This document shows positions 1 through 30,878 of a stretch of 30,878 bases of DNA, piece after piece (position 1 is the first letter of the stretch; each line of letters starts with the position of its first letter). The stretch lies in the UHGV virus genome UHGV-1533542. One strand, written 5' to 3'. The notes under the pieces were generated by a model. It saw nothing but the letters and a program-made list of their open reading frames with translations, ran no database searches and had not been told where the DNA came from. The position numbers were made by a program, and so were the translations under genes. This DNA comes from a virus.

Positions 1-369
1 AGATGCTCAGCAGAATCCCCCACATCCTGAAGGAGGTGTATTCAGACAGGCATCCCACCTGACTTCGAATGATGATTATTCATCACTATAGAGAGCAATG
101 ATTCTAAGTGTCATATGAAAGTTCCAATTGATATATATCAAACAAAATAACCCTGATTAATGAATTATTACGTTTATCATGTTAACTCATCATTATTACA
201 TCATCATTGTAAATAATTAAATTAACTTCCATAACATTAAAATATGTATCCACTGACGCTTTTTTACATAACGAAGAATTGACCATTTTGTCCTGTTGTG
301 CCTTAATGTAAGTACCGTCCACGGCGTGGGACATACTTCAAGGAACCTTTTGTGAGTCAGGCAACCAGT

Positions 370-543
370 ATGCGAAAACGACACCGATTTAACAGTCGCA
401 TGACCCGTATCGTACTGCTCATCAGCTTTATCTTCTTCTTTGGCCGTTTTATCTACTCGTCCGTCGGTGCCTGGCAGCACCATCAGAGCAAAAAAGAAGC
501 TCAGCAATCCACACTCTCCGTCGAATCACCGGTACAACGTTAG
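370..543 (+). CDS. possible small membrane peptide (57 aa from ATG 370; ORF opens at GTG 352)
   Basis: Basic N-terminus (MRKRHRFNSR) followed by one hydrophobic helix (IVLLISFIFFFGRFIY); AT-rich surroundings; overlapped by a 96-aa antisense ORF (217-507), so coding status and strand are uncertain. Confidence 0.2.
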   Translation: MRKRHRFNSRMTRIVLLISFIFFFGRFIYSSVGAWQHHQSKKEAQQSTLSVESPVQR

Positions 544-853
544 CGGTTACCTTCTCCACTCTCACAGAACATAACGGCACCTCGCTGTCGGATGCTTTTG
601 CTCTTTGAGATTATCAAAGCGGCAGATATTCTTTCATCTTAAATTTTACGTCTTTGTTCTGACTGAAGTTCATCCTGTTCGGCTGCGAAATAAATACATC
701 ATTAATACATATGTTGTGATGATGTATTTTTATAAATTATTTCCCGCATGAATTTTAATAAATTTAATCTATTCCTTTATACGCAATACATTTACTTTCC
801 TCTTTTGATGATCTTAAATGTCTCATTTTTCGTAATGTGTATAACAAGGAATA

Positions 854-1372
854 GTGATGAAATTTAAAAAATGTCTTCTGCCTGTGGCAATGTTAGCGTC
901 ATTCACTCTGGCAGGATGCCAGTCAAATGCTGATGATCATGCTGCCGATGTTTATCAAACCGATCAACTGAATACCAAACAAGAAACTAAAACCGTTAAT
1001 ATTATTTCCATTCTTCCCGCAAAAGTTGCCGTAGACAACGCCCAAAATAAACGGAACGCACAAGCCTTCGGCGCGCTTATTGGCGCTGTCGCTGGCGGTG
1101 TTATCGGCCACAACGTCGGGTCTGGCAGCAATTCCGGAACGACGGCAGGTGCAGTTGGCGGCGGAGCTGTAGGCGCGGCAGCGGGTTCGATGGTGAATGA
1201 TAAAACCTTAGTGGAAGGTGTTTCTTTAACATATAAGGAAGGCACCAAAGTGTATACCTCCACCCAGGTGGGTAAAGAGTGCCAGTTTACGACAGGTTTA
1301 GCCGTTGTTATTACCACGACGTATAACGAAACGCGTATTCAGCCAAATACCAAATGTCCTGAAAAGAGCTAA
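854..1372 (+). CDS. glycine-zipper outer-membrane lipoprotein (SlyB/YcfJ-like)
   Basis: SD AAGGAA upstream of GTG 854 / ATG 857; signal peptide ending in lipobox LAGC; Gly/Ala-rich glycine-zipper segment (GALIGAVAGGVIGHNVG...GAVGGGAVGAAAG) as in SlyB/YcfJ-type lipoproteins (from memory). Confidence 0.75.
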   Translation: MMKFKKCLLPVAMLASFTLAGCQSNADDHAADVYQTDQLNTKQETKTVNIISILPAKVAVDNAQNKRNAQAFGALIGAVAGGVIGHNVGSGSNSGTTAGAVGGGAVGAAAGSMVNDKTLVEGVSLTYKEGTKVYTSTQVGKECQFTTGLAVVITTTYNETRIQPNTKCPEKS

Positions 1373-1387
1373 TAATCAGGAGGAGTC

Positions 1388-1927
1388 ATGAAGAAAGTTT
1401 TTCTTTGCGCCATCTTAGCCTCCTTAAGCTATCCGGCTATCGCCTCATCATTGCAGGATCAACTCTCGGCTGTCGCAGAAGCGGAACAGCAAGGTAAAAA
1501 TGAAGAGCAAAGGCAGCATGACGAATGGGTCGCGGAGCGCAACAGGGAAATCCAGCAAGAGAAGCAACGTCGCGCAAACGCCCAGGCCGCGGCTAATAAA
1601 AGAGCGGCAACGGCAGCGGCGAATAAGAAAGCTCGTCAGGATAAACTGGACGCCGAAGCCACTGCGGACAAAAAACGCGATCAAAGTTATGAAGATGAGC
1701 TACGCAGCTTAGAGATTCAGAAACAAAAACTGGCGCTGGCGAAAGAAGAAGCCCGCGTCAAGCGCGAAAACGAATTTATCGATCAGGAACTGAAGCACAA
1801 AGCTGCGCAAACCGATGTGGTGCAATCTGAAGCTGACGCAAACAGAAATATGACTGAAGGCGGTCGCGATCTGATGAAAAGCGTGGGTAAAGCAGAAGAG
1901 AACAAATCGGACAGCTGGTTTAACTAA
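1388..1927 (+). CDS. secreted K/E/Q/A-rich coiled-coil protein, function unknown
   Basis: ATG preceded by strong SD AGGAGG; starts 16 nt after the lipoprotein gene (likely operon); signal peptide MKKVFLCAILASLSYPAIA; long charged helical body; terminator follows at 1972-1998. Confidence 0.7.
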   Translation: MKKVFLCAILASLSYPAIASSLQDQLSAVAEAEQQGKNEEQRQHDEWVAERNREIQQEKQRRANAQAAANKRAATAAANKKARQDKLDAEATADKKRDQSYEDELRSLEIQKQKLALAKEEARVKRENEFIDQELKHKAAQTDVVQSEADANRNMTEGGRDLMKSVGKAEENKSDSWFN

Positions 1928-1971
1928 GCGATGTCAGTAACTTCAAGCCTATGATTCGTGAGTATAAAAAA

Positions 1972-1998
1972 CCCTCTGTAGTAACAGAGGGTTTTGTT
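1972..1998. terminator. bidirectional intrinsic terminator
   Basis: 7-bp stem CCCTCTG/CAGAGGG with 6-nt loop, A-run 5' and T-run 3' (TTTTGTT); lies between convergent gene ends at 1927 (+) and 2146 (-). Confidence 0.65.
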
Positions 1999-2145
1999 CA
2001 TTCATAGTGCAGGGTTCAAATCATTCCCACTCAATTATTTACGAAAACCATAACCAATTGACTGATAACAACTTTCCTCAACCTAATTTTCACCGTACCG
2101 TTTTATATACCGTCACCGGAAATCAGTACCATGAAAAATGCCATG

Positions 2146-2628
2146 CTATCTTGTCAGGGTGTCATACTGTTTTTCGCAGACTCTTCCGGCTTCGGCTGCC
2201 CGGTCAGCATACTCTGCCAGTTGTCTGTTTCTCTCGAGAGATTTGCTGAGCACGTCGGCAAGCAAAACTCCGGTGTCTGCGGCTGACGTCCCAGCGCCGA
2301 CAATGGCGTTATACTGCCTGAGCTGCTCACGGATGGCAAAGAGTTGTTGCTGCAACCTGCCAGCGCGAGCGGCAGCATCAAGAGCATCATTGCGCGCCTG
2401 GTCGATTCTTTGCTGCGCTTCACGTTCATTGGTCACTTTCTCCTGTTCGTAGTACTGACGAACTTTGTCTTCTTCGTCTTTGCGGTCTTCTTCCGCCTGC
2501 GCATACCCGGCATCGTACTGGCGACTACCGTGTATATTCCAGGCAACCACTCCGACGATGAACAGAGCAGCAAGCATCACCACGATAACCAGTTGTTTCC
2601 AATATGCTTTTACGAATGCCCAGATCAT
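2146..2628 (-). CDS. Rz-like i-spanin
   Basis: ATG overlaps endolysin stop (ATGA); N-terminal TM helix ([18 protein letters not shown]) then charged coiled-coil domain; contains an embedded out-of-frame lipoprotein ORF; last gene of lysis cassette. Confidence 0.8.
2154..2390 (-). CDS. Rz1-like o-spanin (lipoprotein) embedded in Rz in another frame
   Basis: ATG at 2390 inside Rz; signal peptide with lipobox LAGC ([13 protein letters not shown]); short Pro-rich mature part; embedded arrangement as in lambda Rz/Rz1. Confidence 0.65.
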   Translation of the reverse strand: MMLLMLPLALAGCSNNSLPSVSSSGSITPLSALGRQPQTPEFCLPTCSANLSRETDNWQSMLTGQPKPEESAKNSMTP

Positions 2629-3254
2629 ATAGCCAGCACCTTACTGGCAGTGACGTACCGCGCGCGCCGGTCGTCGATGCCGTTCCGGCCACCATTGATA
2701 ATCAGAGTTACACGTACAATATCTCCGGTATACTTCATGCAGCCTTTGCTGGAGAAGAACCAGGCCGCGCTACGAGCCGCGTATTCGTCCTGTGCCAGCA
2801 GTTCAGGATTCTCCAGCAGGTCCACTTTCAGGCCGTTTCCGCAATCACGATAGTTATTCAAACCGGTAATCTGGATAAGTCCGCGGCCACGGTAATTCCA
2901 GCCATCGCCGGGGGCATTGTTCCCCATGCGTTTGCTGTACACCAGATTGGCAATCGCTCGCTGGCGCTCGAGTGGCAATGGTGGTTCACCAGCATGGCGA
3001 CCCAGTGCATTAGCCTGCCCCTGAGTGAGACGCCCAGCCCGAACGAAGTTAGCCAGTCCGCTGACACTGTAGTTGAAATTCTCCTGCAACCTGGTGAAGC
3101 CCCCAGACTCATGCCCGACTTGGGCAATAAACATTGCCTGATCTTCTGCTTTGCTGATACCAAACTCTTTCATCGCAGAAGTTATATGCGAGAACCAGCG
3201 TGCGGCCAGCGCCTCGCTAATACCAGCAGCTCGCTGGAATTGTTTAATCTCCAT
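2625..3254 (-). CDS. endolysin, glycoside hydrolase family 19 (chitinase-like lysozyme)
   Basis: Start at internal ATG 3254 (MEIKQF...), not the longer ORF from 3485; motifs [35 protein letters not shown] typical of GH19 phage endolysins (from memory); sits between holin-like genes and Rz. Confidence 0.88.
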
Positions 3255-3552
3255 GTTTAGACCTCGATATTTTGAAAATCTGAACAACGTTACCGCGTGT
3301 TTTAATAACCGCGGCAAGCATGACAGCGTTGATAATGACCTCAGATAAATCCACAGCCATTGGCGTGCGTAACCAGATTGCATAGACGACACGAACAGGA
3401 ATACTGGCCGCAGCAACAATAAGGAAATAAGCAAGCCACCCTCCCCATCTTCGATGTTGAGAGCCGTTACGCCGGAATGTGACAACGCGAATTGCTATGC
3501 CAGTACAAATAACTGCATTGGTGATAAGCAAAAAAAACTCATGCGTTACCAT
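3244..3552 (-). CDS. holin/antiholin-like small membrane protein
   Basis: 102-aa ORF with 2-3 hydrophobic helices, directly upstream of and overlapping the endolysin start; function assigned by position only. Confidence 0.5.
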
Positions 3553-3952
3553 CGTCTTTTCTCCCCGGAATTAAATCGCGTGGATTGTCTGAACGGTGGT
3601 AGAGCCATATACCAATACGCACAGCGACAATTGCTGACACGAATGCGCCAGCAGAGAAAACAATCCCTTTTTCAAAAGAGTCCTGCGTGATGGTAGGGAT
3701 CAGGCTGGCTATGCCGATAAGAATTGATGCTGCTGGTTTGTAGAAAAGAAGTCCACAGAGAAAGCTAAGCATCGATAAGAGTACGCGACGATGAATTGGG
3801 TACTCTACCGCAGAGGTAACAAAAATTACCGCACCAGCAAGAGCACCGAGCGCCACCTCTGGCGGAACGCCTACGATAACTGCAGCAAGAGAGCTCACAC
3901 TAAGCCATTGATTTAAAGAATCAGTAGTTAGATGGGCTGACATAATGAACAC
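3539..3952 (-). CDS. holin-like membrane protein (class I-like)
   Basis: 137 aa, about 3 TM helices and charged C-terminus ([19 protein letters not shown]); first gene of lysis cassette; start ambiguous (GTG 3952 or ATG 3943; a TAAGGAG lies about 20-29 nt upstream). Confidence 0.5.
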   Translation of the reverse strand: MFIMSAHLTTDSLNQWLSVSSLAAVIVGVPPEVALGALAGAVIFVTSAVEYPIHRRVLLSMLSFLCGLLFYKPAASILIGIASLIPTITQDSFEKGIVFSAGAFVSAIVAVRIGIWLYHRSDNPRDLIPGRKDDGNA

Positions 3953-4172
3953 CGTTTATTACGCATAACAATCTCCTTACTATTGAAGATTCACACATAA
4001 TAAACCATTTAAGGATAATAGTTACCTCAAAACGCTGTATTTCTACCTTCTACGGCAATGAAAATTTCGTTCAGAAAATGGTCTAGTGTACCTCTCAGTC
4101 ACAATTAAAGAAGAAAGAAGCCGAACTTACTTCGTAATAAGCAAGCCGGCTACTAAGATTAATCCTCAATAT

Positions 4173-6929
4173 TTAGCTACTTTCAAGCATTGCAAGACGT
4201 GATTCTATTTTTTCGATTCTTCTACGCAAATAAGCTGACTCAAGCCATAAACACTGGTCAGTACGGATACCCCACCTATTTCCAGCCTTGCAAACCAGAG
4301 TTCGCTCTTCTGTTTCGTATTCTTCTTCCATCTCAATTTCGACGCCATCCACAACTTTAGTGATCATCCTTACCGCCATCACTGGCGCGTATTTATCATC
4401 CCATTCATCGTAACAGAGAAGGCCAAATCTGGTTCCATCAATCCCATGCGCGAGGAAAGTGTCTCTCACTTGTTGTGCTATAACACCAAAATGCCAGCGG
4501 GCACCATCTCCCTTTTCCCTGACGGCATCAAGCCAGCGAAAAGCTACAATCCTGATATCTCCCCATGCATCCAGAATTGCATCACCTTCATAACCACGAG
4601 ACATATACAAGCTGAGCTCACTTGTACTAATCGGTTCACTTTTTTCTCTACCATCTGATGTGTTTATCGAACCGTTCGCAGAATAAACCTGTGCCCATCT
4701 AAATGATGGTGCACCAAGAGATTTGCTGTTATCAATAATTGGTGAAAAATTACCTTTAATGGCAATATTTCCAGAGTCGCCGAGTATATTAATAACTGCA
4801 GAGTCATCACCATGGTTTTTTACGCTTAAGTTTCTTGATGAAATATTTATATCTTTGTTATATCCACTAACATTAATCCATCTTTTACCATCAATGTGAT
4901 ACCCGTAAATATTTCCGTCTGATTGTTCGTCAGGTGACTCTCTAAGAACAATAGCATCTGCTCCAGACGACCATTGTATTTTTGTATCTGTAGGCCTCCA
5001 GTTCTTTATAATGAACGAACCATCAGTAAACTCCGTTTTTATTTGTCTATTGTCTACAAATGCGTCTCTTGGTTTAAACTCACTTGTGTTAACGCTGCTC
5101 TGAAGATCAGAAGCAAAAAATCTAAGATTTCCTGTATAACCCTGAGTCTCGGTCTTGTTATACGCAATCATAATTCCATTTTCAAACTCAGATGATGTTA
5201 TTTTAACATCACGGCAATCACCAAAAATGCAATTTCCTTTATCAAATGTTGTTTGAGCTTTGAATTTATCAAACCTTAAATTACGAACAGGGAAACCATC
5301 AACCTCTAATGCAAAGGATGCAGGAAGGCCAAAGTATTCTGATGGCTTACCTGATGTATGATCAAGAGTAGTGGCTACTGTATTCTCAAAAACAGTCCCG
5401 CTAAAATTATTACCAATTGACGGAAACCTGATTACACTTATTGTACCTTGTATTTCAGGAGAAATACCAGATAGTGTGATGTTAGCTCCATCAAATGATG
5501 CATCTGAATACGTATATACTGATTCACTGCCAGCAATTTTAAACTGTTTAACTGAAGTTATTCTCATCGACTTTTTATGTTTAAATGTCACTGAGCTTTC
5601 AGTATTACTTACAAGATCAATCTGAGGGCTATTCCTTATCGCGATCCCTGACTGGACATAAACGTTATTAAAGTGCGTTTTTTCAGGATTTCCCTTCATT
5701 GAAAGGCTCCCGTCATTTTCTGTCAGTAGTAGTCCTTTTACCCTCCAATAGCCGACAATCTGTACGTTATCAATAACTGAATCACAGCTATCGTATACAT
5801 GCAACCCTATATCCCAGTTATCACCCAATGAATAAGAATCAGGGTTATTGTATCCTTCAATACCATTTTTACTTACCATTATTCTCAGATTGCGTAACTG
5901 TGATGCCCTGTTGATACTAACAGCTACGCTCATGGCTTTTGGTGTAGCAGGAGTAACACCTACAGAATCTTCATTTGTAAACTCAGTGAACTTACAAGAT
6001 ATCCCTTCAACAATTTTAACTGGTCTTTCATTAGAGATGTTAAAAAAATATTTGTTTTTTTCTCCATCACCAGTAAATACAAGATGGGTTCCTTTACTCC
6101 AACTTTTTAATAATCTTTCAGGCGCTGGTCTATATGTATCCCAGTAATCAATTCCATCACCAATTAATGAAACTCCAGGAGGCACATCTATATTCTTAGA
6201 AATCATCCATTTACCTGCAGGTATTCTAACGACACTTGCACCAGAATTTATCGCATTAATTAACCATTCAGACGCATCAACTTCAAAATTTAATGCAGCA
6301 TATCTTTGCTCAAACGGAACAAAATCAAGAGCGTTAACGTTATCCCGCATCTTATCCTGGAACGTTCGGTATACTGCTCCAGAACCATACTGAATAAACC
6401 AACCAAAACCACCAATAACTCCGGCGATTGCAGCATCGACATAATTACGCATTGAGCGATTATTTACAGCGTCCTGCTCAAGTGATGGATCAGCAAGGTT
6501 AGATATTCTGTTTTGCTTTGCATCGTAATATTTTGCAAGCAAAGATGGTTTCATCAATGCACGTCTGAACCACCCAAAACATTGCTGGATCAGCATCGTC
6601 AGGTAGTCAAAAGCATCTTCATGCACTTCGGGGAAAAATTTACCCTGATTGCGAAGGTCTGTCTCCTGCACTACATCAAGCACACGATCTATCGTAATTC
6701 GCCATCCAGCAGCAAGCGGAGACGGAAGAACAACAGAACCGCCACTATAAGTGCCCGCCCCAGTTACCGTATAACCGGTATCCAGAACCAATTCTGTTAC
6801 GTTCCCGTTCAGGTCAGACACCTGAACAACCAGGTCGGATTTTTTGAAAATACGGAAGGTATACGGAAATGATGTCGTAGCGCCGTTACCAGTGTATTCG
6901 TTGTGGTCAACTTCGGTTGAGACCGTCAT
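4173..6929 (-). CDS. tailspike / tail fibre with depolymerase-type body and C-terminal intramolecular chaperone (peptidase S74-like) domain
   Basis: 918-aa ORF with SD GGAGA 6 nt before ATG; C-terminal ~160 aa match, from memory, the endosialidase auto-chaperone domain (S-D-G-R-E-K cleavage motif, DAWGD, HFGVIAQQVRD, C-terminal RRRIEKIESRLAMLE); central Asn/Ser/Gly-rich repeats consistent with a beta-helix. Confidence 0.88.
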   Translation of the reverse strand: MTVSTEVDHNEYTGNGATTSFPYTFRIFKKSDLVVQVSDLNGNVTELVLDTGYTVTGAGTYSGGSVVLPSPLAAGWRITIDRVLDVVQETDLRNQGKFFPEVHEDAFDYLTMLIQQCFGWFRRALMKPSLLAKYYDAKQNRISNLADPSLEQDAVNNRSMRNYVDAAIAGVIGGFGWFIQYGSGAVYRTFQDKMRDNVNALDFVPFEQRYAALNFEVDASEWLINAINSGASVVRIPAGKWMISKNIDVPPGVSLIGDGIDYWDTYRPAPERLLKSWSKGTHLVFTGDGEKNKYFFNISNERPVKIVEGISCKFTEFTNEDSVGVTPATPKAMSVAVSINRASQLRNLRIMVSKNGIEGYNNPDSYSLGDNWDIGLHVYDSCDSVIDNVQIVGYWRVKGLLLTENDGSLSMKGNPEKTHFNNVYVQSGIAIRNSPQIDLVSNTESSVTFKHKKSMRITSVKQFKIAGSESVYTYSDASFDGANITLSGISPEIQGTISVIRFPSIGNNFSGTVFENTVATTLDHTSGKPSEYFGLPASFALEVDGFPVRNLRFDKFKAQTTFDKGNCIFGDCRDVKITSSEFENGIMIAYNKTETQGYTGNLRFFASDLQSSVNTSEFKPRDAFVDNRQIKTEFTDGSFIIKNWRPTDTKIQWSSGADAIVLRESPDEQSDGNIYGYHIDGKRWINVSGYNKDINISSRNLSVKNHGDDSAVINILGDSGNIAIKGNFSPIIDNSKSLGAPSFRWAQVYSANGSINTSDGREKSEPISTSELSLYMSRGYEGDAILDAWGDIRIVAFRWLDAVREKGDGARWHFGVIAQQVRDTFLAHGIDGTRFGLLCYDEWDDKYAPVMAVRMITKVVDGVEIEMEEEYETEERTLVCKAGNRWGIRTDQCLWLESAYLRRRIEKIESRLAMLESS

Positions 6930-7033
6930 GTTAAATCTCCAGATAGTCGCAGCACCCGTTGCGCCGCATATCTGGTTATTCTATTACCTGAAAAACCATA
7001 TATGGATAGATAACCCATAAATACGAAAAGATA

Positions 7034-7048
7034 TTACCTTTCAGGTGA
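7034..7048. promoter_or_regulatory. ATTACC-N5-GGTAAT-type dyad, copy a (TTACC-TTTCA-GGTGA; one mismatch)
   Basis: Inverted repeat in the divergent intergenic region between tailspike start (6929) and the 85-aa gene; a partial copy (TTACCTGAAA) at about 6984. Confidence 0.5.
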
Positions 7049-7085
7049 TTTGCAAAACGTGCTGGATAGCAAACAAATTATTTGA

Positions 7086-7105
7086 TACTGTATATTTATA
7101 CAGTT
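7086..7105. promoter_or_regulatory. LexA (SOS) box
   Basis: TACTGTATATTTATACAGTT: CTGT-N8-ACAG with AT-rich spacer, 18/20 identical to E. coli consensus TACTGTATATATATACAGTA; 20 bp upstream of ATG 7125. Confidence 0.75.
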
Positions 7106-7124
7106 ATTGCATGGAGAAGATAAG

Positions 7125-7382
7125 ATGCAGCAGTATCACTATCCACTGGAAGACGGATTTACCGAAAGGATTCACACGCCGGGAGGCGTCAGGTCACTGG
7201 TGGAGGGATCGCACTTGATGAAATTACTCCGGGATCTCGATAAGGATGGATTTAATGTCGATGGCCCACTTGCCGAACTGACTGCACTGATTAACTACGT
7301 CACCAGCTCACAGATGTCTATGCAGGATCTGCAAACACATCTCGACTATTGTGCCGAACAATTACGAAAACAAACCCGGTAA
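7125..7382 (+). CDS. 85-aa protein preceded by a LexA box; paralogous to C-terminal domain of the Bro-N protein (antirepressor candidate)
   Basis: ATG with SD GGAGAAG; ORF opens at TTG 7107 but ATG 7125 preferred; by-eye alignment with residues ~148-228 of the 8528-9214 protein (HLMKLLRDLDKDGFNVDGPLAELT...DLQTHLDY vs LLMNLLNQLQEDGHDVSGAAAELT...DIQTHAEY). Confidence 0.65.
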   Translation: MQQYHYPLEDGFTERIHTPGGVRSLVEGSHLMKLLRDLDKDGFNVDGPLAELTALINYVTSSQMSMQDLQTHLDYCAEQLRKQTR

Positions 7383-7389
7383 ATTTAAA

Positions 7390-7405
7390 GGCCGCAAGAG
7401 CGGCC
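7390..7405. terminator. bidirectional hairpin terminator between convergent genes
   Basis: GGCCGC-AAGA-GCGGCC stem-loop with A/T-rich flanks, between the stop at 7382 (+) and the stop at 7405 (-). Confidence 0.5.
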
Positions 7406-8133
7406 TATCGTTTCGCTTTGTGCTCATCCCAGCACGTTTTGCACCATGCCATTAAGCCGTCCGCATTTTGATTATTAGGGTAAAAGCTGGTTCGTTTTCT
7501 GCGGACATTACAAATTGGGCACCACTTCATATGGCGTGTATTCTTTGGGCCATCGAGACACCTTGCACACCACTTAGTCAATCCATCTGGATTTTTTGAC
7601 GATTTCCTGAATTTTTCATATGGAAGGTTTATTCTGCATCGCAAGCACTGCTTGCTACCACTTGAAACTCTGTTAGCTGATTCTTCTTTTGGCGGCGATG
7701 CAGAAGGTATTCTTGCTGGCTCTGATACTGCCTGAGGTGCTTTTTTAGATGACTGAGACGATATGTCATCACCAGGGAATCTTCCATGATATGCCGGACG
7801 CGTTGACACTCCAGGTGGAAGCTCAGCTGTAAACGGCTTTGGCTGAATCAGTTGCCTCTCTTTTGCTAACTCCTGCTGTTTATAATATGTCTGGATTACC
7901 GCACTATCATAAGCAGGAGGTGCGGAAATATTAGGCGCATTACCTCCAGTTTTTTGAAACTGAGTAGAGGTGTGTTCTATCACCTGTGTACGATTAATCG
8001 TTATCTCCCCATCTTCGGTCTTTATCGTTTTGTTATGATTAACGACCGTACGATCAGAGATCTTAGTCTTGTTCTGGTTGATAACGTAAATAATCACCGC
8101 AACCACACCAACAACTATCCAGAAAACTTCCAT
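7405..8133 (-). CDS. membrane-anchored protein with C-terminal tandem zinc ribbons, function unknown
   Basis: SD GAGGA 6 nt before ATG; N-terminal TM helix (VFWIVVGVVAVIIYVI); Pro/Ser-rich linker; C-terminal Cys cluster CLRC...WCARC...WCPIC...WCKTC (two CxxC-N~20-CxxC units). Confidence 0.7.
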   Translation of the reverse strand: MEVFWIVVGVVAVIIYVINQNKTKISDRTVVNHNKTIKTEDGEITINRTQVIEHTSTQFQKTGGNAPNISAPPAYDSAVIQTYYKQQELAKERQLIQPKPFTAELPPGVSTRPAYHGRFPGDDISSQSSKKAPQAVSEPARIPSASPPKEESANRVSSGSKQCLRCRINLPYEKFRKSSKNPDGLTKWCARCLDGPKNTRHMKWCPICNVRRKRTSFYPNNQNADGLMAWCKTCWDEHKAKR

Positions 8134-8153
8134 TGCTTTTCCTCACAATAACA

Positions 8154-8168
8154 TTACCTTAAAGGTAA
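8154..8168. promoter_or_regulatory. ATTACC-N5-GGTAAT dyad, copy b (perfect; TTACC-TTAAA-GGTAA)
   Basis: Perfect inverted repeat about 20 bp upstream of the RBS of minus-strand gene 7405-8133, in the divergent region shared with the Bro-N gene; weaker related site CTTGCTTTCAGGTGA at 8172-8186. Confidence 0.55.
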
Positions 8169-8246
8169 TATCTTGCTTTCAGGTGATCAAGCGTTAAACG
8201 CAATCAACCAAATACGGTTGATTTTAATATTTCTTCGCGTTTATCA

Positions 8247-8261
8247 TTACCTTTGCGGTAA
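8247..8261. promoter_or_regulatory. ATTACC-N5-GGTAAT dyad, copy b3 (TTACC-TTTGC-GGTAA)
   Basis: Perfect TTACC-N5-GGTAA inside the long 5' region of the Bro-N gene. Confidence 0.5.
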
Positions 8262-8527
8262 ATTTACATCGCACTCCTCTTGTGCCATAGTAATCGGGCA
8301 CTGGATTTTGCCAGTGCCGGGATTGGCGTCCCGGGTTACTACAGAGGCACATATGCCGCATAAGCGGTTTTTTTATGTGTAAAGCGCACCTATTCTATGG
8401 TGGGCTGTGTGGGGGCACCGAAAGGTGCGCCGGGTCCTTTGTAGCCGGTTACGCCAACCCTGCACAGTTCACCACCAACCGATTGGCGTCGGTAGTGGTG
8501 ATTAACCTAACTACAAAGGTGATCACT

Positions 8528-9214
8528 ATGACTGCTAACGTAACCCCATCTGTTTTTCATTTTGAATCAGAGGCAACCATTCGAGCCATTGTTATTGATG
8601 GAAATCCTTGGTTTGTTGCCAAAGACGTTATTAAAGCTCTTCAACTGACAAACCCCACTATGTCAATAAAATCTCTTGATGATGATGAAAGGGCTAAATT
8701 TAACTTAGGCCGTCAAGGCGAAACCAATATTATCAACGAGTCAGGCCTCTACACACTGATCCTCCGCTGCCGCGATGCGGTGACACCAGGCACTATCCCC
8801 TACCGCTTTCGTAAATGGGTTACAGGTGAGGTTCTTCCTCAGATCCGCCGCACCGGAAGTTACATTAAAAACTCGCTCCCGCAGGAAGAACGCATAAAGA
8901 TGGTTGCCGACCAGGTAGCCAACGCCACGGCGTCAGCAGTAATGCAGGCGATGAAGATAGAGAACAAAACCTACAGTGCCCCGCTGAAGCCCGGCTACCG
9001 CAGCCTGATTCACTCGCCGTCTGGTGTTCTCGGCCTGACGGAGAACTCACTGCTGATGAATCTGCTGAACCAGTTACAGGAAGACGGGCACGACGTATCG
9101 GGCGCGGCGGCAGAGCTGACCACCATGTTCTGCTACATCGTCGGTGTGAGCAAATGCCTGCGTGATATCCAGACGCACGCGGAGTACATCAACGACAAAG
9201 CAGGATTCTTCTGA
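8528..9214 (+). CDS. Bro-N domain protein (phage antirepressor-like) with C-terminal domain paralogous to the 85-aa protein
   Basis: ATG 8528 with SD AAGGTG chosen over the RBS-less ATG 8375; N-terminal Bro-N signature (FHFESEATIRAIVIDGNPWFVAKDVIKALQL); hairpin with weak T-tract after stop. Confidence 0.85.
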   Translation: MTANVTPSVFHFESEATIRAIVIDGNPWFVAKDVIKALQLTNPTMSIKSLDDDERAKFNLGRQGETNIINESGLYTLILRCRDAVTPGTIPYRFRKWVTGEVLPQIRRTGSYIKNSLPQEERIKMVADQVANATASAVMQAMKIENKTYSAPLKPGYRSLIHSPSGVLGLTENSLLMNLLNQLQEDGHDVSGAAAELTTMFCYIVGVSKCLRDIQTHAEYINDKAGFF

Positions 9215-9223
9215 CAGAACGGC

Positions 9224-9247
9224 GGCACATGGATGTGCCTTTAAATA
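9224..9247 (+). terminator. possible intrinsic terminator after the Bro-N gene
   Basis: GGCACA-TGGA-TGTGCC hairpin followed by TTTAAATAATT; T-tract is weak. Confidence 0.35.
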
Positions 9248-9287
9248 ATTCTGTACAGATTGCAGACTGTTGGTGAATAGCGTACTA

Positions 9288-9302
9288 TTACCTCAAGGGT
9301 AA
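9288..9302. promoter_or_regulatory. ATTACC-N5-GGTAAT dyad, copy d (TTACC-TCAAG-GGTAA)
   Basis: Perfect TTACC-N5-GGTAA about 60 bp upstream of the small ORF / toxin-like gene pair. Confidence 0.5.
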
Positions 9303-9362
9303 ACGGATTGGTTTCATTTTTATTAATCCGTGTAATGAACTTATGAGATATGAGGTAATGTC

Positions 9363-9542
9363 ATGCGAAACGAAAAATTGCAGATGCGTAGAGCGCAAGC
9401 TGCCGCAAGACGTTCTTTCAATGGAAGCGTAGAGTGCGTAAAAGTTACTATGACAAAAGATCACGCAAGTCGCGTATCCCGCGCTTTCTTTGATTCTCGT
9501 AACAATAAGGAAAATTATGAGTTCGTCTGCGTCGCAGAATGA
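9363..9542 (+). CDS. small ORF (59 aa) upstream of and overlapping the toxin-like gene; antitoxin candidate
   Basis: ATG 9363 preceded by SD GAGG (gaggtaatgtcATG); basic 59-aa product; overlaps next gene start by 26 nt in another frame; below the ORF-track size cutoff; coding status unproven. Confidence 0.3.
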   Translation: MRNEKLQMRRAQAAARRSFNGSVECVKVTMTKDHASRVSRAFFDSRNNKENYEFVCVAE

Positions 9543-10062
9543 TAAAAATCAAATTGTCAGATATAAGGGTCGAGTATTGCATACGCAAAATTTCTCGGCC
9601 CTTTGTGCATCTGATCTTGAGCTGAAGAAAGTATCTGATGCCTTTACCCAGTATTGGAAAACGGGATACCATCCATCTCTTGGTAAAGATGCTGCATTTG
9701 CTCGTCCGACAGAAATGCTTAAACTAAATGTCAGGCATACTCATGTCGATAACCAAGACTATATTCCAGAAGATAGTGATAAAAAACACACTGGTAAAAA
9801 ATCATCTTGGGATGCATGGAAAAATATAGCGTCTGTGCAAGTAAAATGCATACCAACAAGTGATTGCTTTTTAGTTTATTCGGTAAATCACAATCGTGAT
9901 GCGCTGGTTATGTTTTTTGTTGACGCAGATGCCCACAACATAACTGAGCAAGAAGAGTTTAAAGAGGCAGCAATCACTATCAGTTATCAATTCTTTGAGA
10001 AAACAAAAACAGAACCAATGCCTTTAGAAGAAGATCTTTTTTCTGATAAATGGAAGGAATAA
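9517..10062 (+). CDS. 181-aa protein with YafO-like toxin features (candidate mRNA-interferase-type toxin)
   Basis: ATG 9517 with SD AAGGA (ORF opens at TTG 9490); by-eye similarity to my recollection of E. coli YafO (F.QY.K.G..P..GKDA, L.V.HTHV, F/HLVY...AL....D..H); strong terminator follows. Confidence 0.6.
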   Translation: MSSSASQNDKNQIVRYKGRVLHTQNFSALCASDLELKKVSDAFTQYWKTGYHPSLGKDAAFARPTEMLKLNVRHTHVDNQDYIPEDSDKKHTGKKSSWDAWKNIASVQVKCIPTSDCFLVYSVNHNRDALVMFFVDADAHNITEQEEFKEAAITISYQFFEKTKTEPMPLEEDLFSDKWKE

Positions 10063-10086
10063 GCCCGCGTTGCGGGCTTTTTTGTG
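10063..10086 (+). terminator. intrinsic terminator of the plus-strand accessory unit
   Basis: Directly after stop 10062: stem GCCCGC/GCGGGC, 3-nt loop, then TTTTTTGTG. Confidence 0.8.
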
Positions 10087-10120
10087 TCTGCGGATTCCCG
10101 CCCGGGCGGCGGTGGCATTC

Positions 10121-10148
10121 GTTAAAAACAAGGCCGCGAAAGCGGCCT
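10121..10148 (-). terminator. intrinsic terminator ending the long minus-strand virion operon
   Basis: Stem AGGCCGC/GCGGCCT with GAAA loop; on the minus strand it is followed by TTTTT; lies just downstream of the 46-aa ORF stop and abuts palindrome 10149-10160. Confidence 0.6.
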
Positions 10149-10160
10149 GTGACATGTCAC
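10149..10160. repeat. perfect 12-bp palindrome GTGACATGTCAC, copy i
   Basis: Exact palindrome between the stop of the 46-aa ORF and the minus-strand terminator; identical copies at 27433-27444 and 29698-29709. Confidence 0.8.
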
Positions 10161-10167
10161 GCTCACG

Positions 10168-10308
10168 TTATGACAAGCCTATGTACCCTGCTACACCAGA
10201 TAATATCAAAATAACTGCAACAGCAAATTCGCCATCGTCAATGATACATTTACGGTTCATAACGCCAAGTGCAACAAGCGCAAACACAACAAGAATAAAA
10301 GCAATCAT
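10168..10308 (-). CDS. 46-aa two-helix membrane micropeptide, last gene of the virion operon
   Basis: ATG 9 nt after the stop of the 824-aa gene with SD AAGGA; product MIAFILVVFALVALGVMNRKCIIDDGEFAVAVILILSGVAGYIGLS has two hydrophobic segments; not in the ORF track (below size cutoff). Confidence 0.45.
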   Translation of the reverse strand: MIAFILVVFALVALGVMNRKCIIDDGEFAVAVILILSGVAGYIGLS

Positions 10309-10317
10309 TTCTCATCC

Positions 10318-12792
10318 TTATTGCGGAGTGACATCCTGTGGTCGCCACCAGTATGTCTGGTTAAACTCTTTCTTCGAACGTTGCTCCATTTTACGCAAAT
10401 AGCCTGGTGAAAAATACTCCTGCATCTGGTTAAAGATCATGTGATCGAGAGCCGCCTTTAAGTACCAGAGATTCGCACCTGGCATCAAACCTTTCCCCAG
10501 CTTCACCAGATCACCACCAGTCTGCTCACTCTTCCCTTCCACAGCATTTAACGGTATGCCCTGAGCAATCTTCACTACGTCATCAACCAGACCAGCTACC
10601 GGGCCAAGCATCGACGCCAGCGCGCCGCTTCCGTACCTAGTGTGATCTGACAATAAAAAGTCACCGTAAAGGCCAAGACCACCACCTTTCAGTAGAGCAC
10701 CAAGCCAAAATTTAGCAGCATCTTCTCCTGTCATCTCGCGAGGATTACGACCAGACGCAAGGTCGTTAAGTTGCTGCGACAAAGCGCCAAGAATGGTCGT
10801 ACTGGCAATAAACGTCGCAATATATGCCGCACGCCCACCAGCAGACGGCATACCCATAGCGCGTGACCAGTGACGCATAACTACCGAGATAGGGAACGAT
10901 TTAAACAGGAAAACACTTCTCGTTAATTCACCTTTCCATGTTCCACGCTGAATACCAGAACCGGTTATCAGTTGCTCACGTGCTCCCGGTGTAATAACAG
11001 CCATATCAACTTCTTCAGTTACGGCACCGAGAAGTTTACGCATTGCCTCAAATTTCACGCGTTCAGGCTCACCAAGATGTTTAACTGCTGAATCAGGGAT
11101 ACGCATAATGCTTTCCGGTGTCAGCATCGTATTATTGCCGTTCCCCCAGTCCTCCTGTTGCGCCAGCTTCCATACGCTCCAGTCTGTTTCAGTAATCCCT
11201 TTGCTTTTCAGGATACGAAAATCAGAGTCATCGAGGCTACGAAGGTCTGGTGTCCGTGACACTACCTCTCCCAGGCTTCCCATCATTGTTACGCCATAGG
11301 CGCGCTTGTGCGCATCTGACCATGCTGTAAGCCCACTGGCACGCATTACCGCCGTTGCCGCCCAACGAGACACAGACGGCCCCATATTATCCATTGCCCA
11401 GCGGTTAACACTGCCAAGTAGAGATTCCATCGCCAGACCAGCGCGGCGCGCCCGCGCAAGCTCAGTACGGTTCGTTGGGTCCATAGCTTCAAGCTGGTTG
11501 CGGAATAACTGGTTCATTGGAAGGTTGGTCACCTTCGCAGACAGATACATGGTTCCAAGATCAGAGAACGATGACAGCAACGCGGATCCTAGTCGGCTGG
11601 CAACCAGCCAGTTGCGGATATTGTCAGACCAGCGCGCGATGTGCGGATTCGCTACAGGCTGTGTCTTTCCGGAAATAAAGTTGTACAGATTCTCTGTGTT
11701 GTTCGCCAGCCGCTCGACTTTACCGGTTTTACTCGGGTTAGCTGTTGCCGTTTCTGCCTTCACCTGATCAAGAAGAGAGCGGAAAACATGATCGGGGTTT
11801 GGGCCATATGTTTCCACCAGTGCAATATCTTTACTGATACCTTCCAGGTGACCGACCATGATTTCCCATAGAGAGCGATCGCCATAAAGTTGCTGATATT
11901 GCAGATAGGAATCTGCATCTTTGAAATGTATCTGTCGTGATGCATTACCCCGGTTAGCACGTGCGCCGGAAATTCGCATTCCGGTATCAGTAAGCTTATT
12001 CAGCCCACCAGTAGCGATCGTGTTATAAGCCTCTCCAAGAAATGCAGACAACTCGGCATCGTTCATCAGTTGTCCATCGACTCGGGTATAATATTTGCGA
12101 TCCAGCTTACCTATAACATCGCTAACCCACTTATCCTTTGATACCGCCCCAACCTTTTCCATAGAATGATGTTGAGGGATCCCCCAGTTTTCGAGATAGC
12201 CAATGTCCCCACCAGCATCATTAAACCGGCGGCGCAGTAGCTCTGTCACTTCTCTCCACGCCTTAGCACCTTTTCTTGCTTTAGCATTGCCAGTATTTTG
12301 CCCTCGCATTTCATATACCAGGTCACGCACGCCAGCTTCATCTTCAAACAGGCCAAAAAAGCGAGGATCAACTGCTTCAAATGCCTCCTGCAATTGACTC
12401 AATGCATAATCACGAGTGGCTTTTGTTCTGGATTCAACAGAGAGGAAATTCGATTTACCGTCTGCATTAAAAGCAATAGTACGGTTAAGAGCGCCAAGTT
12501 TCCCATCAGCCCCTTGATAGCTATTGATAAATTTATCCAATCTCTGACGTGCGGCTATAGTGAGAGCCACACGACGTTTCTTTAATGCCGCTTCTCGCTG
12601 TAATTCTTCAGATGCCAATTGTGCTGCACGATACAACCGTTCTGATTCGGAAAGTTGTCGCCACGACATCGGATCATCACGAGCAATGGAGCGCATATTT
12701 CGATAAATGCGGTCTTCAATGTTCTGTATTTCTCGCGCCGTTAACGTGCGCTGCGCCGCCTGCTGGACCGCTTGTATACATTCCTGTCTCAT
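10318..12792 (-). CDS. large internal virion / ejection protein (824 aa)
   Basis: Long ORF in the virion operon; position equivalent to internal core/ejection proteins of podoviruses; function by position only. Confidence 0.75.
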   Translation of the reverse strand: MRQECIQAVQQAAQRTLTAREIQNIEDRIYRNMRSIARDDPMSWRQLSESERLYRAAQLASEELQREAALKKRRVALTIAARQRLDKFINSYQGADGKLGALNRTIAFNADGKSNFLSVESRTKATRDYALSQLQEAFEAVDPRFFGLFEDEAGVRDLVYEMRGQNTGNAKARKGAKAWREVTELLRRRFNDAGGDIGYLENWGIPQHHSMEKVGAVSKDKWVSDVIGKLDRKYYTRVDGQLMNDAELSAFLGEAYNTIATGGLNKLTDTGMRISGARANRGNASRQIHFKDADSYLQYQQLYGDRSLWEIMVGHLEGISKDIALVETYGPNPDHVFRSLLDQVKAETATANPSKTGKVERLANNTENLYNFISGKTQPVANPHIARWSDNIRNWLVASRLGSALLSSFSDLGTMYLSAKVTNLPMNQLFRNQLEAMDPTNRTELARARRAGLAMESLLGSVNRWAMDNMGPSVSRWAATAVMRASGLTAWSDAHKRAYGVTMMGSLGEVVSRTPDLRSLDDSDFRILKSKGITETDWSVWKLAQQEDWGNGNNTMLTPESIMRIPDSAVKHLGEPERVKFEAMRKLLGAVTEEVDMAVITPGAREQLITGSGIQRGTWKGELTRSVFLFKSFPISVVMRHWSRAMGMPSAGGRAAYIATFIASTTILGALSQQLNDLASGRNPREMTGEDAAKFWLGALLKGGGLGLYGDFLLSDHTRYGSGALASMLGPVAGLVDDVVKIAQGIPLNAVEGKSEQTGGDLVKLGKGLMPGANLWYLKAALDHMIFNQMQEYFSPGYLRKMEQRSKKEFNQTYWWRPQDVTPQ

Positions 12793-12797
12793 TTAAT

Positions 12798-14600
12798 TTA
12801 ACCTCTCAAGAAACACGCCACAGCAACATCAAACAGGCTGGAATCCTGTATTGCCTGCTCACTTTCCCTGTTCGCTTCATCCAGTACTTCACGCGCACTG
12901 CGCGATTGTGGATTACCATCATCATCCAGCACGGTGATTATCATGTCCGGAGATTCAAGCAGCGAGTCTTCAGCTATACGCAGATCAATATCTCCTGCCG
13001 GATCTGCCATCATTTTTTGTTCTGTCTGTTGCAATATCTTACCGGGCTCAAAAGGAGCTACTTCGTCTGGCGTCCTGACCTCTGCTGTTTTATAGAATGA
13101 AACAGCCTGAGCATTAAGTTCACTTTCAGCCTGCTGTCTCCGTGCCAGTTCTGCTCGAGCTTCAAAAAACTGACCGCCAGGCTCATGCGGTGCCAACGCG
13201 TTACGGGAAAATTCCAGGCGTTCTTGTGCCTGCCGGATTCGTTGGTCAATATCGCGAATTCTGGCCTGTTTATCTGATCGAGCACGAGACAAAGCTTTAC
13301 CGCTACCAGTTGGCTCTTCTGCAAGAATTTGTGCGCGCTGTTCAGTGAGATTGTCGATAATTCGTTGGCTATTAGCGATTTCAGACTGGTAAACCTGTCT
13401 ATCGCCACGCGACAAAAGCTGCGCGGCCTGTTCTTCAAGCAACCGATTTTCTATAGCGCGCGCCGTTTTTCCATCATCTACAGATGACAGAGCCTCATTA
13501 ACTGCCTGAGAAAGCAGACTCTTGTGCCCAGGGATTTCACTGAAAGATGCAGACTCAACAATGCTGGCAACGTCTACAGGTCTCCCCTGGCTAACATCAG
13601 ACATGGCTTTTCGCAGAGCCTGAATGTGAGAATTACGCGAAAGCACGTTGATCGGCACGCCAGGAGCAATATCAATTTCAGCATGATGAGCGGCATTCGC
13701 CGCCAGTGCAGCATCGATATCAACTGGTGAAAAATTTGGTGCGCTTGTAGACTCGCCGCGAGAGTTAATAAATCTGCCGACACCACCAAACGCCACCCCA
13801 AGAACAGCATCAATAGCAATTGCCTGTCGATCCAACACATCATACTGGTTAGCCATTTCGCTATAGCCACCATCACGAAGCGTTTTTGCAGTAAGCCCAC
13901 GCTGTGCCATACCGAACGCAATATTTGTACCTGCGGCATAGGCAATATCTGGCGTTGCACGTACTGCTGTTGCTGCGGCGCGTCGCACTGAACTCTCACC
14001 CGTCCGCGCAAGCTGAGCCGCCACACCTTCCGCCAGCGCACCACCAGCACGTAACCCGAGGCTCATAGGGATCAGTGTTCCGGCACCAGCAGTAATGCCC
14101 TGCACTAATCCCGCTTCCTGCGCCGTCCTGAAATCAACACCCTGTGCTATCAGCCGTTCAAACTCAGAAAAACCCTGTAGCGAAGTTACCGCCGCTGCAC
14201 CTCCGACAGGACCACCGAGCGTTGTACCGACAACAGCCTGCCCGCCCATATCGAACAACCCATAAAGAACCTGCCCGGCGGTTCCGGTTGTCGCGGCATC
14301 AGGCGTCAGCCGCTTAACCTGCTGCTCTGCTAGTTTTCTCTGCTCGGCAATGTATGAAACTGAAGTATCATTGAGCGAGGTGTTTTCGTTAATAAACTGA
14401 GCAATCGGGGATACGATTTTATCCATCCCAGCCCATAGCAACTGATCTGGCTTTGCCACCAGCCCGGAGTACAAACCAGACAATGCCGCTCCTACAGCAT
14501 TGTCGAAAAAACCAACATCGCTGTTAAAGCCCGCTGGATTTGATGCTGCTTCGTCAAGTTGCTGATTCTGGTTTACTGGATTAAGGCCAAAGTAACTCAT
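12798..14600 (-). CDS. internal virion / ejection protein (600 aa)
   Basis: ATG overlaps upstream stop (ATGA); Gly/Ala-rich N-terminal part and charged helical C-terminal part. Confidence 0.75.
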   Translation of the reverse strand: MSYFGLNPVNQNQQLDEAASNPAGFNSDVGFFDNAVGAALSGLYSGLVAKPDQLLWAGMDKIVSPIAQFINENTSLNDTSVSYIAEQRKLAEQQVKRLTPDAATTGTAGQVLYGLFDMGGQAVVGTTLGGPVGGAAAVTSLQGFSEFERLIAQGVDFRTAQEAGLVQGITAGAGTLIPMSLGLRAGGALAEGVAAQLARTGESSVRRAAATAVRATPDIAYAAGTNIAFGMAQRGLTAKTLRDGGYSEMANQYDVLDRQAIAIDAVLGVAFGGVGRFINSRGESTSAPNFSPVDIDAALAANAAHHAEIDIAPGVPINVLSRNSHIQALRKAMSDVSQGRPVDVASIVESASFSEIPGHKSLLSQAVNEALSSVDDGKTARAIENRLLEEQAAQLLSRGDRQVYQSEIANSQRIIDNLTEQRAQILAEEPTGSGKALSRARSDKQARIRDIDQRIRQAQERLEFSRNALAPHEPGGQFFEARAELARRQQAESELNAQAVSFYKTAEVRTPDEVAPFEPGKILQQTEQKMMADPAGDIDLRIAEDSLLESPDMIITVLDDDGNPQSRSAREVLDEANRESEQAIQDSSLFDVAVACFLRG

Positions 14601-17110
14601 TGCGGAATATCTCCGGAGAATCTCTGACGCTTCTGTGTCAGATCAAGAACAACAGGAGAACCATCATCTTTCAGCAGATAACCAGTACCAAGTTTCACCA
14701 GGTACTGACTATCGCCGTAACTTTGCAAACCATACTGACCAGGCGGTGTTTTTATCCCGGTGCCGACAACTTGTTCATTCCAAGCCTGATTAACCTGCTT
14801 ATCGAATTGCTCTGCAGACATTCCCCACGGCAAAAGGACATTCCCCATTCCGTTATAGTCATGCACGCCACCTGTAGCTACGTTAACAGCCTGTTTCCAG
14901 ATATCAGTGTCAATTTCGCCTGATATCACGCCTTTTTTCGCCATCACACCAGCGTAATAGTCCTTTGCGATCTCGTATGCCATTGATGCCCCCTGAGCAT
15001 CACCAGCAAATGCATCCTTCACCATGTCAGAAAACTCAAGGCGAAGATCAGCATCTTTAGGCATCGGAATACCTTTCGCATCATCAGTACCTTTACGAGC
15101 CGCCGCGCCAGCAAGAATTGTCTGCGCAGCGGTTTCAGGAGACACGGAAACATCCGGATTAAACCAGTTTTTTTCTGCCAAAATACCACCAGGCTTGTCC
15201 ATCAGTATCCCGGCAACGGCAGCAGATGGAGCGTTGGCACTGATCTGCTGTAGTGCTGACATATACACCTGCCCACCACCAGTGCTCTGCCTGATGGTAT
15301 CGAGATATGCTGCCTGTTGAGAAACTGGAGCATCACGAAAGAAAACACCGATCTGATTGGCCTCGTCTTTGGAAAAGAACGTCAGTGGAGTGCCATATGA
15401 CTTAGCAAGGTCACTGACCTGAGCGGCACGCAAGGCAACGCTATGTCCAAAGTTATCCTTATTGCTCATGTCGATAGGCTTTGCCTGTCCGGAGGCAAGA
15501 GAGAACTGCACAGGATCCGACTGCCGCTGCTTTATCACCTGATTTGCAGCCGAAACAACGTTGTCATAAAGAGCTGCGCGAGACGCATAACCCTCCCCTG
15601 TCTCACCAGTATCCGGGCGTAATTGCTCAACATATGCTGTAATGCTGCTTGTCGGCATGTTGCGGAAAGAGCCTATATACTGTCCGGCGATCTGCGTATT
15701 CTTAAACTCGGTATATCGCAGGTTTCCTTCTCTGACTCCATAAGCTGCAATAAAATCATCCTCACCAGGTGGGTTAGGAAATTCAACGCCACGCATATAC
15801 GCAGCTGTCGCATCGCGAACCTGGCTGTCAATCATCGTTTTATATTCATCCTGCTGCTGCCGACGCAGTTGATCCGCCTGTCGCATAAAACTTGCCTGCG
15901 CCTCAGAAGATGCCGCATCGAATGCTGCATTACCGGTATAGCGTTTGGTGTTGGTTGGAATTGTTGATAAACCAAGTGCTGCACTGACACCAGCAGTTAA
16001 CTGCTGATCACTGTATGGCTGGCTACCGTTCTCATGATGGATAATGGCTGCACAAAGCGCCTTCAGGGTATCAGGATTTGATGCATCGAGAGGCTCATCA
16101 GCAGAAACGCCAAGTTGTTCGCACACTGCTTTGATATACGACATAGTGTCATTTTTATCAGTGGGCGGTGCCCAGCGATTAATTATCTCGCTGACGGTAT
16201 CAATACCCTGCCTATGATACGACATCAGGTTCCGCCCTAATGCACGAATCCCGTGTTCAGGTGTTTCGAATTTAGCAAATCGACCATCATCACCGGTCTG
16301 GCCTACCCACGGATTAGTTTTGCTGTATTCGAGATTTCCTGGGTTATTGTTGCGTATGCCACGGGCACGATCGGAAGAGTCACTATCGGCTACAGCACGG
16401 CGAGCTCCAGCAGCAGTATCACTTAACTCGCCATTACTTTGGATGAATGCGGTCGCATTGTTTGCCGACCACTGGGACAATGCGGCATCAGCAACCTTCT
16501 CTTTAAACTCGATTTTCTTGGCCTGGATTTGCTCGTCGCTCCAGCCATGCGCAATGCCGTAATCCTCAATTTGCTGGAAAGTTTGCTTATTAGCCAATAC
16601 GTATGCGGCGTTGTCGCCATACAATGCTGCGGCATTTTTACCATTGTTCAGCAGCGTAGCCTGAAACTGACCTTCTTCGTAGGCATTTATTTGCCCTATC
16701 TCGTGCCGCCCGGCCTGCGTAGTGAACTGAATACGCTGCTGCTGCGCCTGCTGCATGAAAGCATTACGAGCCTGTTCATCCGGCAGCGACATAGCCAGTT
16801 GTTCGACCTGAGCATCAAACTGCTGCGTATACTCCTGACCTTTTCCAATAGCATTTTTCCCTTTCAGGTTAAGCAAACCTGTTTCAGGGTTATTCAGCAG
16901 ATCGCTGCTTATCTGGCTTAAGCTAAGAGAAGCATCCTGAGCCATAGCAACATTCGCGCGCTGTTTTGCCTGCGCAATAATACCTGCATATTGCTCTGCA
17001 ACATCGCCAAGTACATCACCGACATTTGGTGTCTGAAACGATGAGAATCCCTGCGTCGAAATCCCTCTGCTCTGAACCTGACGGCCCGATGTTGTTGGTA
17101 CAACTGGCAT
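14597..17110 (-). CDS. internal virion / ejection protein (837 aa)
   Basis: Long ORF in the virion operon; contains a conserved-looking NNPGNL segment whose function I cannot assign. Confidence 0.75.
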   Translation of the reverse strand: MPVVPTTSGRQVQSRGISTQGFSSFQTPNVGDVLGDVAEQYAGIIAQAKQRANVAMAQDASLSLSQISSDLLNNPETGLLNLKGKNAIGKGQEYTQQFDAQVEQLAMSLPDEQARNAFMQQAQQQRIQFTTQAGRHEIGQINAYEEGQFQATLLNNGKNAAALYGDNAAYVLANKQTFQQIEDYGIAHGWSDEQIQAKKIEFKEKVADAALSQWSANNATAFIQSNGELSDTAAGARRAVADSDSSDRARGIRNNNPGNLEYSKTNPWVGQTGDDGRFAKFETPEHGIRALGRNLMSYHRQGIDTVSEIINRWAPPTDKNDTMSYIKAVCEQLGVSADEPLDASNPDTLKALCAAIIHHENGSQPYSDQQLTAGVSAALGLSTIPTNTKRYTGNAAFDAASSEAQASFMRQADQLRRQQQDEYKTMIDSQVRDATAAYMRGVEFPNPPGEDDFIAAYGVREGNLRYTEFKNTQIAGQYIGSFRNMPTSSITAYVEQLRPDTGETGEGYASRAALYDNVVSAANQVIKQRQSDPVQFSLASGQAKPIDMSNKDNFGHSVALRAAQVSDLAKSYGTPLTFFSKDEANQIGVFFRDAPVSQQAAYLDTIRQSTGGGQVYMSALQQISANAPSAAVAGILMDKPGGILAEKNWFNPDVSVSPETAAQTILAGAAARKGTDDAKGIPMPKDADLRLEFSDMVKDAFAGDAQGASMAYEIAKDYYAGVMAKKGVISGEIDTDIWKQAVNVATGGVHDYNGMGNVLLPWGMSAEQFDKQVNQAWNEQVVGTGIKTPPGQYGLQSYGDSQYLVKLGTGYLLKDDGSPVVLDLTQKRQRFSGDIPQ

Positions 17111-17122
17111 CTTATTATCCCC

Positions 17123-17662
17123 TTATCGACCGGTTGGAGTGCCAACAGCAGCAGAAATCGGCGCAGCCTTCTGAGAGAACGGGCTCCACGTTCCGCCGCC
17201 CATCTGGTATGCACCGTATGCTTTTAGTGGTGCCGTTAACAAAGTGCTGGTCATCGATGATTTAGCAGCCGACTGAGCAGCAGCCCCCTGTGCCTGAGCA
17301 TTCATTCCCTGAACCTGATACCCATATGCCTCACGCTGAGCATTATTCACTGTCGTTAACGCATCAAGAGTGCCGAACTGAGCATTATCCGCAAAAACGT
17401 CAAGAGCTGTTCCGCTACTTAATTCCGCACCGGTAGCCCCCATAGTGGCCGCCGCAGTGCCTGAGCGTTGACGCATTTCACGACGACGCTGATCCGCTTC
17501 AATATTCCCACGATTGATTGAATCCTGTGCCTGAACTTCAGCAATTTCAGCATTCCGATCAGCTATGGCTGACTGGTATTTTGCCTGCTTGCTCTGGCTG
17601 TACATTGACGCGGCTGTGGATGCCACTGTGACGGCAACCAAAGCGATGGCTGGGTTACACAT
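17123..17662 (-). CDS. virion protein with N-terminal hydrophobic segment (179 aa)
   Basis: ATG overlaps upstream stop (TAATG); N-terminal hydrophobic helix then Ala/Gln-rich region. Confidence 0.7.
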   Translation of the reverse strand: MCNPAIALVAVTVASTAASMYSQSKQAKYQSAIADRNAEIAEVQAQDSINRGNIEADQRRREMRQRSGTAAATMGATGAELSSGTALDVFADNAQFGTLDALTTVNNAQREAYGYQVQGMNAQAQGAAAQSAAKSSMTSTLLTAPLKAYGAYQMGGGTWSPFSQKAAPISAAVGTPTGR

Positions 17663-18126
17663 TATTTTCTCTCCATGTGAAATCTGTGGAAATTAAGACC
17701 AAGAGCACCATAAGGCGCGGCTTCTTCAAGCCTGAATCCAAGCCAGTGCAGCCATGCTTTGGCAACATGGTTTCGCTCGTCGACGTAGTTTTCCAGGCGC
17801 GGATAAACTGCCAGCATCTGCTGCAATACAGGGCGGCAGTGGCGAAGAAATGTCTTCTGATATTTTTCAATACGGCTGGTTCCGACCAGCCATGGCGTAC
17901 CATTGCCACCGATCATTGACGCCGGAGATACACCAAACATGGTTACCAGTTCTCCGTTCGCGAACCCTGACCAGGCCATAGTCGCAGTGCGCAGACCAAC
18001 GCGCAGCGCATCTTCGGTAGTCATCAGCGATACCGCATACAGTTCGTCAATATCAGCCTGACGAACATCCGGCAAAATCATCTGAAGATGCTCTTCGGTA
18101 GCGGGAATAATTCGAACATCGATCAT
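17662..18126 (-). CDS. virion-module protein (154 aa), function unknown
   Basis: ATG overlaps upstream stop (ATGA); translationally coupled within the tail/internal-protein operon. Confidence 0.7.
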   Translation of the reverse strand: MIDVRIIPATEEHLQMILPDVRQADIDELYAVSLMTTEDALRVGLRTATMAWSGFANGELVTMFGVSPASMIGGNGTPWLVGTSRIEKYQKTFLRHCRPVLQQMLAVYPRLENYVDERNHVAKAWLHWLGFRLEEAAPYGALGLNFHRFHMERK

Positions 18127-20597
18127 CAGAATCCCCCAACAGTAAGGCGAGGAATAACGGCAAGAACAGACAGTGGCAACGGGTCAAGCTGACGGATTCT
18201 TACACGTCCGTTTTTGCCCCAGTTACTGTCCAGTTTCACTTCTACTTTTCCGGTAGCATCATCAACAGAATCATCGTAGAACTCGAATTCACGCTGTGGA
18301 TATTCGTACCATTTACCGCCGGGCGTAGTCGCCCAGATGCCGCGACTGGCATTCACAACCAGAGTAACGGACGGGATCACCTGTTTTTTGTCCAGCAGCG
18401 TTTCCTGTCCGCTAATGTTGATATCCAGTGTTTCGAATTCAGCAGTTATTGGCAGGCCGATGTGCACAACAGCCCCCGGTGATTCCAGCGTGACGGCACC
18501 TCCGGAAACCACTTTCTGTGGTTCCACGTTCGCATCAGAGAGAATGTTTACGGTCTGGCCTTCAAGATGAGACATGCCTCCAAATGTCCGGCGCGCCATC
18601 TGCCAGTTCGTGGTGGCCGCATTCCTGAGGGATGGCGGGACGTTCCTGTTAGCACGAACCACTACAGCGGTATTGCTGGTTACAGAAATAATGTCGCAAC
18701 GTAATTCTTTTGACACTTCATCGCCAGTATCAGGATCAGTTCCGGTATAAGGGAACTGTAGTTGCGCACCAACATCACTACTGGTGAAGTACGCACCACC
18801 AGAAACACTGATTGTATATTCCGCGCGGTAATCCCATTCACCAGAACCACCAGTGATGGTCATCGTTCTGTCAGACGTATTTCTTCCATCATAGCTAAGG
18901 CCAGAATCAACAAAGAAAGCATCTTCATCGCTGGTAAATAAACGGCTGGACAGTCTCTCGATGTATCTCACTGTTTGCCCGTTAACGGTTCTGTTAACGA
19001 CGAAATACACCGCATCTTCATTGCCTTCGCTGATACTGCATGTGCTTTCATATTTTCCGGTACTGGATTGTGGTGCCCATGCAAAAACCTGCTGATCACG
19101 CAAATAGGTCATCACCAGTAATTTACCGTCATCACGAATGCAGAAGGCGCTGGAGTAAGGGACAATCGAGAAGCACCAGTCAACAATGCTGTGCTTCTGA
19201 AAAAGATGATTGGCAAGGATGGTCAGGTCGTTCCCCTGATAGCCGTCAACATCGAATGAGTAGGCCAGATCACGGACAACACTGCCTTTCTCCTGGACGA
19301 ACAGAGCAATATTCGCCACGGCAATTGGTGGGACATTGCTCGAGCCATTTGATCCCTGAGAGCTGAATGCAAATGATGATGGGGTAAGCACTTTGTTCTG
19401 GTCGCCAGTGATGACGTACTCACCTCCGGAAGTCAGCGCCACCAGCGAACCAACATCAATCAGGTGACGGATCTCATTAACCTGACGCCCGGCATAGGTG
19501 TAGATAATTCTGTCGTCATCCTGCGTAGGATTGCTTTTGCCAAAATCCTTATAATCCCCGGTACGGCTGGCCCAGATAGTCTGAGGGAACGCAGTCGATG
19601 CGGCGAAGTAAAGGCGTTGTTGATAATAAACAACAGTGCCAGGATAACCGTTAATACTGTTCCAGGCATATTTAGCCCATTTATAGCTGGCATTATCCTC
19701 GCCAACTACCTGCGAAGGGATATAGGAAATCACCTCGGCAGTTGCAGTAGTTCCATTTGCAGCAGAGATACGGGCAATGCCAAAACCACTGTGCAGATAC
19801 TCCCACTCAATGCCGGTATCATCATCACCGGATCCGCCCCAGCCATCCCATGATGTGCCTTCTGTATGCGAAGGGCGCAAAGTGCCTGTTTTGCCTGCTG
19901 TAACGGCGCGATAGTAGTTACTGTCTGCACGGCGAATATCGCCAATCGACGTACTCTTACTGGTTTCCCATACCGGCACAGAATCCACTGCAGGCTGTTC
20001 CAGATAGAACAATTTGCCTACCTGCTCCGCGCCAAAAATTGAGGCGCTTGCCGTTAACGTAATTGTCCCGGTGCTGGCGCTGGCATAAACCGTCACTGAC
20101 TCGTCAATATTGATATCTTCAAATGGCCCGTTCTTCGTTACCACATCAACCAGTTGCCAGTTGTCATGCGCATAGCGGCGCAACTCTTTCGGCGGGTATG
20201 CCGGATGAACCAGCGTAAGCACGTCTGCGCTTTGCGTGAATTTAATTCGGAACAGATCGGCTTCAGTATATGGCGTGGCAATTTCATAAATAACATTGCT
20301 GCTGTTCAGCACCAACGCACCATCTTTGATAACGCGCATGTACTGGTGTCCGAACTCCAGAGCATAAGTCTGAACCGTCGAGAACTGGAACGGGATCAGG
20401 CGGCATTTCCGATTTGGGTATTTGGCGGCACCGACAAAACGCGTACCAGGTCGATTCTCAACGCCGCCATACTGCCGCACGATAAAGTTATCGCACTTGC
20501 GCAATGCCACCTGGTACTTCGCCATGTCGATACGACCGTACAACGACGGTCCAATCTCACCACCGGCAAAGCTGGGCTGGATCCAACTGATAGCCAT
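18126..20597 (-). CDS. tail tube / nozzle-like protein (823 aa)
   Basis: ATG overlaps upstream stop (ATGA); size and position match the tail tubular protein B analogue of podoviruses; no motif-level confirmation. Confidence 0.7.
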   Translation of the reverse strand: MAISWIQPSFAGGEIGPSLYGRIDMAKYQVALRKCDNFIVRQYGGVENRPGTRFVGAAKYPNRKCRLIPFQFSTVQTYALEFGHQYMRVIKDGALVLNSSNVIYEIATPYTEADLFRIKFTQSADVLTLVHPAYPPKELRRYAHDNWQLVDVVTKNGPFEDINIDESVTVYASASTGTITLTASASIFGAEQVGKLFYLEQPAVDSVPVWETSKSTSIGDIRRADSNYYRAVTAGKTGTLRPSHTEGTSWDGWGGSGDDDTGIEWEYLHSGFGIARISAANGTTATAEVISYIPSQVVGEDNASYKWAKYAWNSINGYPGTVVYYQQRLYFAASTAFPQTIWASRTGDYKDFGKSNPTQDDDRIIYTYAGRQVNEIRHLIDVGSLVALTSGGEYVITGDQNKVLTPSSFAFSSQGSNGSSNVPPIAVANIALFVQEKGSVVRDLAYSFDVDGYQGNDLTILANHLFQKHSIVDWCFSIVPYSSAFCIRDDGKLLVMTYLRDQQVFAWAPQSSTGKYESTCSISEGNEDAVYFVVNRTVNGQTVRYIERLSSRLFTSDEDAFFVDSGLSYDGRNTSDRTMTITGGSGEWDYRAEYTISVSGGAYFTSSDVGAQLQFPYTGTDPDTGDEVSKELRCDIISVTSNTAVVVRANRNVPPSLRNAATTNWQMARRTFGGMSHLEGQTVNILSDANVEPQKVVSGGAVTLESPGAVVHIGLPITAEFETLDINISGQETLLDKKQVIPSVTLVVNASRGIWATTPGGKWYEYPQREFEFYDDSVDDATGKVEVKLDSNWGKNGRVRIRQLDPLPLSVLAVIPRLTVGGF

Positions 20598-21202
20598 CAG
20601 GACAACCTCGCAATGGTAAACTCGTCAACCGGTGGCTGTGGTTCCTGTGATTCATTCTGGCTATGCGAGCCAGCACTAAGAATCACGCGATTGTACATAT
20701 TGAGGGCAAACGTACCGAGGTCTGCATTCCCAGTGAGCGCCATGTTAATAGCTGCCGCAAGACGCCAGGCCAACGCCTCCATAAAAATGGCATCAAACAT
20801 GTTCACATCTGAAACGCGAGAGACATACTTGAGCCATGCCTGCGGCTGGTCTGTGTAGATCAACTTTCCTGTTCCGTTGGTGTCTGCACCAACTTCGTAC
20901 TGAACGCGCATTGCTGCTGTTGGATTGCGTACACCAGGAAGCATAATTTCAGTAATGCGCAGACAATCGGACGGGTACTGGTACGCATATTCCCAGTCAG
21001 GCGGTGGATTGCTCGTATCTGCAAGCGCCACGCGTTTGGTAGCAAAGTTCCAGTCAAAATCAGAAAGAACAGCATCACGGCAGGCCTCAAAGTGCAGCGA
21101 ACATTCCCCCGCTTCCTTGCTGGCTTCCGTCAGGCTGTTAATACTGCGGCTGTTGCCAATATTGGACAGCGCACGATTACAGATCTCTACTACAGAGGCC
21201 AT
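20597..21202 (-). CDS. virion protein, possible head-tail adaptor / tail tubular A analogue (201 aa)
   Basis: ATG 21202 with SD GGAGG, overlapping upstream stop; function by position only. Confidence 0.6.
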   Translation of the reverse strand: MASVVEICNRALSNIGNSRSINSLTEASKEAGECSLHFEACRDAVLSDFDWNFATKRVALADTSNPPPDWEYAYQYPSDCLRITEIMLPGVRNPTAAMRVQYEVGADTNGTGKLIYTDQPQAWLKYVSRVSDVNMFDAIFMEALAWRLAAAINMALTGNADLGTFALNMYNRVILSAGSHSQNESQEPQPPVDEFTIARLS

Positions 21203-21525
21203 CACTCACCTCCGTTACCGTACAGAGTTTCAGCCGCTGATTTTTCTACATCCCTGGAAACAGGAGCGATCGCCATATCAGTGATCTGCAGATCGGCGCT
21301 GCGATTAACACCATCGTCAGTTTCTCTGGCAGACAGGCCTCGAATAACAGCCTTTGCAGTTATCATCACTTCTGTTCCGACGCCCTGAGGTTGCGCCTTC
21401 AGCTTATTCAATGTGTCGTTATTAAGAGTGATGCACAGCTCCCACGGGTATTCATCGCGAGTTCTGGTTTCTCCGCTCTCATCCTGGTAGCTGTCAGTGC
21501 CGGTTTTGAGGTTTACGAGTTCCAT
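21202..21525 (-). CDS. small virion-module protein (107 aa from ATG 21525)
   Basis: SD AGGAG 5 nt before ATG 21525 (ORF opens at GTG 21531); preceded by hairpin 21542-21559. Confidence 0.6.
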   Translation of the reverse strand: MELVNLKTGTDSYQDESGETRTRDEYPWELCITLNNDTLNKLKAQPQGVGTEVMITAKAVIRGLSARETDDGVNRSADLQITDMAIAPVSRDVEKSAAETLYGNGGE

Positions 21526-21541
21526 ATACACTCCTGCAATA

Positions 21542-21559
21542 AAGGGGCCGAAGCCCCTT
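21542..21559 (-). terminator. possible intra-operon attenuator hairpin
   Basis: AAGGGGC-CGAA-GCCCCTT stem-loop; on the minus strand followed by TTTATTG; lies between head-proximal genes and downstream genes. Confidence 0.3.
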
Positions 21560-21575
21560 GTCGGATTCGCGAGGC

Positions 21576-21911
21576 TTACACGCCCAGTTCTTTACGCTTA
21601 TCTGCGATCTTCTCTCGGAGCGTTTCGGCTTTAGCGTTATGGTGTGGCTTCTCGTTAAAGAGCAATTCGTACTCTTCACGGAGCTTATCCAGTTCACCAT
21701 CATCTGACACATCGTTGATGATTTTGGTGCTGGTTGCTGCCATAGACACCTTTCCTGCTACCTTTGCTTTTGCCTGTCTGGCTGCATCGTTAACAGGTTC
21801 CAGTGCGCTACCAGGCTCACCTTCGTATTCGATTTCTGCCCCCTCCGGCCACAGTGTGTTATGGATATGAGAGAGGCGCAGAACGCGGTATCTTGGTTTC
21901 TCACCTGACAT
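21576..21911 (-). CDS. small head/virion protein (111 aa from ATG 21911)
   Basis: SD AAGGTG 6 nt before ATG 21911 (ORF opens at GTG 21920, right after upstream stop). Confidence 0.6.
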   Translation of the reverse strand: MSGEKPRYRVLRLSHIHNTLWPEGAEIEYEGEPGSALEPVNDAARQAKAKVAGKVSMAATSTKIINDVSDDGELDKLREEYELLFNEKPHHNAKAETLREKIADKRKELGV

Positions 21912-21921
21912 CGATATCACC

Positions 21922-22359
21922 TTAACCAGTTACTTTTGAGCGGATCGGGTACGGCGTATTGGCATCAACATCCAGACTGATACCCGCAGTGAATTTGCCG
22001 GCCGTTAGTGGGCCAGTTGCGACGGAGTAGTTAACACGCAGATATCGCTGAACACCGGCTGGCACCTTTGCAGAAACAACTCGCTTACCTGCTGTCAGGG
22101 TGGCCTTTGCCAACGCACCACTATCATAAATAGTGGTCCAAGAGCTGTTATTCTCACTCGTCTGCAACTGGATGTTTACAGTTGCCTCACCACTTGCCGT
22201 GGCGGCTTCGTTAACCAGCACCCAAAACTCAAGCGGGTAACCCACACCGATATCGCGACGGTTTCCATCAATTGGACCGAGATCGATTACGTCAGTAGAA
22301 GCCGCGGTATTCGTAACCGCCTGAGCTTCGGAGAACATCAACAGTTTGTCGGTGATCAT
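21922..22359 (-). CDS. possible capsid decoration / minor head protein (145 aa)
   Basis: ATG with SD GGAGAAAGAAG; directly downstream of major capsid gene; Thr/Ala/Gly-rich beta-type sequence; function by position. Confidence 0.6.
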   Translation of the reverse strand: MITDKLLMFSEAQAVTNTAASTDVIDLGPIDGNRRDIGVGYPLEFWVLVNEAATASGEATVNIQLQTSENNSSWTTIYDSGALAKATLTAGKRVVSAKVPAGVQRYLRVNYSVATGPLTAGKFTAGISLDVDANTPYPIRSKVTG

Positions 22360-22410
22360 CTTCTTTCTCCATTAGTGGGTCTGTTACGACCCACAGGTTA
22401 ATAACAGGCG

Positions 22411-23403
22411 TTACACCACGCGGGCTTCTGTTTCCAGAAGCGCATCAGTTTCACGGATTGGTACACCACGGAATGACGTCCACCACTCGCCTTCAGTCTC
22501 TTTTACGCTAATCGCCAGAGATGTTTTCTCCAGAGACTGCAGATCAAGAGCCTGGCCTACAGTGCGGTTCATGTAGAACACCGGGCGACCCATGCCACGG
22601 TTTGGAATGCGATGCAGTGCTTTAACCATCAACTTCGCAATATTTGCGGCAGAGGAAGGTTCTGAAAGATTGCTGACATCGATGTTTGCAATGCGAACAA
22701 CATAACGCCAGTCACGCAGAGCAAGTCCGTTGTCCCATTTGTAATGGGTACGGTAGCCTTCGTACTTGCCGCCATTAGCATCTTCCAGTGTCACCTGGCC
22801 TTTATCTTCCATCTGAATGCCAGCCTTCTGCCCTTTCGGGAAGATGCCATGCACGGTGTTTTCGCCCCACACCACTAACCAGATTGAGGTGTTATCTGTG
22901 CCCGTGCCACCAGCATCAATGATGTTCTGAGCATTACCTGCAGACAGGCTGGAATAGCGGGAGGACAGTCCCATAAACTGCTGAGGGTTAACGCTGGAAT
23001 CACCATAAAACAGCGTCTGCGCCATCTGCTGATTCATCGCTTCAATAAATGCGCGGTCTTCAGACAGGCGGAATTCGGCGGTATTGCCGTTCAGATCAGC
23101 CAGTGACTTATCGACTTCAGCATAGGTTTCCAGCATGCCAACGGAATCGGTTACCTGCACTGTGGTTGATTTGCTTGGCTGTACGCCATAGTTCAGCAAA
23201 CGCCAGGTAGCTGAAGGTAAACCAGAACGAATGGTGGTTCGGTGTCCGGTAGGAAGGTTCCCTTCGACAAAAGGCATATCCTGAAGGATCGGGTTAGTTT
23301 GACCGAGAAGCTCGATAATCTTATCGACTTTCCCGTTTGGATCGACGCGCTTACCCCAGTCAGCCAGCGTTAGCGCAGTTAAGCCTTTAACAGCCATTGT
23401 CAT
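22411..23403 (-). CDS. major capsid protein
   Basis: 330-aa ORF after the scaffold gene with SD GAGAGGAA; size and position typical of HK97-fold major capsid proteins of podoviruses. Confidence 0.85.
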   Translation of the reverse strand: MTMAVKGLTALTLADWGKRVDPNGKVDKIIELLGQTNPILQDMPFVEGNLPTGHRTTIRSGLPSATWRLLNYGVQPSKSTTVQVTDSVGMLETYAEVDKSLADLNGNTAEFRLSEDRAFIEAMNQQMAQTLFYGDSSVNPQQFMGLSSRYSSLSAGNAQNIIDAGGTGTDNTSIWLVVWGENTVHGIFPKGQKAGIQMEDKGQVTLEDANGGKYEGYRTHYKWDNGLALRDWRYVVRIANIDVSNLSEPSSAANIAKLMVKALHRIPNRGMGRPVFYMNRTVGQALDLQSLEKTSLAISVKETEGEWWTSFRGVPIRETDALLETEARVV

Positions 23404-23411
23404 TTCCTCTC

Positions 23412-24107
23412 TTATTTGCCATAGAGCACTTCGGCCGCACTACGCTGGCCTTCATTACCACCGGTGACCATGCCATCTTCAGACATCGCCTTTCCGATTT
23501 TCACGAACGTTTTGACCAGGTCAGGGTGATTACCCAGTCCGGTGGTGTTCAGATATTCTTTGAGTTCAGGTGTCCCGAACTGGTCAAGCGCACGCTGTGC
23601 GGCGCTAAGGTTAGAAATCAACTTGTCGCCACCGATTTCTTTGTCAGCTTTTACATCCGCAGCCCACTGCTCGGTTGTTTTCTGCCAGGCTTCTGCCTGG
23701 CGCTGCTGAACACCTGCCAGAATCTTCGGATAAGCATCAACCAGCTTTTGCGCTTGCTCGTTGGTCAGGTTTAGTTCTCGCGCCACCGGCTCGAATTCCT
23801 TCAACGCTTCTGTATCCAGCTCTACGCCTTCGGCAGCCTGAAACTCGTACTTCTCAGGCGCACCCTCTGGTTTATCGCCGCCCTTTTTTTCATCCTGCTT
23901 ATCGTTTTCAGGCTTTTTGTCATCAGCAGGTTTATCGCCATCAGAAACAGGTTGTGGCTTATCACCTTCCTGTTGTGATGGATCACCAACTGGAGCAGGG
24001 TTATCATCTGCATGCGCTGACGGTTCTGACGCAGCCGGAGCTGCCCCACCATCGACTTGTTGCTCATTGCAAAGACGGCGATACAGCAAACGCTCAAATA
24101 AACTCAT
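23412..24107 (-). CDS. scaffolding protein
   Basis: ATG 24107 with SD AGGAG (ORF opens at GTG 24113); highly acidic, Pro/Asp/Lys/Glu-rich low-complexity N-terminal part and helical C-terminal part; between portal and capsid genes. Confidence 0.75.
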   Translation of the reverse strand: MSLFERLLYRRLCNEQQVDGGAAPAASEPSAHADDNPAPVGDPSQQEGDKPQPVSDGDKPADDKKPENDKQDEKKGGDKPEGAPEKYEFQAAEGVELDTEALKEFEPVARELNLTNEQAQKLVDAYPKILAGVQQRQAEAWQKTTEQWAADVKADKEIGGDKLISNLSAAQRALDQFGTPELKEYLNTTGLGNHPDLVKTFVKIGKAMSEDGMVTGGNEGQRSAAEVLYGK

Positions 24108-24109
24108 GA

Positions 24110-24406
24110 TCACTCCTGTTCACTGGCCTCTTTGGCCATCTTCAAATACTGTTCAGGGCAATGCGCCATAACGCGCTGAAACAGTTCCAGCGCCAGATTG
24201 CGTTGCCCCTCATTAAATGCCATTGCCATAGCATCCATCGGAGAGATAGCGGAAAACACCCGGCCTTTCTCCAGCACCGACCAGACAACGCGACGCCCCT
24301 GTTCACTGCTCATGACAAAGCGAATGTCATCAATTTCACGCTGTGCCATGTCACGTTGCTTACGGGCGTTTTCTTCTTTCAGTTGATCGTCTTCGTAATC
24401 TGTCAT
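24110..24406 (-). CDS. small acidic protein between portal and scaffold genes (98 aa)
   Basis: ORF start overlaps portal stop; function unknown. Confidence 0.55.
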   Translation of the reverse strand: MTDYEDDQLKEENARKQRDMAQREIDDIRFVMSSEQGRRVVWSVLEKGRVFSAISPMDAMAMAFNEGQRNLALELFQRVMAHCPEQYLKMAKEASEQE

Positions 24407-26082
24407 TGTGATTGCCCACCCTGACCACTAACTGCATTCGCCATAGCTGACAACACACTCGGATCCGAAGTTTTAGCTTCGCTTAGCGTCTTGGCCCCCT
24501 GTGCCGCCGCCATCCCCATCGCCATCATTTGTTGCTGCTGTTGTTGCTGTGCCCGTTGCTGGCGAGCCTGCTCAACCTGTTCCTGCGGAACAATGACGGT
24601 TGGAGACACTCCGGACATATCAGCGAATGCATCGATCGCCTGATCAACGTTGAGTTTGTCGAGAGCTTCTGGTTTCGCTTGCGCAAGTTGACCAATGAAG
24701 TTAACCGTGGACGCCAGACTGGACAGGCCGATAGACTTCTGCGCCTGAGCCATGACGGAAATGTATTCGACCTTCAGGGGCATGCCTTCCATCGCGTCAG
24801 GCGGTGGCGGCAGCATGTTTTTGCGCACCATCATCGAGAAAGCGCGGTCAATGAGAGGATTAAGACATTCGTCGTTCAGACGCTCCAGAACCGGCCCCAA
24901 CATCAGAAGTTTTTCTTCTTTCATTTCGATCACCGCTTCAACAGGCATCGAGCGGGTATTGATGTTCTGCAACATCATGAACAGATCGACAAAGTAGGCG
25001 CTGTTAATGATTTGACGAGTGTCCTGAATGTCTGCCACCAAATCTGCTGTACTGGGGTTAACCAGATAAGCAGGCCTGAAGCCATCCTGACCAGTAATCT
25101 GATCGATATACGTGATGTCGCCAGGAAGAAGGGAGGCGCGCTGATTCTTGAGGGAAGTCGGAGCAACCATCGGCGGATTGGTGGCTTTATCAATCAACTG
25201 CGACTTGCGCTTCTGGAGAAGCTGCAATGCCTTAACAGGTCCAAGCGCCAGCATACCCGGGCATGATGATCCATAAACATCTTCGCCGTTAACTTCCCAG
25301 CGCGGAGCCATAATTGGAAACTCATCGAATCCGGACTCACGCAACAACTTGTCGTTATCTCCACCAACCTCGTAATAAACCGATTTGAATGGCTTGTTCT
25401 TGCTATCCAGCTTCGATGTATCGCGGTCAATGTTCGGGTAAACCGAATGCATCACTTCGATCCACTTCTCGTAGGTGCCGCTTTCCCACATGCTTTTTAC
25501 GGATTCGCTGACGTTATTTAGCCCGAACTCCTGAACAAGCTGACGAACAGTCATAGAGAACTTGCGAAAACAGGTGTCAACACTGCCACGAGGTGAGTTA
25601 GCCAGGTAGTAACTGCCTATCGGGAATGGCATTGTGCGAATGATGTCCTCGTCATCCTCCAGCACTGCCATTGCACCAGTGCTGTATGTGCCGAGGCTTC
25701 CGTATAACTGCGGAAGAGACTGGTAGAGATTCGACTTATTGAACATATCGTTCATGCGGTTCTGAACTGCCTCAAGCCACAACTTAACAGGGCCATAATC
25801 CATCATTTCAGGATCTGGCGTAGCCAGGCGAAACCACGGACGCGCGGGGCTTGTGATGCCTGACATCATGCCGCTGGCGAGAGTGCGCGCCGCCATAGTC
25901 CCGGTCGAATCAATAATGCGTGTATTGCGCCGATCGTTACGGTTGGCCTCAGAAGTCAGAAAGCGGGAACCACGCGGGTTGATGTAATCACTCAACTCGC
26001 GCCAGTGCGGCTCGAACGACTGACGCTCGCTTTCAAGTTGTGCGAACTGTTTGTTCAATCGCTCTTTAGTTGTTTCCGCCAT
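24403..26082 (-). CDS. portal (head-to-tail connector) protein, T7 gp8-like
   Basis: 559 aa; Gln/Ala/Met-rich C-terminal tail (QQRAQQQQQQQMMAMGMAAAQGAK) like the T7 gp8 C-terminus as I recall it; located between terminase and scaffold. Confidence 0.88.
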   Translation of the reverse strand: MAETTKERLNKQFAQLESERQSFEPHWRELSDYINPRGSRFLTSEANRNDRRNTRIIDSTGTMAARTLASGMMSGITSPARPWFRLATPDPEMMDYGPVKLWLEAVQNRMNDMFNKSNLYQSLPQLYGSLGTYSTGAMAVLEDDEDIIRTMPFPIGSYYLANSPRGSVDTCFRKFSMTVRQLVQEFGLNNVSESVKSMWESGTYEKWIEVMHSVYPNIDRDTSKLDSKNKPFKSVYYEVGGDNDKLLRESGFDEFPIMAPRWEVNGEDVYGSSCPGMLALGPVKALQLLQKRKSQLIDKATNPPMVAPTSLKNQRASLLPGDITYIDQITGQDGFRPAYLVNPSTADLVADIQDTRQIINSAYFVDLFMMLQNINTRSMPVEAVIEMKEEKLLMLGPVLERLNDECLNPLIDRAFSMMVRKNMLPPPPDAMEGMPLKVEYISVMAQAQKSIGLSSLASTVNFIGQLAQAKPEALDKLNVDQAIDAFADMSGVSPTVIVPQEQVEQARQQRAQQQQQQQMMAMGMAAAQGAKTLSEAKTSDPSVLSAMANAVSGQGGQSQ

Positions 26083-26096
26083 TTCAATGACTCCGG

Positions 26097-26303
26097 TTAC
26101 TGACCAAGCAGCGTTTTACCGCTGGTATTAGCGGTTGATGTGTCGCCCTGAGAACCGGTAAGCAGCGTAGAACTACGACCAGCAGCAGCGCGACGGCGAC
26201 GTGTTTCTTCGTCGCGGGCATCAACAACGGCAGCATCCTGCTCCTGTGGTGCTGCCTGAACTTCTGGTGTTGCAGGCACTGATGGTGAGCTACCCATGCA
26301 CAT
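26097..26303 (-). CDS. small Ala/Pro-rich protein upstream of portal (68 aa)
   Basis: ATG 26303 with SD GGAG 9 nt upstream; stop 14 nt before portal ATG; may be the first gene of the head operon. Confidence 0.4.
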   Translation of the reverse strand: MCMGSSPSVPATPEVQAAPQEQDAAVVDARDEETRRRRAAAGRSSTLLTGSQGDTSTANTSGKTLLGQ

Positions 26304-26393
26304 ATCAATGACTCCGTACGCAATTAAATTATTACCAATTTAACCACATATGATTTATTTATCGTAGATAGTTGACATTTAACGCGCGAATTA

Positions 26394-26408
26394 TTACCTT
26401 TCAGGTAA
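26394..26408. promoter_or_regulatory. ATTACC-N5-GGTAAT dyad, copy c (TTACC-TTTCA-GGTAA)
   Basis: Perfect TTACC-N5-GGTAA 17 bp downstream of a TTGACA hexamer (26372-26377), between the divergent head operon and the plus-strand tRNA unit. Confidence 0.5.
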
Positions 26409-26730
26409 CTAAAGAGTTCATTCCGGTTACTAACCTGACTGGCTTGTCGTTAAATTGAACAGGTGGAGTGAGCTTTTATTTTGAGCAGTACGGCGTATGG
26501 CACATGCGACGATAGCGGTCTGGATACGTTTAAGGGGCACCCTCCCTTGCTCGGGCAAACGAACCAGGTAGCCGGAATGTGCAAGTCGAGCGGTTTTATT
26601 CCGCGCACGGGGATTCACCATCCCGGCGATTCGGTGTGACGCCTCGGAAGAGACGAGGGTACAACGATGAGAGCATTTATGGAGCCGCGACAAAGTGTGG
26701 TGCCTTAACAGGCTAAGTGCTCTCAGCGTT
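26409..26730 (+). other. ~320-nt noncoding, GC-rich region between operator copy c and the tRNA (possible tRNA-precursor leader or sRNA)
   Basis: No ORF longer than about 25 codons with an RBS on the plus strand; several local hairpins; minus-strand ORF 26430-26693 is R/H/C-rich and judged spurious. Confidence 0.2.
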
Positions 26731-26807
26731 GTGGCATTAGCTCAGTTGGACAGAGCAACCGCCTTCTAAGCGGTTGGTCGCAGGTTCGAATCCTGCATGC
26801 CACGCCA
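26731..26807 (+). tRNA. tRNA-Arg (anticodon UCU), phage-encoded
   Basis: Cloverleaf read by eye: acceptor GTGGCAT/ATGCCAC, D-arm GCTC..GAGC, anticodon stem ACCGC/GCGGT with loop CTTCTAA (anticodon TCT), T-arm GCAGG-TTCGAAT-CCTGC, encoded CCA; body close to but distinct from E. coli argU as I recall it. Confidence 0.88.
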
Positions 26808-26970
26808 GAATCACGCCTAAGGACCGTGATGCCAGAAGTTCCAGGGGCTTGGCGGTGATGGTTTCCCTTGAAGGACTATCACCGCCCTTTTTACAGCAGG
26901 ACGCCATTGCGATGACTTCATGCTGTAAACCAGTACAGCCACGGAAGGCATAACTCATTGCTTCCAGTTC

Positions 26971-26994
26971 GCCCGGTTCGCCGGGCATTTTTTT
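26971..26994 (+). terminator. intrinsic terminator downstream of tRNA, abutting the RBS of the 27006 gene
   Basis: GCCCGG-TTCG-CCGGGC followed by ATTTTTTT, which runs into SD AAGGTG; a second weaker hairpin GGCGGTGAT...ATCACCGCC + CTTTTT at about 26851-26890. Confidence 0.6.
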
Positions 26995-27005
26995 AAGGTG
27001 AGATT

Positions 27006-27428
27006 ATGAAGACAATTGATATGTTGGCTAAGTATCTAAATGAATGGCCATTAAAATATTCTCGTATCGTTCAGGCTGAAGACTGCGTTTTTTATGGCGT
27101 TTTTGCTGGTAATGAAATGCATTACGAAGTAATTCAGAGTGAGGGACTGACCGGGTTAACTCTTAGCGAAGACCATGGTACTAGCGTTACGTTCCATGAC
27201 TGGATAACAGCACAACGTTCTGAAATGGAAAAAGGCGATGTGTTTGATATTTCTCGCTCTGTATACGCCAAAGAAAAAAGTGATGATGATTACATGCGCG
27301 AAAACTTATACAACATGAAGTTACAATGCCTGGCTGAAGTGCTTAGTAAAAGATCTTTACTTGATGTGGTTGGTGCTGAGCAGGACGCCAAGGCAATCAA
27401 CGCCGCATTCGATAAAATAACCTTCTAA
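27006..27428 (+). CDS. 140-aa acidic cytoplasmic protein, unknown function (moron between terminase and portal)
   Basis: ATG with SD AAGGTG; no TM or signal peptide; about 24 Asp/Glu vs 15 Lys/Arg; opposite strand to flanking virion genes; followed by palindrome and terminator. Confidence 0.7.
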   Translation: MKTIDMLAKYLNEWPLKYSRIVQAEDCVFYGVFAGNEMHYEVIQSEGLTGLTLSEDHGTSVTFHDWITAQRSEMEKGDVFDISRSVYAKEKSDDDYMRENLYNMKLQCLAEVLSKRSLLDVVGAEQDAKAINAAFDKITF

Positions 27429-27432
27429 CGCA

Positions 27433-27444
27433 GTGACATGTCAC
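27433..27444. repeat. perfect 12-bp palindrome GTGACATGTCAC, copy ii
   Basis: Exact copy 5 bp after the stop at 27428 and 5 bp before terminator hairpin 27449-27476. Confidence 0.8.
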
Positions 27445-27448
27445 AAAC

Positions 27449-27476
27449 AGCCAGCCGATGAGCTGGCTTTGTTTTA
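27449..27476. terminator. intrinsic terminator (bidirectional candidate) between the 140-aa gene and terL
   Basis: Stem AGCCAGC/GCTGGCT with 6-nt loop followed by TTTGTTTTA on the plus strand; A-rich on the other side. Confidence 0.65.
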
Positions 27477-27518
27477 TCCTCATCAGAGGATATCAACGAC
27501 ATTATCCCCACCAGCGGA

Positions 27519-28994
27519 TTAAGCATAGGGATCGTAATCTGTGATGGCCTTGCCTTGCTGGTTCTGCTGACCGGGAATTCGCAGACGCTTCGACACAGGG
27601 AACGCAAACGTCAGCAGTAGCGCATCGCCTTTACCAGGAGAACGCCCAAGCCGCTCCTTGATATCTTCCTTCTGTTCGATAATGATTTTACCGTCCACGC
27701 GAACTTTGTACTCTGCCGCCGACAGGTCGTCCGCTGTTTCCTGGTCATCCAGCATGCCGCCCAGCCTCAGCCATGTCTTGCATGAATTGAACATCTCCCC
27801 ACGCTTGTTGAGCATCTGCGGGTCAGTAGACGCGCCACCGAACGGAACAAGTTGCCATGTACGACCCCATCCGTCACCGATTGACTTCAAACCGGTTCCG
27901 TAACCGAAGTCGATGAACACCGCGTCAGCCTGATACTGGTCTTCAAAGTCAGCGATACGCTTTGCCATAATCAGATCGTCAGTGGTCTTGTTGCCAGTCC
28001 ACAGCACCTTACTGTGCAGCCCCTGCCGCAGGTATATCACAGCGTCATCAACGCCTGAGTATGCCGGGTCAACGCCGATTATCACCGGAGCATGTGCAAC
28101 CTGCGCAGCGGTGACCACCCGTTTCATTGCCTCGTCAGTAAGTCCGGTAGGGATAAACTGCAATTCAGATGCATCCGGGAATATGCCGCGCACACGGATT
28201 TTAACGAAGTCGCTGTCTTCCCCGTAGTCATCAACCCATTTCTGCAACTGCTGTTTGTTGGTGCCTTCCACCGTCCGGCTGTCAATCTGCGCAGTTTTCC
28301 AGCGGTGTTTATATTTGCGGAAACATTCGCGGAAACGTCCGGTATTACGCGTCGGGTTTCCGAACGCCACCCAGATAATCTCAGTGTCTTCGTCCGTTAG
28401 CGCACCCTCGGCAACTTCCCACACCAGATCCGCAATGTTCGACGCTTCATCGAATACCACGATGATGCGTTTGCGCTCGTTGTGTAGTCCGGCGAATGCC
28501 TCAGTGTTGTGCTCAGACCAGGGTATTGCGTCAGCTCGCCACCGCTTGTCGTGTCCAGGATCATTGCTGTACATCGCGGTAGCGGTACAGGTAAACCAGT
28601 CTTTCGTGATAGCAAGGTTCGACCACTTGATAATTTCCGGCCAGGTCTTCGTTCGTAGCTGGTTGTCGGTGTTGGCGGTCACCACAACCTTACAATCCTC
28701 GCAAGTGGACATGCCCCAGTTGATCAGCATTGAGATGAATGCGGATTTACCAATACCGTGACCCGAAGCGCGTGCCAGCATAAGCGGCTGATAGCGCGTC
28801 TCTGGATTCTGCAGGTGATCACGTATCTCTCGGAACGCATCAGCCTGCCACTGACGTGGACCGGTGGCATGTGCCAGTTCAGTCCCATCTTCCCCCCACG
28901 GGAACGCATAGAGGGCATAGCCAAGCGGATCGTGAGTGAACCCTGCAATATCCTCGATTAACTGCTCTTCAGGAGATAACGCTGTATCTGTCAC
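27519..28994 (-). CDS. terminase large subunit
   Basis: 491 aa; Walker A-like SGHGIGKS in N-terminal ATPase part, acidic nuclease-type C-terminal part; GTG start overlaps terS stop; directly upstream of portal module. Confidence 0.92.
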   Translation of the reverse strand: MTDTALSPEEQLIEDIAGFTHDPLGYALYAFPWGEDGTELAHATGPRQWQADAFREIRDHLQNPETRYQPLMLARASGHGIGKSAFISMLINWGMSTCEDCKVVVTANTDNQLRTKTWPEIIKWSNLAITKDWFTCTATAMYSNDPGHDKRWRADAIPWSEHNTEAFAGLHNERKRIIVVFDEASNIADLVWEVAEGALTDEDTEIIWVAFGNPTRNTGRFRECFRKYKHRWKTAQIDSRTVEGTNKQQLQKWVDDYGEDSDFVKIRVRGIFPDASELQFIPTGLTDEAMKRVVTAAQVAHAPVIIGVDPAYSGVDDAVIYLRQGLHSKVLWTGNKTTDDLIMAKRIADFEDQYQADAVFIDFGYGTGLKSIGDGWGRTWQLVPFGGASTDPQMLNKRGEMFNSCKTWLRLGGMLDDQETADDLSAAEYKVRVDGKIIIEQKEDIKERLGRSPGKGDALLLTFAFPVSKRLRIPGQQNQQGKAITDYDPYA

Positions 28995-29587
28995 TGATTA
29001 CCATCCTGACGTTCTTTGAGTCGCTTCCTGGCTGCTGCTATGCGATCAGCAATTGTCACATTCACATTAACATCCAGACGTTCTTTGAATGCGTTGACAT
29101 CAACATGCTTACCAATCAGCTCAAGGTTCTTCACCTTGTCAGGCCATTTAATTTTTTTGAGGATTGTCTCTATTGAATCCTCGTTCATGTTCATGATGGT
29201 CGATGACAGATCAAAGCCACTAAGCGTAGTGCGCCAGATTTTCGGCCACTCACGGATTGGTTTAAGGCTCCCATCGTCGTTGAGGATGTCGATCACGTCC
29301 ATCTGGTCGATCTCCACCAGGCGCATGAGAACGTAATCAGCACTGACACGCATTCGTTTGTTGCGCTCCTCCATCAACTCGGCAATCCGTTTCTGAATGC
29401 GTTCATCGCGCATCATGACACTGGCTTTAACTGCCGCTGTATTTGGGGAGAATCCTGCGTTAATCGCAGCCTGAGTCTGGTTTTCAGGCGTTTTGATGTA
29501 TGACTGGCAATAAGCCTCCTGCATTGCTGTGAGCGGCTTAAATTGCGTTGATTTGCGTTTATAGGTTTTAGGTTCAGCAGGCATCAT
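28991..29587 (-). CDS. terminase small subunit
   Basis: Start set at ATG 29587 (MMPAEPK...) because the TTG-opened extension to 29665 contains an intrinsic terminator; HTH-type segment TAMQEAYCQSYIKTPENQTQAAINAGFS typical of small terminases (memory). Confidence 0.8.
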   Translation of the reverse strand: MMPAEPKTYKRKSTQFKPLTAMQEAYCQSYIKTPENQTQAAINAGFSPNTAAVKASVMMRDERIQKRIAELMEERNKRMRVSADYVLMRLVEIDQMDVIDILNDDGSLKPIREWPKIWRTTLSGFDLSSTIMNMNEDSIETILKKIKWPDKVKNLELIGKHVDVNAFKERLDVNVNVTIADRIAAARKRLKERQDGNQ

Positions 29588-29630
29588 AACCACCGTGGTA
29601 ATTGTTACCGTTGTGGTAATAGTACCATGC

Positions 29631-29656
29631 AAAATAAAGCCGCCATAGTTGGCGGC
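29631..29656 (-). terminator. intrinsic terminator immediately upstream of terS
   Basis: GCCGCC-ATAGTT-GGCGGC hairpin followed on the minus strand by TTTATTTT; lies between the nin-like genes and the terS ATG. Confidence 0.6.
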
Positions 29657-29697
29657 AGTATTCAAAATCCATCAAATTCATCATGCATAATCTACTC

Positions 29698-29709
29698 GTG
29701 ACATGTCAC
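29698..29709. repeat. perfect 12-bp palindrome GTGACATGTCAC, copy iii
   Basis: Exact copy overlapping the stop codon of the 112-aa Zn-finger gene, about 40 bp upstream (minus sense) of the pre-terS terminator. Confidence 0.8.
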
Positions 29710-30044
29710 ACTATTAATTTCGTTTCATGCCAGCCTTTAGTCACCCAGCATTGCGAGTCACCATTACACGGGCATGAATTAACTGGAACTCTCTCGCCGC
29801 ACTTACCGCAACGTTTTCTGCTGATCGATTTTATACGCCCGCGCACGCGTGCATCATCCTGGCGGATCAGTAACGCTATATACTCACCAAATTCGTAAGG
29901 CGCACGCCCGGGGCGACGCGTGGCACAGTTACGCTCCAGCATTTCAATTTCCTGAGCATCAAGCACAATCTCCAGCTTACGCACACCAGATGCAGCTTGT
30001 CTGGCTCTCTGAGCGGCTTTGCGCTCTGCTGCTGATTTAGCCAT
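29706..30044 (-). CDS. 112-aa basic protein with C-terminal Cys4 zinc-finger-like motif (possible late-gene regulator)
   Basis: ATG 30044 with SD AAGGT (ORF opens at TTG 30047); N-terminal basic helical region; C-terminal CGKCG...CPC; last gene before terS. Confidence 0.55.
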   Translation of the reverse strand: MAKSAAERKAAQRARQAASGVRKLEIVLDAQEIEMLERNCATRRPGRAPYEFGEYIALLIRQDDARVRGRIKSISRKRCGKCGERVPVNSCPCNGDSQCWVTKGWHETKLIV

Positions 30045-30318
30045 CAATATTTACCTTTATCGCGAACACCTTTACCGGTTTATCACCGAAGTGCGGATGT
30101 GTGATTGTCTTGATTTCATATCCGTCATACGGGACGTCAATTCTTCGGCTGGAATCGTCGCGCTTCGGATATCCCTTTGTGATAATCAGGCGGTCATACT
30201 CCCGGAACATAATTCGCTTATTCCAGTAGTCATTACACAGGCGATACTCTTCCGTTTTCTCTCCACGAATCATGGCATCGAAGTATTCACCTTTGACGGC
30301 AAGTTGCAGGTTAGCCAT
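30037..30318 (-). CDS. ASCH/DUF3850-like small protein (93 aa from ATG 30318)
   Basis: ATG 30318 with SD GGAGGTG 5 nt upstream, overlapping upstream stop (TAATG); family assignment from memory, low certainty. Confidence 0.5.
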   Translation of the reverse strand: MANLQLAVKGEYFDAMIRGEKTEEYRLCNDYWNKRIMFREYDRLIITKGYPKRDDSSRRIDVPYDGYEIKTITHPHFGDKPVKVFAIKVNIDG

Positions 30319-30578
30319 TACCGCACCTCCAGTCTCCATACCGCCTGACCAATCCGGCTGGCATAGGTATCTTTGGATACTGCTCCGTCTTTAGCCAGCT
30401 CCATAAGAATTTTGCGCAAATCTGCCGAACGCCATTCTTCATCAGGAAATTCCTTCTCCATTGCCAACCGCAGATTCCAGGTTGCTATCGTGAATGGATA
30501 TTCCCCGCCGAGAGCTTTATCTTGCAGGGCAGCCCGGGAACGCATCACCTGCAAAACCTTCTCTTTTACATCCATCAT
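30318..30578 (-). CDS. 86-aa nin-region-like protein, function unknown
   Basis: ATG 30578 overlaps upstream stop (ATGA); the longer ORF to 30722 has an Arg-rich N-terminal extension judged non-coding. Confidence 0.5.
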   Translation of the reverse strand: MMDVKEKVLQVMRSRAALQDKALGGEYPFTIATWNLRLAMEKEFPDEEWRSADLRKILMELAKDGAVSKDTYASRIGQAVWRLEVR

Positions 30579-30871
30579 TTCGCCCCCTTCGGAGGTTCTG
30601 GCAACGTCATCCAGAACAAGACGTTCCCTAACCACGATAAAGTGCCGTCGCTCAACTCCACGTATTCCCCTTGCACCTGTCCTGCCATATACTCGCCGTG
30701 CTTTGAATAAATTAAAATCCAATCATCTTGAGGGGGCATTCGCTCACTACAGCTTATCCAACCATCCGGAATTACCGGAGAGTTGCCGGGTTCTTTAATG
30801 TGCAAGCGAGGCTCACCATCTTTTGGCTCAGGCCACTGGCGCTCCATGTTGATCTTCAATTTATCTTCCAT
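30575..30871 (-). CDS. DUF551-like protein (lambdoid nin-region family)
   Basis: C-terminal WMTLPEPPKG resembles the conserved W-M-P-LPEPP end of DUF551 proteins (memory); start at window edge not assessable. Confidence 0.6.
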   Translation of the reverse strand: MEDKLKINMERQWPEPKDGEPRLHIKEPGNSPVIPDGWISCSERMPPQDDWILIYSKHGEYMAGQVQGEYVELSDGTLSWLGNVLFWMTLPEPPKGAK

Positions 30872-30878
30872 AGCAACG

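Follow-up and report, generated by a model that had tools for sequence, protein, structure and literature searches.

A 46-residue hairpin membrane peptide of phiV10-type prophages and the interchangeable cassette slot it appears to occupy

The short open reading frame (ORF) that closes the internal virion protein operon of this prophage is a real gene under purifying selection and, judging from the sequences of related loci, it is one allele of an interchangeable cassette in a slot that is always filled. The gene itself is already known, having been catalogued since the phiV10 genome record. What is new here is the swappable envelope-protein slot, bounded by a palindrome-terminator unit, and with it an unannotated 57-aa hairpin ORF. 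The window (the whole stretch of 30,878 nucleotides analysed, UHGV virus genome UHGV-1533542) is the virion and lysis half of an Escherichia coli prophage of the phiV10/epsilon15 type (genus Uetakevirus). The prophage adjoins the host genes yfgG, yfgH and yfgI, and a 321-nt query covering window positions 10100-10420 was 100% identical to E. coli strain 85.0412.

A small gene at the end of the internal virion protein operon

The operon is read from the minus strand. Three internal virion protein genes (12798..17662) precede the one encoding IVP-D, and its features, in order of transcription, are:

17123-17662, minus strand: core protein of the T7 gp14 family, by profile matches
14597-17110, minus strand: 837-aa protein with profile matches of lytic-transglycosylase type
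12798-14600, minus strand: 600-aa protein of the same operon
10318..12792, minus strand: 824-aa internal virion (ejection) protein, IVP-D; phrog_684; homologue of epsilon15 gp17
10315..10319, minus strand: Shine-Dalgarno sequence AAGGA of the 46-aa ORF, read from the sequence; it shares bases with the TAA that ends the 824-aa gene, 6 nt upstream of the ATG
10168..10308 (stop codon included), minus strand: gene for a 46-aa two-helix (hairpin) membrane micropeptide, ATG...TAA; orthologue of PhiV10p21, WP_000559990.1 and phrog_7892
10149..10160, strandless: perfect 12-bp palindrome GTGACATGTCAC, the 3' boundary of every cassette type in the slot
10122..10148, minus strand: rho-independent terminator, with a stem at 10148-10131 (GGCCGC-TTTC-GCGGCC) and then TGTTTTT; annotated in phiV10 and epsilon15

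The 824-aa protein is 27.7% identical over its full length to epsilon15 gp17, which has been assigned to the T7 gp16 (IVP-D) family (Hardies et al. 2016, PMC4819975), and we therefore place it in that family; towards the C-terminus it is hydrophobic and rich in glycine. Its gene runs into the small ORF as ...CCGCAA-TAA-GGATGAGAA-ATG, with the ATG 9 nt past the stop, and the TAAGGAT at the junction of IVP-D stop and Shine-Dalgarno sequence is kept in nearly all related loci. Downstream, the stop codon of the ORF is followed after 7 nt by GTGACATGTCAC and then by the GC-rich stem-loop and T-run; in related phages this operon terminator also serves a convergent plus-strand unit. The start signal, the 9-nt spacing and the terminator directly behind the ORF, all pointed out by an earlier sequence-only reading of this DNA, are thus present in the sequence.

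A promoter scan found no sigma-70-like promoter upstream of the ORF; promoter-like (10268-10241) and terminator-like (10237-10218) matches within it are only at chance level. No Rfam model came near threshold when 9200-10900 was scanned, and the region is thus not a known RNA element. In epsilon15, repressor operators are annotated upstream of three units: the terminase genes, the gp3-gp18 structural operon and the tailspike gene. Operators at the operon promoter, together with the 9-nt spacer and the failure to find a promoter-like site upstream, make it most likely that the peptide is produced late, from the last cistron of the internal virion protein operon.

The product is MIAFILVVFALVALGVMNRKCIIDDGEFAVAVILILSGVAGYIGLS. 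By hydropathy its hydrophobic helices span residues 1-17 and 28-45, and AlphaFold2, run with the family alignment, predicts a helical hairpin (helix 2-19, turn 20-24, helix 25-45) at a mean pLDDT of 91; the two hydrophobic helices and short loop proposed from the sequence are therefore borne out by both. Helix 1 is very hydrophobic; helix 2, less strongly so, has a GxxGxxG face. The sole basic residues, R19 and K20, are both in the turn, which by the positive-inside rule probably places the loop in the cytoplasm. There is no charged residue beyond E27, the C-terminus reads ...GVAGYIGLS, and periplasmic exposure would be almost nil. A Foldseek comparison of the model with the PDB returned generic helical hairpins only, every one with E >1, and so told us nothing further.

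The same reading had called the ORF unannotated, which is wrong. The phiV10 record lists it as PhiV10p21 (YP_512275.1), a 'putative integral membrane protein, two predicted transmembrane helices'; the window peptide is 97.8% identical to it, differing in one residue (D25 in the window, Y25 in phiV10). RefSeq E. coli genomes carry the gene as WP_000559990.1, a hypothetical protein, and the records of SPN1S, SPC32H and 65FD as a putative membrane protein. It matches phrog_7892, a PHROG without assigned function, over positions 1-46 of 46 (hmmscan E 5.5e-33). Across PhiV10p21, WP_000559990.1 and phrog_7892 we are dealing with the same gene, at 97.8-100% amino acid identity and in the same place between the 824-aa gene and the terminator. 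The exact peptide sequence occurs on at least 1000 contigs, called hypothetical throughout, and the gene is found in 54 of 5426 complete E. coli genomes (~1%). The 55-aa versions in Salmonella phage records are N-terminal over-calls: the upstream in-frame ATG exists only with a 10-nt spacer, and in E. coli alleles that ATG is out of frame.

Might the ORF be a chance reading frame in a 3' untranslated spacer, from which no protein is made? Its very short length would fit, as would a literature search that found no proteomic or ribosome-profiling support. We compared alleles from more than 50 related loci, taken from phage records, IMG/VR contigs and one Citrobacter genome. These comprise 29 distinct DNA alleles and 24 protein alleles, with frame, ATG and length preserved. 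Variable sites fall 29/16/41 at codon positions 1/2/3, and pairwise dN/dS against the window allele is 0.12-0.37; in the two alleles most distant from it nearly all synonymous sites have changed, against about one fifth of the non-synonymous ones. Start codon and Shine-Dalgarno sequence are conserved, and the frame is held despite this saturated synonymous divergence. Relatives detectable by HMM at <50% identity have the same length, and the structure prediction is confident. The substitution pattern effectively refutes a chance ORF, to which we give almost no weight. Selection is nevertheless weaker than on the neighbouring virion gene (dN/dS ~0.02). Conservation and synteny in relatives had been proposed as a check on the ORF, and the gene proves to be both conserved and syntenic, with a frameshift or lost stop in ~9 of 56 loci, probably through four independent events.

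The family is small. A profile search of 1.84 billion representative proteins gave five clusters only, of 33-48 aa, one of them from Providencia rettgeri, and no link to a larger or named family. In the 45-48-aa relatives (Providencia, metagenomes) the loop MNRK-x-II-x-DGEF and the C-terminal GVAGYxG persist; across all five clusters the loop can be written (M/L)(N/E)RK-x-(I/V/M)I-x-x-x-(E/A)(F/L), with a GVAGYxG-like C-terminal motif. A scan of genome contigs found a single locus, in Citrobacter braakii. The position behind the last internal-protein gene holds in divergent phages (loci L065 and L066).

Beyond the terminator, the window continues with a convergent YafO-family toxin gene, a Bro-N gene of anti-repressor type, a 242-aa gene, the tailspike gene (4173-6929) and the lysis cassette. 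The YafO-family toxin-like gene (9490-10062, plus strand; Pfam 25.8 bits, cut-off 25) is common to phage TL-2011b, and the ORF at 9363-9542, which overlaps it upstream, could be an antitoxin; the pair forms an accessory module between the anti-repressor region and the operon terminator. At 10083-10121 on the plus strand is a gene remnant, the last 12 codons (SADSRPGGGGIR) and stop of a 53-aa signal-peptide protein that is intact in phiv142-3 (Orf11), BUCT711 and TL-2011b ('transmembrane anchored protein'). The rest of that gene has apparently been replaced by the YafO module, which has its own terminator (10061-10079). The 242-aa protein (phrog_6762; 7405-8133, minus strand) has C-terminal matches to endonuclease VII and HNH-type zinc fingers; its gene, flanked by those for the tailspike and Bro-N, is missing from this place in phiV10.

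The slot behind IVP-D and its palindrome boundary

HEMP4 and phiv142-3 encode an 824-aa protein 99% identical to that of the window (99.5% over the full length in HEMP4), yet lack the 46-aa peptide. We typed the DNA from the IVP-D stop codon to the palindrome at 80 IMG/VR loci whose IVP-D C-terminus (last 66 aa) is 100% identical to that of the window:

Type A, 22 of 80 loci: the 46-aa hairpin
Type B, 35 of 80 loci: a 57-aa two-helix ORF, unannotated and with a GTG start, followed by a 98-aa protein with multiple transmembrane (TM) segments (phrog_3075)
Type C, 14 of 80 loci: a 137-aa lipoprotein (phrog_8691), no hairpin
Type D, 7 of 80 loci: a hydrophobic ORF of 41 aa followed by a 126-aa lipoprotein (phrog_3716)
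Unreadable, 2 of 80 loci

An empty slot was found at none of the 80. In other phages the slot holds gp18 (64 aa, two TM helices) in epsilon15 and gp19 (103 aa, two TM helices and a charged tail) in Tyrion, and in one metagenomic relative two genes, the first a 92-aa one of Tyrion type and the second encoding a peptide-family member of 45 aa. In the distant relatives BcepC6B, YA3 and YeP5 we saw no annotated same-strand gene at this position. Where a hairpin peptide is present it is usually the first gene of the slot. The hairpin peptides show no detectable homology to one another (hhalign against epsilon15 gp18 and the 57-aa hairpin), and no cassette product matched a named family; what they have in common is that all are predicted to be envelope-type proteins, namely inner-membrane hairpins, multi-TM proteins and lipoproteins. 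Scanned against Pfam, NCBIfam and PADLOC, the peptide and its slot-mates had no match above threshold, and with PADLOC neither the peptide nor three slot-mates had a match at E up to 1.

A close counterpart is epsilon15 gp18 (NP_848226.1, phrog_29212), which occupies the same slot, ahead of the same palindrome and terminator, and is likewise small, with two TM helices forming a hairpin around a short charged loop; its gene overlaps the gp17 stop. It differs in being 64 aa long and in having no detectable sequence or profile similarity to the peptide, and it too is uncharacterised.

Two observations bear on how the cassettes move. First, between the E. coli and the Salmonella or Citrobacter copies dS is 0.35-0.6 for the peptide gene and ~1.5 for the adjacent 824-aa gene, that is, 3-4x lower in the former, and the last ~120 nt of the 824-aa gene have unusually conserved third-codon positions (loci L002, L012, L042 and others; region 10168-10437). 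Such a pattern could reflect recent lateral exchange of the cassette along with its borders; alternatively, the low divergence could stem from constraint at the nucleotide level, for example an embedded signal. Second, a type-D lipoprotein (78.6% identical), with the palindrome and a stem-loop hairpin behind it, is also found in Klebsiella phage ST11-OXA245phi3.2, whose IVP-D is only 28% identical to that of the window. Finding this lipoprotein and the palindrome behind IVP-Ds so far apart suggests that the cassette travels with the palindrome between distant podophages.

The type-D lipoprotein is encoded within 2710-3300 of locus L068 (also in phage ZX5) and within 1498-1920 of locus L148, the Klebsiella phage. 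The 41-aa ORF ahead of it looks like a two-helix peptide frameshifted at an A-run, identical in all seven loci. The type-B 57-aa ORF has a GTG start and a Shine-Dalgarno sequence (MFLIILSVIISGVLLFIDRYKYFLNPQTQAICWFIFVVQGVVLVASLIEGRPLIFTG), lies upstream of the annotated 98-aa membrane protein and has no PHROG match. We found it in phiv142-3 (L003, ~3052-2879, minus strand), in BUCT711 (L006), in L071 and in 34 other IMG/VR loci.

The palindrome recurs beyond the slot. GTGACATGTCAC is present three times in the window (10149-10160, 27433-27444 and 29698-29709), where ~0.002 exact copies would be expected by chance, and a copy with one mismatch lies at 24343-24354. It is found at 2262-2273 and 19493-19504 in phiV10 (L063) and at 2142-2153, 19517-19528 and 39612-39623 in epsilon15 (L064). 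The sites are syntenic, all three in epsilon15 and the first two in phiV10: the first follows a small gene convergent with the terminase genes, the second the cassette slot and the third a gp49-like regulator gene. The order is constant, stop codon, palindrome, rho-independent terminator, with the stop often inside the palindrome.

Copy 3 overlaps a promoter-like GTGACA-18 nt-CATGAT (29680-29709, minus strand) directly after the gp49-like gene (29706-30047); ~25 nt past it come a strong terminator (29639-29656, minus strand) and then the terminase genes, a layout that recalls, by analogy, the lambda Q / PR' / tR' arrangement of late antitermination. The palindrome is distinct from the annotated epsilon15 repressor operator, and a literature search for the string found no paper that contains it. 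It may mark a boundary for recombination, or bind a protein involved in termination or antitermination.

What the peptide might do

Literature searches on phiV10 and epsilon15 membrane proteins, gp18, exclusion in Uetakevirus, the peptide and the palindrome found no functional study and no mention of the peptide. By analogy with P22 sieA, the nearest characterised counterpart in position and logic, the most plausible reading, which we hold tentatively, is an accessory role at the envelope, a SieA-like blocking of DNA injection, in line with the superinfection-exclusion peptide that the sequence-only reading had offered; this reading ranks first on the strength of the position, the membrane location and the variability of the cassette. 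That every cassette product looks like an envelope protein is the usual signature of accessory genes acting on the cell surface. SieA resides in the inner membrane, as is predicted for the peptide. In P22, sieA has the last ejection-protein gene on one side and the anti-repressor region and tailspike gene on the other, an order that the peptide gene matches, and it too comes in several types, unrelated or barely so, that close relatives have exchanged (PMC10883804).

The differences are considerable. SieA family members have ~160-200 aa (SieA itself 162-164), 3-4 TM helices and a cytoplasmic FxRYPxEAxxFNK motif, and P22 sieA is expressed from the prophage under its own promoter (PMC10883804). 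The peptide has 46 aa, two helices, no such motif and no homology to SieA, with neither sequence nor profile similarity in our comparison; no promoter was found for its gene; and its slot is never empty, whereas sieA is carried by 22 of 66 P22-like phages and thus absent in two thirds of them (PMC10883804).

Mechanistically, an exclusion peptide of this kind would sit as a helical hairpin in the cytoplasmic membrane, made as the last cistron of the late operon, and would interfere with the conduit formed in the inner membrane by the internal proteins that an incoming related phage ejects. The outcome would be a block to superinfection, or to a membrane puncture that could trigger premature lysis of the infected cell. 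Late expression would suit such a shield, as secondary injections may depolarise the membrane and fire the holin early.

Three considerations count against exclusion. First, no promoter of its own was detected and the operon promoter in epsilon15 carries operators; the peptide is therefore probably made in lytic growth only, when classical exclusion by a prophage is not at stake. Second, a slot that is never empty, usually with a hairpin first, could mean that the function is required in each lytic cycle. Third, the peptide would have near-zero periplasmic exposure.

A lysis-timing accessory, holin- or antiholin-like, is a rather unlikely second candidate. Here a late hairpin would modulate the proton-motive force or the triggering of the holin, and the slot would be a second variable lysis-control locus. 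T7 gene 17.5 and T4 t likewise close the run of structural genes, at a distance from the gene for the endolysin. The late-operon position, the tight translational coupling, the GxxGxxG helix-packing motif in helix 2 and the never-empty slot are in keeping with this role. Among the slot-mates, Tyrion gp19 and the 92-aa protein of L065 are holin-like in having two TM helices and a highly charged C-terminal tail, and the 98-aa protein has a sub-threshold match to Phage_holin_5_2 (E 0.027). The peptide itself resembles class II holins and pinholins (phage 21 S21) in being small, late and built of two TM helices, but it has no charged C-terminal tail, no holin-family match and no Pfam, NCBIfam or PHROG lysis match, and it is not adjacent to an endolysin gene. 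A complete lysis cassette is already present at ~2146-3952, with two holin-type proteins, a GH19 endolysin and an Rz-like spanin; its endolysin and holin genes (~2600-3950) are ~6.5 kb from the peptide gene, and the statement of the sequence-only reading that lysis is encoded elsewhere holds. Two of the four cassette types, moreover, encode lipoproteins, which are ill-suited to a holin role.

That reading had also offered an ejection or assembly factor, which our data disfavour. In this case the peptide would be packaged with IVP-D, would chaperone it, or would be an immunity peptide protecting the producer cell from membrane insertion of IVP-D; small membrane immunity proteins are encoded directly behind the genes for pore-forming bacteriocins. 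The peptide gene is immediately 3' of IVP-D and translationally coupled to it, a hairpin comes first after IVP-D in epsilon15, phiV10, Tyrion, type B and possibly type D, IVP-D has glycine-rich hydrophobic C-terminal segments, and here too one can cite the slot that is never empty. But IVP-D C-termini that are 100% identical are paired with unrelated cassettes, including the type-C lipoprotein with no hairpin at all. A dedicated structural or chaperone partner is thus unlikely, as the same IVP-D works with each of them. The frameshifted or extended alleles and the three distant phages with no annotated gene in the slot point the same way and, to our knowledge, gp18 is absent from the lists of epsilon15 virion proteins, which also counts against such a role. 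We regard it as unlikely overall.

Lastly, the gene might be a moron expressed from the prophage to alter host physiology, for instance by inhibiting a host membrane enzyme as do epsilon15 gp22 and Iap, a peptide of Pseudomonas phage D3. Like the peptide, these are tiny hydrophobic inner-membrane phage proteins; gp22 (66 aa, two TM helices, an inhibitor of the alpha-polymerase) comes from the same genus as the window prophage, and a small two-TM serotype-conversion peptide (epsilon15_p02) is annotated in this phage group. The cassette is variable and horizontally exchanged, as morons are, and the conserved third-codon positions at the end of the upstream gene could hide a promoter. Yet the promoter scan found none there, and the peptide has no similarity to gp22 (hhalign probability 0.05%), which has a long charged C-terminal tail and is encoded beyond the tailspike gene next to an O-antigen polymerase gene. 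Neither epsilon15 nor phiV10 has its conversion genes at the slot; in both they are found beyond the tailspike gene, and phiV10 is annotated as converting via O-acetylation alone. We consider a moron improbable.

Exclusion at the envelope therefore stays our preferred, tentative reading. A broader form of it, which we think doubtful, is that Uetakevirus-type podophages keep an obligatorily filled, quickly exchanged envelope cassette where the internal virion protein operon ends, bounded by the IVP-D stop codon and a mobile palindrome-terminator unit, and that its hairpins, the 46-mer among them, are a new class of late exclusion or immunity micropeptides gating insertion of the T7-gp16-type ejectosome into the inner membrane. 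Such micropeptides would shield an infected cell against secondary injections or against the membrane-active internal proteins of the phage itself. Of 5426 complete E. coli genomes, 546 (~1/10) match the sequence bordering the slot. If the slot's products block injection or modulate lysis, they would be very small tools to probe how T7-gp16-type ejectosomes cross the inner membrane, and the cassettes would shape which podophages infect O157, other E. coli and Salmonella, among them the derivatives of phiV10 and SPN1S that serve as reporter or biocontrol phages.

Follow-up and report, generated by a model that had tools for sequence, protein, structure and literature searches.

Organization of the Late Gene Block

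The window, that is, the whole stretch of DNA analyzed here, is the 30,878-nt virus genome UHGV-1533542. Positions 10318-29665 hold on the - strand a complete operon of packaging, head, tail, and ejection-protein genes. In the order of transcription, the genes of this operon and the one that follows it are:

28991..29665, - strand: terminase small subunit, terS (Pfam PF03592 Terminase_2, E=1.4e-29)
27519..28994, - strand: terminase large subunit, terL (PHROG 2 terminase large subunit, E=2e-52)
26097..26303, - strand: 68-aa epsilon15 gp3-like protein, first gene of the portal operon (PHROG 831)
24403..26082, - strand: portal, T7 gp8 family (Pfam PF12236, E=9.4e-188)
24110..24406, - strand: Bbp19-like small protein (Pfam PF25181, E=2.8e-17)
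23412..24113, - strand: acidic protein of 231-233 aa between portal and capsid (PHROG 458 "protease")
22411..23403, - strand: major capsid protein, epsilon15 gp7/BPP-1 type (Pfam PF20911, E=2.1e-149)
21922..22359, - strand: Bbp16-family capsid cement protein (Pfam PF21190, E=5.6e-49; PGAP "Bbp16 family capsid cement protein")
21576..21920, - strand: epsilon15 gp9-like small protein (PHROG 590; 100% identity to phiV10 p12)
21202..21531, - strand: gp10-like capsid staple protein (Pfam PF21628, E=1.2e-50; PGAP "capsid staple protein")
20597..21205, - strand: tail adaptor (tubular protein A), predicted T7 gp11 fold (AlphaFold2 model, pLDDT 85.8)
18126..20597, - strand: tail nozzle (tubular protein B; PDB 8CK1_A "Tail Nozzle", E=2.7e-217; PHROG 376 tail protein)
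17662..18126, - strand: internal virion protein, epsilon15 gp13-like (PHROG 308 internal virion protein, E=1.8e-62)
17123..17662, - strand: internal virion (ejection) protein, T7 gp14 family (Pfam PF24072 T7_gp14, E=3e-8; PGAP "virion core protein, T7 gp14 family")
14597..17110, - strand: 837-aa internal/ejection protein (PHROG 992, plus endolysin and transglycosylase PHROGs)
12798..14600, - strand: 600-aa internal virion protein, epsilon15 gp16-like (PHROG 1145)
10318..12792, - strand: 824-aa virion structural/ejection protein, epsilon15 gp17-like (PHROG 684 virion structural protein)
10168..10308, - strand: 46-aa membrane protein, last gene of the late operon, followed by a terminator (PGAP CDS; PHROG 7892)

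The observation behind the original prediction was confirmed, with the ORFs on the - strand as described and the roles borne out by family matches. Read from the TTG at 29665, terS encodes 224 aa; with the ATG at 29587 as the start, its product has 198 aa. This ATG, which was the end coordinate of the original prediction, matches the start of epsilon15 gp1, and epsilon15 and Tyrion both use the 198-aa form. The long version contains a hairpin with a T-run (29658-29631) and two operator-like sites (29586-29620). TerS is 100% identical to phiV10 p01 and 77% to epsilon15 gp1, and TerL 99% and 94% identical to phiV10 p02 and epsilon15 gp2, respectively. Pfam and PDB sequence searches with TerL returned no match. 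Its distant relatives extend with weak similarity to P1 PacB, and among the matches listed none is T7-like. Judged by sequence family, the terminase is of a non-T7 kind: TerS belongs to Terminase_2, and TerL is a distant relative of P1 PacB.

Among the head proteins, the gp3-like protein is 100% identical to phiV10 p06 and 88% to epsilon15 gp3. The portal, which also matches PDB 8CK0 (E=2.3e-179), belongs to a Pfam family matched by T7 gp8, and its C-terminal residues 381-555 match the portal of the T7-like cyanophage P-SCSP1u (E=1.9e-5). The acidic protein encoded between portal and capsid had no match in Pfam, NCBIfam, or PDB. The N-terminal half is rich in Pro, Asp, Glu, and Lys, and from its position and composition it is probably the scaffolding protein, although the legacy annotation says protease. 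The label "scaffold" given to it earlier is a positional one only. The major capsid protein is a BPP-1/epsilon15-type HK97-fold capsid protein; it matches the BPP-1 structure (PDB 3J4U, E=9.5e-129) better than that of epsilon15 gp7 (PDB 3J40, E=2e-85) and is 99.7% identical to its phiV10 counterpart and 43% to that of epsilon15.

Tail and Ejection Proteins

The adaptor has no Pfam match, and its hhalign comparison with T7 gp11 was negative. Its structural model was matched by Foldseek to Carin-1 8CK1_E (E=1.2e-15), LME-1 (E=7e-9), and T7 gp11 (7BOX_M, E=5.6e-6, TM about 0.6). This fold match suggests that the protein adopts the T7 gp11 fold. The nozzle is 98.5% identical to phiV10 p15 and similar to LME-1 orf18 (E=2e-15).

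In epsilon15 and T7, the core stack consists of ejection proteins, which are proposed to build a trans-envelope channel. According to a review (PMC8954989), the ejection proteins of epsilon15 are syntenic and gp14/15/16-like, and its core stack resembles that of T7. The T7 gp14-family protein described here falls in PF24072, as does T7 gp14 itself, and is just 63% identical to phiV10 p17. The 837-aa protein carries a lytic transglycosylase-like domain at residues about 245-400, of which residues 248-399 match PDB 9VVP_L Gp29 (E=3.4e-38) and the 7Q47 endolysin (E=2.3e-17). The 600-aa protein is 96.7% identical to phiV10 p19 and 32% to epsilon15 gp16. The 824-aa protein, 99% identical to phiV10 p20, gave no PDB sequence match and has no DxDxD motif. 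The phiV10 counterpart of the 46-aa protein, p21, also bears the annotation "integral membrane protein" and is followed by a terminator.

The tailspike is encoded separately:

4173..6929, - strand: 918-aa tailspike (PHROG 1171 tail spike, E=6.5e-300; Pfam PF13884, E=3e-10)

Its N-terminal head-binding domain is of epsilon15/phiV10 type, its receptor-binding part is different, and a Peptidase_S74 chaperone domain lies at the C-terminus. Similarity to phiV10 p25 and epsilon15 gp20 (68-72%) is confined to residues 1-166.

Antisense Genes and Regulatory Elements

Several genes and sites lie between or beside the late genes:

29706..30044, - strand: 112-aa "transcriptional regulator" resembling epsilon15 gp49, immediately preceding terS (PHROG 536 transcriptional regulator, E=8e-55)
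27006..27428, + strand: 140-aa ORF of phiV10 p03 type, hypothetical protein (PHROG 4846, E=6.5e-92; PGAP)
26731..26807, + strand: tRNA-Arg, anticodon UCU (ARAGORN; Rfam tRNA, 73.3 bits; PGAP)
26372..26409, + strand: candidate promoter TTGACA-17 nt-TACCTT, the sole intergenic TTGACA
7125..7382, + strand: 85-aa SPC32H-type antirepressor (Ant), epsilon15 gp19 homologue (PDB 5D50_E "Anti-repressor protein", E=4.1e-47, aligned over nearly the full length)
7086..7105, + strand: near-consensus LexA box taCTGTATATTTATACAGtt, lying 20 nt ahead of the small antirepressor gene
29698..29709, unstranded: palindrome GTGACATGTCAC, copy 1, overlapping the TGA that ends the regulator gene; the terminator hairpin ahead of terS follows 40 nt later
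27433..27444, unstranded: palindrome GTGACATGTCAC, copy 2, immediately behind terL, separating the stop codon of ORF140 from its terminator
10149..10160, unstranded: palindrome GTGACATGTCAC, copy 3, past the last late gene and ahead of the terminator that closes the late operon

The predicted tRNA was confirmed, though on the + strand and thus antisense to the module; it is followed by a hairpin at 26851-26886. ORF140, likewise antisense to the late operon, has its own terminator-like hairpin (27449-27468). AGA codons are frequent in the tailspike gene (22.9 per 1000) and in several tail genes. The operator ATTACCTTTCAGGTAAC overlaps the site at 26372..26409, which is directed toward the tRNA and ORF140 and would be their promoter.

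Epsilon15-type operators of the form ATTACC-N5-GGTAAT occur at seven sites, against 0.79 expected, and match the annotated repressor sites of epsilon15, in line with the operators announced by the original prediction. CTGT-N8-ACAG sequences are also overrepresented (4 versus 0.39 expected), and the one at 7086-7105 has an AT-rich spacer. This LexA box, conserved in phiV10 and epsilon15, does exist in the window, though outside the part to which the original prediction referred. By contrast, the TTGACA hexamers invoked there as a sigma-70 signal are not enriched (9 versus about 15 expected), and give no statistical evidence for it. The promoter positions could not be located because sigma-70-like matches are not enriched in the module either (15 versus 21 expected). 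Intrinsic terminators are present, and the 12-bp palindrome, which adjoins three of them, is strictly conserved.

The N-terminus of the 112-aa protein is basic, its C-terminal part contains a Cys cluster (CxxC...CxC...C), and the alignment shows conserved residues. The protein had no match in Pfam or PDB, and its AlphaFold2 model is of low confidence (pLDDT 60). We regard it as a candidate late-gene regulator. Behind isrK-like and C4-like RNA genes, the prophage encodes another, larger Ant of the Bro-N kind, which in its C-terminal domain shares 40% identity with the small Ant. The 85-aa Ant with a LexA box ahead of it appears similar in sequence to the Rep-Ant switch of SPC32H (PDB 5D50; Kim and Ryu 2013, as cited in PMC7380047), from which the prophage differs in having this second Ant as well. 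LexA-controlled Ant induction has been reviewed (PMC7380047).

These sites were found in the DNA itself; the regulatory logic proposed for them is modeled on the homologues in SPC32H and epsilon15. The block would be transcribed by the host sigma-70 RNA polymerase. In a lysogen, the ATTACC-N5-GGTAAT operators, some of which closely precede terS and the portal operon, would be bound by the phage repressor. Upon DNA damage, LexA cleavage would free the small Ant gene (7125-7382), and Ant would inactivate the repressor. The 112-aa regulator probably lets transcription through the terminator ahead of terS.

Insertion Site

One junction of the prophage with the chromosome lies in the window:

2019..2035, - strand: prophage-chromosome junction, 17-bp att core ATTGAGTGGGAATGATT, read on the - strand

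Positions 1-2018 are host DNA carrying yfgG, yfgH, and yfgI. Escherichia coli 85.0412 is 99.98% identical to the window, and its PGAP annotation gives the order of the prophage as guaA, integrase, and on through the lysis genes, then yfgI. In this strain, the opposite end of the prophage has an identical 17-mer at the stop codon of guaA, so that the att core is present at both ends. The same 17-mer is the proven attP/attB core of phiV10, epsilon15, and ZX5 (PMC9782041). The integrase and att sites, whose identification had been proposed as a check, were found, the integrase being annotated beside guaA.

Relationship to Known Phages

The phage phiV10 (NC_007804) is 97.8% identical in DNA across 94% of positions 10318-29665, and vB_EcoP_PAS61, HEMP4, vB_EcoP_ZX5, and phiv142-3 are 97.4-97.9% identical to the block. 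These phages and TL-2011b have the same structural genes in the same order (DNA identity 97-98%). They also share the tRNA-Arg and antisense ORF between terL and portal, the att core and guaA site, the operator type, and the arrangement of LexA box and Ant. Among the 17 module proteins, 16 share 94-100% identity with their phiV10 counterparts, and the gp14-like protein, at 63%, is the exception. The prophage further differs from phiV10 in a tailspike common only in its N-terminal 166 residues, in having no oac O-acetyltransferase gene, and, between the late operon and the tailspike, in a YafO-like toxin, a different Bro-N Ant, and ORF242. An assembly chimera as the source of the similarity to phiV10 was excluded, because two independent complete genomes have the identical arrangement. 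No finding spoke against the identification.

The module proteins are 28 to 94% identical to those of the Salmonella phage epsilon15 (NC_004775). The module architecture is shared (TerL 94%, portal 80%, adaptor 85%, nozzle 88%), as are the operator consensus, the attP core, the LexA box before gp19, and the palindrome positions. Conversely, the capsid shell proteins (major capsid protein, cement, gp9, and staple) are just 36-43% identical and the last two large ejection proteins 28-32%; epsilon15 lacks a tRNA but encodes O-antigen conversion by way of polymerase genes. Bordetella phage BPP-1 (PDB 3J4U) and Burkholderia podoviruses share the major capsid protein (about 62% to BMP-1 and KL4) and the Bbp16 cement and Bbp19-like families; they differ in host range and genome backbone, the comparison covering head-module homology.

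The whole-prophage comparison suggested by the original prediction gave VIRIDIC-like intergenomic similarities of 75.6% with phiV10 and 40.9% with epsilon15. The former is at genus level and, by the 95% rule on whole-genome similarity, makes the prophage another species of the genus. The block is, by its sequence, an ordinary structural module of a phiV10-like (Uetakevirus) prophage, a well-known kind in E. coli, and the element is already known. The central reading of the original prediction, an epsilon15/phiV10-like temperate podovirus with no RNA polymerase of its own, is correct, given the DNA identity, the genus-level similarity, and the common att core and guaA site. Altogether, the block almost certainly comprises the late (virion) genes of a temperate podovirus of phiV10 type (genus Uetakevirus) that is to all appearances intact, was inserted by a P4-type tyrosine integrase at the 3' end of guaA in an E. 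coli chromosome, and is presumably transcribed by host sigma-70 RNA polymerase.

Resemblance to T7 and Alternative Origins

The description as a T7-type head module holds in part. At the family or fold level, it applies to three proteins (portal, adaptor, and gp14-like protein) and to the gene order from the portal through the ejection proteins, and not to the capsid, cement, and staple proteins, which are of BPP-1/epsilon15 type, or to TerS and TerL. Compared with T7, the order of portal, scaffold position, capsid, adaptor, nozzle, internal proteins, and tail fibre is alike, and T7 also has an internal protein with a peptidoglycan-hydrolase domain. The terminase genes, however, lie at the other end of the module, before the portal here and after the tail fibre in T7. 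The capsid, scaffold, and nozzle proteins belong to other Pfam families or to none. Pairwise sequence similarity is absent, BLASTP of the module proteins against T7 giving no match for any protein. The element further differs from T7 in being temperate and in having neither a phage RNA polymerase nor phage promoters. If it were a true T7-group phage (Autographiviridae-like) that is temperate and encodes its own single-subunit RNA polymerase outside the window, this would account for the shared PF12236 and PF24072 families, the gp11 fold, and the T7-like order. Such an origin is extremely improbable and was rejected, as the annotation of the complete prophage in strain 85.0412 shows no RNA polymerase gene. 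As predicted, no such gene was found by Pfam, by BLASTP against T7 gp1, or by PGAP of the whole prophage, and no T7 promoter was detected even with up to three mismatches. No repeated phage-promoter-like motif was found either; five proteins (capsid, scaffold, nozzle, TerS, and TerL) fall outside the T7 Pfam families, the early operons are divergent in the lambdoid style, and a repressor is encoded.

The early and accessory genes could instead suggest a block from a P22-like or lambda-like phage, or a mosaic with head genes from such a group. Eae, Ead/Ea22, replication protein P, Bro-N Ant, and C4 RNA are indeed common to lambdoid, P22, and P1 phages, and TerL is weakly similar to P1 PacB. The portal, however, is of family PF12236 and not of P22 or lambda type. 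In tblastn searches with the capsid and terminase, the matches listed were Uetakevirus first, then Bordetella/Burkholderia BPP-1-like, Pseudomonas, and Xanthomonas podoviruses, with no P22-like or lambda-like phage among them; the best matches to such phages that the original prediction had named as the contrary outcome did not occur. For the structural module, this origin was rejected on the portal family and the tblastn matches listed, and we consider its probability negligible. A phiV10-type prophage that is defective, a cryptic remnant forming no infectious particles, is a less remote alternative, yet an unlikely one. The tailspike gene of strain 85.0412 is marked by PGAP as an incomplete pseudogene ("missing C-terminus"), no O-antigen conversion gene is present, unlike in phiV10 and epsilon15, and accessory genes (the YafO-like toxin and ORF242) have been inserted. 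Yet the 918-aa tailspike ORF is uninterrupted and includes the C-terminal chaperone domain, all 17 module genes are open and full-length (16 of them at 94-100% identity to plaque-forming phages, the gp14-like gene at 63%), and the integrase, both att cores, repressor, replication genes, and lysis genes are all present. The apparently intact phiV10-like prophage is preferred. Its portal-capsid stretch was found in 519 of 5426 complete E. coli genomes.

A Uetakevirus Prophage Integrated at guaA

The DNA analyzed here is E. coli chromosome, with 99.98% identity to the genome of strain 85.0412; over the first 4.2 kb, strains 85.0412 and ECE170 both match it at 100%. According to the PGAP annotation of 85.0412, which carries a near-identical whole prophage, the order is guaA, integrase, early genes, late block, tailspike, lysis genes, and yfgI; the integrase adjoining guaA is of the P4 type. 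A 17-bp att core, ATTGAGTGGGAATGATT, lies at 2019-2035 of the window, with a second copy at the guaA stop codon. In phiV10, epsilon15, and ZX5, experiments have proven this sequence to be the attP/attB core (PMC9782041). At its end, the window has 91 bases (30788-30878) that do not align to 85.0412, the remainder being 99.98% identical, which points to a variable early-gene segment.

By megablast against GenBank phages, the late block (minus strand, 10318-29665) is 97.8% identical to phiV10 across 94% of its length, and 97.4-97.9% identical to the close phiV10 relatives PAS61, HEMP4, ZX5, and phiv142-3. All 17 module genes have counterparts in phiV10 and in epsilon15 (gp1-gp17), with the order kept in both. 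At the protein level, 16 of the 17 share 94-100% identity with phiV10, the gp14-like protein being at 63%, and identity to epsilon15 ranges from 28 to 94%. The intergenomic similarity of the whole prophage, taken from 85.0412 (VIRIDIC-like, BLASTN-based), is 75.6% with phiV10, 40.9% with epsilon15, and 0.2% with T7. As the genus threshold for nucleotide similarity is roughly 70%, the element belongs to the genus of phiV10, Uetakevirus, but to a different species.

We also searched with the capsid protein and large terminase subunit (TerL) by tblastn. Among the matches listed, Uetakevirus came first, followed by Bordetella and Burkholderia BPP-1-like, Pseudomonas, Xanthomonas, and Vibrio podoviruses; none was a P22-like, lambda-like, or T7-like phage, so the outcome named as refuting the original prediction did not occur. 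TerL matched weakly as far as P1 PacB. The portal belongs to a T7-type family (PF12236), which argues against a P22-like or lambda-like assignment. The original prediction, drawn from the raw sequence, was right in reading the element as a temperate podovirus of the epsilon15/phiV10 kind that depends on host polymerase for transcription, as judged from the identity of the block to phiV10, the genus-level similarity, and the guaA att core. Podovirus morphology is predicted from its genes. Prophages of this type are common and have been described before: with at least 80% of its length matched, 519 of 5426 complete E. coli genomes (approximately 10%) carry the portal-capsid stretch.

Gene Content of the Late Block

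The gene run and order first read from the sequence are real: an ORF scan of the window gave an unbroken series of minus-strand ORFs from 29665 down to 10318, and their roles are confirmed by Pfam and PHROG matches. Roles of the tail and internal virion proteins were assigned from PHROGs.

Genes of the late block (all on the minus strand)
28991-29665, terS, Terminase_2 (Pfam PF03592)
27519-28994, terL (PHROG 2)
26097-26303, 68-aa gene
24403-26082, portal (Pfam PF12236, E=9.4e-188)
24110-24406, small head protein of 98 aa, Bbp19-like (Pfam PF25181)
23412-24113, acidic 233-aa protein in the scaffold position
22411-23403, major capsid protein (Pfam PF20911)
21922-22359, cement protein, Bbp16 (Pfam PF21190)
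21576-21920, small head protein
21202-21531, staple protein, gp10-like (Pfam)
20597-21205, adaptor, 202-aa tail protein
18126-20597, nozzle, 823-aa tail protein
17662-18126, small internal protein (internal virion PHROG)
17123-17662, 179-aa internal protein, T7_gp14 family (Pfam PF24072)
14597-17110, large protein of 837 aa
12798-14600, large protein of 600 aa
10318-12792, large protein of 824 aa

Two starts are possible for terS. The gene encodes 224 aa from the TTG at 29665, as in the PGAP and phiV10 annotations, or 198 aa from the ATG at 29587, which was the end coordinate of the original prediction and is equivalent to the terS start in epsilon15 and Tyrion. The long version takes in a terminator-like hairpin with a T-run (29658-29631) and two operator-like sites (29586-29620), whereas in the short version all of these fall upstream of the gene.

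The sole family of the 233-aa protein is a legacy "protease" PHROG, and it had no match in Pfam, NCBIfam, or PDB sequence searches. Its N-terminal half is enriched in Pro, Asp, Glu, and Lys. Putative scaffold is a reasonable label for it. PDB sequence searches also gave no match for TerL, the 824-aa protein, and a profile of a regulator encoded upstream of terS; an NCBIfam search of ten proteins without assignment returned nothing useful.

Extent of the Likeness to T7

In BLASTP searches of all module proteins against T7 gp1 and gp8-gp19, nothing was significant, so the relation to T7 was tested at the level of families and folds. Only two proteins share a family with T7: the portal, whose family PF12236 also contains T7 gp8 (E=2.8e-113), and the 179-aa internal protein, which has PF24072 in common with T7 gp14 (E=3e-8 for the prophage protein). 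The adaptor has no Pfam match, and a 27-sequence profile of it gave no hhalign match to T7 gp11 (E=0.93). Its AlphaFold2 model (pLDDT 85.8) matches the folds of Carin-1 (E=1.2e-15), LME-1, PhiM1, and T7 gp11 (7BOX, E=5.6e-6, TM about 0.6). The nozzle has no match to Pfam PF25675; in the PDB sequence search it aligned with the "Tail Nozzle" chain of Carin-1 (E=2.7e-217).

No similarity to T7 gp15 or gp16 was detected by BLASTP for the three large proteins. Residues 248-399 of the 837-aa protein form a transglycosylase/endolysin-like domain, which would be functionally comparable to the hydrolase domain of gp16. For epsilon15, a review lists ejection proteins that are gp14/15/16-like and syntenic, together with a core stack resembling that of T7 (PMC8954989).

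The capsid, scaffold, and terminase differ. The T7 families are PF21703, PF05396, PF11123, and PF22530, whereas those of the prophage are PF20911, PF03592, or none. The terminase genes of T7 follow the tail fibre gene, while here terS and terL precede the portal gene. The label "T7-type" given to the whole head module suits the portal and probably the tail and core, and has to be withdrawn for the capsid shell and terminase. A virion with portal, tail, and core of T7 lineage can go together with a capsid of BPP-1 type, a terminase of another type than T7, and a temperate life cycle that is lambdoid in style and depends on the host polymerase; this has been on record for epsilon15 and phiV10 since 2006-2009.

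The BPP-1/epsilon15-type capsid set is complete, with a gp7/Bbp17-type capsid protein (PF20911), the Bbp16 cement protein (PF21190), and the Bbp19-like protein (PF25181); a gp10 staple protein accompanies the BPP-1-type capsid and Bbp16 cement. The capsid protein is nearer to that of BPP-1 (3J4U, E=9.5e-129) than to that of epsilon15 (3J40, E=2e-85). Moreover, the shell block (21202-23403; capsid, cement, gp9-like, and staple proteins) is 36-43% identical to epsilon15, whereas the neighbouring portal, adaptor, and nozzle are 80-88% identical. Together, these values indicate mosaicism within the head module of one genus.

The gene of the gp14-like protein (17123-17662, minus strand) looks like a local replacement. 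Its product is 63% identical to p17 of phiV10 and 67% to gp14 of epsilon15, the rest of the module being 94-100% identical to phiV10.

Transcription by the Host Polymerase and Regulatory Sites

Neither the window nor the whole prophage contains an RNA polymerase gene, as judged from the PGAP annotation, BLASTP against T7 gp1, and Pfam, and the T7 promoter consensus has no match at three or fewer mismatches. Both results agree with what had been claimed from the sequence. An unconventional polymerase among the large internal proteins was considered and rejected, none of them carrying a DxDxD motif. We found no multi-copy intergenic repeats of at least 16 nt that might be phage-specific promoters. 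The TTGACA hexamers originally cited as sigma70-type signals are not enriched: nine are present versus about 15 expected, only one of them intergenic. Similarly, sigma-70-like sites are no more numerous in the module than chance predicts (15 vs. 21 expected). The case for transcription by the host polymerase is therefore built mainly on elimination and on the regulatory sites.

Among these sites are the predicted operators, with seven matches to ATTACC-N5-GGTAAT versus 0.79 expected. The pattern agrees with the repressor sites annotated in epsilon15.

Operators in the window
29586-29620, operators upstream of terS
26393-26409, operator upstream of the portal operon
7033-7049, operator in the tailspike/ant intergenic region
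8153-8169 (perfect), 8246-8262, and 9287-9303 (operator-like), around the Bro-N ant gene

The LexA box of the original prediction was also recovered. The best near-consensus copy, at 7086-7105, is kept in phiV10 and epsilon15 and lies 20 nt ahead of an 85-aa gene (7125-7382, plus strand), whose product aligns over nearly its full length with the SPC32H antirepressor (PDB 5D50_E, E=4e-47). Induction through LexA-controlled antirepressors is established for Salmonella prophages, SPC32H being a cited case (PMC7380047). The LexA box and the 85-aa antirepressor (Ant) are predicted from their sequences to be this known SOS-Ant-repressor induction switch. A second, larger Ant with a Bro-N domain is encoded at 8528-9214 (plus strand), and its C-terminal domain is 40% identical to the small Ant. 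Ahead of it, Rfam matches to isrK (8298-8374) and to a C4 antisense RNA (8393-8479) were found. The arrangement of this second Ant module (8153-9214, plus strand) is similar to that of P1/P7 immI.

On the strand opposite to the module, the interval from terL to the portal operon holds a tRNA and an ORF:
26731-26807, plus strand, tRNA-Arg(UCU)
27006-27428, plus strand, 140-aa ORF (ORF140)

The tRNA had been noted in the original reading. One terminator-like hairpin follows it and another follows ORF140. The only intergenic TTGACA, at 26372 (plus strand), faces both in the arrangement TTGACA-17-TACCTT, overlapped by an operator. As the antisense unit (26372-27468) begins at this operator-overlapped TTGACA/TACCTT, it would be repressed in the lysogen and would not be a lysogenic-conversion gene. 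Several tail genes and the tailspike gene, the latter at 22.9 per 1000, are rich in AGA codons.

A Palindrome at the Boundaries of the Late Region

A perfect 12-bp palindrome, GTGACATGTCAC, is present in three exact copies in the window. Each is flanked by a stop codon on one side and an intrinsic terminator on the other.

Copies of the palindrome
29698-29709, overlapping the stop codon of the regulator gene, 40 nt before the T-run hairpin that precedes terS
27433-27444, between the ORF140 stop codon and its terminator, adjoining the terL stop codon
10149-10160, between the final late gene and the terminator of the operon

The palindrome is conserved in epsilon15, phiV10, Tyrion, and PAT1, in each at the three equivalent syntenic places and within diverged flanks; two of these genomes have a single-base variant at one site. 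An exact copy lies at the regulator stop codon in 56 of the 58 related viral contigs with a full flank; the loci found through the regulator are only near-identical ones (96-100%) and are not an independent test of co-occurrence. The palindrome is annotated in no record, and the string was not found in the papers searched.

The regulator, a 112-aa protein labelled "transcriptional regulator" and similar to epsilon15 gp49, is encoded directly upstream of terS (29706-30044, minus strand); it has a basic N-terminus and, in the alignment, an invariant CxxC...CxC...C cluster. Its homologues in Enterobacterales number 726. Searches of Pfam, NCBIfam, and the PDB placed it in no family, and nothing but noise came from scanning 26 homologues against Pfam at relaxed settings. 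AlphaFold2 gave a low-confidence model (pLDDT 60.5), too poor for a fold search.

The palindrome was considered as a cos site or genome end, since the records of phiV10 and Tyrion begin within it, but the genome has three copies, and we rejected this explanation. The records start there because the motif overlaps the stop codon of the final gene, and they were opened at this codon or 2 nt past it. A promoter in which GTGACA would be the -35 box was rejected as a general explanation, as a plausible -10 box is found only at the terS copy. The obvious candidates are a putative binding site of the regulator and a terminator-linked RNA element. We tentatively propose, while regarding it as rather unlikely, that the palindrome is an undescribed transcription control element at Uetakevirus late-operon boundaries, the regulator's putative binding site being one possibility. 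If so, late transcription of these T7-like virion modules by the host RNA polymerase would be switched by a new terminator-linked factor. The terminator-linked palindrome, the regulator upstream of terS, and the two differently controlled antirepressors are of local interest, within phage regulation only.

Accessory Region and Tailspike

A YafO-family toxin-like ORF (Pfam PF13957, E=1.2e-5) is encoded at 9517-10062 on the plus strand, in the interval that separates ant from the end of the late operon. No obvious antitoxin ORF was found upstream of it, where the operator-like site at 9287-9303 is located. A 242-aa ORF (7405-8133, minus strand), absent from phiV10 and AGA-rich in the prophage, belongs to PHROG 6762; its C-terminal part has zinc-finger-like matches to endonuclease VII, HNH, and Lar-like PHROGs.

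Unlike phiV10 (oac) and epsilon15, the prophage has no O-antigen conversion gene after the tailspike gene. The 918-aa tailspike (region 3943-6929) has only its first 166 residues in common with phiV10 and epsilon15, and ends with a C-terminal Peptidase_S74 chaperone domain. Its gene is AGA-rich, lies in a region of low GC content (37-42%), and is annotated by PGAP as a pseudogene in 85.0412, yet its ORF is open.

Follow-up and report, generated by a model that had tools for sequence, protein, structure and literature searches.

A hairpin between the shell and tail genes of an epsilon15-like phage as a probable leaky terminator in the late operon

Why does a long virion operon, in which almost every gene touches the next, carry a stable hairpin in one of its few gaps, between the genes for the capsid shell and those for the tail? 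The question is raised by the virus genome UHGV-1533542, of which one stretch of 30,878 nucleotides (the window, below) was analysed. A sequence-only reading of the window had placed a stem-loop at 21542-21559 (hairpin 1) and had suggested that it may be a partial terminator or an RNA-processing site setting the ratio of head to tail and internal proteins. Here, we weigh these and other explanations, and we find it probable that, within the late operon of virion genes, hairpin 1 acts as a leaky Rho-independent terminator, with the shell genes before it and the tail genes after it.

Around hairpin 1, a stretch of 4 kb shares 98% identity with Escherichia phages TL-2011b, phiV10 and phiv142-3 and with further members of the genus Uetakevirus. 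Its identity falls to 83% in Enterobacter phage Tyrion and to about 77% in Salmonella 65FD/PAT1 and a Klebsiella prophage. Judged by these matches, the window is an epsilon15-like podovirus of the genus Uetakevirus. All virion genes of the window lie on the minus strand. Their order was taken over from the phiV10 annotation (window coordinate = locus coordinate + 14499) and is as follows:

24403-26082, minus strand: portal gene (phiV10 annotation transfer)
24110-24406, minus strand: Bbp19-like gene (phiV10 annotation transfer)
23412-24107, minus strand: protease gene (phiV10 annotation transfer)
22411-23397, minus strand: major capsid protein gene (phiV10p10, 'major head protein'; 98% identity to phiV10)
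22375-22394, minus strand: hairpin 2, in the 51-nt gap after the capsid gene
21922-22359, minus strand: gene for a Bbp16-family cement/decoration protein of 145 aa, homologue of epsilon15 gp8
21576-21911, minus strand: gp9-like gene (111 aa, phrog_590), the last gene upstream of hairpin 1
21542-21559, minus strand: hairpin 1, in the 50-nt gap between the gp9-like and gp10-like genes
21202-21525, minus strand: gp10-like gene (107 aa), the first gene downstream of hairpin 1
20597-21202, minus strand: T7 gp11-like tail gene (phrog_394; epsilon15 gp11 note)
18126-20597, minus strand: large tail gene (phiV10 annotation transfer)
down to 10318, minus strand: genes for internal virion proteins and further large virion proteins
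past 10318, minus strand: a small ORF, then a terminator-like hairpin (10148-10131)

The location between head genes and tail or internal genes had been recognised correctly, with capsid and cement genes upstream and the gp10-like, tail and internal protein genes downstream. Apart from two longer gaps, neighbouring reading frames between the portal gene and 10318 either overlap or are separated by 2-14 nt; the gp10-like gene, for example, overlaps the start of the T7 gp11-like tail gene. In the approximately 16 kb of virion genes from the portal to the end of the gp17-like gene, gaps of at least 20 nt number only two (51 and 50 nt), and both are built alike: a spacer leads to a GC-rich hairpin, after which comes the ribosome-binding site.

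The plus strand at 21542-21559 reads AAGGGGCCGAAGCCCCTT, and the corresponding mRNA strand (21559 to 21542) is AAGGGGC-UUCG-GCCCCUU, which gives seven perfect pairs, five of them G-C, around a loop of 4 nt. The stem-loop and its stem were therefore reported correctly at the outset, whereas the loop quoted then, CGAA, is that of the plus strand, the loop of the mRNA being UUCG. Hairpin 1 folds with -12.1 kcal/mol (-9.6 if only the five G-C pairs and the loop are counted), and in a 121-nt piece around it both the MFE and the centroid structure contain it. With its closing pair the loop forms the extra-stable C(UUCG)G tetraloop on a GGGGC-UUCG-GCCCC core. Hairpin 1 is non-coding and lies past a stop codon in the direction of transcription, as expected for the location of a terminator: the gp9-like stop codon (TAA) is at 21578-21576 and the hairpin starts 16 nt later. 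On its 3' side follow UAUUGC (21541-21536), AGGAG (21535-21531), five bases and the ATG at 21525, in agreement with the original observation that the hairpin stands just before the Shine-Dalgarno sequence of the next gene. The elements around the stem are:

21560-21575, minus strand: 16-nt spacer GCCUCGCGAAUCCGAC, from the gp9-like stop to hairpin 1
21536-21543, minus strand: U-rich tract UUUAUUGC, directly 3' of the G-C stem
21531-21535, minus strand: Shine-Dalgarno sequence AGGAG of the gp10-like gene, right after the U-tract

The first two U's of UUUAUUGC are also able to pair with A21559 and A21558, and the tract counts as a tail only if these two outer A-U pairs are assigned to it. The T-rich tail on the minus strand that had been described thus exists on this assignment, but it is short and interrupted and its score (below) is marginal. 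The other half of the original proposal, a processing site of the RNase III type, can be excluded, as the stem of either hairpin has at most 7 bp versus the approximately 20 bp or more required.

A bare 7-bp hairpin is not rare in the window, which holds 29 perfect hairpins of at least 7 bp versus 10.4 +/- 2.8 in dinucleotide shuffles; the GC-rich subset (at least five G-C pairs) numbers 12 versus 2.3 +/- 1.5 in the shuffled sequences. The placement, on the other hand, is far from chance: by our own arithmetic, approximately 0.002 (0.2%) GC-rich hairpins are expected in a given 50-nt gap at the shuffled rate. A chance origin of hairpin 1 was rejected on account of its placement in the gap and its conservation in relatives. 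Hairpin 2, too, recurs in other genera. The Rfam 15 covariance-model search of 21400-22500 gave no match at E <= 10.

The anatomy of hairpin 1 resembles that of an intrinsic terminator. On the RNA strand such an element has a G-C-rich stem of about 5-14 bp and a loop of 3-8 nt, both of which are found here, followed directly by a U-tract of about 7-9 nt, where the window, with the stem taken as its five G-C pairs, has UUUAUUGC with 5 U in 8 and relatives have up to 8 U. A consensus terminator scan of the window listed neither hairpin; in the case of hairpin 1 this is explained by the extension of the stem over the A-U pairs, which leaves too few T's. We also computed a discriminant of hairpin energy and U-tail on the G-C core plus tail, with constants after d'Aubenton-Carafa et al. 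1990 and modern energies, so that the scores serve for ranking only. On this scale hairpin 1 reached +7, which is marginal, the Klebsiella variant +11, the Scandinavium variant +26, the Pantoea types +28 to +52 and the epsilon15 element +21, while the terminator-like hairpin in front of terS reached +21, the Buttiauxella variant (with a G-U closing pair) -15 and hairpin 2 -35. Against a terminator count the short and interrupted U-tract of the window, its absence from the output of the scan, the marginal score and the one relative (L089) in which a weaker stem, with a G-U closing pair, has a negative score.

We compared the gp9-gp10 gap among the annotated phages, 39 relatives of the Pseudomonas prophage, 80 close relatives from IMG/VR and 11 prophages from one-genome-per-species contigs, whose gp10 identity ranges from 87% down to 43%. 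A GC-rich hairpin with a U-tract occurs in 22 distinct variants, of at least four hairpin types, in phages whose hosts are E. coli, Klebsiella, Enterobacter, Salmonella, Pantoea and Pseudomonas:

E. coli, Enterobacter, Klebsiella, Salmonella 65FD, Kluyvera, Buttiauxella and others: GGGGC-UUCG-GCCCC, with the tails UUUAUUGC, UUUUUUGC and UUUCUUGC
Pseudomonas: the GGGGC-UUCG-GCCCC core of the E. coli type, with the tail UUUCUU(C/U)CC
Pantoea: GGGGCC-GG(A/U)(U/C)-GGCCCC, with tails from UUUCUUUUC to UUUUUUUUC
epsilon15 and Citrobacter: GC(C)GGGGCC-(A/U)UUC-GGCCCCGC, with the tail UUUUCUAU

Hairpin, U-rich run and Shine-Dalgarno sequence come in that order in every sampled lineage except the most distant, GC-rich relatives (L135-L138), in which the gp9-gp10 hairpin is missing, a point against the terminator reading. 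The U-tracts of the relatives are UUUUUUGC, UUUCUUGC, UUUCUUCC, UUUCUUUUC, UUUUUUUUC or GCUUUUCUAU, and some lineages have 7-8 consecutive U's after the stem. When pairs were counted over the 22 variants, the four G-C pairs adjoining the U-tract proved invariant in all of them, the next pair outward is A-U in some and G-C or C-G in others, a G-U being the intermediate, and in 8 of the 22 the outermost A-U pair of the 7-bp stem is not formed, with the T's retained there. These counts define the conserved object as a G-C stem plus a U-tract, and not as a 7-bp stem; judging from the alignment, this is what a terminator would need and not what a mere structural hairpin would. The UUCG sequence of the loop is not essential, since other lineages have GGAU, GGUU, AUUC or UUUC. 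In relatives which have hairpin 1, (A/U)GGAG is found at the same distance. Within the spacer from stop to hairpin, the GCCUC after the gp9-like stop is invariant in the enterobacterial lineage, and the following approximately 11 nt are variable and A/U-rich. In the stretch 21560-21578 (minus strand), this GCCUC has two possible partners, the GGGC of the final Gly codon and the 5' arm of hairpin 1.

A terminator at this place would have to be an incomplete one. A promoter scan of the minus strand from 21541 to 17691 found no promoter-like site, and since the genes downstream of hairpin 1 are indispensable, they would be transcribed only by read-through and termination must be partial. A weak to moderate terminator is thus what the position of hairpin 1 demands. 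Most phage terminators are leaky and serve to balance expression (PMC9163698); in LUZ7 more than 60% of the terminators have an efficiency below 50%, and leaky T7 terminators are cited in the same work (PMC9163698). A literature search for a transcriptome or termination assay of any Uetakevirus returned none, and the phiV10 reporter-phage paper, in which the insert is at recET, does not mention the hairpin 1 site. The suggestion of a partial terminator is therefore strengthened by the anatomy, the annotation of epsilon15 (discussed below), the conserved U-tract and the lack of a downstream promoter, and weakened by the poor tail and the silent scan.

The strongest competitor is an element for mRNA stability, and here the second hairpin is informative. 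It was said to follow the capsid gene at 22375-22394 without a T-tract, and this could be confirmed in full: hairpin 2 (22394 to 22375) is GUGGGUC-GUAACA-GACCCAC, with -12.4 kcal/mol, it starts 16 nt past the capsid TAA (22413-22411), and it is followed by UAAU-GGAG and the ATG of the next gene (22359). No U-tract follows it, either in the window or in the enterobacterial lineages. In an alignment of 16 distinct rows in one register (one flank base outside the stem was trimmed in five rows), 97.3% of the cells are paired, and four of the seven pairs are changed on both sides, in 17 such cells, the changes being G-C to A-U, U-A to C-G, and C-G to G-C or U-A. None of 500 shuffles reached the covariation score or the percentage paired, and slid controls were 25-51% paired. 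By this covariation, hairpin 2 is a conserved RNA secondary structure kept through compensatory changes. Its loops vary and are often stable tetraloops (GUAACA, UUAACU, UGCU, GAAA, GUAA, GUGA, AAUGA), and epsilon15 lacks it. The strong covariation in the absence of a U-tract makes us read it as an mRNA-stability element, our best guess being that it probably serves as an intercistronic stabiliser, that is, a decay barrier or 3'-end stabiliser for the capsid cistron. What would be gained is not obvious, as the downstream cement protein is needed in amounts similar to the capsid protein.

Two further structures lie near hairpin 2. Just upstream of it, within the last 30 nt of the capsid coding sequence, is a third hairpin of seven perfect pairs, which has a GNRA loop, GCUUCUG-GAAA-CAGAAGC (22424-22441, minus strand). 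In Pseudomonas prophages (L094, L100-L123) the gap between capsid and cement genes can fold into either of two hairpins that exclude each other, CCCGGC..GCCGGG or GAGCCGC..GCGGCUC, and the U-rich run UCCUUUCUCAUU follows. The GGAGAG Shine-Dalgarno sequence can be masked by a further stem. This gap differs from the enterobacterial hairpin 2 and is more terminator-like.

Could hairpin 1, too, act on stability only? It would then cause no useful termination, because of its weak tail or because the late polymerase is antiterminated, and would be a 3'-exonuclease barrier through which, once an endonuclease has cut downstream, the mRNA of the capsid shell lives longer. The C(UUCG)G tetraloop, together with the GNRA loops of hairpin 2, suggests selection for stability, the U-tract of the window is marginal, and hairpin 2, conserved without any U-tract, indicates that such elements exist in the operon. 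Moreover, the layout upstream of terS resembles a regulator-promoter-terminator antitermination unit, and an antiterminated late polymerase would largely ignore hairpin 1, which we count against the terminator reading. However, nothing in this explanation accounts for the U-rich run kept after the stem in every hairpin-bearing lineage, with 7-8 U's in some, and hairpin 2, unlike hairpin 1, has no such run in the enterobacterial lineages. An antiterminator identity of the 112-aa regulator upstream of terS is likewise unsupported: the protein matches only phrog_536, 'transcriptional regulator', and no Pfam, NCBIfam or PDB match was found for it. We therefore regard a role in stability only as rather unlikely, and retain the leaky terminator as the preferred reading.

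The region upstream of terS (29560-30047, minus strand) deserves a description of its own. It carries, in order, the gene for the 112-aa Cys-rich regulator (29706-30044), a promoter-like GTGACA-18-CATGAT and a terminator-like hairpin (29656-29639) of the form GCCGCC-AACU-AUGGCGGC-UUUAUUUUGC, after which comes the probable terS start. The layout recalls Q-PR'-tR' of lambda. If terS is started from the TTG at 29665 (224 aa, the phiV10-type annotation), its frame passes across this hairpin; a start at the ATG at 29584-29587, which gives 198 aa as in epsilon15, is more likely. A perfect 12-bp palindrome, GTGACATGTCAC, has three exact copies in the window, at 10149-10160, 27433-27444 and 29698-29709, and a copy with one mismatch at 24343. 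Each exact copy stands just upstream of a terminator-like hairpin, at 10148-10131 (minus strand), 27449-27468 (plus strand) and 29656-29639 (minus strand), respectively, and epsilon15 has the palindrome at the same place after gp49. In the window, no copy is found near hairpin 1. From this distribution, the palindrome may be a regulator binding site at operon boundaries.

Two non-coding RNA loci on the plus strand were also noted. Gathering-level Rfam matches lie side by side for the isrK Hfq-binding RNA (8298-8374, 56.7 bits) and the C4 antisense RNA (8393-8479, 79.5 bits); by these matches, the two (8298-8479, plus strand) are a P1/P7-type antisense immunity RNA pair in an epsilon15-like phage. 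A tRNA-Arg gene (anticodon TCT; 26731-26807, plus strand) lies opposite the late genes, between terL and the portal cluster, and overlaps the minus-strand ORF 26737-26988, a hypothetical protein in phiV10.

Since both hairpins stand directly 5' of a Shine-Dalgarno sequence, at a conserved spacing, hairpin 1 might instead serve the gene that follows. It might free the ribosome-binding site of the gp10-like gene from long-range pairing, or, after an RNase E cut in the spacer, which upstream of hairpin 1 is indeed A/U-rich and variable, become a 5'-terminal hairpin protecting the tail mRNA. Yet genome compaction would explain the tight spacing equally well, the cleavage is putative, the conserved U-tract would have no role, and most genes of the operon, with their overlapping or abutting frames, are translated well enough without a hairpin. 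Taken together, these two variants appear improbable to us.

The invariant GCCUC in the spacer leads to another suggestion, that of a translation-coupled attenuator. The segment AAGCCUC after the gp9 stop could pair with the 5' arm and loop (GGGGCUU) as an anti-terminator; a ribosome finishing gp9 would cover AAGCCUC, and termination would then track the coupling of translation to transcription. The neighbours of GCCUC vary in the enterobacterial lineage while GCCUC does not, the Pantoea lineage has another hairpin and another complementary segment at the same place (CCGGC...GCCGG), and in one relative (L092) the alternative pairing is the MFE structure. Against this, we estimate that a G-rich/C-rich complementarity of 5-7 nt is expected by chance approximately 0.07-0.8 times per gap; neither the Pseudomonas lineage nor that of epsilon15 has the complementary segment; the alternative pairing is, in the window, far less stable than the terminator hairpin; and covariation is not measurable, as both partners are invariant. 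We give this mechanism little credence, and just as little to its extension, in which the attenuator and the covarying hairpin 2 would form a two-element RNA device tuning head-to-tail output.

The direction in which hairpin 1 would act can be considered as well. As a bidirectional insulator it would mainly stop antisense (plus-strand) transcription through the late genes, and indeed the epsilon15 record has terminators annotated on both strands at the gp9-gp10 gap, and A's precede the stem in many variants. The upstream A's are, however, not conserved (unpaired in 8 of 22), there is no plus-strand gene or good promoter nearby, and the plus-strand tail in the window is GTCGGATT, which is not T-rich. 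A plus-strand terminator in the window was rejected, as there is no T-tract on that side; the chance that the hairpin is chiefly an insulator seems very slim.

Returning to the leaky terminator, the reading makes a demand on the genes at either side, namely that the abundant proteins be encoded before the hairpin. Taken at face value, the database label on the gp10-like gene would put an abundant coat or staple protein downstream: the 107-aa protein matches PDB 3j40_N 'gp10' (2.9e-21), Pfam PF21628 'Gp10-like, major coat protein-like' and phrog_825. However, Hryc & Baker 2022 re-examined the epsilon15 map with AlphaFold2 and found that the assignment of the 111-aa gp10 is probably wrong and that the 'staple' density fits a 130-aa protein (PMC9207676). 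The epsilon15 gp8 has 130 aa and is a Bbp16 homologue, and the 145-aa protein of the window matches the Pfam family Bbp16 at 5.6e-49, the BPP-1 cement protein (PDB 3j4u_H) at 2.9e-29 and a 'capsid decoration protein' (8cjz_B) at 5e-24. By length and by the homology to BPP-1 Bbp16, we identify the 130-aa staple protein as the product of the gp8-type gene, which lies upstream of hairpin 1, and the objection is thereby weakened. On these assignments, the capsid and cement proteins, of which the shell needs hundreds of copies, are encoded upstream of hairpin 1; downstream are the gp10-like gene, the gp11/gp12-type tail tube and the internal proteins. The name 'major coat protein' that Pfam and RefSeq give to the gp10 family looks misleading. 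It still counts against the terminator reading that the gp10 protein of epsilon15 is reported in virions (PMC9207676). A single-sequence AlphaFold model of the gp10-like protein (pLDDT 61, pTM 0.34) was of too low quality to be used in a fold search; a single long beta-hairpin is seen in it, in agreement with the 'two long strands' in PMC9207676. The placing of the cement-protein gene, as the Bbp16-family gene upstream, is the more useful by-product of this analysis.

If hairpin 1 is a leaky terminator, events may be pictured as follows. Host RNA polymerase would transcribe the portal, protease, capsid, cement protein and gp9 genes on the minus strand, and the nascent GGGGC-UUCG-GCCCC would fold while a weak rU:dA hybrid (UUUAUU) occupies the active site. 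Some polymerases would release at this point, and the rest would continue past the hairpin into the gp10-like gene, the genes of the tail tube and of internal/ejection proteins, and beyond. The terminated RNA would end in a very stable tetraloop hairpin, which should block 3'-to-5' exonucleases, and in the read-through RNA this hairpin would stand 6 nt before the Shine-Dalgarno sequence of the gp10-like gene. Through partial release together with an exonuclease-resistant 3' end, the mRNA of the shell segment, of whose products about 400 copies are needed, would be both made and kept in excess over the segment for proteins needed in about 12 copies or fewer. Termination, its efficiency and its effect on protein ratios are, in this scheme, what the sequence leads us to expect. 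In phiV10-type reporter phages, an insert upstream of the hairpin should then out-express an insert downstream of it. Hairpin 1 is an ordinary kind of element and changes no concept; if the reading is correct, it would be useful for the annotation of Uetakevirus, as the phiV10, TL-2011b and Tyrion records are without this feature.

Several known systems can be set beside these elements. Stem-loops which stabilise mRNA between the cistrons of polycistronic operons are well known, e.g., the REP sequence of malE-malF and the Rhodobacter puf operon. Hairpin 2 is like them in being stable, without a U-tract and placed after the most-needed gene, with its structure kept and its sequence and loop free; it differs in that the next gene (cement) is needed about as much as the capsid gene. 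For hairpin 1, a parallel of structure is offered by phage T4, in whose intercistronic regions C(UUCG)G hairpins reportedly occur (Tuerk et al. 1988). Common to both are the cUUCGg on a short G-C stem, the location in intercistronic phage mRNA and the unusually high stability; the T4 hairpins represent a structural motif and not a functional family.

The closest relative of hairpin 1 is already on record. The entry of the type phage epsilon15 (NC_004775.2) has a 'stem_loop, rho-independent terminator' at 7647-7686, in the gp9-gp10 gap, on both strands; in the phiV10 and Tyrion records the hairpin of this gap is not annotated. The two elements share the orthologous gap and strand, the GGGGC/GCCCC stem, a 4-nt loop, the U-tract and the Shine-Dalgarno sequence of gp10. 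The epsilon15 sequence, GC(C)GGGGCC-AUUC-GGCCCCGC-UUUUCUAU, has a bulged C in its stem of about 12 pairs, an AUUC loop and flanks of A4/U4, and is annotated as bidirectional, whereas the window has a 5-7 bp stem, a UUCG loop and a weaker tail and is unidirectional. With intermediates in Citrobacter, Pantoea and Pseudomonas prophages, hairpin 1 is by its sequence an orthologue of the predicted epsilon15 gp9-gp10 terminator. A terminator prediction thus exists at the same spot in the type phage, and the hairpin of the window is a new instance of it.

A parallel in function would be T-phi of T7 (Dunn & Studier 1983), which lies just downstream of capsid gene 10 and before genes 11 and 12. In both cases an incomplete terminator would stand in the virion cluster of a podovirus, with capsid shell genes before it and gp11/gp12-type tail genes after it; the T7 gp11-like gene of the window is two places downstream of hairpin 1. 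T-phi differs in acting on a phage single-subunit RNA polymerase, the polymerase in the window being presumed that of the host, and in its longer hairpin; it also follows the capsid gene directly, whereas hairpin 1 follows the capsid, cement and gp9 genes. The effect of T-phi is that capsid mRNA exceeds tail mRNA. If our reading is right, the window would represent one more phage with a weak terminator in a single late operon, in which the capsid-shell mRNA is made in large excess over the tail mRNA.

Follow-up and report, generated by a model that had tools for sequence, protein, structure and literature searches.

The stretch of DNA analysed here, the window, comprises 30,878 nucleotides of the viral genome UHGV-1533542. 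Its sequence shows the segment at 26372-27476 to be an early transcription unit under repressor control in an epsilon15/phiV10-like prophage, an insert transcribed opposite to the late genes and flanked on the minus strand by terS/terL on one side and gp3/portal on the other, as an earlier note made from the letters alone had described. The features listed in that note were all found where it had placed them, and they follow one another as an operator-overlapped promoter, a structured RNA of ~245 nt, a tRNA-Arg(UCU), the terminators T1 and T2, a cargo gene and a further terminator, T3 (Table 1).

Table 1. Features of the unit and of the neighbouring operator-like site, with the evidence for each
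Feature	Position	Strand	Evidence
Second operator-like site TTAAATTATTACCAATTTAA	26323..26342	not assigned (.)	direct repeat, conservation
Early promoter and operator	26372..26409	+	sequence; conservation; epsilon15 record
Conserved core of leader RNA	26487..26680	+	covariance model, covariation, alignments
3' module of leader RNA	26661..26731	+	compensatory variants, MFE fold
tRNA-Arg, anticodon UCU (reads AGA)	26731..26807	+	ARAGORN, Rfam
Intrinsic terminator T1	26851..26895	+	14-bp stem, -22 kcal/mol, then CTTTTTAC
Intrinsic terminator T2	26971..27002	+	GCCCGG-TTCG-CCGGGC + T7, -11.2 kcal/mol; fused to RBS
Cargo gene ORF140, 140 aa, PHROG 4846	27006..27428	+	ORF list, homologues
Terminator T3	27449..27476	not assigned (.)	hairpin, -11.5 kcal/mol

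Promoter, tRNA, terminators and cargo gene

The promoter consists of a -35 TTGACA (26372-26377) and, after 17 nt of spacer, a -10 TACCTT (26395-26400) that is weak, which would place the transcription start near 26407; because the -10 is weak, a strict promoter scan made no call at this site. The operator palindrome ATTACCTTTCAGGTAAC (26393-26409) contains the weak -10 and thereby overlaps the promoter; the TTGACA hexamer and operator copy of the earlier note are confirmed. The -35 and the palindrome are kept in five Uetakeviruses, and in the record of epsilon15 its orthologue bears the label 'repressor; lysogeny'. The pattern TTACC-N5-GGTAA occurs eight times in the window against 0.48 expected, with none of 100 shuffles reaching eight, and the operator copies at 8154, 8247 and 9288 lie in the immunity region. 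The second operator-like site is invariant in five Uetakeviruses and shares a AATTATTACC core with 26389-26398 as a direct repeat at a 62-nt spacing; it probably serves the divergent gp3/portal promoter.

Morons are autonomous promoter-gene-terminator cassettes defined by their expression from a repressed prophage, and the unit had been taken for one. It does resemble them in having its own promoter and terminator and a variable cargo gene, but the prophage operator overlaps its -10 and start site, which argues against expression in a lysogen. The unit should rather be off in a lysogen and become active early once the prophage is induced.

The tRNA-Arg(UCU) is genuine: ARAGORN calls it as tRNA-Arg(TCT), its CCA is encoded (26805-26807), and it passed the covariance-model check, the Rfam tRNA model (RF00005) scoring 73.3 bits against a gathering score of 29. 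AGA makes up 7.4 per 1000 codons in the genes of the window compared with ~2 per 1000 in E. coli, and because of this enrichment the compensation for codon usage suggested earlier is plausible. Like other phage tRNAs for rare codons, such as the P1 tRNA genes and argN/argO of Stx phages, it is complete with its encoded CCA, and it lies in the early transcript of an AGA-enriched phage; it differs from them in being physically joined to a structured RNA through the 3' helix of the latter.

Terminator-like hairpins lie on the plus strand at 26851-26886, 26971-26986 and 27449-27468, and the terminator scan found four against 1.8 expected. T1, T2 and T3 each have the GC-rich hairpin and T run of an intrinsic terminator. 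T3, which faces the convergent terL, has a U-rich tail on the plus strand; its T tract on the minus strand is weaker and interrupted. In the phiV10 record the orthologous hairpin is annotated as a terminator for the strand of terL. The ribosome binding site of ORF140, AAGGTGAG, directly follows the T-tract of T2; the two terminators and the fusion of the Shine-Dalgarno sequence to the second T-tract are thus real, and the junction is conserved in Uetakeviruses whatever gene follows. A consensus scan between T1 and the ATG gave no separate promoter for ORF140.

The cargo gene varies between Uetakeviruses. ORF140 itself belongs to a conserved protein family with 103 homologues, in which a C-terminal helical segment is conserved and the N-terminal part is variable. 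It is mildly acidic (pI 4.74, net charge about -9, 24 acidic and 15 basic residues), and had on that account been considered as a possible DNA mimic. This idea found no support: Pfam and a PDB profile search gave no match, and the AlphaFold model, of low confidence (pLDDT 61.6), gave no Foldseek fold match at E <= 0.001. We set aside an Ocr/ArdA-like DNA mimic because ORF140 is not extremely negative in charge and these searches gave no DNA-like fold or family match.

A covarying RNA family in the leader

The leader is GC-rich (57% versus 48% for the whole window) and, as had been claimed, holds no credible ORF. Judging from its conserved sequence and pairing, 26487-26730 is one member of a widespread structured RNA family with a core of ~165-190 nt, and our covariance model R1 scores the core in the window at 152.5 bits (E = 6.5e-45). 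The core opens with H1, a 9-bp hairpin (26491-26511), followed by the junction helix P2, in which 26515-26522 pairs with 26565-26572 around a variable hairpin. A near-invariant 19-nt block, GGTAGCCGGAATGTGCAAG (26567-26585), is followed by a second variable hairpin and by the P4 hairpin (26610-26624), whose loop CACC (26616-26619) pairs with the downstream GGTG (26633-26636) to form a pseudoknot. The last helix, P5, is CCTCG-GAAGAGA-CGAGG (26642-26658) with a conserved GAAGAGA loop.

The 28 pairs of these five helices, one of them the pseudoknot, are 97.2% paired compared with 88.7% in shuffles, and double changes occur at 11 pairs in 79 cells, which none of 500 shuffles equalled; in slid controls, pairing was 28-52%. 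The pairs of highest mutual information are standard pairs only. Core identity is 70-84% across unrelated phage types, with compensatory changes. Folding of the single sequence was uninformative (z = -1.05 for the plus strand and -1.96 for the minus strand). We preferred the local H1 to a long-range GCACAU/AUGUGC helix proposed by RNAalifold, as the long-range pairs never vary; columns 9 and 21 of H1 covary perfectly, with 18 G-C and 18 A-U.

Downstream of the core, the 3' module forms a long helix, ACAACGATGAGAGCA with TGCTCTCAGCGTTG(T), which is consistent with the MFE fold and whose final base pair extends to tRNA nucleotide +1. Copies of the family carry compensatory variants of this helix (GAGAGCA/UGCUCUC, GAGCGCA/UGCGCUC and GAGAGUA/UACUCUC), and its tip is an exchangeable 38-nt cassette (26677-26716) that is common to the window, cdtI and a Klebsiella copy and differs in locus L036 despite an identical core. 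P1 copies are without the 3' module. RNase P cleaves at the 5' ends of tRNAs, and such a cut here would free the upstream RNA; as the 3' helix ends at tRNA +1, a single cut would mature both RNAs.

The same data bear on whether the element acts as RNA at all. An element working at the level of DNA (for example a single-strand origin, recombination site or packaging signal) could form these hairpins in single-stranded DNA, and a small protein gene on either strand could be suspected from the minus-strand ORF that several records place over the locus. We regard both as very improbable. The G.U pairs are frequent and compatible with the plus strand only, being A.C on the other strand, and the RNA always has the orientation of its upstream promoter. 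The spacers between the conserved blocks vary in all three residue classes modulo 3, which rejects a protein-coding reading; because the spacer lengths break frame and the helices covary, the leader is noncoding, and the ORF calls covering it are spurious.

The family is present in 1840 of 5426 complete E. coli genomes, about a third, as well as in more than 119 viral contigs and several genera of Enterobacterales. Its carriers include Stx2 phages, a cdt phage, P1, the Lastavirus SopranoGao and Uetakeviruses. The Rfam scan that the earlier note had proposed as a check confirmed the tRNA and left the leader unmatched: Rfam 15 gave no leader match at E <= 1 for the region or at E <= 0.1 for six diverse loci, and permissive and gathering-score scans, including the whole window, returned the tRNA, C4 and isrK only. 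PGAP leaves the family without annotation. A literature search by topic and by conserved sequence strings found no description, with an earlier mention possible in King 2011 (J Bacteriol) or in the P1 genome paper. Whatever the mechanism, recognition of the family corrects the annotation of thousands of genomes.

This distribution also speaks to the earlier proposal that the leader is the 5' region of a tRNA precursor or an sRNA private to a moron. The adjacency on which the precursor idea drew is real, since the same tRNA-Arg follows the RNA in 27 loci and a tRNA-Ile2 directly adjoins it in 18 P1-type loci. It does not extend to the family as a whole, which is autonomous: 111 of the 156 copies lie more than 400 nt from any tRNA, and the identity of the core across unrelated phages, kept up through compensatory changes, is not what a mere precursor leader would show. 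We therefore give this explanation very little credence.

Genomic contexts of the family

In its known contexts the family sits just downstream of predicted repressor-controlled early promoters, namely lambdoid oL/pL, the P1 ban operon and the Uetakevirus slot described above. The lambdoid cases represent four unrelated immunity types (cdtI, mEp390, BUCT708 and Stx2a_WGPS2), each with the order cI stop, terminator, sigma-70 promoter with copies of the oR operator, and RNA, and the RNA starts 45-52 nt past the -10 in all four. We rejected a position within the cI transcript, like that of rex, because a terminator and a promoter with operator copies separate cI from the RNA. The search downstream of the RNA gave no first gene that is N-like or Arg-rich, Pfam had no match there, and an N gene is not annotated in cdtI or Stx2a_WGPS2. 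cdtI has a single copy of the RNA, with none near pR. In P1 the RNA lies within the C1-operator-controlled ban operon as the 5' UTR of ban.

Terminators follow the RNA in most contexts. At least one strong same-strand terminator lies within 700 nt downstream in 61 of 70 non-redundant contexts, and at least two in 32 of 70; for Uetakeviruses the counts are 28/28 and 27/28, and for P1-type copies one of three has a terminator nearby. These counts come from a scan for T-runs combined with folding, which replaced a strict scan (loop <= 8 nt) because the latter missed terminators with large loops, such as that of cdtI. Terminator density peaks at +200 to +400, at ~2-10 times that of bins more than 600 nt upstream. 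Across the family the terminators lie clear of the core, ~100-400 nt beyond it. In the window, where the junction had been called attenuation-like, they stand ~170-310 nt from the core, again without overlap, an arrangement more like that of processive antitermination.

We considered a cis-acting leader function that spares the polymerase, be it a shield against Rho loading, an element for RNase III/E processing or stability, or a switch responding to a ligand or protein. The untranslated leaders are long (~325 nt here, ~600 nt in cdtI and ~670 nt in mEp390), and the record of epsilon15 carries a predicted RNase III site in the neighbouring hairpin module. Furthermore, the invariant GCACAU and AUGUGC could replace H1, suggesting two conformers, of which the GCACAU/AUGUGC helix may be the alternative one. 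A plain Rho shield or stability element would nevertheless have no need of the 19-nt block, the pseudoknot and the conserved loop, and a classical riboswitch expression platform is absent because the terminators do not overlap the core. With no shared function among the downstream genes either, we reject a transcriptional riboswitch or attenuator and consider a function of this broader kind improbable.

A stronger competitor is an early noncoding RNA acting in trans. Here the RNA would be the first product after derepression, ended by a terminator or released by RNase P, and would bind or sequester a host or defence factor or another RNA, with the downstream genes expressed only through leaky termination. 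The strong terminators after most copies suit such an RNA, as does the unrelatedness of the downstream genes between contexts, and RNase P must split the RNA from the tRNA in our unit. In L011 (Lastavirus SopranoGao), L038, L136 and L140 the promoter ends only 5-7 nt upstream of the RNA, the last three also with a downstream terminator, and these promoters fit a stand-alone RNA gene equally well. The near-invariant block and conserved loop suggest a specific partner, and the tip cassettes are shuffled. Three points lead us to hold a trans-acting RNA as somewhat unlikely all the same. The only operator-bearing promoter of the lambdoid early-left operon is upstream of the RNA, so that transcription there must pass it; in P1 no terminator follows the RNA, which there is no more than the 5' UTR of ban; and the RNA has no candidate partner. 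A role in trans would make it an abundant phage RNA of the first wave, with a host target.

Cis-acting antitermination as a tentative model

Our preferred reading, held tentatively, is that the leader RNA works in cis as a processive antiterminator, an analogue of HK022 put without kinship to it; the anatomy of the unit described above is much better established than this mechanism. In this model the nascent RNA would fold and act in cis on its own RNA polymerase, alone or with host factors, and the polymerase would become resistant to termination, as with HK022 put RNA. RNase P would then cut the RNA off at the 5' end of the tRNA, and the tRNA-Arg would supply AGA decoding for the AGA-rich phage genes. 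The cut need not end the action of the RNA because put RNA is functional without a tether (PMC9378689). A related group of N-less phages has independently been proposed to use RNA-mediated antitermination (PMC12315714).

The structure of the RNA, its position at early promoters, the terminators that follow and the lack of a separate ORF140 promoter in the consensus scan all count for antitermination. Several observations count against it. Neither sequence nor fold links the family to HK022/HK639 put, cdtI has its single copy and none near pR, and P1-type copies are mostly without nearby terminators. epsilon15 has lost most of the RNA and yet retains T2 and the cargo gene. Finally, a terminator-resistant polymerase would also pass T3 and proceed antisense into terL.

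The closest parallel is with putL/putR of HK022 and the putL-like RNA of HK639, whose trait is suppression of termination in cis, dependent on the zinc-binding domain of the RNA polymerase beta' subunit. Like them, the leader RNA lies just downstream of a repressor-controlled early promoter with terminators following, occurs in lambdoid phages in which no N gene was found, and comes with no dedicated phage protein; HK639 has a single annotated putL-like copy, at pL, as cdtI has of the leader RNA. The differences are equally clear, since put is a two-stem V-shaped RNA of ~70 nt (PMC9378689), whereas the leader RNA has ~165-250 nt with five helices and a pseudoknot and occurs also in P1, Uetakeviruses and the Lastavirus SopranoGao. 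Searches of HK022 and HK639 with nhmmer and model R1 gave no match, even when the filters were switched off for the putL-like RNA annotated in HK639, and we reject kinship with either RNA for want of sequence or covariance-model similarity.

A second comparison is with lambda nut, whose place in the pL leader the RNA holds. The P5 loop GAAGAGA begins like the nutL boxB loop GAAGA, and some 3' strands read UGCUCUUU then GUUGUGG, which resembles boxA and boxC of rrn. Unlike lambda nut and rrn sites, the boxA-like strand is part of a covarying helix (UGCGCUC, UACUCUC and AGUCAUC variants), so that the boxA-like sequence itself is not conserved, and the module is missing from P1 copies. The boxA/boxC reading of the 3' strand was rejected on the grounds of this pairing, and a lambda-type nut site likewise, the strand not being single-stranded and no N-family gene or N-like protein being found downstream.

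Because the RNA sits where lambda has nutL and HK022 has putL, antitermination by it offers a testable answer to early read-through in phages that appear to have no N. If it is an RNA-only antiterminator, just two classes of this kind would be known in phages, and the RNA would provide a compact new part for control of E. coli RNA polymerase and a possible lever on early expression of Stx phages. The most general form of the proposal, which we put forward as doubtful, is that the family constitutes a new RNA class, unrelated to put, which reprogrammes E. coli RNA polymerase for processive antitermination without a phage protein. It would combine a conserved pseudoknotted core with exchangeable hairpin cassettes and serve a large fraction of the temperate enterobacterial phages, among them P1, the epsilon15/phiV10-like phages and those lambdoid phages, Stx2a and Stx2c phages included, for which no N gene was found.

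As a separate observation made by eye only, the strings ACGGCG...CAUGCGUCG and GGAAGAG are common to the family and HK639.

The leader RNA family

We regard the leader RNA of the plus-strand unit (window 26487-26730) as the main finding of this analysis, as it belongs to a very common and apparently undescribed family of structured leaders of early phage operons and comes with a specific hypothesis of function that can be tested. An alignment of 37 non-redundant sequences shows conserved blocks with variable-length hairpins between them. When a five-helix model (H1, P2, P4, a pseudoknot and P5; Table below) was tested on this alignment, standard pairs filled 97.2% of cells, compared with 88.7% in column shuffles and 28-52% in slid controls, and two-sided changes were seen at 11 pairs (79 cells), a result equalled in 0 of 500 shuffles. 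An independent mutual-information screen of 120 unique copies ranked the same pairs top, all of them standard, including those of H1 (G-C 79, A-U 38) and of the pseudoknot (C-G 94, A-U 25). The abundant G.U pairs make sense only as RNA from the plus strand, and the block spacers (47-72 nt and 19-32 nt) fall in all residue classes modulo 3, which rules out a protein-coding leader. Thus the absence of credible coding described in the earlier note holds, whereas a mere tRNA 5′ precursor does not fit so large a family, in which 111 of the 156 loci lack a tRNA within 400 nt. The calibrated covariance model gives the window copy 152.5 bits and detects a single copy each in the window and in the entire cdtI genome.

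Features of the window and helices of the leader RNA core
Feature	Position	Strand	Remarks
918-aa ORF	4173-6929	-	tailspike-sized
Operator-pattern copies	8154, 8247, 9288		around immunity region
isrK Rfam match	8298-8374	+	56.7 bits, above gathering score
Bro-N antirepressor-like ORF	8375-9214		
C4 antisense RNA Rfam match	8393-8479	+	79.5 bits, above gathering score
Portal	24403-26082	-	
gp3-like gene	26097-26303	-	
Promoter, -35 TTGACA	26372-26377	+	from sequence; 17-nt spacing, weak -10 TACCTT
Operator palindrome ATTACCTTTCAGGTAAC	26393-26409		contains the weak -10
GUUGUGG-tailed module	~26410-26486		
H1			CGGCRUAUG-GCA-CAUGYGNCG
GCACAU in H1	26500-26505		invariant
P2			closes variable arm
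AUGUGC after P2	26577-26582		invariant
Pseudoknot			CACC of P4 loop with downstream GGUG
P5			loop GAAGAGA
tRNA-Arg(TCT)	26731-26807	+	ARAGORN; CCA encoded
Terminator-like hairpins (T1, T2, T3)	26851-26886, 26971-26986, 27449-27468	+	
ORF140 (140 aa)	27006-27428	+	Shine-Dalgarno directly after T-tract of T2
terL	27519-28994	-	
terS	28991-29665	-	
Operator-like palindromes TAACCACCGTGGTAA and TTACCGTTGTGGTAA	29587-29619	+	5′ end of terS ORF

The GCACAU and AUGUGC segments are complementary, and RNAalifold favours their pairing, which could form an alternative conformer excluding H1; neither side ever varies. On the 3′ side of the core, copies carry the window type of module or an unrelated structured one, or lack any module; the last is the case in P1, whose core is followed by the ban RBS. 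In the window type, ACAACGAUGAGAGCA and UGCUCUCAGCGUUGU form the two strands of a long helix that covaries and carries a cassette of 35-70 nt at its tip. Cassettes are discrete and shuffled between core subtypes: that of the window is common to cdtI and a Klebsiella copy, and locus L036 joins an identical core to a different cassette. Some tip cassettes in loci L133, L105, L015 and L041 contain tRNA T-arm-like sequence (GGTTCGATTCC or GGTTCAATTCC), and ARAGORN called no tRNA in them. A second kind of module, a long hairpin with a GUUGUGG-like tail, is found up- and downstream of the core in mEp390 (L012 2283-2555, one after a P5-like stem-GAAAGA-stem hairpin), in epsilon15 (L005 2453-2552, one labelled RNase III site in the record) and in the window, and brings untranslated pL leaders to lengths of up to ~670 nt. 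In BUCT708 an RprA-like Rfam match lies directly 3′ of the leader RNA (L010 2131-2250, plus strand; 50.2 bits, short of the gathering score of 70, E = 0.001).

Window 26490-26737 is ~83% identical to lambdoid phages (cdtI, mEp460, 2H10, Ayreon, Stx2c and Stx2a phages), with matches of ~80% over 165 nt in P1, P7, D6, SJ46 and RCS47 and of 70-78% in Klebsiella, Enterobacter, Salmonella and 'Stenotrophomonas' phages; the 19-mer GGTAGCCGGAATGTGCAAG by itself occurs in more than 119 IMG/VR contigs among the matches listed. Scanning species-representative genomes with a pattern built around the 5′ hairpin gave 25 DNA stretches, 23 of which the profile confirms, nearly all in Enterobacterales (Escherichia, Klebsiella, Citrobacter, Kosakonia, Phytobacter, Kluyvera, Enterobacter, Erwinia). 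Matches are present in 1840 of 5426 complete E. coli genomes (1472 at coverage of at least 80%), at up to four places each, where PGAP places no annotation. Rfam 15 gave no leader RNA match in the region (E <= 1), in six diverse loci (E <= 0.1) or in the whole window (gathering score), and a literature search by the conserved sequence strings found no paper containing them. Deposited CDSs over the leader RNA (mEp460 gp37, L003 2943-3311; mEp390 gp36, L012 2011-2253) or the tRNA (phiV10p04, L001 3438-3689) are almost certainly spurious. Such a minus-strand ORF appears in 75 of 156 loci. One viral contig, L029, has two cores on its minus strand (4787-4960 and 3988-4155), ~630 nt apart.

Early operons and a candidate antiterminator

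The window belongs to an epsilon15/phiV10-like (Uetakevirus) prophage, with HEMP4, PAS61 and phiV10 as top DNA matches, and all items listed in the earlier note lie between the gp3-like and portal genes and terL/terS, including the terminator-like hairpins and the Shine-Dalgarno fused to the T-tract of the second. The operator pattern TTACC-N5-GGTAA has 8 copies in the window, where 0.48 are expected; none of 100 shuffles reaches 8. The -35 and palindrome are kept in five Uetakeviruses, and the epsilon15 record annotates the orthologous palindrome 'repressor; lysogeny'. As the palindrome covers the -10, we infer that the unit would be repressed in the lysogen and active early after induction, which argues against the moron proposed before, if by that a lysogen-expressed unit is meant. 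The packaging operon may also be under repressor control, given the palindromes in terS.

From the cI stop onwards, cdtI has an intrinsic terminator, a near-consensus promoter (TTGACA-16-CATAAT, 11/12 matches) with an oR operator copy, and then the leader RNA. The same order recurs in mEp390, BUCT708 and Stx2a_WGPS2, three unrelated immunity types in which the cI-cro intergenic operator repeats recur just 5′ of the leader RNA. A rex-like position downstream of cI was dropped for the lambdoid copies, as the terminator and operator-bearing promoter separate the two. Across 70 non-redundant contexts, 17 promoter-like sites fall in the 100 nt upstream, compared with 1-8 in other bins; the usual distance from the end of the site to the core is 45-52 nt. 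Judged by this arrangement, the lambdoid copy is the leader of the early-left (pL) operon yfdP-yfdQ-...-xis(-int), in the same position as lambda nutL and HK022 putL. An N gene is neither annotated nor detectable in these lambdoid phages; a recent study on related phages, LLS, noted its absence and speculated on put-like antitermination (PMC12315714). In P1 the leader RNA lies between tRNA-Ile and ban, inside the C1-operator-controlled ban operon, so that all three settings are repressor-controlled early units.

Terminators were sought by T runs and folding on the same strand over the 700 nt 3′ of the core. At least one strong terminator was found in 61 of 70 non-redundant contexts and at least two in 32, typically of -16 to -24 kcal/mol and densest at +200 to +400; among Uetakeviruses the counts are 28/28 and 27/28. 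The strong terminators do not overlap the core, contrary to the attenuation suggested earlier, and an early promoter, a conserved RNA, non-overlapping terminators and then genes together form the signature of processive antitermination. We tentatively propose that the leader RNA is a cis-acting antiterminator that would let early transcription pass the downstream terminators. Its closest precedent is HK022 put, whose RNA binds the RNAP beta′ zinc-binding domain and acts over kilobases with no need of a tether (PMC9378689), so that any such action of the leader RNA could survive RNase P cleavage at the tRNA. As neither nhmmer nor the covariance model gives a signal in HK022 or HK639, including the annotated HK639 'putL-like antiterminator RNA', we claim that the leader RNA may work like put, not that it is a put. 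By eye, the HK639 RNA (L158 34187-34312, minus strand) has ACGGCG...CAUGCGUCG and GGAAGAG in common with it, which may be coincidence or very distant relationship.

Several observations weigh against antitermination: cdtI has one copy, which is not near pR; most P1 copies have no terminator nearby; and read-through of T3 would run antisense into terL. In addition, epsilon15 retains T2 and a cargo gene after a deletion that took the tRNA, the T1 stem and most of the leader RNA, making the leader RNA dispensable for this laboratory phage; H1 and the start of P2 remain (L005 2545-2600), joined to sequence that is 3′ of T1 in the window. The main rival, an early RNA that stands alone and acts in trans, with its 3′ end made by the terminator or by RNase P, is somewhat less likely. 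It fits the copies in Lastavirus SopranoGao (L011) and in L038, L136 and L140, where 5-7 nt separate the promoter end from the core. A Rho shield, processing element or sensor element is a third and less probable reading.

Linked tRNA, cargo genes and the immunity region

The tRNA-Arg(UCU), reported earlier as complete with CCA, scores 73.3 bits with the Rfam tRNA model (gathering score 29), in keeping with the ARAGORN call. The 3′ helix of the leader RNA extends to nucleotide +1 of the tRNA; RNase P cleaves at tRNA 5′ ends, and a cut here would free an RNA of ~325 nt, from a start site near 26407 to 26730. Linkage is optional: this tRNA is just 3′ of the leader RNA in 27 loci, and tRNA-Ile2 is 13-14 nt 5′ of it in 18 P1-type loci. 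Codon-usage compensation, as suggested before, is plausible, as window genes use 7.4 AGA and 4.1 AGG per 1000 codons, compared with ~2 and ~1 in E. coli (textbook values). The 918-aa ORF has 21 AGA and 10 AGG among 50 Arg codons, far above the remaining prophage, which suggests a foreign origin and a main client of the tRNA.

In Uetakeviruses the T2-RBS junction is constant and the gene behind it varies (ORF140 family, Pfam Phage_gp49_66 in phiV10, DUF2829, HNH endonuclease, membrane protein); a consensus promoter scan from T1 to the ORF140 start found none. With 103 homologues, all 'hypothetical' (PHROG 4846), whose C-terminal helices are conserved and N-terminal part more variable, ORF140 is by comparison a real, conserved protein. 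The DNA-mimic or anti-defence role once offered for it is unsupported, as the protein is mildly acidic (pI 4.74, net charge ~-9), has no relatives in Pfam or PDB, and its low-confidence predicted structure (pLDDT 61.6) matches no fold.

The isrK and C4 matches lie where the Bro-N antirepressor-like ORF begins, flanked by operator palindromes, and the region resembles an RNA-controlled antirepressor module of the P1/P7 immI type. The same isrK and C4 pair is present in cdtI (L002 777-965).

Follow-up and report, generated by a model that had tools for sequence, protein, structure and literature searches.

The DNA analysed here is a stretch of 30,878 nt (hereafter the window) which megablast places in the epsilon15/phiV10-like temperate podovirus group, Uetakevirus, with phage PAS61 as the best match (98.3% identity). 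The late genes lie on the minus strand, and reading down from position 30878 the order is nin-like genes, a gene for a 112-aa protein, terS, terL and then the portal and tail genes (Table 1). All Uetakeviruses examined have the 112-aa gene as their final early gene, and terS comes straight after it. In Klebsiella relatives and prophages a umuD-like gene under SOS-box control (a moron) is inserted between the two, and there the operator and -10 element remain with terS and the palindrome remains with the 112-aa gene. Separating the 112-aa gene from terS is a 118-bp interval that carries this palindrome, an intrinsic terminator, a predicted extended -10 element and two operator dyads (O1 and O2). 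An alignment of 32 distinct sequences of this interval from relatives shows the operator arms, the TG of TGn, the hexamer TAYTAT and both terminator stems to be invariant; variation falls in the spacers of the operators and at the n of TGn. The start of the phiV10 record (window position 29705, inside the palindrome) was considered as a cos site and rejected, since it is simply the base after the stop codon of the last gene; a literature search for Uetakevirus genome ends determined by PhageTerm found nothing useful.

Table 1. Features of the window discussed in the text (positions refer to the 30,878-nt stretch; a point stands for features listed without a strand).
Feature	Position	Strand	Basis or remark
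Putative operator dyads	8154-8168 and 8247-8261	.	Upstream of Bro-N antirepressor-like gene
Putative operator dyad	9288-9302	.	Motif match
Palindrome, third copy	10149-10160	.	End of structural operon, immediately before terminator hairpin
Putative operator dyad	26394-26408	.	Upstream of portal operon; homolog of epsilon15 repressor site 2931..2947
Palindrome, second copy	27433-27444	.	Past terL, 4 nt from terminator hairpin, at convergent junction with plus-strand moron
terL	27519-28994	minus	One of the minus-strand late genes
terS (small terminase, 197 aa)	28991-29584	minus	Start at conserved second ATG; Pfam Terminase_2, 1e-29
Putative operator O2 (TTACC-ACGGT-GGTTA, one mismatch)	29587-29601	.	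18 bp from O1
Putative operator O1 (TTACC-ACAAC-GGTAA, perfect)	29605-29619	.	Motif counts, epsilon15 homology, conserved arms
Predicted extended -10 (TGgTACTAT)	29619-29627	minus	Predicted start near 29612; conservation and recurring geometry
Intrinsic terminator closing the early-right operon	29631-29656	minus	Hairpin and T-tract, energy, conservation, epsilon15 annotation
Palindrome GTGACATGTCAC (GTGAC-AT-GTCAC)	29698-29709	.	Overlaps TGA stop (29708-29706) of 112-aa gene
112-aa gene	29706-30044	minus	Predicted RHH-like and Cys zinc-ribbon protein; last gene of early-right (nin-like) operon

The terminator consists of a 7-bp stem with six GC pairs (GCCGCCA/TGGCGGC at 29656-29650 and 29645-29639), a 4-nt loop (ACTA) and the tail TTTATTTT at 29638-29631; the transcribed strand shows both hallmarks of a rho-independent terminator, a GC-rich hairpin and a U-tract after it. 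Its folding energy is -14.5 kcal/mol (z = -4.1) and none of 200 shuffled sequences folded equally well. A homologous rho-independent terminator is annotated in the epsilon15 GenBank record at 39646..39672, after gp49. The terminator that the initial annotation had proposed between the final early gene and terS is genuine and strong, and its stems are conserved in relatives. An Rfam match to rseX (28.6 bits, gathering score 50) is sub-threshold and driven by the terminator, and was treated as chance; the rseX of K-12 has no prophage context.

The dyad TTACC-N5-GGTAA occurs in five perfect copies in the window (0.00 expected, none in 100 shuffles), all of them intergenic and with the spacer constant at 5 bp, preceding a Bro-N antirepressor-like gene (two copies), a YafO-like gene, the portal operon and terS (one each); the tailspike gene is preceded by a copy with one mismatch. 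The 17-bp form of O1, ATTACC-N5-GGTAAC at 29604-29620, overlaps the end of the -10 element and the predicted start, and O2 contains the terS Shine-Dalgarno sequence GGTGG (29594-29590) and ends 3 nt before the start codon. A second site 18 bp from the first is found upstream of terS in the window, PAS61, epsilon15 and PAT1. In PAS61, epsilon15, PAT1, SPC32H and BUCT711, clusters of the same dyad flank the repressor gene on both sides, and the dyad also lies upstream of terS and of the portal operon (in BUCT711 the ends of the linear record cut the copy before terS in two); in the first four of these phages it also precedes the tailspike gene. In the epsilon15 record a 'protein_bind' feature for the repressor is placed at 12..27, just ahead of terS (47), and this site and a second one at 30-44 align with O1 and O2, respectively. 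The other annotated epsilon15 repressor sites are 2931..2947, 19895..19911, three (within 32479-32632) to the left of the repressor gene, and 35906..35922. Since the same dyad is clustered at the repressor gene and annotated as repressor sites in epsilon15, O1 and O2 are, by motif and annotation, ordinary genus-wide immunity operators with nothing terS-specific about them, to which Rep would be expected to bind, judging from motif identity and the GenBank prediction. For epsilon15, the type phage, this arrangement before terS had already been predicted. One operator motif is common to every Uetakevirus examined, so that co-variation between the repressor and the terS dyad is uninformative.

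The palindrome, the terminator, a 13-bp dyad and a direct repeat, all noted in the initial annotation, are present in the interval, and it is their parsing that changes. The 13-bp dyad, GGTAATTGTTACC at 29597-29609, had been taken as a unit of the form GGTAA-N3-TTACC, which alone is insignificant in the window (2 matches with up to 2 mismatches versus 0.59 expected) and which is actually the right arm of O1 joined to the left arm of O2. The 8-bp direct repeat, GTGGTAAT at 29595-29602 and 29613-29620 (4 occurrences versus 0.72 expected), does exist at both places, but is not a separate element, its two copies being the left arms of O1 and O2, 18 bp apart. Nor do the pentamers stand solely in an order inverted relative to the other operators, as had been supposed; the operator-type dyad is present too, with the same order and spacing as at 8154, 8247, 9288 and 26394. 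The terminator and the dyads before terS are thus real and already predicted for the genus, and had been mis-parsed.

Three nucleotides past the T-tract of the terminator begins the sequence TG-n-TAYTAT, in which n is G, T or A in the 32 relatives and the last two bases are shared with the 17-bp form of O1. In the window it reads TGgTACTAT, with the TG one base upstream of a hexamer whose second base is A and whose sixth is T, as in an extended -10 element. We infer an active promoter here from the conservation of TG-n-TAYTAT around a variable n, the pattern expected of a selected extended -10. A -35 match is absent, as is typical also of activator-dependent promoters, and a sigma-70 consensus scan did not return this promoter. 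A like arrangement of -10 and operator is seen at 8242-8247 (TATCAT/TACC), where TTGATT lies 18 nt upstream (8218-8247) and the TTGATT-18-TATCAT pair was found unaided by the sigma-70 scan, and at 9283-9288 (TACTAT/TACC), the third place with this geometry. A terminator just ahead of the first late gene had been thought to call for either antitermination or a promoter squeezed into about 45 bp; the squeezed promoter fits best, and antitermination is not required. The conserved start of terS is the second ATG (29584-29582), kept in epsilon15, SPC32H, Tyrion and a further relative (L038), whereas the first ATG is absent from epsilon15-type phages and from L038. The longer terS start annotated in phiV10 and PAS61, which would cross the terminator and two operators, calls for correction.

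Taken as a whole, the best explanation of the 118-bp interval, and one that we consider probable, is that it forms the boundary of two transcription units in an epsilon15-like temperate phage. The early-right operon would stop at the strong intrinsic terminator (29656-29631), directly behind which a small promoter with an extended -10 at 29627-29619 and without a -35 would start transcription near 29612, leaving terS-terL a leader about 25 nt long, within which O2 and the Shine-Dalgarno sequence GGTGG would fall. The tandem operators ATTACC-N5-GGTAAT (O1 and O2) would cover the end of the -10, the start site and the leader, and the Rep of the prophage would shut the terS promoter directly in the lysogen, likewise silencing the portal operon and the antirepressor gene via identical dyads, the tailspike gene via its one-mismatch copy in the window, and OL/OR in relatives. 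The distance of 17-18 bp between the two sites at OR, and likewise at terS, would suit a single Rep tetramer. Late expression would then follow the loss of Rep through the antirepressor, with neither an Ogr-type activator nor a Q-type antiterminator needed at terS, and the genome would be divided by terminators into several units with Rep operators at the head of each. Rep is a tetrameric HTH protein, and the Rep of SPC32H, as a tetramer, binds to palindromic sites and is disassembled by the antirepressor Ant (reviewed in PMC9638917). In phage ZX5, a near relative whose terS protein is 100% identical to that of the window, the transcripts of endolysin and holin fell by 99.99% and 99.97%, respectively, when the repressor was over-expressed (PMC9782041), a drop which is consistent with, rather than proof of, direct repressor control. 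The terminator, the identity of the operators, their conservation and their geometry are evident from the sequence and its comparison with relatives, and the model built on them, with terS-terL as a separate repressor-controlled unit, seems to us a good deal likelier to be right than wrong. If all units were derepressed jointly, the order of early and late expression would have to come from promoter strength or from another factor.

The 112-aa protein is a homolog of epsilon15 gp49 and N15 gp46 and matches PHROG 536 ('transcriptional regulator'). Its database relatives number 726, in 154 clusters at 50% identity, and every name among the 120 matches listed is 'hypothetical protein' or 'phage protein'. 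The C-terminal cysteine motif seen in the initial annotation is present (C79, C82, C91, C93 and C99), with C79 and C82 invariant and C99 at least 90% conserved in 56 homologs; R8 and R13 of a basic N-terminal arm are also at least 90% conserved. In SPC32H-type phages this arm is replaced, yet all three palindromes are kept. An AlphaFold2 model (mean pLDDT 90.7) gives a strand-helix-helix, RHH-like fold followed by a C-terminal zinc ribbon, for which fold the support from sequence is weak. No Pfam family matched the protein, the Q family included, and PF04606 was not matched at E up to 1; a PDB search with the single sequence returned nothing and Foldseek against the PDB and a viral library was uninformative. 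A profile search of the PDB gave marginal matches of the long helix and zinc ribbon to TraR and YbiI (E ~0.03), a resemblance that is a lead only, and none of 56 family members matched the DksA/TraR domain (zf-dskA_traR, PF01258). The protein is very probably a regulator that binds DNA in a sequence-specific manner.

A candidate for its DNA target is the palindrome that overlaps the end of its own gene. GTGACATGTCAC occurs in the window in three exact copies and one with a single mismatch (0.07 expected), and GTGACNNGTCAC three times (0.03 expected). The copy at the end of the 112-aa gene is invariant among the 32 intergenic sequences save for rare single-base variants, and GTGAC-N(1-3)-GTCAC, nearly always in the 12-bp N2 form, is located between -15 and +60 relative to the gene end at 96 of the 108 non-identical loci with a homolog, some of these homologs being only ~30-40% identical, against an estimated chance rate of ~3e-4 per 350 bp. 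Among the sites listed from these loci, 47 of 51 are 12 bp with N2, the rest being one 11-bp and four distal 13-bp sites; the arms are constant and the spacer is free (AT, TG, GG, AC, GC, CC, AG or AA). Of the nine phage lineages examined, all save the Yersinia P2-like one have the palindrome at the gene end or shortly past it. Among lineages that lack a site in -15 to +60, the Vibrio and L147-L150 groups have one at most ~340 bp away, and the L152 lineage and the Yersinia phage have theirs farther off (~1.5 kb and ~3.4 kb, respectively). The stop codon is overlapped by the palindrome in Uetakeviruses, N15-type phages and the L146 lineage, and in ZF40 the palindrome lies 2 nt past the stop. 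In distant lineages the palindromes come in tandem, two at a distance of 23-35 bp within AT-rich intergenic DNA, an arrangement like the operator pairs of RHH proteins. Every Uetakevirus has two additional palindromes adjoining terminators, after terL and at the end of the tail operon; N15 has extra copies between gene 33 and a terminator and inside repA, and Vibrio phage K233 has them 19 nt before the terS start and 20 nt before the start of another gene. A promoter at the palindrome itself (GTGACA-18-CATGAT) was rejected, as neither its -10 nor its spacing is conserved.

On these grounds we lean towards the palindrome being the DNA target of the 112-aa protein, with the replaced N-terminal arm of SPC32H-type phages as a caveat. 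This likely site separates the gene from the transcription unit that follows, terS both in Uetakevirus and in K233. Three operon ends, including two convergent junctions, have a palindrome beside a terminator, and for that reason we would favour, as a conjecture, an insulating or termination-modulating role over promoter activation. The palindrome sequence was not found in any relevant paper, and its association with the gene in different phage families appears to be a new observation. A more ambitious reading is that the protein represents an undescribed family of phage regulators, RHH-like with a Cys zinc ribbon, that reads GTGAC-NN-GTCAC across podo-, sipho- and myoviruses and that in Uetakeviruses supplies the missing early-to-late control, by termination, read-through or insulation at three terminator-marked boundaries (early/terS, terL/moron and tail operon/ant) and with no activation of promoters. 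We offer this as speculation, and think it unlikely.

The size and position of the protein had first suggested an analogy with the zinc-finger late activators of the Ogr/Delta type, acting on a late promoter before terS. Several features of the locus invite this reading, namely a final early gene directly upstream of terS in all Uetakeviruses examined, a predicted terS promoter that in lacking a -35 resembles activator-dependent ones, a probable DNA site of the protein upstream of that promoter and, in K233, another copy of the site just before terS. The analogy fails at the level of the protein, which does not match PF04606 and has its Cys cluster at the C-terminus, behind an RHH-like fold, and whose homologs occur beside a true Ogr in a P2-like Yersinia phage (gp53; PF04606, 2e-19, the positive control) or beside an annotated Q in the nin-like regions of N15 (gp46) and ZF40 (gp22). 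The geometry is equally unfavourable, since the distance from palindrome to promoter varies by 18 bp (~-92 in the phiV10 type versus -74 in the epsilon15 type), a whole gene separates the two in the Klebsiella relatives, and the ribosome-binding site of the next gene coincides with the site or is no more than 8 nt from it in K233 and N15, leaving no room for a downstream promoter. Activation of the terS promoter by the 112-aa protein is unlikely, and an Ogr/Delta-type activator is in our estimation a poor prospect.

In lambda the order is Q, qut, tR' and the late genes, and the succession of gene, site, terminator and late genes in the window is lambda-like. The palindrome might accordingly be a loading site by a promoter and the terminator a tR'-type barrier, with the protein giving rise to a terminator-resistant RNA polymerase. 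GTGACA matches the -35 consensus at five of six positions and the scan returns GTGACA-18-CATGAT at 9 of 12, each of the three palindromes of the genus adjoins an intrinsic terminator, and the weak profile similarity noted above is to proteins, TraR and YbiI, that bind RNA polymerase. Such a scheme is improbable, because the stretch from site to terminator lacks conservation (40 nt versus 22 nt by type) and too short in epsilon15, where a start from the palindrome promoter would land within the terminator stem. Furthermore, the protein has no Q-family Pfam match, the hairpin at the terL junction comes before the palindrome in the late direction, and N15, ZF40 and the Klebsiella relatives have no terminator after the site. 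Its chances appear as slim as those of the Ogr/Delta analogy.

Two other readings concern the dyads. The repeats could act as RNA, in that read-through transcripts would fold and hide the terS ribosome-binding site; the 56 nt from 29630 to 29575 do fold to -20.7 kcal/mol (z = -3.6), with GGUGG pairing to an upstream CCAC. Adjacent palindromic operators of any kind would fold in this way, however, and RNA beginning at the predicted start is not significantly structured (z = -0.7), copies of the dyad elsewhere lie away from ribosome-binding sites, and conserved arms around a free spacer fit protein-DNA recognition, which together make the RNA reading very unlikely, although it could be compatible with the repressor-operator model. 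That the dyads are a packaging signal, small-terminase sites of the pac or cosB type, is the least credible of all, for while the repeated half-sites immediately upstream of a terS of Terminase_2 type resemble SPP1 pacL or lambda cosB, and the epsilon15 record notes similarity to the terS of Bacillus phage SF6 and the terL of Shigella phage Sf6, each genome has the identical dyad at 10-15 further intergenic sites of promoter type, among them the two flanks of the repressor gene, the epsilon15 record marks it as a repressor site, and the copy at terS is indistinguishable from the others.

For the terS region itself the direct-silencing model changes little; it confirms an immunity operator on each transcription unit of epsilon15-like phages, terS-terL included, by which a lysogen would silence its packaging genes directly, without a cascade. 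The more useful by-product is that a small, widespread and uncharacterised phage protein is now paired with a precise candidate DNA site. This pairing of gene and palindrome offers a concrete handle on the timing of late expression in epsilon15-like phages and is the part worth an experiment.

Among known systems, the comparison group for the 112-aa protein is that of the RHH DNA binders (Arc, CopG, ParD and TraM, and MatP). MatP has a four-helix bundle and a coiled coil, which the 112-aa protein lacks, carrying instead an extra zinc ribbon, and hhalign found no homology between the two (probability 0.6%). The arms of the phage palindrome equal the GTGAC/GTCAC arms of matS (consensus GTGACRNYGTCAC; PMC6907758), the phage site having 12 bp with a 2-nt spacer and matS 13 bp with a 3-nt spacer. 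With P2 Ogr and P4 Delta the protein shares its small size, at least four cysteines and a gene near the late genes, and differs from them in having no PF04606 domain, in cysteines that lie C-terminal to an RHH-like domain and in belonging to a family that coexists with true Ogr. The likeness to lambda Q/PR'/tR' extends to the final early gene, the DNA site, the terminator and the late genes that follow; unlike the lambda system, there is no Q-family homology and no conserved promoter or pause region, and the spacing of site and terminator varies.

The direct silencing proposed here resembles that of mycobacteriophage L5, in which, as Brown and colleagues are said to have described in 1997, one repressor (gp71) silences late and other units through many 'stoperators' spread over the genome. 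Common to both would be a single immunity repressor, sites scattered beyond the immunity region and direct silencing. The L5 sites are asymmetric, orientation-dependent and block elongation, whereas those of the window are symmetric and placed at promoters, with no indication of an elongation block. The closest system is that of Rep, its operators and Ant in epsilon15 and SPC32H, where the same 15/17-bp dyad, ATTACC-N5-GGTAAT, lies upstream of terS and of the portal operon, and in epsilon15 the same terminator as in the window follows the gp49 homolog. The antirepressor module is of another type, the window having a Bro-N antirepressor-like gene with these dyads on its flanks where epsilon15 and SPC32H have the small Ant. 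With its own repressor gene outside the analysed stretch, the window is another member of the epsilon15/SPC32H system and differs from it in nothing essential.

All four genomes scanned contain a second conserved box, CATATGTGGTT(T/A), whose core is TGTGGTT. In the intergenic regions at portal, tailspike, lysis and nin it is located approximately 35-50 bp from Rep operators, on their downstream side; the terS unit is without it. In the nin unit the box forms the spacer of a promoter (TTGATT/TTGAAA-17-TTTAAT/TTAAAT), and outside this unit it may supply a TGn plus the -10 element. The copies in the window, PAS61 (L012) and a further relative (L013) are listed in the table together with the other features described here.

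Coordinates of features in the window and in relatives
Feature	Location	Strand	Remark
242-aa protein	window, inside module 7405-10062	minus	weak Stc1-like Cys domain
Bro-N antirepressor-like gene	window 8375-9214		two Rep operators in front
YafO-toxin-like gene	window 9490-10062		one further Rep operator in front
CATATGTGGTT(T/A) box	window 26341-26352 and 6993-7004	minus	
CATATGTGGTT(T/A) box	L012 8881, 15667, 33088, 37402		
CATATGTGGTT(T/A) box	L013 2988, 19940, 24751, 35953		
Long terS form	window 29585-29665 (extra part); L003 41-715; L002 6653-7327		
tRNA-Arg(tct) gene	window 26731-26807	plus	
Moron, 140 aa	window 27006-27428	plus	family unassigned
Homolog of 112-aa protein lacking the basic arm	L154 (SPC32H) 38396-38632		
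Klebsiella-phage inserted gene	L010 and L011 3283-3745; L159 34-438		

The annotations of phiV10 and PAS61 give terS as a long form (675 nt, TTG start), which would cross the terminator and both terS-side operators. Conservation supports a short terS, which would start at 29584. Rfam analysis of this interval returned a match to the sRNA rseX (29632-29717, minus strand), extending from the palindrome to the terminator, that was sub-threshold (28.6 bits, with the gathering score at 50; E 0.09-0.26) and drew its score mainly from the terminator; the context of rseX in K-12 is not a prophage. Klebsiella Uetakevirus-like phages carry an extra gene between the 112-aa gene and terS, which is umuD-like in L010 and BUCT711 and is accompanied by a perfect SOS box, TACTGTTTAAATATACAGTA.

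The window also has, at about 7087-7104, a sequence of perfect LexA-box type, ACTGTATAAATATACAGT, approximately 40 bp from the one-mismatch Rep operator that precedes the tailspike gene. This sequence is kept in epsilon15, PAT1 and PAS61, where the small antirepressor gene (ant), or the gene that corresponds to it, runs divergently. The part of the window that separates the tail genes from the tailspike is occupied by a module (7405-10062), made up of the 242-aa protein and the Bro-N antirepressor-like and YafO-toxin-like genes of the table, which differs from what PAS61 and epsilon15 have there. The tRNA-Arg(tct) gene and the 140-aa moron, flanked by plus-strand terminators, lie between terL and the portal operon on the strand opposite to both.

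The SPN1S subgroup (SPC32H, SPN1S and SPN9TCW) encodes a homolog of the 112-aa protein without the basic N-terminal arm, an unrelated ORF taking the place of the 5' part of the gene, and a TTG start that would retain the beta-strand is possible. All three palindromes are kept in this subgroup despite the loss of the arm. A one-mismatch palindrome copy (GTGCCATGTCAC; opposite strand GTGACATGGCAC) occurs at window 24343-24354, within the small gene that follows the portal gene; PAS61 keeps this copy (L012 18193) and epsilon15 lacks it. The homolog loci L147-L150 hold both 12-bp palindromes and the 13-bp sites GTGACCGTGTCAC and GTGACCGCGTCAC, the 13-bp sites 2.3-2.9 kb upstream of the homolog of the 112-aa protein, and the arms of these 13-bp sites resemble those of matS, the MatP site of E. 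coli.
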